The notes beneath the pieces are model-generated. The model did not search any database. It was not told where the DNA came from and was given only the letters and a program-made list of their open reading frames with translations. From Chiloscyllium plagiosum (taxonomy: Eukaryota): a stretch of DNA of 64,000 bases. A program made the translations under genes and the position numbers. Shown here in pieces: positions 1-64,000 of this stretch. Where the stretch lies: the NCBI RefSeq assembly GCF_004010195.1, contig NC_057758.1, positions 248,784 to 312,783 on the forward strand. Direction: 5' to 3'. The stretch's first letter is position 1. Every line of letters starts with the position of its first letter.

Positions 1-1700
1 TTAGATTCCAGTCTGTATCTCCCTCCCGGGTATCTGTTATTCTATATATAAACCACCCTGAACCCCTTGGTTAGATTCCAGTCTGTATCTCCCTCCCGGG
101 TATCTGTTATTCTGTATATAAACAACGCTTAACCGTTCGATCAGATGCTTGTTTGTAACTGTGGTCACTGTGTGCCCAGCAGCAGAGAGAGTTCTGAGCC
201 ACAATTGAGCATGCTGGGAATTTTAGTCAAGGTATTTAAAACTCTTACCTCGGTTAAAACTGCAGTCAGGACATGTCGGGCCCTTTCCCATAAGCTGTGA
301 TACTCGGTTTCCCGAGTTGTCCAAGTTTGGAATGTGTCATGGCGGTCTGTTGGTCAGACTGGGCCAAAGCTAATACTTATATGGACATTGGTATGTGGCT
401 GTTTTGACATTCGGGAGTTGGTATTGAGGGAAATTCCGTTGGCTGCCGCCCAATAATGGGATCACGGTTCAGGCTTTTCATTGGCTGAGCACCAGAAGTC
501 TTTCCGGAGACTGACAGCACTATGGTACAATGGTCATCAGGAAAAGTCTTTGCAGGAGGTGCCCTCAAGGTGAATATTTGAGAAGCAGCTGGGAAAGGCT
601 TGAATACTCCTTTTGGTAACCCTCCTGGGTATCTGTTATTCTATTTCTAATCCACTCTAAACCCCTCGATTAGATTCCAGTCCATAACTCACTCCCAGGG
701 ACCTGTTATGCTCTACATAATCCACCCTGAACCCCTCGATTAGATTCCAATCTGTAACTCCCTCCCGGGTATCTGTTATTCTGTACATAAACCACCCCGA
801 ATCCCTCGATTAGATTCCAATCTGTAACTCACTCCTGGGTATCTGTTATTCTGTATATAAACCACCCCGAATCCCTCGATTCGATTCCAATCTGTAACTC
901 ACTCCTGGGTATCTGTTATTCTGTATATAAACTACCCCGAATCCCTCGATTAGATTCCAGTCTGTAACTCACTCCCGGGTATCTGTTATTCTGTATATAA
1001 ACCACCCAAATCCCTCGGTTAGATTCCAGTCTGTAACTCCCTCCCGGGTATCTGTTATTCTATATGTAAACCACCCTGAACCCCTCGATTAGATTCAAAT
1101 CTGTGGCTCACTCCTGGGTATCTGTTATTCTATATATTAACCACGCCGAACTCCACGATTAGATTCCAGTCTGTAACTCACTCCTGGGTATCTGTTATTC
1201 TGTATATAAATCACCCTGAACCCCTCGATTAGATTCCAATCTGGAACTCCCTCCCGGGTATCTGTTATTCAGTATATAAACCACCCTGAACCCCTCGATT
1301 AGATTCCAATCTGTAACTCCCTCCCGGGAAGCTGTTATTCAGTATATAAACCACCCCGAACCCCTCGATTAGATTCCAGTCTGTAACTCCCTCCTGGGTA
1401 TCTGTTATTCTGTATATAAACCACCCCGAACCCCTCGATTAGATTCCAGTCTGTAACTCCCTCCCGGGTATCTGTTATTCTGTATATAAACCACCCCGAA
1501 CCCCTCGATTCCAGTCTGTAACTACCTCCCGGGTATCTGTTATTCTGTATATAAACCACCACGAACCCCTCGATTAGATTCCAGTCTGTAACTCCCTCCT
1601 GGGTATCTGTTATTCAGTATATCAACCACCCTGAAACCCTCAATTAGATTCCAGTCTACAATGTACACCCGGATATCTATTATTGTATGTATAAACCATC
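1..1700. repeat. 70-bp tandem array, interrupted at about 160-615
   Basis: Unit TTAGATTCCAGTCTGTAACTCCCTCCCGGGTATCTGTTATTCTGTATATAAACCACCCCGAACCCCTCGA; the TAGATTCC motif (or a 1-nt variant) recurs at 671, 741, 811, 881 and 951. Confidence 0.95.
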
Positions 1701-1981
1701 CCAATTCACTCAATCCTACATATATCCTGGCTGTTAAAACACAGATAGATTGTTAACTTGACCAAACAGAAAGAGGTGCCGGGTACAGTGGCCAAGTAAC
1801 ACCCTGACTGCACAAAACCCGCCCACCAGACACAGGGCAAACACAGCGGCCAGGTGCGGGTGAGATTGGCAGCATGTGAAAGGCAGCAGTTATCCTGGTC
1901 AGACACGCTCCTGGCCTACATACGTCTAAACCATTTTTATTCATGTACTTATCCAAATGTCTTTTAAACATTGTAACTATC

Positions 1982-2745
1982 GAACACACAACATAGAACA
2001 TAGAGCGGAGTACAGGCCCTTCGACCCTCGATGTTGCACCGACCTGTGGAACCAATCTGAAGCCCATCTAACTTACACTATTCCATTCTCGTCCATATAC
2101 CTATCCAGTGACCATTTAAATGCCCTTAAAGTTGACGAATCTAGTACTGTTGCCGGCAGTGCATTCCACACCCCTACTTCTCTCTGACTGAAGAAACTAC
2201 CTCTGACATCTGTCCTGTATCTATCACTCCCTGAAATTTCAAGCTACGTGCCCTCGTGCTTGCCATCACCATCCGAGGAAAAGGCTTTGCACTGTGCACC
2301 CTATCTAACCCTCTGATTATCTCGAATATCTCCATAAAGTCGCCTCTCAACCTTCTTCTCTCTAACGAAACCAGCCTCAGGTCTCTGAGCCGTTCCTCGT
2401 AACGCCTTCCCTCCATAACGGACAACATCCTAGTAAATCTCCTCTGAACCATTCCCAAAGCTCCCATGACCTTCCTATAATGCGGTGACTGGAACTGTTT
2501 GCGATACTCCAAATGCGGCTGAACCAGAGTTTTGTACAGCTGTCGCATGATCTCGCAGTTCTGAAACGCAATCCCTCTACCAATAAAAGCTGACACACCG
2601 AATGCCTTCTTAACAACCCTATCAGCCTGGGCGGCAACTTTCAAGGATCTGTGTACCTGGACGCCGAGATCTCTCTGCCCATCTACACTACCAAGAATCT
2701 TACCATTAGCCCAGTATTCTGCATTCCTGTTACTCCTTGCGAGAG
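1982..2745 (-). mobile_element. CR1-type LINE, 5'-truncated (ORF2 C-terminus and 3' tail)
   Basis: ORF 2174-2761 has QRDLGVQVHRSLK, LYKTLVQPHLEY and VQRRFTRM. An ACATAGAACATAGA tail lies at the left end. It is nested in an older CR1 tail. Confidence 0.9.
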
Positions 2746-4744
2746 TATCTATCACTTCCACGCACGAGCCACCTGTCTTCGTAACACAAATCGCCCCTCA
2801 TGCCTTTTCAAAATCTCTCTCCTCTCACCATAAACACCTTGAAGTCCCACACCTGAGGGAAAAGACATCGACCATTACCCCTTCTTAATCTTGATTCCCT
2901 CAAAACCCGTCCACTTTACTCCCAATGTACCCAACTTCCTTGCCATTCGTTGCAAATGTCCAGAATCCCAAAGGACCCAAACCCCAAGGCTCATTCAACC
3001 CCAATCTACACATTCCAAATGGACCTTAAACCTGCTTCCTATGCAATCCTGCTGCACACAACCCAATGGACCCAAACCCCTTCCCATTCATTCTCACACT
3101 ACTCAATGTTAATTGACCCAAACCTCCTCCCATTTTATCCCACTCTATACGGCTCTAATAGACACGCAATTCTTCCCATTCACTGTCACTCTACAGCATC
3201 GCAAACAACGCAATGCCTTTGTAATTCACTCCACCACTTCATAAATGCGACATCTTCGACACTCCTTCCCGTTCACTCCCACTCTACGCAATCCCAATGG
3301 AACCCAAACCCCTTCCCGTTCACTCCAAATTGGCACAGTCCCAAAGGACTCCCATCCCATTCTGTTCACTCGCACTCAACACAAGCCCAATTGTCCCAGA
3401 CTAGTTCCTATTCACTCTAACTCTGCACCATCCCATTGGACGCCAAACTCATTCTGTTCACTCCCACTCGACAATCCCAAACCCCTTCCTGATCACTCCC
3501 ATTCTACACTATCCCAAAGGGAAACCAAACTCCTTCCTATTCAGTCCCACTTTGCACTATCCCACTGGACACCAAATCCACTCCTGTTCACACTCATTCT
3601 CAAAAATTACAATGGGCCCCAACCCTTTCCCGTTCACTTCCACTTGGCAGAATCCCAATCGACACCAAACTCCATCCCATTCACTCCCTCTCCACAAATT
3701 CCCAATGGTCGCAAGCACCTTCCCGTTCCCTCCTACTCTAGGCAATCCCAGTGGACACCAAACCCCTTGACGTACACTCTCATTCTATGCAATCCCAAAT
3801 GGACCCCAACCCTTTCCCATTCACTCCTAAACTGCAGTATCTCAATGGACACGAAACCCTTTCCCATTCACTTCCACTCTGCACAATCCCAATGGGCCCA
3901 AACTCCTTCCTCTTCACTCCCACTCTACATAATCCCAATGGCCCCAAACTCCGTCTCATTCACTCCCACTCTGCACCATCCCAATGCATGCAAACCTCTT
4001 CCTCTTCACTCACACAATGCACAATCCCAGTGGACCCAAACTACTTCCCGATCACTCCCCCACTGCACAATCCCAAAGGACCCAAACCCCTTCCAGATCA
4101 CTCTCACACTGTACAATCAAAATGGTCCCAAAATCCTTCCCATTCACTCCTGCTCTGCACAATCCCAATGGACCCAAACCCCTTCCCATTCACTCCCACT
4201 CTGCACAATCCCAATTGACCCAAATCCCTTCCAGTTTACTCCTACTCTGCAAAATCCCAATGGACCCAAACCCCTTCCCATTCACTCCCACTCTGCACAA
4301 TCCTAATTGACCCAAATCCCTTCCAGTTCACTCCCACTCTGCACAATCCCAAAGGACACAAACCCTTTCCTATTCACTCCCACTCTGCATTATGCCAATG
4401 GACCCAAACATCTTCCCACTCTGCACAATCCCAATGGACCCAAATCCCGTTGTTACGAACAGGGTAGGGCCGTGTGCCTCTGATAATTAAACAAAAACAC
4501 CAGCCCCAACCTGTTAAAGCAGGAGTCCAGGTTCCCTTCTAAAAACTAAACCTGAAACACCCAGAAAAGCTCGCCCGACCCATTGTCATCTGTTGTAAAT
4601 GTGGTTATATGCAAGGAATCCCTGATACTCCCTTTATTGATACCAAGTCAAAATTTATCTATCTAACTCCAACAGGGAACACATTAACAGAACCTCTAAA
4701 AATCGAGCAATGTCTCTCTAACTGCCCATTCCTGAATAAAACAA

Positions 4745-5782
4745 GCCATAAGCAGATCCAGGCAGCCCGCAGTGGAGGGGGTCTCGATGGCCAATTGCCT
4801 GCCCCTCTTCTGTGGTTCTGTCAATGCCCGGGTGCCTACCAACTCTCTCGAAGGTTTCAGGGAGAGGTGGGCACCGCAGGGAGTGGAGTGTTTTATTTCC
4901 CCCTCCAACTCTATTTTGATGTAATCCCTTGCCCGCCCCTTCCCCTTTTTTGATCATCATGCAGCATTGCCCTTTGATGTGCGGGGCACTGCTTGTCACT
5001 GGCCACTCGGTTGTTTCCTTTCTTCCTGGTGATGGGAAATGAATAAAAAAGGATATTGCCTGAGCTGGAGAGTTGGCTGTACAGGACATTGGTTAGGCCA
5101 CTGTTGGGACATTGAGAGTAATTCTGGTCTCCGTCCTATCGGAAGGATGTTGTGAAACCTGAAAGGGTTCAGAAAAGATTTACAAGGATGTTGCCAGGGT
5201 TGGAGGGTTTGAGCTACAGGGAGAGGCTGGGGCTGTTTTCCCTGGAGCGTCGGAGGCTGAGGGGGTGACCTTACAGAGGTTTATAAAATCATGAGGGGGC
5301 ATGGATAGGGTAAACAGACAAAGTCTTTTCCCTGGGGTCGGGAAGTCCAGAACTAGAGGGCATAGGTTTAGGGTGAGAGGAGAAAGATATAAAAAAAGAC
5401 CTAAGGTGCAACGTTTTTTTACAGAGAGCGTTGCTTGTGTGGAATGAGCGGAAGGAGGAAGTGGTGGATACAACTGCAACATTTAAAGGCATCTGGATGG
5501 GTATATGAATAGGAAGGGTTTGGAGGGATATGGGCCGGGTGCTGGCAGGTGGGACTAGATTGGGTTAGGATATCTGGCCGGCATGGACGAGTTAGACCGA
5601 AGGGTCTGCTTCCGTGCTGTACATCTCTATAACTCTATTTATACATCTGTTGTCTTTCACTGTGTCTCACACCTGCATGCACACATCATGGGTGCTGGGG
5701 GGGGGGGGGGGGTGGGGGAGGTGGGAATAAGCACTACCGCAGTTAGGCAGTAGTGCAGGGGAGAAACAGCGAAAAAAATAAA
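4745..5782 (+). mobile_element. Tx1/L1-type LINE 3' end (ORF2 C-terminus, 3' UTR, A-rich tail)
   Basis: Reads AISRSRQ..VEGVSMANCLPLFCGSVNARV..TNSLEGFRERWAPQG VECFISPSNSILM*, resembling Tx1 ORF2 C-termini, and ends in an A-rich tail. Confidence 0.6.
5051..5638 (+). mobile_element. CR1-type LINE 3' fragment nested in the Tx1 3' UTR
   Basis: LYRTLVRPLL, ERVQKRFTRMLPG and ERRRLRG motifs followed by the CR1 tail. Confidence 0.9.
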
Positions 5783-6273
5783 TAACCAGAAGATTTTAAA
5801 GTCTCCTCAGTTTAGGGGACTGACTCAGTGCTGGCTGCTGTTGGTTTCTACTAACAAAAGAAAAAAAAAGATTTTAATAGAATGCTTTTCGAATAAACAC
5901 AACTCCCACTTGTAAAGCAACACAATATATCAAAACGTAATCTCTCAATGGTGACATTAGATGTGTCTTCCGAAATGTTCTTCTGACCTGTCCAGCCTTT
6001 CCCCTCTCTCTCTCCTGCTGTCAGTGATGTTTCTCCGGAATTTCTCCTGTTGTGAACGCCTCTCTCTCTGCCGAATGCTGATATCTGGAATGTTAGCTGA
6101 ACGTGCTGTGGTCGTGTTAATGGATGGGTGGGTGGATGGTGCTTTCATCTCTGAGATCGTAGAGATTTCTTGTGAGAGCGACATGATTATTTCTCTTCAG
6201 ATGGCAATTGGCGCTCCCCCGATATTCAAAAAAAAAATCCCTTGGTTATTTAACCCCTGTCACGCCTTAATGT

Positions 6274-6867
6274 TAGCGAGTTTTGAGAAGATTTGTAGCA
6301 CGGTTGAGGTTCTGGATGTAGGTTTGCTCGCTGAGTTGGAAGGTTCATTTCCAGACGTTTCGTCACCCTACTAGGTAACATCGTCACTGGGCCTCTGGGT
6401 GAAGCAATGCTGATGGTTTCTGCTTTCCACTTATATGTTTGGGTTTCTTTGGGTTGGTTACTAGCCACCAGGATACATGAACATCAACTCGCCACAAACG
6501 ACGTGACCCTCTCTCACTAGTATCCTTACATACAGATAAGGAATGACACCATTTCGGCTGGGACAGCACAACCCTACTGGGACAAGCCGAATAGGGACAT
6601 GCGCGAGAATTCCTAGAAGCATAGCATTCCAACCAGAATTCTATCAACAAACACATGGAGTGAGACACCACCTACCACCCCCTGAGAAAAAGAACGGGAA
6701 ATGACATCACCACAGGAAATGACATCACCAACCCTAAGAAACGCAAACATAAGCCGAAGTCATCAGCATTGCTTTGCCTGGAGGCCCACTGAAGATGTTA
6801 CCTAGTACGGTGACGAAACGTCTGGAAAGGAACCTTCCAGCTCAGCGAGCAAACCTACATCCACACA
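6274..6867 (+). mobile_element. Penelope-like element: GIY-YIG C-terminus with inverted pLTR
   Basis: IHEHQLATKR..PLSLVSLHTDKE..AREFLEA motif; the left end is an inverted copy of the right end; TSD TTAATGT (6267-6273 and 6868-6874). Confidence 0.8.
6786..6825 (+). ncRNA. Minimal hammerhead ribozyme motif (Penelope pLTR)
   Basis: CCA-CTGAAGA-TGTTACC tagtac GGTGAC-GAAAC-GTC-TGG: CUGANGA and GAAA cores, helix II, helix I CCA/TGG and a GUC site. Confidence 0.7.
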
Positions 6868-7464
6868 TTAATGTCTTCACAATCCGATTGGGACTGAGTT
6901 GTCCAAACAGCCAAATTTAACTTCAATTGGCTTCATCTCCAAGTGCCATTTTCAAATGAATTGGCTGAAGTTATAACTGTTGGCTGGTAAAAATGCTGCT
7001 TGGCTGTTTGATACAAAATATTTCAAATCGGGCAGCTGCAAACTGCTGCCCACACACATTCATCTTTTTTTAAAAACTCCAAGTTCAGAAAAACACTTCA
7101 TCTCTTAAAGGGACCACGCACTGCTTTTCAAAGCGTGAGTATTCTGCACAACCTCGCAACACCTTCCCGTTCACTCCTACTCTACAATGGACCCAAACCC
7201 CTTCCGATACACTCCAACTCTGCACAACCACAATGGAGACAAGTCCTGACCATTCATGCCAACTCATCTGAATGTCAAAGGAGCTAAATCCTGCCACGTT
7301 GACTCCCATTTATCACAATACAGATGTGCCCAAAAGCCTTCACCTTCACTCCCACGCTGCACAATCCTAAGGGATTCCAACCTGCATGCGTTTACTCCCA
7401 TCTGCGCCATCCCAACTGACATCAACCCCTTACAATTCACTCCCAGTCTAGACATCCCAGTAAG

Positions 7465-7672
7465 TTCTTTACTCAGCGAGTCGTGAGTTCATGGAATGCC
7501 CTGCCAGTAGCAGTGGTGGACTGTCCCTCATTATGAGCATTGAAGTGGGCATTGGATAGGCATATGGAGGATAGTGGGCTAGTGTAGGTTAGATGGGCTT
7601 GGATCGGCGCAACATTGAGGGCCGAAGGGCCTGTACTGCGCTGTATTCTTCTATGTTCTATGTTCTATGTTC
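7465..7672 (+). mobile_element. CR1-type LINE 3' end
   Basis: FFTQRVVSSWNALP and a (TTCTATG)n tail; matches the subfamily at 33.4-36.3 kb. Confidence 0.85.
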
Positions 7673-8129
7673 TAGAACCACACCCCTACCCATTCACCCT
7701 CCCTGTAAACAATCCCAAAACACCTCAACCCCTTCAAGTCCTCATCCATTCTACGTAATCCCAATTGACCCAAACCCATTCTCACTCACTCCCCCTCTAC
7801 ACATTCCCAATGGACCCAAAGCCCTTCCCGTTCACACCCACTCTACATAATCCTTATGGACCCAAACAACTTCCCTTTCAATCCCGCTCAACTCAATCCC
7901 AATGGACGTACACCGCTTCCCGTTCAGTTCCACTCTACACCATCCCAGTCGACACAGTCACAATGGACTCCAACCCCCTAATGTTCACAGCAACTTGCAC
8001 ACAATCCTACTGGAAACTAACCCCTTCCCGTTGGCTCCTACGCTGCACATTCTGGAAGGACTCAAATCCCTTCCCATTCCCTCCCACTCTCCACAATCCC
8101 GATGTACACAAATCCATTCCATTCGCAGG

Positions 8130-9280
8130 CAGAGGGTCGTACTGCACGGTAACAGACCCTTCAGTGCAACCCGTCCCTGCCAACCAAGTTTTCCAAACTG
8201 AATTAATCCTACCTCCTGCATATGGCCTTTATTCTTCTAAATCCTTGCTCTTTGTGCATCTGCCCAATTGTCTTTTCAATGTTTTAACCGCATCCAGTTA
8301 AATCTGACACTTCCTCTGGCATGCAACAACCCCAGTTTGAAAATTCACTTCTATTCATGCTCCACCATATGCGTAAAAACGTCACCCCACTGGTCATAGA
8401 GTCATCGAGATGTACAGCACGGAAACAGACCCTTTGATCCATGCCGACCAGATATCCCAACCCAATCTCGTCCTACCTGCCAGCACCCGGCCCATATCCC
8501 TCCAAACCCTTCCTATTCATATACCCATCCAAATGCCTCTTAAACGTTGCAATTGTACCAGCCTCCACCACATCCTCTGGCAGCTCATTCCACATACGTA
8601 CCATCCTCTGCGTGAAAACGTTGCCCCTTAGGTCTCTTTTATATCTTTCCTCTCTCACTCTAAACCTATGCCCTCGAGTTCTGGACACCCCCACCCCAGG
8701 GGAAAGACTTTGTCTATTTATCCTATCCATGCCCCTCATAATTTTGTAAACCTCTATAAGGTCACCCCCTCAGCCTCCGACACTCCAGGGAAAACAGCCC
8801 CAGCCTGTTCAGCCCCTCCCTATAGTTCAAATCCTCCAACCCTGTCAACATCCTTGTAAATCTTTTCTGAGCCCTTTCAAGTTTCACAACATCTTTCCGA
8901 TAGGAAGGAGACCAGAATTGCACGCAATATTCCAACAGTGGCCTAACCAATGTCCTGTACACCCACAACATAACCTCCCAACCCCTGTACTCAATACTCT
9001 GACCAATAAAGGAAAGCATACTAAACGCCACCTTCACTATCCTATCCACCTGCGACTCCACTTCCAAGGAGCTATGAACCTGCACTCCAAGGTCTCTTTG
9101 TTCAGCAACACTCCCCAGGACCTTACCATTAAGTGTCCCTTTTCAACCTCTCCCCTCTCACTTTAAACCTATCACCTCCAGTTTTAGACTAACTCAGCTC
9201 TGTGAAAAAAGACCTTAGCTATTCACCCTATCCATGTCTCTCCTGACATTATAAACTACTGCAAGGTCGCGCCTCAGCTT
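8130..9280 (-). mobile_element. Nested CR1-type LINE fragments (younger copy about 8395-9135 inside an older copy)
   Basis: ORFs 8473-8739 and 8762-9085 contain YRTLVRPLLEYCVQFWSP and FTQRMVRMWNELP. Confidence 0.85.
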
Positions 9281-9573
9281 CATACCCGATCCCAAATGAA
9301 CCAACCGATTTCCCGCTCATCCCAACCCCACGCAATCCCAATTAATCCAAATACATTCGCATTAACTCCTGCTCTACAGAGGCCCAGTGGAGTCAAACCA
9401 TTTCCCACTCACTCCCACTCTATAGAAAGCCAATCGAAACCTTTCCATTCACTCCATACAGCTATGGAGTCACACAGCACGTAAACAGACCCTTCGACCG
9501 AACATAATCCCAAACCAAACTAATCCTTCCTGCCTGCACTTAGCCCATATCCCTCCAAACATTTCTTCTTTAT

Positions 9574-10180
9574 TGTGGTTCTGTTCGCCGAGCTGGGAAT
9601 TTGTGTTGCAGACGTTTCGTCCCCTGTCCAGGTGACATCCTCTGGGAGCCTCCTCTGAAGCGCTTCGTCCGGCAACTCATGTCAAGAAACTCATGTTGCT
9701 TGTCATCTGCGTGTGTGGCTACTAGGGATAGCTGGTCGTGTCGTTTCGTGGCTAGTTGGTGTTCATGGATGCGGATCGTTAGCTGTCTTCCTTAGCTATC
9801 CTTAGTAGCCACACACGTGGATGACAAGCAACATGAGTTCGACTGGGACAACACTACTATTATAGGACAACCCAACAGAGAACAGCCAGGGAATTCCTGG
9901 AGGTATGGCACTCATCCACAGATTCAATCAATAAGCACATCGACCTGGACCCAATATACCGGCCACTAAAGCGGACAGCTGGAACTGACAACTGGAAGCG
10001 GCAGGGACAGGCCACTATAAATTCCGGAGGAAACACCACAGAAGCGCTTCACAGGAGGCTCCCAAGCACTGAGGATGTCACCTAGACAGGGGACGAAACG
10101 TTTGCAACACAAATTCCCAGCCCGGCGAACAGAACCACAGCAACGAGCACCCGAGCTACAAATCTTCTCCCAAACTTTGA
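9574..10180 (+). mobile_element. Penelope-like element with 5' inversion, inside a CR1 tail
   Basis: HEFDWDNTTIIGQ..AREFLEVWHS..INKHIDLDPIY motif; inverted pLTR at the left; 13-bp TSD ATTTCTTCTTTAT (9561-9573 and 10181-10193). Confidence 0.85.
10066..10105 (+). ncRNA. Minimal hammerhead ribozyme motif
   Basis: GCA-CTGAGGA-TGTCACC tagaca GGGGAC-GAAAC-GTT-TGC. Confidence 0.6.
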
Positions 10181-10664
10181 ATTTCTTCTTTATGGACGGA
10201 GCCAATGTCTTTCGAATTCTGTCCACATCCGCCACTTCCTCGGGAAGTTCATCCCACACTCGAAACCCCGTCTGTTCAAAAGAAATGTTGTCCCTCATAT
10301 ATTTTTTTAGAATCTCTCCCCTCACCCTCCTGTCCCTCAGTGCAATTCCCCATCCTAGGGGGAAAAGAAACACCTCACCTTAAACTTCAACTTGATTCAC
10401 TCAAAACCCTTTCACTTTATTCCCAGTGGAACTAAGCTCTTGCCCATTCATTGCCCCTTTGGGACTCTACACAATTCCCGTTCAATCCTAATCTGCACAT
10501 TCCAAATGGACACTAAACCTGCTTCGTATTGAGTCCCATTGACACAACTGAATGAATTCATGCACCTTCCCATTCATTCCCACAATGCCAATTGAACCAC
10601 TTCTCCCACTCTACAGAGTGCCAATGGACACACAACCTTTCCCAGGCACAGTTGCTCCAGAAGA

Positions 10665-10920
10665 TGGCGGCACGGTGGCACAGTGGTTAACACTGCTGCC
10701 TCACAGCGCCAGAGACCCGGGTTCAATTCCCGACTCAGGCGACTGACTGTGTGGAGTTTGCACGTTCTCCCCGTGTCTGCGTGGGTTNNNNNNNNNNNNN
10801 NNNNNNNNNNNNNNNNNNNNNNNNNNNNNNNNNNNNNNNNGGGTGGGTTACGCCCCGACCGGGTCGGTGTGGACGTGTTGGGCCGAAGGGCCTGTTTCCA
10901 CACTGTGATGTATTCTAAAA
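10665..10920 (+). mobile_element. HE1/V-SINE-type tRNA-derived SINE (contains an N gap)
   Basis: A box TGGCACAGTGG, B box GGTTCAATTCC and a CR1-like tail. Confidence 0.9.
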
Positions 10921-11659
10921 AAAAATCTCAAAGGACCCGAGCCTTTCTCATCCACTCACTGCACTACGTCATCGCGACTCATTCAAATACCTTCCCAACC
11001 TGACACAATCCCAATAGCAACAAACATTTGCCCGTTCACTCCCAATCTGCCCCATCCCATTGGACACAAAAGCTCAACCATTCACTCGACTCCCAAAGGA
11101 AACAAACTCTGTCCTATTCATTCCCACTCTTGACAATCCCAATGGACACAAATCACTTCCTTTTCCCACCCGCTCTATACTTTCCCCAATGGACCCAAAC
11201 CCCTTCCCATTCACTCCCACACTTCACAATCCCAGTAAATGCTGAACTCTTCCCTTGCGATCCCATCTTGCACAATCCCAAATTACACAATACCTTCCCA
11301 GCCAATTCCATTTCACACACTATTAGTGGGCACGAAATCCAGCCCCCTCACTTTCAATCTACAAACTTTCAAAAACTCTTCCTATTTATTTCACTCTTTC
11401 AAGTCCCAATAAATCCAAACCCCCTCCCGACCACTCCTATTCTTCGGACTTAAGCCATTCTGGAATCTACACTATATAGCTGTCCTTCTTCCCAAACTAA
11501 GCTATTCCAAAACAATTCTGAATTAGTGGTAGATCAGAAAATGAAACAAGCTTCGCTGACATGCAGATAGCCTCGTTTAATTACAATATTTATGGTGAGC
11601 TGCATAGTTTAAAGAACCATTTGTAGATGACATTTAAAGTTTAAACAGTGAAGTTTTGA

Positions 11660-11946
11660 CGCATGGTGGCTCAGTGGTTAGCACTGCTGCCTCGCATCAC
11701 CAGGGTCCCAGGTTCGATTCCAGCCTTGGGTGACTGTCTGTGTGGAGTTTGCACTTTCTCCCCATGTCTGTGGGGGTTTTCTCCAACAGTCCAAAGGTGT
11801 GCAGGTTAGGTAAATTGGACATGCTACATTGCCATAATGTTAGGTGCATTAGTCAGAGGGAAATGGGTTGGGGTGGGTTACTCTTTGGAGGGCTGGTTGG
11901 GCTGAAGGGCCTGTTTCCACACTGTAGGGAATTTAATCTAATCTAA
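11660..11946 (+). mobile_element. HE1/V-SINE-type SINE
   Basis: TGGCTCAGTGG, GGTTCGATTCC and a (TAATC)n tail. Confidence 0.88.
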
Positions 11947-12929
11947 TCCCAATGGTCCCAAAACACTTCCCATTCACTTGCTCTTAATGCGATCGCAATG
12001 GACCCAAACCCCTTCCCGTTCACTCCCACCCTGCACAATCCCAATAGGTCTTCCCGTTCACTCCCACCCTGCACAATCCCAATAGGTCCCAACCCCTTCC
12101 CGTTCACTCCCACCTTACACAATCCCAAAGGGTCCCAACCCCTTCCAGTTCACTCCCACTTTACGCAATCCCAATGGACTGTTCACATCCACTCTACACA
12201 ATCCCAGAGACCCCCAACCCCTTCCCATTCTCTCCCACTCTCCACAATTCCAATGGGCCTAACCCCCTTCCCATTCTCTCCCGCACTGCATGATTCCAAT
12301 CGACACAAATCCCGCCCAGTTCACTCGCACTCTACACAATCCCATTGGAACCAGATCCCTTCCCATTGACTCCAAGAATTCGCAATCCCAATGAGTGCCA
12401 TTCACTTCCTATGTACTCCCACTCTTCACAATCCAAATGGGGTATGAAACCTAATTGGTCACTGTCCCCACAATCTTCACGGACATAAATAACTCCCATT
12501 TGCCACTCTATATCACCCTGAAGGACGCTAAAACCCTTGCCCCTTTAATCCAACTCTTCATGTTCATTCCACTCTATTCAATCCAATAACAACTGTAAAA
12601 TGCCTTGAAATTCTATAAAGCTATCTTTACTTTTTTTAAAAAAAAAGTACGTACGCAGGGCAATCATGGTTAATTACTGTTGTTGATATATGTTTGCTAT
12701 ACTAGCAGATTTCTGATCTGATATGGTAAGAAACAATGTGGTGTAAGTTCACCCCTTTTTCTAAAAACTTTGAAAATCAAATAAGTCCATCCATCTCCGT
12801 TTTAATGTTAAGTCTGATAGGGTCGTGGAAATCTGTGCATAAATCCATAAGGAAGCCTGAATTACATTTGAGACAGTGCTAATGAGAATCTCATAAACCT
12901 TATCAGGTCTTAACAACCCCTAGCTCTTC

Positions 12930-13130
12930 CACTGCGGTGGTTCAGTGGTTAGCACTGCTGCCTCAGAGCGCCAGGGACCCAGGTTCGACCCCAGCCTCGG
13001 GTGACTGTCTGTGTTGGTTTCCTCCCACACTCCAAAGGTGTGCAAATTAGGCCCATGGTGATAGGTGCACCAGTAGGTAAGTGGGTTAATCTTTGGAGGG
13101 TGGGGTGTGGACTTGTAGGGAATCAATTTG
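12930..13130 (+). mobile_element. Degraded HE1/V-SINE-type SINE
   Basis: tRNA-like head with internal deletions. Confidence 0.75.
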
Positions 13131-13149
13131 AATTATGGAAAGCTCACAA

Positions 13150-13485
13150 AAAATTGCTGGTTTGCGGGTGCAGCAGGTAATTAAGAAGGCAAAATGAGTG
13201 TCGTCCTCCATCCGTAAAGAGATGCAGTTTGGAACAAGGGAGCTATTCTGAAGCTGCCTAGCGTGCTGGAAATGCCACACCTGGAGTCCTGTGTGCAGTT
13301 TTGCCCTCCCTTACTTGAGAAAGGATGTACTTGCAATGGAGGGAGTGCAGAGGAGGTTCATAAAGTTAGTTCCATAGTTGAACGGGTTGGCTTATGAGGA
13401 GAGATTGAGTAGACTGGGATTTCACTCTTTGGAATTCAGGTGAATGAAGAGGGCTCGTACAGATACATAGGAAATGATGAAGGGA
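13150..13485 (+). mobile_element. Old CR1-type fragment
   Basis: PHLESCVQF and EGVQRRF motifs. Confidence 0.75.
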
Positions 13486-14029
13486 ATAAATCAATCCATT
13501 GGCGTCGCTACTCAATGCCACCTTTCCAGCGCTGTTTAGTGCGTGTTCTATTTGCTGTAATATTGCATTCATTTCTTACATTGTTAGGTAATTCATACAA
13601 TAGTCAGCAACACGATTACTACAAGTCAACCTCTCTGACACCACTTACTGTTATTAGTATAGAGTCCAGTTCCCTCAGACAGTGAAGTGTTGAGATTTTT
13701 TTTTAAAATAAAACCCATTTCTAAACGAATAAAAACATTTACTCTTACAGTGCATCTCCGCCTCGCACTCCCTCAAAATTGCTCTACCCCTCTTTAGTTC
13801 CCTTCTGCACTCATGGCATTGAACGAATTCCCTTTATCTCGTCCACTTTCTCCACCCTTCTACTGGATATTTTACAATCGGTGCAATCTCCTTTTTTTTT
13901 AGAAAAAAAACACCTTGTTGCTGTTGACTGAGCTCTCGTTTCCTTTGCTGTGCTGTCAGCATAATGGTCAGAAACGTGGTAGGGTGAGATTTCTTTTTAA
14001 TCTGACAGTTACAACTGCTGGAACAAAAC

Positions 14030-14583
14030 GTTAGCGCGGCCACACTTGGAATATTGCGTACAGTTCCGGTCACCCCATTACAGGAAGGATATGGAAGCAT
14101 TGGAAAAGGTGCAGAGGAGATTTACCAGGACGTTGCCTGGTCTGGAGGGAAGGTCTTACGAGGAAAGGCTGAGAGACTTGGTCTGTTCTCATTGGAAAGA
14201 AGGCGGCTAAGAGGGGATTTGATAGAGACATGCAAGATGATCAGAGGATTAGATAGCGTGGACGGTGAAAGTCTTTTTCCTAGGATGATTACTTTAGCAT
14301 GTACGAGGAGGCATAACTACAAATTGAGGGGTGATCGATTTAAGACAGATGTCAGAAGCAGGTTCTTTACACAGAGTGGTAAGGGCGTGGAATGCCCTAC
14401 CTGCTAATGTAGTCAACTCAGCCACATTAGGGAGATTTAAGCAATCCTTAGAAAAGCACATGGATGATTTTGGGATCGTGTCGGGGGACGAGCTGAGAAT
14501 AGTTCACAGGTCGGCGCAACATCGAGTGCCGAAGGACCTGTTCTGTGCTGTACTGTTCTATGTTCTGTGTTCTATGTTCTATA
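14030..14583 (+). mobile_element. CR1-type LINE 3' end
   Basis: [21 protein letters not shown] and a TTCTATG tail. Confidence 0.9.
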
Positions 14584-14714
14584 ATTAATTAATTAATTTT
14601 GTCCCAAATTATAAACTCAAAAAGCTTCCACACCAGCAAACTAAAACTGCCTGACTAGCCTGCAGTTGCTGGACCTATCTTTACATCTTTTTTGGAACAA
14701 GGGTGTAACAACTT

Positions 14715-14995
14715 GCTATTCTGATGAAGAATCATCTCAACTTGAAACTTTAGCTTGCTTTCTCCCCATGGAAGACAAGCAGGAGGTGGAAGAACACAGC
14801 AGGCTAGGCAGCATCAGGAGGTAAAAAAGTCAATATTTCGGGTGTAACCCTTTGACTTCTCCACTTCCTGATGCTGCCTGGCTTGCTGTGATCTTCCACC
14901 TCCTACTAGTCTACCATGGAGTCCAGCAATGCAGTTTTTTCTCTCTGTAGATGCTGCCTGACATGCTGTGATCTCCAGCACTTTTTGTTTTCAAT
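14715..14995. mobile_element. Nested Penelope-derived pLTR fragments (fold-back at 14770-14945)
   Basis: Inverted CAGCAGGCTAGGCAGCATCAGGAG arms inside a fragment carrying a decayed CTGATGA...GAAAC motif. Confidence 0.55.
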
Positions 14996-15164
14996 TCTGG
15001 TATTACCTCCTTTATGTAAGGAAGATTCAAAAATTAAATCAGTACCTCAGCAATTTTCACTTTCACTACCTGTGGTTGCACCACATTTTAGTGTGGTGAC
15101 TTATCAACTTTAAGGACAGCCAGCATACACAAAGTTTCCTCCTTTAAAACTGTAAAGGGTTCAA

Positions 15165-15551
15165 GGGCAGAGGAGCGGGAAGTGGAGGAGATGTGGTGGA
15201 GAGCATCGTCAACCACGTCTATGGGGAAATTGCAGTCTTTGAAGAAGGAGGCCATCTGGGTTGTTCGGTATTGGAATTGGTCCTCCTGGGAGCAGATGTG
15301 GCGGAGGCGAAGGAATTGGGAATATGGGAGGCATTTTTACAGGGGGCAGGGTGGGAGGAGGTGTAATCTAGGCAGCTGTGGGAGTCGGTTGGTTTATAGT
15401 AGATGTCCGCGTTGAGTCGGTCGCCCGAGATAGAAATGGAGAGGTTAAGGAAGGGGAGGGAGGAGTCTGAGACGGTCCAGGTAAATTTGAGGTCGGGGTG
15501 GAAGGTGTTAGTAACCGCCCCTGGAGGTGCAACAGTTCATCCACTTTACTA
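15165..15551 (-). mobile_element. Penelope-like RT fragment with short 5' inversion
   Basis: Minus strand reads TFHPDLKFTWTVSDSSLPFLNLSISISGDRLNADIYYKPTDSHSCLDYTSSHP; the upstream QQFIHFT piece is flipped to the plus strand at about 15515-15551. Confidence 0.75.
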
Positions 15552-15775
15552 AGGGGGTGGTACGTGTGTGGAATGAGCTGCCAGAGGATGTGGTGGAGGC
15601 TGGTACAATTGCAACATTTAAGAGGCATTTGGATGGGTGTATGAATAGGAAGGGTTTGGAGGGATATGGGATGGGTGCTGGCAGGTTGGGACTAAATTGG
15701 GTTGGGATATCTGGTCGGCATGGACGGGTTGGACCGAAGGGTCTGTTTCCGTGCTGTACATCTCTATGACTCTAA
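15552..15775 (+). mobile_element. CR1-type LINE 3' end
   Basis: VVRVWNELPEDVVEAGTIATFKRHLD followed by the tail. Confidence 0.9.
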
Positions 15776-15996
15776 GTGATTTTATGATGAACGGATCATG
15801 AACATAATTTCGGTCACCACCACAGTGCGCTATAGGATTACCAATCAGTGCATCAAAAGATTTGATTTATATGGTTGTCACATGTACCTGAGTAAGTGAA
15901 AAGTTCTGTTTTGCGAGCAGTTTGGGCAAATCATACTACGCAAAGATCAAACAGAGAGAAGTTGCTCAAACAGCATTTGATTTGAAACTTTTTTTT

Positions 15997-16302
15997 AGAT
16001 TAGATTACTTACAGTGTGGAAACAGGCCCTTCGGCCCAACAAGTCCACATCGACCCGCTGATGCGCAACCAACCCAGACCCATTCCCCCTACACCTAACG
16101 CTACGGGCAATTTAGCACGGCCAATTCACCTAACCTGCACATTTTTGGACTGTGGGAGGAAACCGGAGCACCCGGAGGAAACCCACGCAGACACGGGGAG
16201 AACGTGCAAACTCCACACAGTCAGTCGCCTGAGGCGGGAATTGAACCCGGGTCTCTGGCGCTGCGAGGCAGCAGTGCTAACCACCGTGCCACCGTGCCGC
16301 CC
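15997..16302 (-). mobile_element. HE1/V-SINE-type SINE, full length
   Basis: Reverse complement begins GGGCGGCACGGTGGCACGGTGG, has A and B boxes, and ends in a TAATCTAATC tail. Confidence 0.92.
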
Positions 16303-16318
16303 ACTTTCAGTGGGCATC

Positions 16319-16466
16319 ACTTTCAGTGGGCAATTTCAAGGGAACATAAAAGGAAGATCTTCTTTGAGAACAACCTAAAGGAACCAGCATCTATAGTAGC
16401 TGATCCATTTACTGGGTTTATGTACTGGTCAGACTGGGGTGAGCCAGCCAAGATAGAAAAAAAAAA
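16319..16466 (+). pseudogene. VLDLR: Processed fragment of a VLDLR-like (LDL-receptor family, YWTD repeat) mRNA
   Basis: Encodes [38 protein letters not shown], compared with recalled [43 protein letters not shown]. It is frameshifted upstream and ends in A10. Confidence 0.8.
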
Positions 16467-16744
16467 CTTGAGAATCCATCCAGAGGTCTGACAGCAGTTG
16501 AGATGTTCTCGAAACTGTGGCGCGTTTTCTGCCCGAGGGAAGAGATTGAAAGACAGTATAACTGGGGTGGGAGGGGTCTTAGATGACGATTGAGGTGCCA
16601 TCCCAAGGCAGCAGACTCAGTGGATGAAAGGTTGGCTTTTGCAATGGCCTGGGCTGCATTCACAACTCTCTGTCGTTTCTTACACTCCTGGGCAGAGCCA
16701 TACCAATCTGAGACATACCCGAATAGAGTAGAATTTTTTTTTTT

Positions 16745-17062
16745 TGAGATTCGATTCCCTACGGTGTGGAAACAGGCCCTTCAGCCCAACCAGTCCACAC
16801 CGAACCTCCGAAGAGTGACCCACCCAGACCCATTTCCCTCTGACTAATGCACCTAACACTACGGGCAATTTAGCGCGGCCAATTCACCTGACCCGCGCAT
16901 CTTTGGACGGTGGGAGGAAACCGGAGCACCCGGAGGAAACCTACGCAGACACGGGGAGGATGCGCAAACACCACACAGGCAGTCGCCCAAGGCTGGGGTC
17001 GAACCTGGGACCCTGGTGCTGTGAGGCAGCAGTGCTAACCACTGAGCCATCACGCCACGCCA
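16745..17062 (-). mobile_element. HE1/V-SINE-type SINE
   Basis: tRNA-like head at about 17060 and CR1-like tail at about 16750. Confidence 0.88.
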
Positions 17063-17289
17063 CATGCTCGGCAGAGGCGCAGTTGTGCATTCTTACCGGG
17101 ACAGGTTGTCAGCATCAGAAACCTATCCTCAAAAGTAATCACTCAGCACCCAATGAGCCTCTGGTGAGTTGCATTAGCAAGAGATCGAGTAGTGATCTCA
17201 GGCCTGTGTTTGATTACCGGATCTCGGGGGGGAGCAGTAAGGATCTAAAGATTGGCTTCAGGTCAGAGGAATAGATTCCTTAATCAAAG

Positions 17290-17470
17290 GAGACAGTGAG
17301 ATCTGCAGATGCTGGAAATCCGAGTTGAGAGTGCTGGAAAAGCACAGCAGGTCAGGCAGCATTCAAAGAGCAGGAAAATAGACGTCTCAGGGCTCTGGCC
17401 CGAAATGTTGGCTTTCCTGCTCCTCGGGTGCTGCCTGACCTGTTGTGCTTTTCCAACAACACACTCTCAA
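17290..17470. mobile_element. Fold-back Penelope-derived element
   Basis: Inverted arms GGAAAAGCACAGCAGGTCAGGCAGCA and TGCTGCCTGACCTGTTGTGCTTTTCC. Confidence 0.7.
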
Positions 17471-17539
17471 TGTATGAATCAAAGGGTTAATGACAGGTTT
17501 GACTGTGAAACCTCATTAGATCGATAGCTCACTAACCTT

Positions 17540-18255
17540 TGTTATGAAAGGTGTGGAGGAGTGCTGAGAGACTTTAAGAGAGTTGAAGGAGTGAGCAAGC
17601 TCACACAGTACTGGATAATTTGAAATACATCATTTGGTCGAACAGCTAGATTAGCTGGGTTGCCTGGAGACAAAAACAAACGCGAATTCGGCCAATCAGG
17701 TTAAATTATACCCCAAGATATCAAAGTCCAATCAAGTTTGAATTCGGTAATTTAACAATATCAAAACCAATGAAATGACCCGATGTTTTGGGGGTATAAA
17801 ACCGGGGGAGAAAAATTGAACGGTTGAGGGAGAACTGCCAACATATGCAAACAGCTCACTGAATAACTCTCTTAAAGGTACCTTTATCTATCAATGACTT
17901 GTGAAACAGAAGTCCCTAAGAAGGAGAAAGGAAGACAGAGGAAGATACACAGTGATGATTCGACAGCTGGCTGGTTTTGGAAATTTGATTTTGTTTTTGG
18001 TAAATCTTAATGGGGGGGTATATCAGACCAGTATTGCAGAAGGAGAAGGTAAAATATAGGTTAGAGAAAGGACTGGTAAATATTTGTTAGTTAATTATTT
18101 TCAGTTAGACTTTCTTATTCATTTTTACTTCAAATATTGACTTCTGGGATAGTTCTTGGCCTCTCGAATTTTCACAGATGACCGCACGTGGTAAATCTTT
18201 TCTGTGCTGTGGATTTAAATTAGCGGGGGGAGGGGACTTACCCAGTGTAGTAACA
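17540..18255 (+). mobile_element. Solo LTR
   Basis: Termini TGTTATGA...TAGTAACA, flanks CCTT/CATT, and three CCAAT boxes upstream of GGGGTATAAAA at about 17790-17801. Confidence 0.7.
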
Positions 18256-18419
18256 CATTCACCATCGAAACTGACAGAGAGTGACCGCCTTATTTAAAAA
18301 TGTTTCCAACAACAAAAGCACACAACCAATAAAATTAACGCTTGAGAAAGGACCGCTTGGAAAAATCAGATTCCATTATTCTGATGCACTAGCCTTAACA
18401 TCAAAGCATCTAGATTACT

Positions 18420-19235
18420 AGAATCATAGAGTTACAGGGTTGCACAATATGGAAACAGACCCTTCAGTCCAGCTCATCCATGATGAACAGATATCCTAAA
18501 TTAATCTAGTCCCTAGTTTGTGCGAAGATTTGTAGCTCGGGTGCTCGTTGTTGTGGTTCTGTTCGCCGAGCTGGAAGTTTTTGTTGCAAACGTTTCGTCC
18601 CCTGGCTAGGCGACATCATCAGTGCTTGGGATTTGCCAGCTCTTGGCTCATACCCCTCTAAACTATTTATGACCCATCCAGATGCCTTTGAAACGTTGTC
18701 ATTGTACCAGCCTCCATTACTTCCTCTGGCGGCTTATTCCATACACGCACCATCCTCTGCATGAAAACGTTACACCTCAGCTCCCTTTTAACCCTTTCCC
18801 CTTCTCACCGTAAACCTATGCCCCTCTATTTCTGAACACCACCCATCTGAGGAAACGACCTTGTCTATTTCATCCTACCCATGTCCCTCATGATTTTACA
18901 AACCTTCATAAGGTCATCCCTCAACCTCTGACGCTCCAGGGAAAAGGCCTCCGTCTATTCGGCCTCTCCTCACAGCTCAAAACCTTCAGACCTGGCAACA
19001 TCCTTCTCAATCTTTTCTGAACCTTTTCCAGTTTCGCGACATTTTTCCTGTAGCAGGGAGACCAGAATTGAACGCAGCATTCCAAATGTGGCCTAACCAA
19101 TGTCCCAACTTGACCTCCCAGCTCCAATACTCAACACACTGAATAATAAAGGCAAGCATACCAAACGCCTTCTTCACCACCCCATCTACCTGCGATTTCA
19201 CTTTCAAGGAACAGTGAACCTGCATTCCAAGGTCA
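18420..19235 (-). mobile_element. CR1-type LINE 3' part with a Penelope pLTR fragment at about 18515-18630
   Basis: LVRPHLECCVQFWSP motif; the inserted pLTR has GCA-CTGATGA-TGTCGCC..GGGGAC-GAAAC-GTT-TGC on the minus strand. Confidence 0.85.
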
Positions 19236-21944
19236 TTTCATCCCATTCTGAATAACCTCAAAGATTTTTTCTCTATTACTTGAAAGATTACTCCAAACAT
19301 CTTTCCCTTAACCTTAGAAAGTAATTTCTTTCTAATTTCTGCCCAATTCACTTCTCACTTAATGACGACTTAGGCACATTTAACAACTAGCATTTATGTA
19401 ACTTTCTCAACTAACCTGAAAGATGGCGTCGGAGAAGGACCATCGAAAAATTCCAATGGACCCAAACACCTTCCCAATATAGATAATCCCACTGGTGACA
19501 AAGCAAATCCGTTTCAAAATGGTCTGTATGCAATTCCAAAAGATCCAAACTGTTCCCATTCACACCTTCGTACAATTCCAATGGGCACAAACCTCGTGAT
19601 TGTAATGGTCCACACTCCTGTACCCTTCACTCCCAATGACCCAACCCATTTCCATTACACTCTCCCTCTACATAACCCCAACGAAGTCACTTTGCCTTCA
19701 CTCTCAGTGTGTACAATCCCAATTGACACTGACCCCCTTCCCCAATTCTCTCCCGCTCTGCACAATCGCAAAGGCCACAAAGATATCCCATTCAACACAA
19801 ATCAACACAACACCAATCGAACCCAAACACATTCTACTCTGCACCATCCGAAGGGACCCAAACTTCTTCCCAATCGCTCCAACTCTGCACAATCACAATG
19901 GCCCCAAACAGCTTCCCATTCATTACCAATTCACAGAATCCCAATGGCCCCAAACATGTTCCCATTCAGTACCAATCGACATAATCCCGATGGACCCACA
20001 TTCCTTCCCATTCATTACCACTCTGCAAAATCTCAATGGACCCAAAACACTGCCCATTCATTACCAATCTGCACAGTCCCGATGGTCCCAATCCACATGC
20101 ACTACCACTCTACAGTCCCAGTGGACCCCAACCACTTCATATTCACCTCCAGACAACACAATCCCAATCAACTGCAAACGTCTTCCAGTTCACTCCCACT
20201 CTTGTCAGTTGAACCCAAAACCGTTCCAATTATGCTCCCACTCTACGCAATCCAAAGGGACCAAACCCCATCTCCTTCACTCTCATTCTACACAATAAAA
20301 ATCAACCCAATACTTTCCCATTCACTTCCACTCTGCCCAACCCCAATGGACCAAAACCTCTTCCTCTTCACTCCCTTTCTGCTCAATACCAATAGACTCA
20401 AATCTATTCCCAGTAATTCCCACTGTACATACTCCCAATGGAGCCAAACCCCTTCCCCTTTGCTCCCACTATAGACAGTTCCAATCGATCTAAACCCCTT
20501 ACCGCTCACTCCAACTCTACACCATCAAAGTAAACCATTCTACAAATACACAATGGTCAGTAGACCTATCTCGTTCACGCTTACCCTACACAATCCCAAT
20601 TGACCCAAACCCCTCCCTGTTCACTCCCACTGTACATAATCCCAAGTACTCCCAATCGCCACGATCCTCGTGGACCTAACGTTTTCCCAATCACTACACA
20701 GTCACCCTAAACATAATTCCAGTTGATCCAATCCACTTCCCATGCAGGTTTCCACTACACAATCCCAAAGGGCCCAGCTTTGATCCCATTCTCTCATCCC
20801 ACCCATTAAATCGCATTCCCGTTGATGCTCCCCCTACCCGTTTGTTCATTTGCTCAGTTCGTGAGTGACTTTCGCCTGTATTGGAGGAGGCAGGATATCG
20901 AACAATTGACGGAAATCATCATTCTGTCATGGGGAGGATGGACAGGAAAGAGTCGAGAAAGCTGTTGTCTAAAAGGCATAAGTATTGCCAATTCATCCTC
21001 ATTTTGCACAATCCCAATTCACTCAAACGGCTTCCCTTTTACTGTCACTCGACACACTCCCAAAGAACTCCTAGCTCCTTCCCATTCACTACAATTCTAC
21101 GCAACCCCATGTACTCAAACCACTTACCATTCAGTCCCGATCCACACAGTTCCAATGGGCCCAAATACTTTCCCATTCTCTCCCGCTCTACACAATCCAA
21201 ATGGACCCAAATGCCTTCTCGTTCACGCCAACTCTATGCAATCCCAGTTGACCCAAACCCCATCCCATTCACTACCATTCTACACAATCCCAATGGATAC
21301 AAACCCACTTCCCATTCAGCTCTGATCTGCACACTTCCAAAGGAAACAAACACTCTCCCACTCTGCATAATCCCAATGGATCCAGCCCCCTTCCTGTTCA
21401 CTCCCACTCTACATAATCCCGATGGACACTAAACCCCTTCCCAATCTGCACACTCCAACGAACCCCAGACCCCTTCCTATTCATTAACGCGCTGTATAAT
21501 CCCAGTGGATATATCTTCGCATTCATTCCTAAACTACACAATCCCAATCAACCACAAAACACTTCCACTTTACTCCCACTCTTTATCAGTGCCAATGAAA
21601 CCCCAAATCATTCGCATTCACTCCTCCTCTATACAATTGCAACTGAACACAAATCCTTGTCCATTCACTCCCCCACTTTACACAATGTGAATGAATCCAA
21701 ATACCTTACTGTTCATTCCCACTCAATACAAGACCCAATCGACCCAAAACACTGCCCATCCATTCCAACTCTGAAGAATCCCATTGGGCACATACCACTT
21801 GCCATTCGCTCCCACTCTACACAATCTGAATGGACATAAAAGCTTCTCATTAACTTTCATTCTCACACAAGCCCTTCCTGTTCACTCCCACTCTACGTGA
21901 TCCAAATGGATGCCAAATTTCTTCCTATTCACTCTCACTGTATA

Positions 21945-23672
21945 CAAACTCAAAGGACCTGATAGGATACCTTGTGAGCAGGATGGACTATGTGTGGAAC
22001 TGCAGGACATGGGGGAGATACTGAACGAGTATTTTGCATCGGTGTTTGCTGTGGAGAAGGACATGGAAGATATAGTCTGTGGAGAAATAGATGGTGACAT
22101 CTTGAAAATGTGCCTATTACAGAGGAGGAGCTGTTGGATGTCTTGAAATGCATAAAGGTGGGTAAATCCCCAGGGCCTGATCAAGTGTGTCCTAGAACTC
22201 TGTGGGAAGCTAGGGACGTGATTGCTGGGCGCCTTGCTGAGATAATTGTATCATCGATAGTCACAGCTGAGATGCTGGAAGACTGGAGATTGGCTAACAT
22301 GGTACCACTATTTAAGAAAGGACTTTCCAGGGAAATATAGACCAGTGAGCCTGACATCGGTGGTGGGCAAGTTATTGGAGGGAATCCTGAGGGACAGGAT
22401 GTACATGCATTTGGAAAGGCAAGGACTGATTAGGGATAGTCAGCATGGATTTGTGCGTGGGAAATCATGTCTCACAAACTTGATTGAGTTTTGGGAAGAA
22501 GTAACAAAGAGGATTGATGAGGGCAGAGCGGTAGATGTGATCTACATGGACTTCAGTAAGGCATTCGACAAGGTTCCCCATGGGAAACTGATGAGCAAGG
22601 TTAGATCTCATGGAATACAGGGAGAACTAGCCATTTGGATACAGAACTGGCTCAAAGGTAGAAGACAGAGGGTGGTGGTGGAGGGTTGTTTTTCAGACTG
22701 GAGGCCTGTGACCAGTGGAGTGCCACAAGGATCGATGCTGGGTCCACTACCTTTCGTCATTTATACAAATTATTTGGATGTGACCATAGGAGGCATAATT
22801 AGTAAGTTTGCAGATGACACCAGGAATGGAGTTATACTGATCAGCTAAGAGGGTTACCTCAGATTACAACAGGATCTTGATCAGATAGTGCCAATGGACT
22901 GAGAAGTGGCAGATGGAGTTTAATTCAGATAAATGTGAGGTGCTGCATTTTAGGAAAGCAAATCTTAGCAGGACTTATACACTTAATGGTAAGGTCCTGG
23001 GGAGTGTTGCTGAGCAAAGAGACCTTGGACTGCAGGTTAATAGCTCCTTGAAAGTAGAGTCACAGGTAGATAGAATAGTGAAGAAGGTGTTTAGTATGCT
23101 TTCCTTTATTGGTCAGAGCATTGAGTATACGAGTTGGAAGGCCATATTGCAGCTGTACAGGACATTGGTTAGGCTACTTTTGGAATATTCCTGGTCTTGG
23201 AAGGACGCTGTGAAACTTGAAAAGATTCAGAAAATATTTACAAGGATGTTGCCAATGTTGGACAATCTGAGTTATAGGGAAAGATTGAATAGGCTGGGGC
23301 TGTTTTCCCTGGAGCGTCGGAGGCTGAGGGGTGACCCTAGAGCAGTTTATAAAATCATGAGGGGCATGGATAGGGTAAATAGAGAAGGTATTTTCCCTGG
23401 GGTGGGGGAATCCAGAACTAGACAGCAAAGGTTTAGGGAGAGAGGGTAATGATATAAAAGAGTCCTAAGGGGCAATGTTTTCACGCAGAGAGTGGTACAT
23501 GTATGTAGAATGAGCTGCCAGAGAAAATGATGGAGGCTGGCACAATTATGTCTTTTAAAAGGCAGAGGGATACAGCCAAGTGCTGACAAATGGGACCAGA
23601 TTAGGTCAGGATATCTGGTCGGCATGGTCAAGAAGGGTCTGTTTCCATCCTGTGCATCTCTGTGACTGTCTG
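21945..23672 (+). mobile_element. CR1-type LINE with frameshifted RT
   Basis: KSPGPD, QHGFVRGKSCLTNL, YMDFSKAFDKVPH, GVPQGS and KFADDT motifs across frameshifted ORFs, followed by the tail. Confidence 0.95.
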
Positions 23673-23976
23673 ATACCGCCACTCTGCACAATTCCAGTGG
23701 ATACAAATTCCTTCCTATTCGCTCCTGCTCTACACAATCCCCGACGAGCCTAAACCTATTCCCATTCACTCTTCGCAATGCCGAAAGGACCCCATAAGCT
23801 GTCCCGTTCATTCCCTCTCTGCACAATGCCAATGGGCACATATCCTTTCGCTTTCATTCTTACTCGACTCAATCCCCATGGAGCCCAAAGCACTTTCTGC
23901 TCACTCCCCGCTCTACACAATTCTGATGGATCAAAACCAATTCCCATTCAGTCCCGATCTACACAATCCCAATGGA

Positions 23977-24234
23977 GCTGAAAATGTGTTGCTGGAAAAG
24001 CGCAGCAGGTCAGTCAGCATCCAAGGAACAGGAGAATCGACGTTTCGGGCATAAGCCCTTCTTCAGGAAGGGCATAAGCCCTTCTTCAGGAAAAAGGGCT
24101 TATGCCCTTCCTGAAGAAGGGCTTATGCCCGAAACGTCGATTCTCCTGTTCCCTGGATGCTGCCTGACCTGCTGCGCTTTTCCGGCAACACATTTTCAGC
24201 TCTGATCTCCAGCATCTGCAGACCTCACTTTCTC
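23977..24234. mobile_element. Fold-back Penelope-derived element with hammerhead motifs
   Basis: Near-perfect inverted arms; TSD CACAATCCCAATGGA (23962-23976 and 24235-24249); CTGAAGA-AGGGC ttat GCCC-GAAAC-GTC at 24111-24138 and in antisense at about 24038-24066. Confidence 0.8.
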
Positions 24235-24495
24235 CACAATCCCAATGGACCCAAAGCCCGCCCCGCTCACTGACACTCTGCACAGTACCAAACCACTTCC
24301 CGTTCACTCCCGCTCTGGATTATCCCAAAGGATCTAAACATGCTCCACACACCACTCACACTCTGAACAATCCCACTGGGGAAAAACACGTTCCGACTTA
24401 TTGCATTTCTATGCAATTCCAATGGGGAGCCGGGCGACCTAACCATGCTGCGTGATCAGAAGGGATCAAAATCCCTTCCTGTTCACACCCACTCT

Positions 24496-24786
24496 AGTTA
24501 GCACTGCTGCCTCACAGCGCCAGAGACCCGGGTTCAATTCCCGACTCAGGCGACTGACTGTGTGGAGTTTGCACATTCTCCCCGTGTCTGCGTGGGTTTC
24601 CTCCGGGTACTCCGGTTTCCTCCCACAGTCCAAAGATGTGCAGGTGAGGTGAATTGACCATGCTAAATTGCCCGTAGTGTTAGGAAAAGGCGTAAATATA
24701 GGGGAATGGGTGGGTTGCGCTTTGGCGGGTCGGTGTGGACTTGTTGGGCCGAAGGGCCTGTTTCCACACTGTAAGTAATCTAATCA
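24496..24786 (+). mobile_element. HE1/V-SINE-type SINE (slightly 5'-truncated)
   Basis: B box, body and GTAAGTAATCTAATC tail. Confidence 0.9.
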
Positions 24787-27700
24787 AAAATAGAATAGCC
24801 TTTATTATCACGTTCACTCAATGAGTGCAGTGATAAGTTTGCTCTGTCGCCTCTCGGCACCACCTTAGTTACAGCTACTTTAATTGCTGTTACTGAAAAG
24901 GTAAGTAAGCCCCGCAATAGAGTTGTGAAAGCCAAGAATGATAATAATAATAATGTGACTGTGAAGAACTTAAGTTCAAGAAGTTCTCGCCCTTTTTTTT
25001 TAAACACGAGTCCATGTCGAAAGGTGTGGTGCTGGAAAAGCACAGCAGGTCAGGCAGCATCCAAGGAGCAAGAGAGTCGTGCATCAGGTTAAACCTTTCC
25101 CGAGTACTCCTTGAGTGCACGTGCCAATAAAGGCCATTGGATTCTAGAGAGAGTGTGAACGGGAAGGGGTTTGGATCCATTCAGATTGTGCAGCGTGAGT
25201 AGGGCTTTGAGTCCATTGGGATTGAGTCCATGAGTGGCTTCAGAACACAAGGTAACGCTGCCTCCGCGTGCTTCCCAATGCTCCCACTGCGGCTGCTCCA
25301 GCATCCTGTCCACGCTCCCTCTGCTTCATGTTCCGGGACTATCCCAGTGGATGCAAACATGTTCCAGTTCACGCACCCGCTGATCGATCCAACTGGGCTA
25401 GAGCCCATTCCTATTTCTATACAATTCTAATGGATTTAACTCTCTATGCACGCTATGCAACCTGAGTGAATGAAAACCACTTCCCATTCACTCAAGCTCT
25501 ACATAATCCCAATGGACCCCAAACCTCCCCACTCCCACAATGCCAATGGATAGAAAAAGCTTTCTCATGCACAGCCATTCTATACAATCTCAAAGGCTTT
25601 GATATTTATTTCTAATCTGCACAATCAGAACGGATTCAAACCCCATCCTTTACTCAATCCCAACTAAGAGGAACCCCTTTCGTTAGTGCTATTTCAACAC
25701 CATCTCCATGGACCTTTCCCACTCTACACAACCCCAATGGACCCAAACTGTTTCCAATTGTCTCCCACTCTACACTAACCCAATGGATCCAAACCCCTTC
25801 CCATTTACTCTCAATCTACATACTCCCAATAGACACAAAGACTTTCCCAATCACTCCTCATCTACAGAAACACAATGAGCCCAACCCCTTCCCGTACACT
25901 CCCACGAGCACATTTGCAGTGGCCCCAAACCCTTCCCGTTCACTCCAATTCTACACAATCTCTATGTACCCAAACCATTACCATTCCTAATGAACCCAAA
26001 CCTCTTCCCATTCACTCCCACTCTTCACATTCCCAATTAATGCAAACCCGTTCCCATTCCCTTCCATTCAATGCAATCCCAATAGACCCAAACCCCTTCC
26101 GATTCAGTCACCATCTGCACAAACCTAACATGTGCAAACCCCTTCCCATTTATTCCAAGTCTACCAAATTCCAATGGACCCCAAGACCCTTCACATTAAC
26201 TCTCTCTCTCTACACAATCCTAATAGACATCAAACCCCTTCACTTTCCCTCCCACTTTACACAATGTCAATCAACTACAAACGTCTTCAGGTTCACACCC
26301 ACACTTGCCAATACCAATGGAAACCAAACTCGGTCCCGTTGACTCCCATCCTACACAATCCCTAAGGGGCCAAATCCTTTACCTTTCGCTCCTGCTCTAC
26401 AACATCCCAATGGGAACAAACCACTTCCCATTGAAACCACCTTTGCACAATCACACTGCATGAGACTGCTTCACATTCACTCCCGATCCGCACAATCCCA
26501 TTGCAACTAAGCAATCCCTGTTCACTAACAAACTATGCAATCCAAGCATAGCCAAAGTCTTCCAAGCCGCTTCCAGTCTGCGTAATACCATCGTACCAAA
26601 CCCCATTCCCATTCCCTCACACTGCACAATTCCAGTGGACCCATCTCACTTCCCATTCACTCCTGCTCTACACACTCCAAATTGACCCAAACTGCTTCCC
26701 AGTCACTTCGCCTCTACAAATTCCCAATGGTTCCAAATCCCTTCCAAATCATTCCAACTTTATACGATCCCAATGGACCTCAAAACTCTTCCCATTCACT
26801 CCCACTGTGCATAATACCAGTCGACCCAAACCCCTTCCCGTTCACTCCCGCATTACACCATCCCAATGGACCAAACCCCTTCCCGTTCACTCCCACTCTA
26901 CACAATCCCAATGAACCACAAACCCCTTCCCATTCACTACCTATCAACACATTCCCAATGGAAACAACCTCCTACCCATTCACTCCCACTCTACACAATC
27001 CCAATGGGCCCAACCCACTTCCCGTTCACTCCCGCTCTACATAATCCCAATGGACCTCAAACCCCTTCCCATTCACTCCCTATCTACACATTCGCAATGG
27101 AAACAACCTCCGACCCATTCACGCACACTCTACACAATCCCAATGGAAAACAAACCACTTCCATTCACTCCCGCTTTGTAAAATCTCACCAGCTGAAACC
27201 ACTTCACATTCAGTCCTGCTCCACACGCTCCTATTGCAGCTAAACTACTCCCCATTCACTCCCAAACCATGCAATCGAAATGTAGCCGAACGCCTCCAGG
27301 TTCACTTCAAATCTACACAGTACCATTGGGTCAAACGCCATTCCTATTCCCCCACACTCTGCACAATCCAACAGATCCATCTCACCTACCATTCACTCCT
27401 ACAGTACACACTCCAAGTTAACTCAAACCATTTCTTACTTACGACCTCTCTACAATATCCCAATGGACTCAAAACTCTTCCAATCCACTCCCAATCTACA
27501 TAATGCCAATGGACTCAAATTGCTTCCCATTCAGTACCACGCTACATAATCCCATTCCCTACTGCTCTACACAATCCCAACAGGAGCGCATCCCTTCCCA
27601 TTCACTCCCACTCTACGAAATCCCAATGGACACAAACCTCTTCCAATTCACTAACACTCTGCATAATCCCACTGGATCTAAACCACTTCCCATTCACTAC

Positions 27701-28859
27701 TACCCTGTACATTCCCTTCTTTGTCTACCACTCTACAGAACCCCTTCTGATTCACTCCCACTCTACATAATCCCAATCAACCCAACCCGCTTCCCATTTA
27801 CTCCCACTCGACACTATCCCAAATGATGTAAACATGCACCAGTTCACCACACAATTGAACAATCTCACCAGGCCAGAGCCCATTTGTATGCAATACCAGT
27901 GAACTCAAAACTCTCCCCACATTACGCAATATGAATGCATCAAAACCACTATCCACTTAGTACAATGCTACACAATCCCAATGGACTGCAACACCCTCCT
28001 CTACACTGCCACAACGCCATTGGATACAACAACACAGCCAATCTACACAATCTCAAAGATTTAAAATGTTTTACCATTTATGTCCAATCTGAGTGGACCC
28101 AAACCCCATTCCATTCATTTCTACTCTACACAATCCCAGTTCAGAGAAATTCCTTATCCTTATCACCAACTCTACACCATCATCATGGACCTAAACCCCT
28201 TCTGACTCACTCCCACTCTACACAATCCCAACGAACCCAAAGCCCCTTCCCATTCACTCTCAATCTACACACTCCCAATGGGTGCAATTCCCTTCCCATT
28301 CGCTTCTACTCTGAAAAATCCCAATTAACCCAGCCCCCTTCCTGTTCACTCCCACTTTACACACTCCCAGTGGCCCAATTCCTTCCTGTTCGCTGCCACT
28401 CTGCGATCCCAATGGAGCCAAACCCCTTTCCAATCACTCTTACACTACACAATTTTAATGGACTCGAACGCCTTCCCAATCACTCGCACTCTACACAATC
28501 TCAATAGATGCATTCCCTCCCCGTCCACTCCCGTACCACGCAATCCCATTGGACCCAAACCCCTTCCAATTCAGTCACAATCTCCATAATCCCAATGGAC
28601 GAAAACACCTTCCGTTTTACTCCCAGTCTACCAGATCCCAAGGGATTCCAATATGCTACGCACTCACTCCCAGTCTAAACAATCCCAAAGGGCCCTAAAC
28701 CCCTTCCGATTCACTACCTATCCACACAATCCCAACGGAAACAAACGCCTTCCCATTCACTCTCACTCTACCCAATCCCAATGGATATAAAACTCATTCA
28801 TATTCACTCCGAATTTACCCTGTTCTCAATTAATCACAAAACACAGAACATAGAACAAT

Positions 28860-30070
28860 NNNNNNNNNNNNNNNNNNNNNNNNNNNNNNNNNNNNNNNNN
28901 NNNNNNNNNNNNNNNNNNNNNNNNNNNNNNNNNNNNNNNNNNNNNNNNNNNNNNNNNNNNNNNNNNNNNNNNNNNNNNNNNNNNNNNNNNNNNNNNNNNN
29001 NNNNNNNNNNNNNNNNNNNNNNNNNNNNNNNNNNNNNNNNNNNNNNNNNNNNNNNNNNNNNNNNNNNNNNNNNNNNNNNNNNNNNNNNNNNNNNNNNNNN
29101 NNNNNNNNNNNNNNNNNNNNNNNNNNNNNNNNNNNNNNNNNNNNNNNNNNNNNNNNNNNNNNNNNNNNNNNNNNNNNNNNNNNNNNNNNNNNNNNNNNNN
29201 NNNNNNNNNNNNNNNNNNNNNNNNNNNNNNNNNNNNNNNNNNNNNNNNNNNNNNNNNNNNNNNNNNNNNNNNNNNNNNNNNNNNNNNNNNNNNNNNNNNN
29301 NNNNNNNNNNNNNNNNNNNNNNNNNNNNNNNNNNNNNNNNNNNNNNNNNNNNNNNNNNNTGGATCTGATAGGGAGGATTTAAATTTGTAAGGTGGGGCGG
29401 TGGGACACAGGGAAATAGTGTGGAAAGAGGTACAGATTAGACTGGTACAGATGAGAACATGAGCGAGAAACAGTCAGGNNNNNNNNNNNNNNNNNNNNNN
29501 NNNNNNNNNNNNNNNNNNNNNNNNNNNNNNNNNNNNNNNNNNNNNNNNNNNNNNNNNNNNNNNNNNNNNNNNNNNNNNNNNNNNNNNNNNNNNNNNNNNN
29601 NNNNNNNNNNNNNNNNNNNNNNNNNNNNNNNNNNNNNNNNNNNNNNNNNNNNNNNNNNNNNNNNNNNNNNNNNNNNNNNNNNNNNNNNNNNNNNNNNNNN
29701 NNNNNNNNNNNNNNNNNNNNNNNNNNNNNNNNNNNNNNNNNNNNNNNNNNNNNNNNNNNNNNNNNNNNNNNNNNNNNNNNNNNNNNNNNNNNNNNNNNNN
29801 NNNNNNNNNNNNNNNNNNNNNNNNNNNNNNNNNNNNNNNNNNNNNNNNNNNNNNNNNNNNNNNNNNNNNNNNNNNNNNNNNNNNNNNNNNNNNNNNNNNN
29901 NNNNNNNNNNNNNNNNNNNNNNNNNNNNNNNNNNNNNNNNNNNNNNNNNNNNNNNNNNNNNNNNNNNNNNNNNNNNNNNNNNNNNNNNNNNNNNNNNNNN
30001 NNNNNNNNNNNNNNNNNNNNNNNNNNNNNNNNNNNNNNNNNNNNNNNNNNNNNNNNNNNNNNNNNNNNNN
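28860..30070. other. Assembly gaps (28860-29359 and 29479-30070) around a short island
   Basis: N runs. Confidence 0.99.
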
Positions 30071-30880
30071 GAAATTGTAACAAAGAATAGTACAGCACTG
30101 AACAGACATTTCCGGCCATGATGTCGTGCTAAACATTTCTCTTACTCCAAGACCAATCGAACCTACTCAACCCTCAATTTAAGGACATCCATGTGCTTAT
30201 CCAGCAGTCGTTAAAACCTTCCTAATGTGTCTGACTCAAATTCCATCTCTTACAGTACATAACACGCAAGCACCACACTCTGCAAAAAGAATCTACCTCT
30301 GACATCGCCCCTGTACATTCCTCCAAACACCGTCTAAATATGACCTCTCAATACAACTACCTCTGTTTTGGGCAAATCTCTGGCTTTCTAGTTTAACTGT
30401 GCCTCTCATTATTTTGTACATGTCTATCAAGTCACGTCTCTTCCTTCTCACCAACGTAAAATACCCTAGCTCACTCAACCTCACTTCATCAGGCATGTCC
30501 TGCAATCCAATCAGCGGCCTGGTAAATCTCCTCGGCCCCTTTCGAAATATCCTTTAATAAGGCGACCAGAACTGGAGACAATATTCCAAGTGTGTTTGAA
30601 CCAGAGTTTTACAGACTTGTCGCAAAATCTCATATCTCTTCAAGTGGATCCCCCAGTTCATGAAAGCCAAAGCTCCCTCCGCCTTCTTAACAACCCTCTG
30701 AATTTGGGCGGTAAGTTTGAGGGGTCGATGTTTAGGGAGTCTAAGATCACAGTGTTCCTCCGCACTGCAAAGAATGTTATCTTTAACTCTGTATTCATCA
30801 TTCAAATTCGATGTTCCAAAATGAATACCTCGCATTTATGCGTGTTGAACTCTGTGTGCCACTGCTCAGCCGAGCTCAGC
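30071..30880 (-). mobile_element. Degraded CR1-type LINE 3' part
   Basis: CKTLVQTHLEYCLQFWSPY motif. Confidence 0.85.
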
Positions 30881-31769
30881 ATCCCGGAAGAGACCAGACT
30901 GACCACACCATTTTTCCTTAATCACTGATGCCATGGACAGAGCAGAATGACCCCTCTGTGTGTGCATCACTGACCTGATTGAGACCAATGTATATGTAAC
31001 ACTTACTCCTGGGAGACATTAGAGTGACACCACGCTGTCAGCATCATTGACCATGGGGATAGAGAATGTCGAGAGTGTGGTGCTGGTCAAGTACAAAACG
31101 TCTGGCGGCGTCTGTGGGTTGGACAGAAGGGTCTGTTTCCGTGCTTTACATCTCTATGGCTCTATATCGATGATCCTTGGAGAGAAGTAATTCCTCATCA
31201 ACTCTGTTTCAAATACACTTCACTTGTAGCCTAAAACAGAATCTTCTCGTTTTAGATTTCTCCACACGAGGAATTATCCTCTCGATGTCTCGTTTGTGAA
31301 TCACTTCAGTATATTATAGACGTTAACTAGGTCTTCTCTTCATCTTCAAAACTCAGGAGTAGAAGTGTGCAGTCTAAACTGCTCAATGTTTTTTTTTCGT
31401 AAGACAAAATGTTCACCTTTGGAAAACATCTAGCTTTTACTCCAAATTGGATGCTCAATTGAACACAAGCTTTACTGAAAATAAATAACAGACAGTCAGG
31501 AGGTTTGTTTTATTCAGCATGAGATTTCAATAACATATATTTCGATTATTCAACAAAAGCCGTTCATTCTTAAAGATCATTCATAAAGAGCGTTACGTGA
31601 CTGTTATGCTTTTTTAAAATTATTATCCGCAGTTTATCCGAAAATACTGAGTATTTTCTGAATTCGGATATGTCTGATGACAAATTGTGATGAAGAATTT
31701 TAAACTCAGGGTCGTGTCAACTCCTACACAGAGGCAGAAACCGTCACTGACAACATTCTCCCTCAGCTG

Positions 31770-32400
31770 TTGTGTACACACACAAAACTACTCACTTATA
31801 CACACATATTCACACACTCACTGAGGCATACACATCTCCATTGCGGCACACAAACATACACGAATACTGAGACATGCGTTCTCATACGGGAACAAACAAC
31901 AAAACACTTACAAGCAGACGTACACGCACAGATGCATGCATCTCGCATTCCCTCAATAACAGTGGCATATGATCACGTGGACAGAATACTGAAGCACGCA
32001 CACATAGAGATACACATTGATGCACACAACAAAACAATCATTGAGACGCACGCACATGCACACTCATACAGAGACCTGCATTCAGTCAAACACGCTGCAA
32101 AACACGAATACTCAAATACACCAAAACACACATTAGCAAACGCACACCTACACTGACACAGTAACACTCTCTGACAAATAGCAATGAACTCCAGGATTTA
32201 TACAGTCACGCAGAGTTTTACAAGAGTCTCATGCATCCATACAAATGCAAACGCACCCACATATACACGCATGGCCATGCAATCACACGCAGACTCACAC
32301 TCACGCATTCACATGCTTAGAAACACTCACAGTCACATAAATAAAATCATGCACACGCATGCACACAATCCCTGACATACTCACACACACACAAGATCAC
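31770..32400. repeat. CA-rich low-complexity tract
   Basis: Degenerate (CA)n; paralog at about 42840-43560. Confidence 0.8.
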
Positions 32401-32410
32401 ACAAGTATAT

Positions 32411-32655
32411 GTTGTGGTTCTGTTCGCCGAGCTGGTTATTTGTGTTGCAGACGTTTCGTCCCCTGTCTCGGTGACATCCTCGGTGCTTGGGAGCCTCCTG
32501 TGAAGCGCTTCTGTGATGTTTCTGTGAAGGAGGCTCCCAAGCACTGAGGATGTCACCGAGACAGGGGACGAAACGTCTGCAACACAAATTCCCAACTCGG
32601 CGAACAGAACCACTACAACGAACACCCGAGGTACAAATCTTCTCCCAAACTTTGA
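32411..32655. mobile_element. Non-autonomous fold-back Penelope pLTR element
   Basis: Inverted arms; 12-bp TSD ACACAAGTATAT (32399-32410 and 32656-32667); empty site at 43461-43472. Confidence 0.88.
32541..32580 (+). ncRNA. Minimal hammerhead ribozyme motif
   Basis: GCA-CTGAGGA-TGTCACC gagaca GGGGAC-GAAAC-GTC-TGC. Confidence 0.7.
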
Positions 32656-33439
32656 ACACAAGTATATAAAAACAGATTCACACATTATCTAACAAAGTCA
32701 TACAGACACAGACATGCATAAATATATACAAAAACTTACATACAAAAAGACATAATATGCAGTCATATAATGTTGGCAGTGTGGGATAACTGATATTCGG
32801 ACAGTCAGGAGTAATCATAGAATGTGTGGTGCAAAATAACACAATATCGACTGTGTGAAGTATCTGATGTGTGAACACTCAGCAGTGTGCAAAGTGCATA
32901 TTGTCTACAACGATACAATACCCGTTTGTTGTTGATTAGATATTTGGACATTCAAATGTTTGTAACTTACGTATTGTCTGGAGTAATGCAACGTCAACTG
33001 ATTGGTATGGTTGATAATTAGTCACTCATCAGTGTGCAGACTTCAGTAAAACAATACCTATAGTAACACAATGCCTACTGAGTTGGGCAGCTGATATGTG
33101 GATATCCAGCCTTGTGCATCTGTCTTGTCGACTGTAATGCAATTTTACTGTATGAGATGACTGACTGATGAATATACAGAAGTGTGTGTTTTCTCTTGCA
33201 ATACGTTAATTACTGTTGGGACACCAGGTGTTGGGGCAGTCAGCATTAAGAACCTGTGCCGCGCTCAAAAACAAACAATACTGTTTGTAACACAAAGTCG
33301 ACAGTGCAGTGGACTGACACTTGGAGATTCAGCTGTGTCCAGCCTGTGTGTTGAGCACGTAATGAGATGCTGCATCTTTGTAAGTCTTTGCAGTGGGACT
33401 TTGCAGCTTTTGTGGGACTCTCAGAAACTGAATGGTGAT

Positions 33440-36263
33440 ATAGAACATAGACCATAGAAGAATACAGCGCAGTACAGGCCCTTTGGCCCTCGATGTTGCG
33501 CCGATCCAAGACCACCTAACCTATACTAACCCACTATCCTCCATATACCTATCCAATGCCCGCTTAAATGCCCATAAAGAGGGAGAGTCCACCACTGCTA
33601 CTGGCAGGGCATTCCATGAACTTACGACTCGCTTGTTGTGCCGATCCAAGCCCACCTAACCTACGCTAGCCCACTATCCTCCATATGCCTATCCAATGCC
33701 TGTTTAAATGCCCATAAAGAGGGAGAGTCTACCACTGTTACTGGCAGGGCATTCCATGAACTCACGACTCGCTGAGTAAAGAATCTACCCCTAACATCTG
33801 TCCTATACCTACCCGCCCTTAATTTAAAGCTATGCCCCCTTGTAATACCCGACTCAATACGCGCGACAAGGTTCATACTGTCGACCCTATCTCACCCCCT
33901 AATCATCTTGTACACCTCAATCAAGTCGCCCCTAAACCTTCTTTTCTCTAGTGTAAACAGCCCCAAGTGCCTCAGTCTTTCCTCATACGATTTTCCTTTC
34001 ATACCAGGCAACATCCTGGTAAACCTCCTCTGCACCCGTTCCAGTGCCTCCACATCCTTCCTATAGTATGGCGACCAAAACTGCACACAATATTCCCGAT
34101 GCGGCCGCACCAGAGTCTTATACAACTGCATCATGACCTCCGGACTCCGGAACTCAATTCCTCTACTAATAAAAGCCAGTACGCCATATGCCTTCCTCAC
34201 CGCACTATTTACCTGGGTGGCAACTTTCAGAGATCTGTGTACATGGACACCAAGATCCCTCTGCTCATCCACACTACCAAGTATCCGACCATTAGCCCAG
34301 TACCCCATCTTTTTGTTATTCTTCCCAAAGTGAATCACCTCACACTTAGCTACATTGTATTCCATTTGCCACCTTTCTGCCCAGCTCTGCAGCTTCTCTA
34401 TATCCTGCTGTAACCTGCCATATGCTTCCTCACTGTCAACAACTCCTCCGACTTTTGTGTCATCCGCAAACTTGCTCACCCAACCTTCTAATCCCTCTTC
34501 CAGGTCATTTATAAAAATGACAAACAGCAATGGTCCCAAAACAGATCCTTGCGGAACACCGCTAGTGACGGCACTCCATGAAGAAACTTTGCCATCAACT
34601 ACTACCCTCTGTCTTCTTCCATCTAGCCAATTCCTAATCCAAACCTCCAACTCACCCTCAATGCCATATCTCCGTATTTTCTGCAGTAGCCTACCATGGG
34701 GGACCTTATCAAACGCCTTACTAAAATCCATATATACCACATCTACCGCTTTCCCCTCATCATCCTCCTTCGTCACCTTTTCAAAGAATTCAATAAGGTT
34801 TGTGAGGCACGACTTTCCCTTCACAAAACCATGCTGACTATCTTTGATCACATTATTCCTATCCAGATGTTCATAAATCCTATCCCTTACAATTCTCTCT
34901 AAGACTTTGCCCACAACAGAAGTGAGACTCACCGGCCTATAGTTACTAGGGCTATCCCTACTCCCCTTTTTGAACAAGGGAACCACATTTGCTATCCTCC
35001 AGTCTTCTGGGACTACTCCTGTAGACAAAGAGGACATAAAAATCAAGGCCAATGGTTCTGCAATCTCCTCCCTTGCTTCCCAGAGAATCCTAGGATAAAT
35101 GCCATCAGGCCCAGGGGACTTATCTATTTTCACCTTTTCCAGGATTTCCAACACCTCTTCTCTACATACCTCAAGGCCATCCATTCTACTTATTTGTGCC
35201 TCAGTATTCTCATCGACAATGCCCTGTTCCTGAGTGAATACTGAAGAAAAGTATTCATTCAGTGTCTCCGCAATCTCTTCTGCCTCCACACGCAACTTCC
35301 CCCTACTATCCTTGACTGGACCTATTCCTACCCTAGTCATTCTTTTATTCCTAACATACCTATAGAAAGCCTTAGGGTTTTCCCTAATCCTACCGACTAG
35401 GGACCTTTCATGTCCCCTCCTTGCTGCTCTTAGCTCTCTCTTCAGGTCCTTCCTGGCTGCCCTATAACTCTCAATCGCCCCAATTGAACCTTCACGTCTC
35501 ATCTTGAGATAGGCCGCCCTCTTCCATTTAACAAGGGATTCCAATTCCTTATTAAACCACGGCTCCCTCGCACGACCCTTTCCTCCCTTCCTGACAGGTA
35601 CATAATTATCAAGGACACTCAATAGTTGCTCCTTGTACAAGCTCCACATATCATTTACACTCTTGCCTTGGAGTCTACTTTTCCAAGCCACACATCCTAA
35701 GTCATGCCTCACCGCATCATAATTTCCCTTACCCCAGCTATAATTCTTGCCCTGTAGTACACACTTATCCCTCTCCATCATGAGAGTAAAAATCACCGAA
35801 TTATGGTGCTCACCTACCTCTAATTCTAACACCTGGCCTGGTTCGTTACCCAGAACCAAATCCAGTATGGCCTCACCTCTTGTTGGCCTGTCTACATATT
35901 GTGTCAGGAAACTCTCCTGCACACATTGAACAAACACTGACCCATCTAACGAACTTGAGCTATAGCTTTCCCAATCAATATCAGGAAAGTTAAAGTCCCC
36001 CATCACAACCACCCTATTACTGTCACTCATCTCCTGAATCACCTTCCCTATCCTTTCTTCAATGATTCTAGGACTATTAGGAGGCCTGTAAAAGACTCCT
36101 AACAGGGTGACCTCACCTTTCCTATTCCTAACCTCAGCCCAAACTACCTCAGATGGCAAGTCCTCATCCATCGTCCTTTCCACCACTGTAATACTATCTT
36201 TGACAAGCAATGCCACACCTCCCCCTCTTTTACCCCCACCTCTGACCCTACTAAAACATTTAA
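33440..36263 (-). mobile_element. Young CR1/HER1-type LINE, 5'-truncated within the endonuclease
   Basis: Long ORF2 and tail; absent from duplicated copy B (about 44518). Confidence 0.95.
33892..36216 (-). CDS. CR1 ORF2 (partial APE endonuclease and reverse transcriptase), 774 aa, truncated
   Basis: GVFYRPP, MGDFNFPDIDW, AILDLVL, NYRPVSLTS, YMDFSKAFDKVPH, GVPQGSVLGPLLF and KFADDTK motifs. Confidence 0.93.
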   Translation of the reverse strand: MALLVKDSITVVERTMDEDLPSEVVWAEVRNRKGEVTLLGVFYRPPNSPRIIEERIGKVIQEMSDSNRVVVMGDFNFPDIDWESYSSSSLDGSVFVQCVQESFLTQYVDRPTRGEAILDLVLGNEPGQVLELEVGEHHNSVIFTLMMERDKCVLQGKNYSWGKGNYDAVRHDLGCVAWKSRLQGKSVNDMWSLYKEQLLSVLDNYVPVRKGGKGRAREPWFNKELESLVKWKRAAYLKMRREGSIGAIESYRAARKDLKRELRAARRGHERSLVGRIRENPKAFYRYVRNKRMTRVGIGPVKDSRGKLRVEAEEIAETLNEYFSSVFTQEQGIVDENTEAQISRMDGLEVCREEVLEILEKVKIDKSPGPDGIYPRILWEAREEIAEPLALIFMSSLSTGVVPEDWRIANVVPLFKKGSRDSPSNYRPVSLTSVVGKVLERIVRDRIYEHLDRNNVIKDSQHGFVKGKSCLTNLIEFFEKVTKEDDEGKAVDVVYMDFSKAFDKVPHGRLLQKIRRYGIEGELEVWIRNWLDGRRQRVVVDGKVSSWSAVTSGVPQGSVLGPLLFVIFINDLEEGLEGWVSKFADDTKVGGVVDSEEAYGRLQQDIEKLQSWAERWQMEYNVAKCEVIHFGKNNKKMGYWANGRILGSVDEQRDLGVHVHRSLKVATQVNSAVRKAYGVLAFISRGIEFRSPEVMMQLYKTLVRPHREYCVQFWSPYYRKDVEALERVQRRFTRMLPGMKGKSYEERLRHLGLFTLEKRRFRGDLIEVYKMIRG

Positions 36264-36549
36264 ATATGAGGCCAATGAGATCCGTTTTACAGGTAAGTAT
36301 TTAACAGACCGATTGGCTGCTCAAAATAAACAAATATTGCTCCACGCACATTCACGAAATGGAAATATTTCTTGAAATTGCGTCCACCTCCGAGCATTTC
36401 ACCACAGCTTGCATCTGTGACGAGTGTTGAGATTCCAAATGATTCTCAACTAATGCATCACTGTCAAAGAGCTAACAATAACAGGCAAGTTGTTGAGGCA
36501 TCACGTACTATGAAGAAGGGATAATTCTCTGTCTGATGCTCTCTTTAAT

Positions 36550-36756
36550 GTTAAAAATCACACAACGCCAGGTTATAGTCCAACAGGTTTAATTGGAAGC
36601 ACACTAGCTTTCGGAGCGACGCTCCTTCATCAGGTGATTGTGAGCGTCGCTCCGAAAGCTAGTGTGCTTTCAATTAAACCTGTTCGACTATAACTTGGTA
36701 TTGTGTGATTTTTAACTTTGTACACCCCAGTCCAACACCGGCATCTCCAAATTATG
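36550..36756. mobile_element. Fold-back Penelope-derived element, third family
   Basis: Inverted arms GTTAAAAATCACACAA and TTGTGTGATTTTTAAC; 12-bp TSD GCTCTCTTTAAT (36538-36549 and 36757-36768); empty site at 45842-45853. Confidence 0.82.
36602..36636 (-). ncRNA. Minimal hammerhead ribozyme motif
   Basis: Reverse complement CAC-CTGATGA-AGGAGC gtc GCTCC-GAAAG-CTA-GTG. Confidence 0.68.
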
Positions 36757-37624
36757 GCTCTCTTTAATACCTCTGTGCAATTCCCTTTCACCCTCTTCAT
36801 TACTTCCCACAAACTCAACTTTCATGTTTCTCAATTATTTTCCACTTTTTCTGTCTTGAAGCTCCTAAGTCGGAACAAAGAACGCACACTTTAACAAAGA
36901 AAATACTTTCTGAAATTTGAAGTAAAATTAAAAATTGACCAGAGCTGCCAAAACAGAACAGCTAATAGATATGCAGGACGGGAACCCCACTGTTCCCGTG
37001 CTTCATTCTTGCTCCGATTGGAGGTGCCACAGACCTCTCTGTGGACGATCCTCCTTTGATGCCCTCCTTGCTGCCTAACTTCTCTCCGGGACAATCCCAT
37101 CACGTGGCAGTACTCATACCGCTTACTTCTCCATAGACTTGTTCAAATATCAGTCACAGGTCCCCCTCATTCTTTTCAGTTCCTACCCACCTCTCACTCC
37201 TCAGTGATGGATCGACCTGTCAGTCCCTCATCATCTTTCTGAATATTGACACTTTCTTGCTTTCCCTCCCCTTTCTGACGCCACTCACAACCTACTCACA
37301 GCACAGGTTTTCCAAGAGGTTGTGATGTCGTTGTTTAAATTATCTTGCTTTTCCACTACTTCTCCCTTCCGTCAGTCACATTTAATTCCACACGAAACAG
37401 TTTCACCGCACGCTTCTCATTCCCAATGACACGCATTTCTCACTCCAATTGTTCCAACGATTAACAGTCTTCTCTGACTGACCTGAACTTGCCCCCACGC
37501 TTTGGACTGTTATTCTGAAGGGACAGCGCGTCAATTAAAGGAACAGTACAGCTTTTAACACGCCCTGCAAATAATTCGGAAAAGTGTGTTCTTTATCTTT
37601 GGGATGAGGGGTGAGATGGTCTCT

Positions 37625-38330
37625 CGGAGACAAGCAGATTTAACGCATCCAGAAACCCTCGCTACTCTCCCCGACATCAAGGACATTCGGAAATGACTGC
37701 CAGACTACACAGATCACTTGGAATTATGGTAACCCACAAACCCACCAACACACTAAAACAGCAACTAATGAACTTGAAAAACCCTATACAGAAAACAAGA
37801 AAAACTACTGTCGTTGACAAAAATAGTGTGCAAGAACTGTAACGAATACTACATTGGACAAACATGCAGAAAACCAGCCACCAGGATGAATGCACCTCCA
37901 CTAGCCAAAAAAACAACATGACCCTCTCTCACTCGTATTCCTATATACAGATGAGGAGGGGGGCAACACATGCATCCTACTATAAGTCAAATACAGACAT
38001 GCACGACAATTCCTAGAAGCTTGGCATTCCAACTGGAATGCAATCAGCAAACACATTGGATTGGACGACATTTACCACGCCCTAAAAATAAGAACACGAC
38101 ATGACATCGCCATAGGAAATTGCATCACTATAGGAAATGACATCAACAACCGAAGCAATTCCAGAAATATAAATAAAAAACGGGAAACACCAGCAGTGCT
38201 TCGTCCGGAGGCTCACTGAAGGTGTTACATAGTATGGTGATGAAACGTCTGAAAATGTACCTTCCAGCTCATCGAGCAAACCTACAACCAGAATCACAAC
38301 CTGAGCTACAAATCTTTTCAAAACTCGCTA
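37625..38330 (+). mobile_element. Older Penelope-like element 3' part (GIY-YIG and pLTR)
   Basis: VTHKPTNTLKQQLMNLK, CNEYYIGQT and ARQFLEAWHS motifs; decayed hammerhead at about 38215-38250; paralog at 46910-47620. Confidence 0.8.
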
Positions 38331-38899
38331 ATACCACACGTTGTGTTTGCACAGACTCGTCCACATTGACCTCACCATCTGATTGAGGCAATTTCTGGAA
38401 AACTATGTTACCAGACGAAACAATCTGCAGTGAAGTTATGTTTATTTTTCTCGGCAATTGCAAGTCAAGAAACCCACGTCTTCTACTTTAGTTCACACTT
38501 TAAACAAATACTTCCGCGTGTTTGATGCGATGTGATTGTTAGTTTGTTGCGATATTTGACACTGTTTCTGGAAGATAAAACTGGACTATATTTGGTGAGC
38601 TGCTTGGGACACGCTAGTAAAGATTTAGAAAGCAAAATATGGATTTGCGACCAGAAGCACTGGAATATTTTCTCTTTCTCCTACGACAGGAGATAACCCC
38701 TCCCATATCCCCTTGTCCAGACTGTTCAGCATTTTGCGCTCTTCAATCAAGTAATAGGCTGCTGCTTCATTCGACTCTTCAAAACTCAAGTGGGAACAAG
38801 CCCAGTCTGTGCAACCTTTACCCAGGAAATAGCCCCCTCGCTGAAGTCATTAAACCAGGAATCTTCCCCTGAACAAACTCGAATGCAAACATATCCTCT

Positions 38900-39083
38900 A
38901 GGAGAAAGTGAGGACTGCAGATGCTTGAGATCAGAGCTGAAAATGTGTTGCTGGAAAAGCGCAGCAGGTCAGGCAGCATCCAAGGAGCAGGAGAGAAGAA
39001 GGGCTCATGCCAGAAACGTCGTTTCTCCTGCTCCTTGGATGCTGCCTGACCTGCTGCGCTTTTCCAGCAACACATTTTCAGCT
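38900..39083. mobile_element. Fold-back Penelope-derived element
   Basis: Inverted arms GCTGAAAATGTGTTGCTGGAAAAGCGCAGCAGG. Confidence 0.75.
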
Positions 39084-39369
39084 GCGAACATATCCTGCGT
39101 TCAATTACGAATCCAGAATTCATATAACATTCCAGATCTGATATTCTCAGCCCGCTATATAACTAAAACATCACATGTGCATGCACTCCATCTCCTCTGA
39201 AGAACAGAACGCCATTAGCCTCCTTCAATACGTTTTGTGTTCATCTAATACCTTCTTGGGCACGTGTGCGTGAAGATGTAAATCATTCTAAGCCAGCAGA
39301 ATTTTGTAGTGATTCCCTGTTGTAACGATATTTGCTTTTATTTTTAAGATTTTCTGTCAAATCAGCTTG

Positions 39370-40500
39370 CCATTTTCCCACACTGTATTCCAGATGCCCG
39401 ACTTTTGACCATTCAATCAATCTGTGCCTGTGAGTCTACAAGCGCTTTGTGCTTCTCCAAAACGTATGTCTCCTGTCGATCTTGTTGCTGTCTGTGAATT
39501 TTACTGTTTCACCTTCTCTCCATTCTGCAAGTTCATGGGAAAAATACCTGTCTTTTGTTTCCATGCGTCTTGTCTCTTATTATTCCTAGTACTCTGTCAC
39601 AATTTAAAAAAAAACTATCTATCAAACACACTGGGAAACTCCTTAATGGAAGACTCTTGCCTCTTCTCAATCTTACGTTTTGTTTCTCTGTCATAATGTT
39701 TCACATCCCCTGAATCTTCTGACATCTTCTTGATTTTCAGTTGTATTTCCTAGGTGACACCTGTTATCAACTTTTTTTTTCAGGTTTGTCTTAGCACATT
39801 TGTTTAATATAGTGCTGTCCAATTGATTGGTCATGCTTTGAAGCTTGCGTAATAAAGCATTGATCGTACCTGTATCATGACATTTTAAAGGTAGCTTAAT
39901 GTTTACTTAAAACCTCTTCTAGCTCCTCTTCCATTGAAGACTTCTCTAGGCCAAATCTTAGTCTGATCGAGCATTGTCCTTCTCAATACCGTTCGTGAAA
40001 TTCTTATAAAATGATCATTGCCTCCAAAATGTGCTCCCACTTGATCTACTCGGCCTGGCTCCTTCCCATGCGTCTGGTCTGCCAATAACTTCGTTCTCGT
40101 TGGACTGGACACATAATATGTGCAAAGGCCTCCTGACTGGAAACTAAGCACACTTGCTTCTACTGCCAAATCCACTGTTCCAATCTGCATTTAGGTCAGC
40201 ATTCCCCCTCGATTACAACAACTTGTATATATCTGTACCTCTCAATAATTTCTCGACAGGGTTTTGTTCCTGTGGATTCTTCCCACAAGTCCACTTTCGA
40301 ATATAATGATTCTTCCACGTTCGTCTTGTAAGCTTGATTCTGCCTTTGAAGCTTCTTGAACTTCCTAATTTTCCTTTCTACAATTCTATCCTGAACTGAC
40401 ACTGCTACCAATCTTTCCGATCATTTCAGAACACCTTGTAGCCAGGAATATTTGACATCCCGTATTGCCCTGCCTGATGCTTGGCTCATCTCGATTTAGT
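39370..40500 (-). mobile_element. Very degraded CR1-type LINE body
   Basis: Scattered similarity to the CR1 ORF2 minus strand. Confidence 0.45.
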
Positions 40501-40519
40501 GCTCTGATATTTTTCAGGC

Positions 40520-40850
40520 TTTCTCTCTCGCTTTGTCATTCGCTCTCCCACCGTCACACTCTCAACACGTTTTGCTTTTATTGTTTGTGTTTCTCTCCTT
40601 CTCTCCTTCTCTATTTCTCTCCTTCTACTAACTCTTATCTCTCTTTTCCTCCATTCTACATAAGTGTCTATCTCTGTCTATCTTTCCGAGATCGATATCT
40701 GCCTGTCTTTCTTTTGATGTCGCCCGCTTTCTGACTGTCTTCCTTCATTCCGGTCTGTGTACATCTCTTTTCTACGCTTCTTCACTATCGCTACATGTTG
40801 GCCTCTTAATCTCTCTTTATTTCGCAATCTCATTCTGTTTTACATATTTT
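40520..40850. repeat. CT-rich low-complexity tract
   Basis: Pyrimidine-rich simple sequence. Confidence 0.75.
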
Positions 40851-40851
40851 T

Positions 40852-40975
40852 CTCGACGGGCTTTTGCCCAAAACGTCGATTTCGCTGCTCCTTGGATGCT
40901 TCCTGAACTGCTGTTCTCTTCCAATACCACTATTCCAGAATCTGGTTTCCAGCATCTGCAGTCATTGTTTTTACC
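40852..40975 (+). mobile_element. Penelope-derived pLTR fragment
   Basis: GGGCTTTTGCCCAAAACGTCGATT followed by the family arm sequence. Confidence 0.65.
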
Positions 40976-41219
40976 ATATTTTTCTCGCGTCAATCTCACT
41001 CAGAGTGTTCAAAAGGAACACCAAAACACGGGAAACTTTAGGCTGTTCACTTCCTCAAGACTGTTCGGCCATTTAAAACAATGATGGTTGATCAAATCTC
41101 TGCCTAATGCTCACTTTTCTGCCCGTCCCCTTCAATCTTCAAAACTGAAACATCTGTCGACCTCCTTCTTAAACTTACTTGGTGCCCTGAAACCTACCAC
41201 GCTCTAAGAAATCCACATA

Positions 41220-42235
41220 TGGAGGCCTGTAACCAGTGGAGTGCCACAAGAATCTTTCCTCCGTCAAGTCCTCTCCGTGATTTATATAAATGATTTGATT
41301 TGAGCATAAGATGTATCGTGAATAAGTTTGCAGATGACACCAAATTTGGAGATGTCATGGATAGCGAAGAAGATTACCTGAAATGACAACAGGATCTTGA
41401 TCAGGTGGGCAATGGCTCGAGAGTTGGCAGATGGAGCTTAATTCAGGTAAATGCGAGGTGCCATATTTAGGAAAACAAATCTTACCAGGACTTACACACT
41501 TAATGTTAAGGTCCTAGGGAGTGTTGTTGAAATCATAGACTTTGGAGTGCAGTTTCATAGCTCCTTGAAAGTGGAGTGGCAGATACATGGTATAGTGAAG
41601 AAGGCGCTTGGTACGCTTTCCTTTATCGTTCAGAGTACTGAGTACAGGAGTTGGGAGGTCATGTTGCGGACATTGGTTAGACCACTGTTGGAATATTGCG
41701 AGCAATTCTGGTCTCCCTTCTATCGGAAAGATGTTGTGAAACTTGAAATGCTTCAGAAAAGATTTCCAAGGATGTTGCCAGGATTGGAGATTATGAGCTA
41801 CAGGGAGAGGCTAATCAGGCTGGGGCTGCTTTACCTGGAGCGTCAAAGGCTGAAGGGTGACCTTATAGAGATTTACAAAATTATAAGGGGCATGGATAGG
41901 ATAAATAGACAAAATCTTTTCGCTTGGTTGGGGGAGTCCGGAACTAGAGGGCATAGGTTTAAGGTTAGTGAGGAAAGATACCTTAGATGCATTTTTTTCA
42001 CCCAAAGGGTGGTACGTGTGTGGAATGAGCTACGAGACGAAGTAGTGGAGTCTGTTACAATTGCAACATTTAAAAGACATTTGGATGGGTATATGGATAG
42101 GAAGGGTTTGGAGGGATTATGGGCCAGGTGCTGGCAGGTGAGACTAGATTGGGTTGGGATATCTGGTCGGCTTGGACTGGTTGGACAGAAGGGTCTGTTT
42201 CAATTCTGTACATCCGTATAATCGATGACTCTATA
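41220..42235 (+). mobile_element. CR1-type LINE RT/C-terminus and tail
   Basis: KFADDTK and the ORF at 41451-42221. Confidence 0.92.
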
Positions 42236-43580
42236 TTGATGTTCCTTGGAGTGAAGTAATTTCTCAACACATCGGATTTAAATATGCTGCCCTTGTTGCC
42301 TTTGTTGCCTAAAACAGTGACTTCTCGTTTTAGAATTCTCTACACGAAGAATCATTCTCTCGACGTCTCGCTTCTGAATCACTTCAGTATCTTATAGACC
42401 TTAACTAGATCTTGTCTCAATCCTCTGAACTCCGGAGGCAGTGTGCAGTCTAAACTGCTCGATGCCTCTCCATAAGATAAAACGCTCACCTTTGGAAAAC
42501 ATCTAGCTTTTATTCCAAATTTTCTACTCAAAATGAACACAACCTTTACTGAAAATAAATAATATGCAGTCAGGTGGTTTATTTATTCAGCGTGAGATTT
42601 CAACAACGTATCATACAATTATTCAACATGTGTGGTTCATTTTCCTAAAGATCAATCATACAGATCATTACGTGACTGTTATGCTTTTTAAAAATTATTA
42701 TCCACAGTTTATCTGAAAATACTGAGGATTTTCTGAATTCAGATGGACAAATTGTGATCAAGTTTTTTAAACTCAGAGTCGTGTCAACTCCTGCACAGAC
42801 ACAGAAACCGTCACTAACAAAACCCTCCCTCTGCTGTTGTTGTGTAAACAAGCACGCACTCACAAAATTACTCACTCATGGACATATATTCACACTCTCA
42901 CTGAGGCACACACATTTCCACTGCCACACGCACAAATACACAAAGACTGAGACATGCACACTCACACAGGTACACGCAACAAAACACTTACAAGCAGTCG
43001 TACACTAACAGAGGCTGGCACTCATACAATATTAGTTTTATATGACCACGTGCACAAACAACTGATACACGCACTCATAGAGATACACATTGATGCACAC
43101 AACAAAACAATAATTGACCCGCACACATACACTGACGCACATGCTTGCACATTCATACAGAGCCATGCATTCATACAAACAGACTGAAAAAGATGAATGC
43201 TCCCATACACCGATACACACACGAGCAAACACACACCCACACTGACACAGTAACACTCTCAGACAAATAGCAATACCCGCCAGGATACATAGAGTCACGC
43301 ATAGCTTCACAGAGTCTCATCCACTCAGAGAAATATAAACACACCCACACGCAGACTCACACTCACGCGTTCACATGCATAGGCACATTCACAGTCACAT
43401 AAACAAAATCATGGACACACATGCACACAATCCCTTACATATTCAGACACACACAAGATCACACAAGTATATAAAAACAGACTCACACACTATCTCATAA
43501 AGTCATACAGACACAGACATGCATAAAGATATAAAAACTTTGACAGACAAAGAGACATAATGTGCAACATGTAATGTTGT

Positions 43581-43885
43581 GGGCGGCATGGTGACACAAT
43601 GGTTAACATTGCTGCCTCACAGTGCCAGAGACCTGGGTTCAATTCCCACCCGTGTGGAGTTTGCACATTCTCCCTGTGTCTGCGTTGGTTTCCTCCAGGT
43701 GTTCCGGTTTCCTCCCACAGTCCAAAAAAATGTTCAGGTTAGATGAATTGGCCACGCTAAATTGCCCATAGTGTTAGGTGAAGGGGTCAATGTCGGGGAA
43801 TGGATCAGGATGGGTTTGTCTTCGGAGGGTCGGTGTGGACTTGTTGGGCTGAAGGGCCTCTTTCCACACTGTAAGTAATCTAAGC
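43581..43885 (+). mobile_element. HE1/V-SINE-type SINE, specific to copy B
   Basis: TSD TAATGTTG (43572-43579 and 43886-43893); empty site at about 32768. Confidence 0.9.
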
Positions 43886-45325
43886 TAATGTTGGTGGTGC
43901 GGACTAACCGATATTCGGTTACACAGAGAATGTGTGGTGCACAATAATACAATATCTTCTGTCTGAAGAAACTGGTGTGTGAACTCTCAGCAGGGGCATA
44001 TTGTCTACAATGATACTATGTCTACTTTGTGGTTGAATAGATATTTGGACATTCGAATGTTTGTAACTTACGTCTCATCTGCTGTAATACAACGTCAACT
44101 GATTGGTATGGTTGATAATTGGACACTCGTCAGTGTGCAGACATTAATAAAACAATTCCTGCAGTAACACAATGCATACTGAGTTGGGCCGCTGATATGT
44201 GGACACTCAGCCTCATGCTCCTCTCTTGTCTACAGTAATGCGTGAGATGACTGACGTTTGAACATACAGAAATGTGTATTGTCTATAGCAATACACTATT
44301 TACTGTTGGGACACCAGATGATTGGGCAGTCAGCACTAAGCAACCTGTGCACGGCTCACAATGAAATTATACTGGCTGTAATACAAAGTCGATAGTGCAG
44401 TGGAAATTCAGCTGTGTCCAGCCTGTGTGTTGAGCACGCAATGAGATGCTGGATCTTTTTAAGTCCTTGCCAGGGGACATTGCTGCCTTTGTGGAACACT
44501 TAGAGAGTGAATGGTGACTTGAGGCGCATAAGATCCGTTTTACAGGCAATTGTTTAACAGACCGACTGACTGCTTAAAATAATCAAAGATTGTTTCAATC
44601 ACATCGATGAAATGGAAATATTTCTTTATATTGCGCCCGCCTGCGAGCATTTCAACAAACCTTGCATCCGTGACGAGTATTGAGATTCCAAATGATTCTC
44701 AAATAATGGGTGACTGTCAAAGAGCTAACAATAACAGGCAGATTGTTGAGGAATCTTGTACTGTGAAGGAGGGATCCTTTATATCTTCTTACTTTTGACA
44801 CCGGACGGCTGGGCTCATACACCATACTCTCACATCAAACCTACAAAGCATAAACCTAAGTTTGAAATAGCCCTAATATTTTGATCAGACTGAAGAATCG
44901 TTGTTGTTTTTTGATGCCGAATTGGCAAGGGGAAAGCAAAAATTGTTTGTGCCTGTGTTTAAACCCATTGAAAGGGACGGGGAATGACGTGTTTGCATCT
45001 TTGAAAGAAGCTGGAAGATTATGCCTAAACCATTGTTTCTGTTTTTCTAATGATTCTGGTATGACGTTCCTTTCCGATTACATATATACTTCCAACCCCG
45101 CCTGGTATGATTGTTTACACTCCTCTCAGCATGTAAGGGTACAGTTAATCAAACTTGAAAGACATTTTCCAACTCACCCATCTCCCAGTTCCTAGTAGTG
45201 TATATCTATTGTTTCCCGAAGTTCTGCCATCTCAAAATTTCTTGGAAGTAGATGCGAAGATTGTCAAGTCAATGGTCTTTCTCCAGAAAGTATCTTCGAC
45301 GAAACCAGCCGTTCCTTTGTTGCAA

Positions 45326-45590
45326 AGATTAGATTACTTACAGTGTTGAATCAGGCCCTCCGGGCCAACAAATCCACACGGACCCGCCGAAGAGCAACCC
45401 ACCCACACACCTACATTTACTCCTTCATCTAACACTACGGGCAATTTAGCATGGCCAATTCACCTAACATGCATTTCTTTAGACTGTGGGTGGAAACCGG
45501 ATCACCCGGAGGAAACCCACACAGAGAACATGCAAACTCCACACAGACAGTTGCCCGAGGTGTGATTTGAATCCGGGTCTCTGGCAAAGT
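45326..45590 (-). mobile_element. HE1/V-SINE-type SINE
   Basis: GATTAGATTACTTACAGTG tail and SINE body. Confidence 0.85.
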
Positions 45591-46909
45591 GGCAGCGTTA
45601 TCTCCATATTAAAACAATAACAGCAGTCAAAATCAGTGCATGTTTGTCCAACATTCTGAGACGTCGTGGATGTCTGCAAAGTGCTGTCAGCTACTTATTT
45701 TAATTCTGTATCTTTCCTGAATTGCTGATTTCCAAGTAACTCACGCTGCTGAACACCCCTGCAACCACACCACTCTCGCCACTTTAATTTCTATCAGGAG
45801 ACTGTATCCCTCTGTTTCTACCCGACCATTCTCGGTCTGATGCTCTCTTTAATTCCTCTGTGCAATTCCCTTTCTCCCTTCTCATCACTTCCCACAAACT
45901 CAACTTTCATGTTTCTCAATTATTTTCCACTTTTTCTATCTTGAAGCTCCTAAGTCGGAAGAAAATACGCACACTTTAACACAGAAAATACTTTCTGAAA
46001 TTTGAAGTCAATTTAAAGATTGGCCAGAGCTGCCAAAACAGAACAGCTAATAGATAGGCTGTCCAAAAAATAGTTGCATGCAACAGTTAGCAGTTCAATG
46101 GATACCCGAGATTTGGTTGCTGTTTTCAGATCAATTCAATTTCCGTCTATTAATTTAAATTCAGCCGAGGATACTTAAACCAAACTGAGTTTGAATTTAC
46201 TGTATTCACAGGATCGGAATGGCGTAGGTGTGATAAACAAACCCCACTGTTCCTGTCCTGCATTCTTGCTCCAATTGGAGGTGCCACAGACCTCTCTGTG
46301 GATGATCCCACCTCGCGGCCCACCTTCTCTCCTAGTCCATGCCATCACATGGCAGTACACATACCGCTTACTTCTCCACAGACCTGTTCGAATATCTGTA
46401 AGTAATCTAATATTTAAAACCTGTTCAAATATCAGACACAGGTTCCCCTCATTTTTTTCAGTTCCTACCCATCTCTCGCTCCTCAGTAGTGCATCGACCT
46501 GTAAGTCCATCATCATCTTTCTGAACATTGACACTTTCTTGCTTTCTCTCCTCTTCGACGCCACTCACAATCTACTCACAGTACAGGTTTTCCAAGAGAT
46601 GACGACATCGTTGTTTAAATAATCTTGTCTTTCCATTGGTTCCCCCTTCCGTCAGTCACATTTAATTCCACACCAAACGGTTTCCCTGTGCGCTTCTCAT
46701 TTCCAATGTCATGCCTTTCTCTCTACATTTCTCCCACCGATTAACAGTCTTTTCTGAATGGCCTGAATTTGCCCCCATGCTTTGGACTTCTAGTCCGAAG
46801 GGACAGCGCGTTAATTAAAGGAGCAGTGCCGCTTTTAACACGCCCTGCAAATAATTCGGAAAGGTGTGTTTTTTTTCTTTGGAATGAGGGGTGAGATGGT
46901 CTCCAGGGG

Positions 46910-47620
46910 ACAAGCAGATGAAACGCATCCAGAAACCCTCGCTACTTTCACCGACATCAAGGACATTTCGGAAATGACTGTCAAACTACTCAGATCCCTT
47001 GGAATTACGGTAACCCACAAACCTACCAACACATTTAAACAGCAGCTAATGAATTTGAAAGACCCTATACAGACAACAAGCAAAACTATTGTTATTTACA
47101 AAAAGAGTGTGCAAGAGCTGTAAAGATTCCTACATTGGACACACGCAGAAAACCAGCCACCAGGATACATGAACATCAACTAACCAAAAACAACATGAAC
47201 CTCTCTTACTAGTATCCCTACATATGGATGAGGATGAAACCACTTCGACTGGGACAACACATCCATCCCAGTACAAGGAAAACACAGACATGCACGACAA
47301 TTCCTTGAAGCATGGCATTCAAACCGGAATTCAATTAACAAACACATTGAATTCGATTACATTTGCCACCCCCTAAGAAAAAAGAACATGATACAGCATC
47401 GCTATTGGAAATGGCGTCACAAAAGGAAATTACATCACCAACACCCGAAATCCCAGAAATATAAAGGAAAGCAGGAAACACCAGCAGTACTTCGTTCGGA
47501 GGCTCACAGACGATGGCACATATTATGGTGATGAAACATCTGAAAATGAACCTTCCAGGTCAGCGAGCAAACCTCCATCCAGAATCTCAACCTGAGCTAT
47601 AAATCCTCTCAAAACTTACT
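46910..47620 (+). mobile_element. Penelope-like element 3' part (paralog of 37625-38330)
   Basis: HKPTNTFKQQLMNLKDP and IHEHQL motifs. Confidence 0.8.
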
Positions 47621-47869
47621 AATACCACACGGTGTGTTTGCACAGACTCATCCACATTCAACTCACCATATGATTGAGGCAAGTTCTGGAAAACTGTGGT
47701 ACAAGACGAAACAATCTGCAGTGAAGTTACGTTTCTTTTTCTAAACGATTGCAAATCAAGAGACCCACGTCTTCTACTTTAGTTCACATTTTACCAAGAG
47801 TTTCAGCGTGTTTGATCCGATGCGATTATCAGCTTGCTGAGATATTTGACACAGTTTCTGGAACAGACT

Positions 47870-49345
47870 CAGAAAGAGAGAGGATGGGAGAGAGAGAGAT
47901 ATAAAACGTGAGATATAACGACAGGGAAGGGGATGGAGAGTGGGAGAAGGAAAGAGGAGCGGACAGAGACGGAGAGAGGGGAAGCAGAAAAGATGAGGAG
48001 CATATACAGGGAAGGTGAAGCAAAAAGCGAGAGACGTACAGAGAAAGAAAGAGAGGGATCGAATCAGAGAAATAGGACGTGGAAGGTGAAAGAGATAGAG
48101 AGGGGAGCAGATAGCCAGGAGGGAGACAGAGGGACTGAGAAAGAGAGAGATTGCAAGGGTAAAGAAAATAAGACATATAGAGAGACAGAGGCACATAGAG
48201 AGAGACGGAGAGGAAGAGATATAGGGACAGAAGGACTGAGAGATAGAGACGCCGAGAGAAAGAGAGACTGAGTGGGATAAGGAGAGGGAGGCGGCATAAT
48301 ATAGAGAGTGGTGGAGACAGGGACAGAGAGAGACAGAGAGATATTAAAAGATAGATCACGAGAAGGAAAGGGTGAGATTGAAACGGGCAAAGATAGAATA
48401 GAAAGATAGGGCGAAGAGCAGAAANNNNNNNNNNNNNNNNNNNNNNNNNNNNNNNNNNNNNNNNNNNNNNNNNNNNNNNNNNNNNNNNNNNNNNNNNNNN
48501 NNNNNNNNNNNNNNNNNNNNNNNNNNNNNNNNNNNNNNNNNNNNNNNNNNNNNNNNNNNNNNNNNNNNNNNNNNNNNNNNNNNNNNNNNNNNNNNNNNNN
48601 NNNNNNNNNNNNNNNNNNNNNNNNNNNNNNNNNNNNNNNNNNNNNNNNNNNNNNNNNNNNNNNNNNNNNNNNNNNNNNNNNNNNNNNNNNNNNNNNNNNN
48701 NNNNNNNNNNNNNNNNNNNNNNNNNNNNNNNNNNNNNNNNNNNNNNNNNNNNNNNNNNNNNNNNNNNNNNNNNNNNNNNNNNNNNNNNNNNNNNNNNNNN
48801 NNNNNNNNNNNNNNNNNNNNNNNNNNNNNNNNNNNNNNNNNNNNNNNNNNNNNNNNNNNNNNNNNNNNNNNNNNNNNNNNNNNNNNNNNNNNNNNNNNNN
48901 NNNNNNNNNNNNNNNNNNNNNNNNNNNNNNNNNNNNNNNNNNNNNNNNNNNNNNNNNNNNNNNNNNNNNNNNNNNNNNNNNNNNNNNNNNNNNNNNNNNN
49001 NNNNNNNNNNNNNNNNNNNNNNNNNNNNNNNNNNNNNNNNNNNNNNNNNNNNNNNNNNNNNNNNNNNNNNNNNNNNNNNNNNNNNNNNNNNNNNNNNNNN
49101 NNNNNNNNNNNNNNNNNNNNNNNNNNNNNNNNNNNNNNNNNNNNNNNNNNNNNNNNNNNNNNNNNNNNNNNNNNNNNNNNNNNNNNNNNNNNNNNNNGAC
49201 ATAGGGGCAGAGAGGTTGAAATGAGAGGCACAGAGAGCGGAAGGGAAGAGAAGAGAGGTAGAAAGATAGAGAAAATGATGGTGAGACGAGACAGAGGAGG
49301 CAGAGAGAGATAGGGAGAAAAGTAGAGTGGGATAGAGACAGAGGC
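47870..49345. repeat. GA-rich low-complexity tract containing an assembly gap (48425-49197)
   Basis: Purine-rich simple repeat and N run. Confidence 0.85.
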
Positions 49346-49639
49346 GTGCCTGAAATGTGACTCTTCTTTTCCTTTGATGCTTCCTGACCTGATGTGCATT
49401 TGTCAGCTCCTCATCTTATCTAGTCTTCCCAAAGAGGAGAATTGGACACCAACTGTGGCTGCGAGTGGTAATTTTGGAGTTGAGAGGTCCAAAGCACAAC
49501 GGCTCTCCTGCCTACTGAGTTGGGTTAGATGGCTACCATTGCCAAAACTACACATGCATTTTTCTAACATAATAAATTAAGATGTAATGTCATCTTTATG
49601 TCTGTCACCTTTTTTTTCTCCAGTTCTCCTTTCGGGAAT

Positions 49640-49840
49640 CATGATTTGAGGGGCAGGTGTTGAACTGGGGTGTTCAAAGTTAAACATCACACAACACCAG
49701 GTTATAGTCCAACACCAGGTTTAATTGGAATCACGAGCTTTGCAGCACTGATCTTTCATCAGGTGGTTGTGGAGTAAAAAATCTAAGGACACAGAATTTA
49801 CAGCAAAAGACTACAGCATCATGTAACCAAAATCATATGC
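49640..49840 (-). mobile_element. Penelope-derived fragment (same family as 36550-36756)
   Basis: ATCACACAACACCAGGTTATAGTCCAACA and a decayed antisense hammerhead TTCATCAGGTG. Confidence 0.6.
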
Positions 49841-51529
49841 TGGAAATCACATATCTCTTTTTCGGAATGTATTTTTTTCTGGTTACTTTTCATAGTGACG
49901 TTTTGCTCTCTCCAATTTATCAGCCAGGAATTTTTTTTTAGGATAAATTCTTTAGGCTACAATGTAAAAAAAAAGGTTTTGTAAGAATAGAATTCTGACA
50001 GCCAAGTAAAGTGACTACTCATTTCATTTTTAACACATTGTGGGGAGCTGCTTAACGCATTTCGAATATTCATCTTTGTCTCAGAAACGTATGCATTCTG
50101 TACCGAACGTGCAATGTTGGCTACACCAACCAGAATATACCACGCCATTGAAAACACCATACAGGCAACTCAGCTAGGCGCCTGGTTGCACAGAACGAAT
50201 GGAACAATATGCATGCACCTGTGAGGTGAAGCAGAGCAACCCCTCTGATGAGAAACATCAAGGTTGTCGAATTGGAAATACTGGAACACTGGAAGCAATT
50301 TTGTCTTTCAACCAATCAGAGTCGCTCTATTGTCTGAATGCGGACGGTCAAGAATGGGCTTTTGAAGCTGCTCAATCCCGCTCAGTAAAGTTTGCTGCAG
50401 CTTCTCATCTCTCTCTGAATGAAGGTACTGCTTCACCCAGACTGAAACTTATTGCATTGTCAATCATCTGTGAGCATTACACTTTTTTCTTCCCATTCCA
50501 CTTGCTTTCTCATTCGAGGTGAAAGTGTTGACATGCAAGAATTGAACGCGAAGATAGCTAATCCAGGCAGAGTGCAGATCTGAAAGACATTTGGCATCCT
50601 TTACATGCTTCGCTTGACACATGGATTTGTTTGGCTGACAGAATGACGCATTTCCTAATGTTCACAGTTAAAAGGAGCTCTTTTCTGAAGGTCAAACCTG
50701 TCATGTGATGAGGAATTCACTTAATATCAGTTTGAGCCATGTATTGTTTTGTTGCTAAATATACATTTCATAATATCAAGCTTTTATAAAATTCGTTTGT
50801 TATTTCCAGTCTTAATTGAGAGAATTTCTATGAAATTCTATGTTTCAGTGATGGACTCGATATGGCACAGCAATTCAAATATGTGCCGACTCTCCAGCAA
50901 TCATTCTATCTGCATATGACTGTCATTCAATCTGCATATGGCTGTCATCCCGCAAGTTCATTCCCACCGTTGGGTCATCCAATTGTATTTTGATATCGTA
51001 TTTGGGTCTATTGAGTTTGTAATCAATTGTCAGAAATGATACTTGCCACTTTCTCATATGTAGAGAATTCTAGTTTGTGGCAAATCGATGTTTACCTAAT
51101 ATTTTTCCTTATATCCCCCGATGTCTTTCATTAAGTGGTGCAGTCCAGTTAAGTTGAAACCTTTTCGTCCAGTATTCTGTGTATATATCCTGAAGAAAAA
51201 CACAACTCACGCAGTACAGAAGAGGCCATTTAACCAATCGACTGCGCGCCAAACGTAATGAGAAATCTATCGGTTAGCACGAAATTGTGTGTTTAGAAGA
51301 ATAGTGACATCAGAGCTTTTTTTATTCATTGATATTAATGACTTTTAAAACAGTTTTTACAGGATACCATAGGGGAAGGATTTGTAGAAAAAAATCAAAA
51401 CTAACATTAGTTTAAAATCTGGAATCAGCTGATTGATCAGAATCAGAATGTTATAGATCATAGAAGGAGAAATGTTCCTCCAATCCAAATGCTCCAAAAT
51501 GTTTTGAAAATAAATGTGACCGNNNNNTG

Positions 51530-51534
<5 letters not shown>

Positions 51535-51583
<49 letters not shown>
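51535..51583. repeat. (GA)n microsatellite
   Basis: Perfect AG run; another lies at about 52096-52137. Confidence 0.95.
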
Positions 51584-51587
<4 letters not shown>

Positions 51588-52045
51588 AAACAGAGAATGC
51601 ATATGTTTGCATGTGAACAAATCTTTTTTTTTAAGAGTTCAGAACGAGAACACTTCCAGCATAAATAAGTCTGAGAAATGGGCATACTGTGGAGAGGGAT
51701 ATCATTCCCTATCTGAACTAGAAATTCATTAGCTCAGACGTACTGGGAAGACGCCACTCATCTGTTTGGCGTGTGAGAAAGAATGTATTGCTGTCTGTGA
51801 TCTGATGGGCTATCTGCAAACTTATACTGTGGAGTGATCATTCTCCTGCTTTGAGCGTGGTAAAGGATTCACTAATATATCCACCCTGCTGACACCGAGT
51901 GAATTCACACCCAGAAGAGGGTATTCACTGCTTTGACTGTGGCAAGGGATTTACTGATTAAACGAGCCTACTTATACATCAGAGAATTTGTATTTGGGAA
52001 TGGTTAGTCATTTGCGAACTTAGTCGCCAGCGAGCTTTTCACCCA

Positions 52046-52091
52046 AGTCGCAGACCAGGCAAGGCCCAGTTAAAACATGTCAAGAGGTATC

Positions 52092-52141
<50 letters not shown>

Positions 52142-52396
52142 AGCATGGAACTGCTTTTTTGGATTTCCAACTTCATCTCTGGATTCCCAGCTAACACCTT
52201 CCCTGCAGCTACAAACAAAATATCTTACTGAACACAAGGCAAAGAAACCCTAAACTGGGTGTACTGGCCGATCCCCTTTCATTGTCTAAGTGTTAATAAA
52301 TACGGTTAAAATCTTTTCCAAGTAGATATTTCGAGACTCATCAGGATCTCAGCTTTTACGATCTCTCTGAAAAAAACCTTGTTAAACCTTGTGGCA
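52046..52396. mobile_element. Internally deleted LTR-like insertion
   Basis: Non-ZNF sequence between ..RQRAFH and ..KPFICSH, ending TGTGGCA; its start resembles the LTR-like sequence at about 60190. Confidence 0.45.
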
Positions 52397-52789
52397 CCGG
52401 TCGAAACCGTTCATCTGCTCTCACATTTGGAAGAAATTTATTTAATCAAGCAACCTGCAAGCACACCAGAGAGTTCATACAAGGGAGAGATCCTTCACTT
52501 TCTCTAAGTGTGGAAAGCAATTCACGCAGTTATCCAACCTGCTGTAACACCAACATATTCACTCCATGTACTGCTGTCAGTGTGTGAAGAAAATCGCTGT
52601 ATTATCGAACCTGCAAACATGCCAACGAGTTCACACGAAGGGAAGACCATTCACTTGTTCTCATTGTGGGAAGGGTTCAATCATTCATCAAACTTGCAGA
52701 AAGATCAACGATTTCACAAGTGACTGGGGGAATGTTTTCTACTGTTAGTGCTGCTGGTCATCACGTTCATGACTAAATCACGGTCATTC

Positions 52790-53655
52790 TATGTGAGTGG
52801 CAGAGCAAAGTGTGCAGATCATGGTGAAACTCTGCAGAAGAACGTAGATCCTTTGTGTGAATAGATAAATGTGAAGTCATATATTTTCCTAAGAATAATC
52901 GTGAGGAAAGGCATGGTAAAACGTTTTAGTATGCTGCAATGCAGAGGGACAAAGGTGTCCTTGTGTATGAATCATAGAAAATTGGTCTCCAGGTGCAATA
53001 AGTAATTGGAAGGCAAATGGAATTTTTTCCTTCATTGATAAAGGGATTGAGTTTAATGTTGCAGTTCTACAAGGTGCTAGTGGGAGCACACCTAGAGTTC
53101 TGTGTGTCGTTTTGGTCTACTTACTTGATAAAGGATGTACTAGCACTGGAGGGGGTGCAGACCAGGTTTACTAGGTTGATGCTGGAGTTGAGGGTTTTTG
53201 ATCACGAGTAGAGACTACGTAGAGTGTAATTATATTCACTGCAATTCAGAAGATTGAGGGGGTGGATGTTATTGAATTACGTAAAAGTATGAAGGAAATA
53301 GATTAGAAGTGGAAAGGATGTTTCCACTGGTAGGTGAAACTAGGACAAAAGGGCATCGCCTCAAAATTAGAGGGATAACATTTAGGACTGAATAGAGAAG
53401 GAACTTGTTTGCTCAGAGAGTTGTTAATCCATGGAATGCCTTGCCCAGTGAAGTACTTGATGCAACATCACTAAATACTTTTAAACCGAACATAGATTTT
53501 GGTTTTATAGAACAATAAAGAAATTAAGTGACACGGTGAAAGCGCTGGTAAGTGGATGAGTCCACAAAAAGATCAGCCAATATCTTATTGAATCACAGAG
53601 CAGGATCGAAATCCCGGAAGGCCTCCGCCTACTCCTAGTTTGTATGTTCTTATTG
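52790..53655 (+). mobile_element. Old CR1-type LINE 3' part
   Basis: FYKVLVGAHLEFCVSFWS and EGVQTRFTRL motifs. Confidence 0.85.
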
Positions 53656-53919
53656 TGCCATTGTGTGAAGTGGGAGGGTCAGCTGGTTTCTTTAGGCTGG
53701 ACTGGCGACCCTCATCACTTTGCTTCCAGTGATCCTGATGACTTAAATTCCATACGAATCATGAATCATGGAATGTCGAAGTAAGTTAGTCTCTATGTCA
53801 TTTTTGCCATTGTGTTGGCAAGGAGATGGTCGTGTTTTTTGGTTGTTTTGTTCAATGTATGTTGGTAGTTTTCAGTTGGAGATTTGAAAAAAATACCTCA
53901 TTTGGTGTTGCTGAGGGGA

Positions 53920-55460
53920 AGAGTCACAGAGTCATAGAGATGTACAGCATGGATTCAGATCTTTCGGTCCAAACAGTCCATGCCAACCAGATATCTCTAT
54001 CCAATCTTGTCTCACCTGCCAGCATCCGGTCCATATCCCTCCAAACCCTGCCTATTCATATACCCATCCAAATGCCTCTTAAATGTTGCAATTGTACCAG
54101 CCTCCCCCACTTACTCTGGGAGCTCATTCCAAACACGTACCGCACGCTGTGTGAAAAAAAATTGCCAGGTCTCTTTTATGTCTTTCCCCTCTCGCCCTAA
54201 TCGTATGCCCTGTGGTTCTGCACTCCCCGACACCAAGGAAAAGCCTTTGCCTATTTACCTTATCCATGCACTCATGATTTTGTAATCCTCCATAAGGTCA
54301 CCCCTCGGCTTGCGACACACCAGGGAAAACAGCCCCAGCCTGTTCAGCCTCTCCCTGTAACTAAAATCCTCCAAACCTGGCAACATTCTTGTAAAACTTT
54401 TCTGAACCCCTTCAAGTTTCACAACATCTTTCCGATAGGAAGGAGGCCAGAATTGCACGCAACATTCCAACAGTGGCCTAACCAATGTCCTGGGTAAAAA
54501 CAATGACTGCAGATGCTGGAAACCAGAGTCTAGATTAGAGTGGTGCTGGAAGAGTACAGCAGTTCAGGCAGCATCCGAGGAGCAGTAAAATCGACGTTTC
54601 GGGCAAAAGCACTTCATCAGGAATACAGGCAGAGAGCCTGAAGTGTGGAGTTCTTATCTCTCCACACTTCAGGCTCTCTGCCTGTATTCCTGATGAAGGG
54701 CTTTTGTTGAAACGTCGATTTTACTGCTCCTCGGATGCTGCCTGAACTGCTGCGCTCTTCCTAACCAATGTCCTGTATAGCCGCAACATGACCTCCCAAC
54801 TCATGTACTCAATACTCTGATCAATAAAGGCAATCTTACCAAACGCCTTCTTCACTATCCTATCCACCTGAGACTCCACATTCAAGGATCTATGAACCTG
54901 CACTCCAAGAACTCTTTGTTCAGCAACACTACCTGCGACCTTATCATAAAGTGTATAAGTCCTGTTAAAATTTGCTTTCCCAAAATGCAGCACCTCGCGT
55001 TTATTTGAGTTAAACTCCATCTGCCACTTCTCAGCCCATTGGCCCATCTTGTCGAGATCCTGTTGCAATCTGAGATAGTCCTCTTTGCTGTCCACTACAT
55101 TTCCAATTTTGATGTCATCTGCAAAATTACTAACTGTACCTCTTATGCTCGCATCCAAGTCATTTATGTAGTTGACAAAAAATACAGGACCTAGCTCTGA
55201 TCCTTGTGACACTCCATTGGTCACTGGCCTCCAGTATTAAAAATAACCCTCCACCACCACCTTCTACCTTTGAGCCAGTTTTATATCCAAATGGCTAGTT
55301 CTCCGTGTATTCCATGATATTTAACCCTTGGGAAACCTTGTCGAACGCCTTACTGAAGTCCATATAGATCCCATCTACCGGTCTGCCCTCATAACTCCTC
55401 TTTGTTACTTCCTCAAAATCTCAATTAAGTTTGTGAGACATGATTTCCCAGGTGCAAAGA
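53920..55460 (-). mobile_element. CR1-type LINE RT and tail, split by a Penelope insert
   Basis: YMDFSKAFDKV, GVSQGS, NFADD and LVRPLLECCVQFW motifs. Confidence 0.92.
54493..54759. mobile_element. Fold-back Penelope-derived element
   Basis: 16-bp TSD CCTAACCAATGTCCTG (54477-54492 and 54760-54775); inverted arms; CTGATGA..GAAACGTC on both strands. Confidence 0.85.
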
Positions 55461-55849
55461 GACTGATGTGTTGCTGTGTTTCGAGCTGAAGCAGTAAATC
55501 TCCAGTCAGGCTGTCATTGAAGGGCTATGAGTCTTGTGATAACAGGAAGCTGTCATTCATCGTGAATGAGGGACAGCGAGGTCGTTCAGGCCTTCGAGTT
55601 GCCTCACCATACGATAAGATCATGATTGATTGAATTGTCATCTCTAATCCATGTTCCTGCCTAAACCCTCGAAGATTTGACTCTAAGGTATTCAAAATGA
55701 TCACGTAGAAGATGGGACTGAGTTAATAGAACCGATATGTTCTCACTTTACCACGTTTTGCTTTATTATACAAGCAATTTCTAATTTATTTCAACATCTG
55801 CAGATCTTTAGTTGTTTTGAATAATTCCGTGAAATAGAGTGCAATTTGT

Positions 55850-56690
55850 ATAATTACCCCAAGTCTGTTTTGATACATGCATCGACCCTTATGCAATGTG
55901 TAACTTACTTGCTCCTTTGTTTTGATTTTTGGATACACTCGTCGATCTCAGCGCAGGGTGTAACGCATTCACCACTCTCTGCTCTTTCTTCCGTGTATAA
56001 ACGTGGATTGGAGTGGAGTCTGTCTGTCTCCCTCTCTCTCCCCAGCCTGTGATTTTTACATGTTAATCACTCGATCAGAGTACTGTGCGCAACTCTTTCC
56101 CCAGTCTATGTTGCCTTATATTTAAAGCCCTCGATCAGAGCGCAGCGTTTATCTCACTGACCAGTCTGTGTTGTTTCTCATGTGAAGCCCTCGAATTGAT
56201 AACTGTGGCTAACTATTCCCCCAGGCAGTTTAACTTGCAAAAATGAAGACATCGATCAGAGGGTAGTGTCTAAGTCTTTTCTCAGTTTTATTGATAAACG
56301 TCTTTATATGATTGCAGTGTGCAACTCTCTTCTCCAGGTAAAAACAAGGACTGCAGATGCTGGAAATCAAAGTCTAGATTAGAGTGGTGCGGGAAAAGCA
56401 CAGCAGGTCAGGTAGCATCAGAGGAGCAGGAAAATCGACGTTTCGGGCAAAAGCCCATCTTCAGGAATAGAGGCAGGGTGCCTGCAGAGTGGAGAAATAA
56501 AATGTTATCTCTCCACTCTGCAGGCACTCTGCCTCTATTCATTTTCCACACCACTCTAATCTAAATTCTCTTCTCCAATCTACATTGTTTTATATATGAA
56601 CAGCTCGATCAGAATGCAGTGAGGAAGTCACTCCCCGTTCTGTGTTGATTTATATATAAGCACATGGATCAGAGAGATGTTCGTAGGTAT
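55850..56690. repeat. Degenerate 60-bp tandem array
   Basis: TCGATCAGAG or close variants at 56071, 56131, 56191 and 56252. Confidence 0.75.
56337..56566. mobile_element. Fold-back Penelope-derived element
   Basis: TSD TCTCTTCTCCA (56326-56336 and 56567-56577); same family as 54493-54759. Confidence 0.8.
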
Positions 56691-56729
56691 TTTCTTTCAC
56701 TGATCGTACACAGACAGAATCGTTGAAGA

Positions 56730-57398
56730 GACTGATCGAGGATGACAAGGAGCAATTGGCTCAACAGCGATGTTGACTGAATTTCCACTCTGATTGTGCC
56801 AAGATGTCGGAGAGCTACTCCCCAAGGCAATGAGATGGAGAGTGACGATGCAATCAATGTCCGGATATGCTCCCCTGAATGCTTCGTGGGAATTATGAAA
56901 GGAGAGAATGATCATTCATTGACTGTGGGGAATGAGGGTGTTCATTGTACATATTGAAACATGATCTGGATCATGTTCTGATTATTTGACAGTTCCTGCA
57001 GTCAAATAGCAGCCGTTCTCTCGTTCCGTATCGCATGTTCAGATGTGGGTGCGGTGTGGTGCTCCTGCAGGAGGATGACGTGGCCATAGAAAGAAACATC
57101 GGTCGATGTTCTAGGAGATTGAACGTTCATTAGCAGAAATATTCGACGGTAGAGAAAGAGAATTTAAGCGGTGTTATCATTATAACATTTCAGTGTCCAT
57201 AATACCAGCAATGCCTGTGAGACAATCGTATACACTGATTATAACCCATTCATATTTGTGGAATTATTTAAGGACAGAAATGCCAGACTTTCTGCCAAGT
57301 TTCGATGGAGATTGTTGTTGCAGCCGAACAATTTGACAATTGTGCATGTAACAGATCCAGAAAATGTGATTGATGATGCATTATCGCAACTCGAATGA
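56730..57398 (+). mobile_element. Decayed Gypsy-type pol end (RT/RNase H)
   Basis: SDVG..VLLQEDD..KYSTVEKE..TIVYTDYNP..FRWRLLLQPNNLTIVHV..ENVIDDALSQLE* (stop at 57396-57398). Confidence 0.8.
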
Positions 57399-57565
57399 GA
57401 TACGAAGGTGTTCGGTGTTGGGCGTAGCGCCGCCTGAGTTTTTATGTGGTTGTGCACGTTTGCATTTTCGTAGTTAGTGATGTCTGTATGTGTGTTTGGG
57501 CTACTAACTGGGTTTTTAAGGTCGAACAATGAAGCCATGTTTTGATATTCATTTAAGGGATGTGG

Positions 57566-58500
57566 TGTCACAAAATGAGTCAATTTTCTTCTAAAAGCTG
57601 TTCATTGGCTGAAGGATACCCTGCCCATGACTTTTATTTTCAGAGCGGTAATAAACTAGGCCGAGCCCCGATTAGTCTACTTTGGTACTGTGAATAAAGG
57701 ACATTAGATTACTTACAGTTGGAAACAGGCCCTTTAGCCCAACAAGTCCACACCGACCCGCCCATTCCCCTATATTTACCCCTGCACCTAACACTACGGG
57801 CAAATTAGCATGGCCAATTCACCTAACCTGCACATTCTTGGACTGTGGGAGGAATCCGGAGCACCCGAAGGAAACCCACGCAGATACGGGGAGAATGTGC
57901 AAACTCTACACAGACAGTCGTCTGAGGCGGGAATTGAACCTGGTTCTCTGGCGCTGTGAGGCAGCAGTGCTAACCACTGTGCCACCGTGCCGCCCACTAA
58001 GGCATTGTGAGACCTTTTTGTTTATATGTACACAGTTGAGACTTCAGGCTAAAATGGTCATGTTTTAGAAGTGACCAGTAGAAAGAAAGATCAGCTGAGC
58101 TGAGCAGTTTAATTCAATCCAGAACTGATTGAGAATTCAACAGTTAGCTGTGTGCAAACTGTCTCCTTTGCCCTTCTACCTTTAACCTGTAAGCATCTGA
58201 TCCTTGTCTGCACTGTGTTTTAAAGGAAGTTTGTTTATAAGGAATGGTTTGCATATTCGGAACAGGATAATTGAGTTTAGTTTGGATAGACTGAGTTCTG
58301 GCGGGGTTCTTTATTCTGTTCTTCGTATTTCATTATGTAATTTTGTGAAAATATATTTTGTCTGTTTTAAACCTAAAAATCAACTTCGCTACCTTATTTA
58401 GAATGGTTTTCACTGTATACTTACCGAAACAAATGGTAAAGCTATTTTCCGGGCTGCCTGCTAAAAAATGTTTTGAGTAGCCTGGACTAATCCCTAAAAA
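57566..58500 (+). mobile_element. 3' LTR of the Gypsy element, with a nested SINE
   Basis: Purine-rich AAGGGATGTGG (PPT-like) immediately before TGTCAC; the right end is decayed. Confidence 0.6.
57703..57995 (-). mobile_element. HE1/V-SINE-type SINE
   Basis: Full head, body and tail. Confidence 0.92.
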
Positions 58501-58719
58501 GGGACACGTTTCTATGGTCTGCTCCAGTTATGACTTTTCTCTTAGGTTTGTCTGGCAATTGCAATAGAACCGGATGACTAACCTACGAGGAAAATTTAAT
58601 AGCTAAGTATGAATGTATGGCGACAACAATTTTGAAATTGCGCAATGCCAAATGAACCTTAAATGTTTCGTTCCTCTGCCTCCTGGCATGTTAATATGTT
58701 TGTTTTATTCAGTTGTAGG

Positions 58720-58990
58720 TGGATGGCAATGACTGTCCGAATATTGTCTGCTTCTCCTTGCATCATGGAGAAGGTGATGCTGAGCTGCCTTCTTCACCCA
58801 TTGCATTCACGGAGGTAGACTGCAATGCCCTGAGAGAGGGAATCCTCAGGGTTTGACGCAGCCACGGTGAAGTAGCAGCAATAAATTTGTCGAAGTCTTG
58901 AGTACACTGTGAAGCTGTGCACTTCCAAGAAAATAGCTCGTACCCCATCACACACTTGACAATTATGCTTTTGTGGAGACAGGAGGTGAG
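58720..58990 (-). mobile_element. Old LINE 3' fragment (CR1/L2-like)
   Basis: GAGAAGGTGATGCTGAGCTGCCTTCTT resembles a common shark LINE end; recall only. Confidence 0.35.
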
Positions 58991-60189
58991 TATTCCAAAA
59001 CTCAGTCTTGCTTTTGAACTATGCCCCAGTCTGAATTAGAGTAGAAATTGTACAAGTCGCTGAGATAGAGCTGCGATTTTAACTTCCATGAATGAAGTGT
59101 TGTTGAGATGTCATTGCATCAACACAATTAAGAAACCAAAGACTTAAAATATTATTAACTTCAGTAGTGCCTGGCAGTAGCATTTCGTCCATTTTTTTGT
59201 GACACAATGTGAACGTCTGAAGCTATAGGAATTGCCAACGTATTTCAAAGTTTTTTTTAATTGTTCTGTCCTCAGGCCTACTAGGAAATACATTCTGTGG
59301 AAGTCAATTGCATCGTTAGTTCGAAAAAACGGGATTCTCTGTGATCAGTTAAGTGGAATCGGATCAGGATGCATTTAAAATTGAAATGTGCACAGCGCTT
59401 CCAGTGGAAGCCCCAAGTTATCTGGACGAAAACTGTAGGGAGGCTGCGCTTCAAATCGATACAGAAATGGAGAGTGGTTGTCCAATCTATAATTACCTGA
59501 AGGAGTTACATCTGTATTGCTGTCGATTGAAGGGATTATCTTATCAGTTTTCTTTTCCTTTGCCTGTGACTCCAGCGTCAATAGAGATGGAAGAAACCAT
59601 GGAGCTCATTGTGTTCAGGGGAGCTCCTGTGAAATGTGGGCACCTCGCAGACACGGTTTAGTAAACCATAAAATCAATTAGTCTTTTTATTCTTAAACAT
59701 CGTGCTATTGTAACATTCCACATTATCTTTTGTTGCAATGGGATATTTGTGCCTCTTCAAATTTGGGTGCTCATATGGTTTCTCAACGTATACATGTTTT
59801 ATGGAAAGCAGTTGGTAATCATGCTGGAATATTTATCTTACAAACGATATTTCGTTGAGTTGATGCTTCTTGTCAAAGCAGTATTGAAAAAATATATTTA
59901 CTTACAATGTAATGATTCAAAGATCCATCAACCTGTGTGCAAATCATGATCCAATAAATTGCCAGGGACCTAATGTACATAAGGCTACAATTCTATTACA
60001 GACATAAGACTGGCAGTGAGATTCACCAGAGGATCACCACACCTCAGTGAAGGCAATGAGATTGAGAAGATGTGACCATTATAACTTCTGTTGGGAGCAT
60101 TTTATTTATAATAACAGCTTCACCAATCCAGTCATAAATTAAGATTTGTGGATCTTAGTTATTATATTGAAGAGACAGCGATGATCCTT

Positions 60190-61066
60190 TTTTTATGAAC
60201 AGACCAAACCCCCTGACAATGTATTAAGAATACATAAAGCCACCCCGAGTCTGGAACTTGACTTATTCAAATCGTCAATAAAACTGTAAGGTTTGTGTTG
60301 CAGATGCAATTTGATTAGTCAAACTACTCGTCTTGAAACCATGCATTTCATTGTTACACTGCTCTCAAAAAGCAAACTCTTTTTAAAAAAGCACAACAAC
60401 ATTCTATCGAAGTACTTAGCAAAACAATAGATATATTGAATGCTACGAATTAATGATTCGAATATAGTTACATCGTATGTGCATACACTTGACAAAGGCA
60501 AAATCAACAAAACCGATTGAATGAAATGCAAGTATAACAGCAGAAAGTGATGGCAAGATTTTATCTGCAACAGATAGTGGAATAAAACATTCTACATTCA
60601 ACATTTTGACCTCAGCACTGTGAAAAGCTTCGACTACAAATTTTCGTCTGCCGGAATTTTGCCGCATCCATTCAGACTGCTCCTGTTGTTCCAATTTAAA
60701 AAAAAGAGCAAGACATCACAAGTTGGTAACGGTGGTGATTCTGAGCAGAGTACGCCCTCCCTCTGTTTAAACCTTGCTTCACAAAAAAAGGACAAACTAA
60801 AATGCCGCAGCAGACCCAATTAGAAAAACGTGGACATTAGCATACCAAGATAGATTGATTTTCAGAAATCTTTACTCTTATGATATCAAAACACTGAAAA
60901 GCACATCTTCTGTCCTGCTGCCAATTTCAGTCCATTTTCTCACGCCACCGAACGCATTGGTCTTCCTTCATCACATTTATGGCATCGCATCTGCAAATAT
61001 GTTTTGTCATCCTGTCACGTATATGTTTTCAAACTGAATTGCTCCAGTAATAAGCTCCATATCAAC
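60190..61066. mobile_element. Possible decayed solo LTR
   Basis: TTTTATGAACAGACCAAACCCC start and ..ATCAACA end, similar in style to other LTR ends in the window. Confidence 0.35.
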
Positions 61067-61929
61067 AGTCCGTATTTATTTTTCTTCACAAATTTTGAGG
61101 AGTTATGATCTGTCTTTGCAAGTGACTCAGATTGGCAACATCAATGTTGACATTTTGCAGATGAAGAGCAAGGCCTAAGGGCTCTTTCGATTATTACAGA
61201 ATATTTTTGTTGATCATCATTTAGTTGTCTGGAAGAGAATACTAAATAGATATTTTTTTCTTTCTTCTAGTCTTATTCTTGTAAGATTACAGTACCATCA
61301 CACAAATCACTCGCATCGACAGCCACCTTGAAAGGCTTCGCAAAATCAGATGTGGCCAAGACTGGGTTAGTGGTCAAATTCCTTTGGACATTCATCCGTC
61401 CCCTGAAATTTTATACACTTCTTCAACAAGTCAGTCAGTGGAGCAACCACATTGTTAAAATGTGGTGCGAGCTTGTGATTTAAAAAAAAAACTCAGTCCC
61501 AGGAATCCATTCATGTTGATGGTAAAAGAGACTCCTCAATACCTTTTGTTTTCACATCTCGTGGGGGCTGGCAACTGTCCATGTCCAGAGATATGGCTGA
61601 GTAATGTAACTTCGACGTTTGTGAAATTACTCCTAGCCAATGTTTATCACAAAGCTCACTTTCCAAAGTCGATTGAATAACTTCGATTGTTGATCGAAAT
61701 ATTCCTTGCATGTGTAACAAAAATAATCGATCCACTGATATACACAACGCAATTGAATCACCTGGAAATAATTTTATTGGCTGGTCTTCATAAAAAAAAG
61801 ATTACGTTCACCTATTAAAGTTCTACCATCGTCACAATGTCACTAGACAAGCGTCATCTTATGGGTTTGGGGCAAATAATGTGGACGCAGGAATAAGGCA
61901 GCGGTAGGGAAGTGAACAGAGAAGAAGGG

Positions 61930-63200
61930 AATGGAGAGGAGAAATAACCATTTGGAAGACAATGAGCTTACCCATGATAGGGAGAATGGTTTTGTTCAGC
62001 GAAAATATTGTCTTACACATCTAATAGAATTCTTTGAAGAGGCGACAAAGTGATTGATGAGGGAAGGGATGTAGATGTCACATGCATTGACTTTTGTAAG
62101 GCATTTGATAAGGTTCCTCATAAGCTGATGAAGAATGTGAAGTCGCATGTGGGTTTAACATGTTTGAGCTAAATGCATAGACAACTGGAGACAGAGAGTA
62201 GTAGTGGAAGGGAGCTTCTGAAAATGGAGACCTGTGTCTAGTGGTATCCCACAAAGATGTTTGTGATATGTTGTTTATGATACACAGAAATGAATTGAAT
62301 GGAAACGTATTTTGTCTCATAAGAAATTTTGCAGATGGAACTAAGATTAGTGAAGCAGTGGTTATTGAGGTTGACTGACAGACAATACAGCAGAATACAG
62401 ATATATTGAAGATTTGGGCTGAGAAATAACAGATGGAACTCAATCCAGACAAATGCGTGGTGATGCATTTTGGAAGATGCAATTTCAAAACCGAAATCTA
62501 CAGTAAATGTAAACGTCCTGGAGAAAATTGAAGTACAGAGAGATTTGGGTGTTCAGGTGCATTGTTCACTGAAGTTCGAAACGCAGGCCAGCCGAATTGT
62601 GAAGAAGGTACACGGGATGCTTTCGGACGGGGTATTGAGTACAAGAATTAACAGGTCATGTGACAGTTGTATAAGACTTTCGTTCGGCCACATTTGGAAT
62701 ATTGCATACATTTCTGGTCACCACGTTACGAAAAGGATGTGGATGCTTTGGAGACGGTGCAGCGGAGGTTCGCTGGGATATTACCTGGTATGGCGCTTGC
62801 TCGATATGAGCAGGGGATGAGGGGATCCGAATTGTGGCCTGCAAAATCACGAGTGGTGTAGATGCTGTGAGTTGCAAGAAACATTTTCCCATCGTGGAAG
62901 ACTCAATTACTCGTGGTCACGAGTTCAAAGTGAGATGGGACAAGTTTAGGGGAGATATACGCAAAAAGTCTTTCACGCAGAGGTTGGTGTGCGCCTGGAA
63001 TGCGTTGACAGCGGAGGTTGTCGGGGCGGGAATGATCGGGTCAATGAAGATGTATCGAGACAGATAAATGAATGGGCAGAGAGTGAAGGATTAAAGATCC
63101 TTAGGAAATAGGCAGCAGGTTTAGATAGAGGATCTAAATTAGCGCATACTTGGGGGTCGAAAGTGTCTGCTCCTCTGCTGCAAGGATCTTTGTTCTTCTT
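61930..63200 (+). mobile_element. Old CR1-type LINE RT and tail
   Basis: DFCKAFDKVPH, NFADGTK and YKTFVRPHLEYCIHFWSP motifs. Confidence 0.88.
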
Positions 63201-63249
63201 CTTGCACCAACGAAATACTGCATGTCAAAAGGAATTAGTGGCACGTTTG

Positions 63250-63925
63250 CATTAAATACTGAAAACTAGCAGACTTGGTGCAGGAGATAAGGTGGAACCG
63301 CATGGTTATTATTTCAAGGATGATGAAGTGTCGGAGTAGACAAGGCTGACCGCAACTGGTGAAGGTGCTGGTGAGACCTCATCTGGAGTACTCAGGGTTT
63401 TTGTCGTGTTATTTGAGGAAATACAATAGTTCATAGATTGCAGTTCAGATGAGGTTCATCAGGAAGATCTCTGGTCTGTAGATATTGTCGGAGAACCTTT
63501 TGGGACTTCATCACTGGAGTTGAGAAGAATATGATGTATTATCCTTGTAACATATAGGAATCTTAAGGGTGTTGGCAGTTAAGTGCTGAGAGGATCTTAC
63601 CAATCATGGCACAACTGAAGACAAGAGGACATTGTTTCAGGATTAAATGGGTCAAAGTACGACTTAAATTAGAAGGTATTTCTTCCCATCGATGATTTGG
63701 AGTCTTTGGTGATCGTTTCCATGGAGAGGTTTGTGGACAGAGCCGTTATATTTATTTAAGGCTGCCATATAATATTCTTGATCAGTGTGAAAAACGAAGT
63801 TACATGCAATGGGCAGGAAAGTGAACGTGAGGAATGTTGGATCAGCCAAGATCCATTGAATGGCAGAACAGGCGTGAGTGACTTTGTCGAAACAATGAAA
63901 CAACTCATGTTCCTACTTCTTAAGG
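63250..63925 (+). mobile_element. Very old CR1-type 3' fragment
   Basis: KVLVRPHLEY motif and a CR1-like tail. Confidence 0.65.
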
Positions 63926-64000
63926 AAATCTGAATAAAGCATGGAATTTACACAGATCACCCAACATTGATCGAGGTGCTAAGAATTACAACACTAAGCC

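Follow-up and report, generated by a model that had tools for sequence, protein, structure and literature searches.

Minimal hammerhead ribozymes in the pLTRs of metazoan Penelope-like elements (PLEs) have been described since 2014 (Cervera and De la Pena, 2014, PMC4209133). The available part of that paper gives the consensus NNN CUGANGAH G...C GAAAN-palindrome-NUH NNN and reports several families per genome, mostly as solo copies, with opposite-strand pairs close by, all of which recur in the shark DNA analyzed here; no shark row was found in that part. According to the literature, the PLE protein nicks DNA and primes reverse transcription at two internal RNA sites, giving rise to a tail, while the minimal hammerhead is inactive on its own and shows weak cleavage when dimeric or when the element protein is present. 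In the Poseidon element PAc of Anolis carolinensis, ribozyme activity has been demonstrated (Frangieh et al., 2024, PMC11167929). As in PAc, the ORF of shark family A probably starts at stem II, and the 30-40 nt tail of PAc also has its counterpart in the shark. The element ends 111-118 nt into the ORF in PAc and 106-110 nt in the shark copies, and the cut site lies 26 nt past the start codon in PAc as against after the 28th nt in family A (PMC11167929). Unlike PAc, shark families B and C have no such AUG. Endonuclease-bearing (EN+) PLEs share with the shark copies, in the available text of two papers, 5' truncation, an adjacent inverted head-to-head copy, an optional tail and a pLTR spanning the first codons (Arkhipova et al., 2013, PMC3846280; Craig et al., 2021, PMC8557442). 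Animal non-LTR retrozymes likewise carry a type I hammerhead and derive from pLTRs, and they are present in the one chondrichthyan sampled (bioRxiv 10.64898/2026.07.22.740005). Our search of the mostly open-access literature found no report of shark PLE hammerheads (one review used “shark” for a shape only), and a search for Neptune and sharks gave no matches.

The stretch of DNA analyzed, called the window below, comprises 64,000 nt of the shark Chiloscyllium plagiosum (NC_057758.1, positions 248,784 to 312,783). It was scanned with a descriptor demanding exact CUGANGA and GAAA boxes, an optional extra base after A9, a helix II of at least 3 bp, a helix I of at least 2 bp, NUH, and a paired palindromic helix III. 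Eight intact minimal hammerheads are found, with C3 at 6789 (+), 10069 (+), 18622 (-), 24066 (-), 24111 (+), 32544 (+), 36633 (-) and 56464 (-). Approximately dinucleotide-preserving shuffles of the window (n=300) yield a mean of 0.007 motifs and a maximum of 1, with any match in 2 of the 300. The two boxes and NUH are exact in the eight motifs, and every one carries an extra unpaired base between A9 and G10.1 together with a G10.1-C11.1 pair, in line with the published Penelope consensus, as are the 4-nt palindrome and NUH. This palindrome (the 15.1-16.1 segment) is ACGU in seven motifs and AGCU in one, and no stable helix III forms in cis; helix I is only 2 bp long in family B. A descriptor without the extra base after A9 was too strict and gave 0 matches, since all eight cores carry that base. 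Conversely, the loose pattern CUGANGA...GAAA matches 19 times, and sites such as 37204 (-), 46486 (-) and 50245 (+) are rejected by the descriptor. The Rfam covariance models report no hammerhead family among their 28 matches at E<=10. The majority of these are sub-threshold miRNA-hairpin matches over inverted arms, which account for the miRNA reading.

The six intact cores listed by the first-pass annotation are confirmed in both coordinates and strand, and the helix I pairs CCA/UGG, GCA/UGC and CAC/GUG and the ACGU and AGCU palindromes are as it had claimed, although it made no mention of the additional base after A9. Its list of decayed copies is real for 38216 (+; A9>G), 47507 (+; U4>A and a broken palindrome), about 49.76 kb (-; G12 lost), 54620 (-; a helix II mismatch), 54690 (+) and 14721 (+), but the motif at 56464 (-), also called decayed, passes as intact, and damaged arms at 6387 (-), about 9.64 kb (-) and 32483 (-) were absent from it.

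All motifs are hosted by 16 short insertions of three families, at a constant spacing from the 3' end, which is 74-79 nt for family A and 97-100 nt for family B. Target-site duplications (TSDs) are clear in 9 of the 16 (9-16 bp, mostly 11-13, against 8-10 bp in the available text on EN+ PLEs; PMC3846280; PMC8557442), weak in 3 and not found in 4, and two insertions have empty paralogous sites. In eight of nine measured two-armed copies the head-to-head arm lacks a tail of 33-41 nt; in the ninth the tail measures 56 nt. There are two preferred 3' ends, 33-41 nt apart, and matching loose-end clusters occur in two DNA runs for B and C. Summed contig depth, which is not a copy number, reaches about 1e5-1e7 over the hammerhead-bearing ends versus about 5-600 on the flanks. 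Contig joints of C ends with B ends were set aside, as two very abundant families would, by rough estimate, often be neighbors by chance. No full-length PLE unit lies within the window. Very probably, the copies stem from three or more endonuclease-bearing PLE families and represent their 5'-truncated 3' ends (pLTRs), each with a minimal type I hammerhead that came from its source element. The earlier proposal that at least three hammerhead-bearing families have been active is borne out by the TSDs, the two empty sites and the high summed depth. The Penelope origin it gave them all holds by protein homology for family A; for B and C, it is inferred from their architecture (hammerhead type, tail, inverted arm, TSD).

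Family A is probably a Poseidon-type PLE, judged by the GIY-YIG remnants encoded upstream of its pLTR and by an ORF that likely starts in stem II as in PAc. The A-I insertion at 6275..6866 joins a full-tail minus arm (about 6275-6458; core damaged by C3>G at 6387) to a plus arm (about 6452-6866) with a GIY-YIG C-terminal remnant and a tail-less end, and its TSD is weak (7-9 bp). The intact hammerhead of this plus arm (6786..6825, +) has its GUC site after 6822 and an AUG at 6795. The A-II insertion at 9574..10180 (13 bp TSD) consists of a rearranged inverted arm (9574-9791; core partly deleted, with an endonuclease piece) and a plus arm (9794-10180) with the endonuclease C-terminus. Its intact hammerhead (10066..10105, +) has a GUU site after 10102 and an AUG at 10075, whose frame resembles the N-terminus of an 832-aa PLE protein. 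Also of type A-II are a single-armed end piece in a CR1-like repeat (18515..18631, -; intact hammerhead 18586-18625; no TSD found) and a head-to-head insertion at 32411..32655, which has a 12 bp TSD, an intact hammerhead at 32541-32580 (+), a U4>C copy at 32483 (-) and an empty paralogous site at 43461-43472. An older A-I piece (37625..38331, +) retains the GIY-YIG motif region at 37820-37906 and a decayed hammerhead (C3 38216, A9>G); it predates the local duplication, its paralogous copy lying at 46911..47622 (+; decayed hammerhead, C3 47507). Position 38222 is A in 97% and 99% of DNA contig depth and in 66 of 70 RNA reads, which restores A9 and the AUG.

A protein search with the family A peptide returns 81 proteins at E<=0.001. 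Among 17 homologues scanned, five have RVT_1 and five GIY-YIG (two above the Pfam cut-off), with both in P0033, and P0054 scores 0.97 against RT plus GIY-YIG clusters. The reverse transcriptase is found in homologues P0054 and P0033, the window copies being truncated short of it. When such homologues are placed on the A copies by tblastn, identity reaches 82%, and the frame opened by the AUG aligns with the N-terminal residues of P0054 at 43% (pairwise E 4e-4), as in anole Poseidon. Pfam detects no PLE family in the window's short endonuclease pieces, and by eye no CxxC precedes the GIY region in P0007, P0054 or the window. The A9-U-G10.1 of the family A hammerhead is likely, from these alignments, the start codon of the ORF.

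Family B is best seen in a head-to-head insertion within a 46-bp satellite (23975..24235; TSD about 13 bp), where a 23-nt duplication precedes the cores, which are intact in both arms (24109-24140, +; 24037-24068, -). The insertion at 56337..56565 (11 bp TSD) has an intact hammerhead at 56435-56466 (-), that of the inverted arm being deleted. Elsewhere the ribozyme is damaged: two-armed insertions lie at 38901..39083 (hammerhead truncated; 13-14 bp TSD) and, in a CR1-like repeat, at 54493..54760 (damaged hammerheads at 54620, -, and 54690, +; 15-16 bp TSD), and there are a single-armed piece at 40856..40974 (+; core truncated; 13 bp TSD) and an older two-armed piece at 17291..17471 (cores lost; 9 bp TSD). 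A B-like decayed hammerhead at 14715..14990 (C3 14721, +) is split by a nested two-armed B-like piece (about 14772-14946). Family C comprises a head-to-head insertion at 36550..36756 (12 bp TSD; empty paralogous site 45842-45853), whose plus arm begins inside helix II and whose intact hammerhead (36602-36636, -) has a CUA site after 36605, and an older piece at 49640..49830 (-; upstream boundary approximate) with a decayed hammerhead. No ORF of either family is present within the window. Pattern searches for relatives found 0 loci in viral and metagenome contigs for B and 0 in metagenome contigs for C.

Structure prediction on whole insertions gives helix II a probability of 0.00 in six of the eight cases; among the intact cores, just the single-armed one at 18586-18625 is predicted to retain both helices (P 0.83 and 0.99). 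Compared with the minimum-energy fold of the two strands, the active dimer fold is less favorable by 5-19 kcal/mol in all eight cases, in a model without core tertiary contacts. The “antisense twin” that the first-pass annotation noted for the family B core is no dimer partner, because as its reverse complement it is predicted to pair with the core and so prevent folding. Inactivity is probable for most copies, since six of the eight cores are predicted to be buried by their inverted arm and no same-strand partner is near. Stem covariation comes down to a single pair with about two independent changes: four arms have G-C as the outer pair of helix I, two have C-G and two U-A, and the compensatory score of 0.266, from related rows and for this pair only, is reached in 1 of 500 shuffles. 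Pairs with a double change are not above shuffles (458/500). Between the A-I and A-II consensuses the core is identical at 11 of 11 positions and the flanks at 63 of 87 (one-sided p 0.037), a conservation with two possible causes, since part of the core is also coding. After insertion, changes number 4 in 97 core positions versus 45 in 720 flanking ones, so the cores of dispersed copies decay about as fast as their flanks. Selection on the fold would act in the source elements, where cleavage may trim tandem read-through RNA and, in family A, with a cut 28 nt into the frame opened by the AUG, would separate the start codon from the rest of the ORF. Dispersed copies would be passengers in about neutral decay, mostly unable to fold the ribozyme.

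Other readings have to be weighed against this one. Loose matches to so short a motif are common and Rfam sees no hammerhead, but a chance origin, which we hold to be next to impossible, is refuted by the eight motifs where 0.007 are expected and by their fixed 3' distance within repeat families. B and C could instead be non-autonomous, hammerhead-headed elements (retrozyme- or SINE-like) that lack an ORF and depend on PLE enzymes. None of the copies of either family extends into a coding region, the AUG frame of subfamily B-I is stopped in B-II, and animal retrozymes are traced to pLTRs in a preprint of 2026 (bioRxiv 10.64898/2026.07.22.740005). Against this, their tail, inversion and TSD are as in family A, strong 5' truncation is usual in PLEs, and retrozymes are defined by at least two same-strand tandem units, each with a hammerhead (bioRxiv 10.64898/2026.07.22.740005), of which the window has none, its nearest same-strand intact cores being kilobases apart; we regard this origin as unlikely.

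More doubtful still is the view that the motif has ceased to be a ribozyme and persists as a remnant structure for translation start, protein binding or 3'-end formation. The AUG and coding overlap of family A would fit, and anole ribozyme mutants are without effect on in vitro insertion, nor did any RNA ends of the anole element map to its cut site (PMC11167929). RNA run X21 has no pile-up of starts or ends at the cut site, being a poly(A) single-cell library unsuited to show one, and 767 of its family C reads share a loose end where their match stops, at 36642, a pattern suggestive of RNA that runs intact across the cut site. Yet the non-coding CUGANG half and NUH are conserved across three dissimilar families, and the anole motif cleaves with protein, C3G/G8C giving partial rescue (PMC11167929). 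Finally, the foldable core at 18586-18625 and the presence of RNA reads for all three families (run X22 gave 0 reads) could mean that host transcripts are targets of certain dispersed copies, still active or domesticated as ribozymes. This is very improbable given the decay of cores at about the rate of flanks, the predicted sequestration of six of eight, the inactivity of monomers in the available part of PMC4209133, and a motif scan that identified no intact host gene within the window.

Under the preferred reading, that of PLE pLTR pieces, the arrangement is already published in other animals, and the shark copies are further examples with no new mechanism; their worth lies in the material they offer. 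Very abundant families suit tests of cleavage control over translation or 3'-end fate, in two layouts: a start codon inside the ribozyme (A), and a poly(A)-like signal just behind it (C). For annotation, the ribozyme goes unreported by Rfam while the inverted-arm hairpins mimic miRNA precursors.

The family C layout consists of a poly(A)-signal-like AUUAAA hexamer (36588..36593, -) that lies 12 nt beyond the scissile bond, with a GU-rich tract behind it; the hexamer is present in three of three family C arms of the window, including the older piece (49725). In about 1,000 family C RNA reads of one sample, poly(A) begins 29-32 nt beyond the cut site, just past AUUAAA, with 546 and 451 poly-T loose ends at positions 36573 and 36576. 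These may reflect oligo-dT priming on genomic A-tracts beside some copies. A speculative and rather improbable alternative is that the hammerhead is coupled to 3'-end formation: AUUAAA and the GU-rich tract would direct polyadenylation about 30 nt past the cut, and cleavage, once enabled by dimer formation or the element's protein, would strip the RNA of its poly(A) tail and so serve as a conditional de-tailing switch. If so, de-tailing would act on element RNA and on any host RNA ending in a C copy, of which there are very many, and the family C DNA ends (about 55 and 95 nt past the cut) would be templated only by read-through RNA. No account of a PLE pLTR poly(A) signal was found in the mostly open-access literature searched, nor in the available parts of PMC2377424 and PMC3846280. 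The main text of PMC4209133, as far as available, has no comment that we found on the matter, and its AGCU-type turtle row places an AAUAAA similarly, just past helix I, in favor of such coupling.

All six hammerhead motifs that the first-pass annotation ascribed to at least three Penelope-derived families are found where it placed them, and the hammerhead observation itself is confirmed. In each motif a single unpaired base separates A9 from G10.1, a feature absent from that annotation. A descriptor lacking this base has no match in the window; with it, the scan finds eight intact motifs, with C3 at 6789+, 10069+, 18622-, 24066-, 24111+, 32544+, 36633- and 56464-, the last of which (56.4 kb) had been called decayed. 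The chance expectation is a mean of 0.007 motifs per shuffle (300 window shuffles, two of which gave one match each). Three more sites (38216+, 32483- and 6387-) match once a single core mismatch is permitted. An Rfam scan of the window returns 28 matches at E<=10, with hammerhead families accounting for 0/28. The consensus matched here is published (available part of PMC4209133), and the window hammerheads are further examples of an already known kind.

The motifs are held by 16 short insertions of three families (A, B and C), with clear target-site duplications (TSDs) of 9-16 bp in nine, weak ones in three and none in four. In two-armed insertions, where two halves stand head to head, one arm is shorter by 33-41 nt in 8/9 measured and by 56 nt in the other; the copy at 56.3 kb, whose second arm is deleted, is left out of this count. 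The extra 3' tail, the inversion and the TSD are described for endonuclease-bearing Penelope-like elements (PLEs) in the accessible portions of PMC8557442 and PMC3846280. When public contigs from two organisms are aligned to 36450-39150, summed depth, which is not copy number, reaches about 1e5-1e7 on three hammerhead-bearing ends versus about 5-600 on flanks. Loose contig ends cluster at 36550 and 36749-36756 (family C) and at 38900 and 38936 (family B), so the two-end pattern reaches beyond the window. At 24043-24134 (family B), both arms repeat a 23-nt stretch that contains helix II and the 5' box of the hammerhead: the minus arm repeats all of it, the plus arm a portion. One arm may have been copied from the other. 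At 14715-14990, a B-like piece is nested within another, directly 3' of the decayed hammerhead of the outer piece.

A local duplication (31.1-38.6 kb, 31117-38573, versus 42.2-47.9 kb, 42179-47863; 78-93% identical), degenerate and broken up by later insertions, orders PLE and LINE insertions in time. Empty sites with a single target copy at 43461-43472 and 45842-45853 are the partners of the family A insertion 32411-32655 and the family C insertion 36550-36756; both insertions are younger than the duplication. Family A sequence at 37.6 kb and at 46.9 kb is older than it.

The Penelope-derived, hammerhead-bearing reading is supported for family A by protein homology and for families B and C by architecture. 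A 50-residue family A peptide from the window matches 81 proteins; among the 17 that were domain-scanned, RVT_1 is found in five and GIY-YIG in five, two of these above the cut-off. P0054, an 832-aa PLE protein, clusters with RT + GIY-YIG protein groups. tblastn with seven homologous proteins gives matches at 6452-6863, 9574-10188, 37625-38301 and 46911-47438, including a GIY region at 37820-37906. In seven of the eight family A arms translated, A9, the extra U and G10.1 build an AUG; the eighth has G at 38222, where A is found in 97-99% of DNA depth and 66/70 RNA reads. The frame opening at 10075 resembles the first 41 residues of P0054 (43% identity, pairwise E 4e-4). The anole Poseidon ORF likewise begins at stem II, and full-tail family A copies end 106-110 nt past the AUG, compared with the 111-118 nt into the Poseidon ORF at which reverse transcription begins, at two sites bounding the tail (PMC11167929, in the part available). 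These homologies identify family A as a PLE. About 90 C-terminal residues of the Chiloscyllium protein P0001, whose annotation is WW domain-binding protein 2-like, are family A sequence, reflecting either exonisation or a gene-model artefact. Within the window, no family B or C copy reaches coding sequence, and pattern searches (viral and metagenome contigs for B, metagenome contigs for C) found no relatives; their architecture suggests that both are PLEs.

The strongest sign of selection on the fold is that the whole published consensus is common to three families whose flanks are dissimilar. The outer pair of helix I is intact in 8/8 family A arms, as G-C, C-G or U-A, although this is a single pair with about two events. 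The consensuses of subfamilies A-I and A-II are identical at 11/11 core and 63/87 flank positions; a single test gives p 0.037, and the 3' half has a coding role as well. Within subfamilies, deviations from consensus (4/97 in the core, 45/720 in flanks that take in some edge noise, gaps left out) fit neutral decay after insertion.

When whole insertions are folded computationally, pairing with the inverted arm reduces the helix II probability to 0.00 in six of eight cores; 56464- keeps helix II alone and 18622- keeps both helices. The dimer form via the palindrome is sterically possible and is the predicted minimum-energy fold in none. The portions of the literature available describe monomers without activity and weakly active dimers (PMC4209133), and an anole motif that cleaves with protein only and is not needed for insertion in vitro (PMC11167929). 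Given this poor predicted folding and weak published activity, any hammerhead function would belong to source elements rather than to the window copies.

The single lead that merits testing is a candidate coupling of the family C hammerhead to poly(A) formation, based on one sample. Of RNA run X21, which comes from one single-cell poly(A) sample, about 2% was read, giving 5,961 matching reads; the sister run gave 0. These reads lean to the element sense, provided that the first mate is antisense, and no pile-up of read starts or ends is reported in this poly(A) single-cell library. Poly-T loose ends precede 36573 (546 reads) and 36576 (451 reads), and the poly(A) lies 29-32 nt beyond the predicted scissile bond and 11-14 nt beyond AUUAAA. 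This hexamer is present in 3/3 family C arms (36588-36593 on the minus strand, 36673+ and 49725-), with a GU-rich tract behind. The poly-T ends may stem from genomic A-tracts; read as poly(A), they show family C RNA polyadenylated at AUUAAA just behind the hammerhead in this one sample. In a similar position, AAUAAA directly follows helix I in an AGCU-type turtle motif (PMC4209133 supplement, available part). Within limited literature coverage, no published account of a family C-type arrangement was found.

The window is rich in repeats, with LINE pieces, which we take to be CR1-like, and 46-bp and 70-bp tandem repeats. RVT_1 and endonuclease domains of the LINE pieces lie at 33892-36297, within an ORF2 (33892-36300, minus strand; 802-codon open frame, endonuclease + RT) that is missing from the duplicated partner region and is thus a young insertion. 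The degenerate 46-bp repeat forms dispersed arrays at about 3000-4500, 7200-8150, 11000-12500, 19700-21900 and 23700-28800, and the 70-bp tandem array is separate, at about 1-1755. An interspersed repeat of roughly 220 bp, presumably a shark SINE, has many copies on both strands (16063-16305, 16821-17063, 24490-24785, 45327-45525, 57756-57998 and others). A motif scan identified no intact host gene in the window, and a window peptide has an 82% match to a Chiloscyllium punctatum protein, which makes a shark the likely host. A lone LDL-receptor-family YWTD fragment (16305-16460, plus strand; Pfam Ldl_recept_b, E 4.6e-6) resembles LDLR-family chains, VLDLR among them, and has no further exons in the window by motif scan. 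Adjoining a short interspersed repeat and terminating in an A-run, it is probably a retrocopied mRNA piece.
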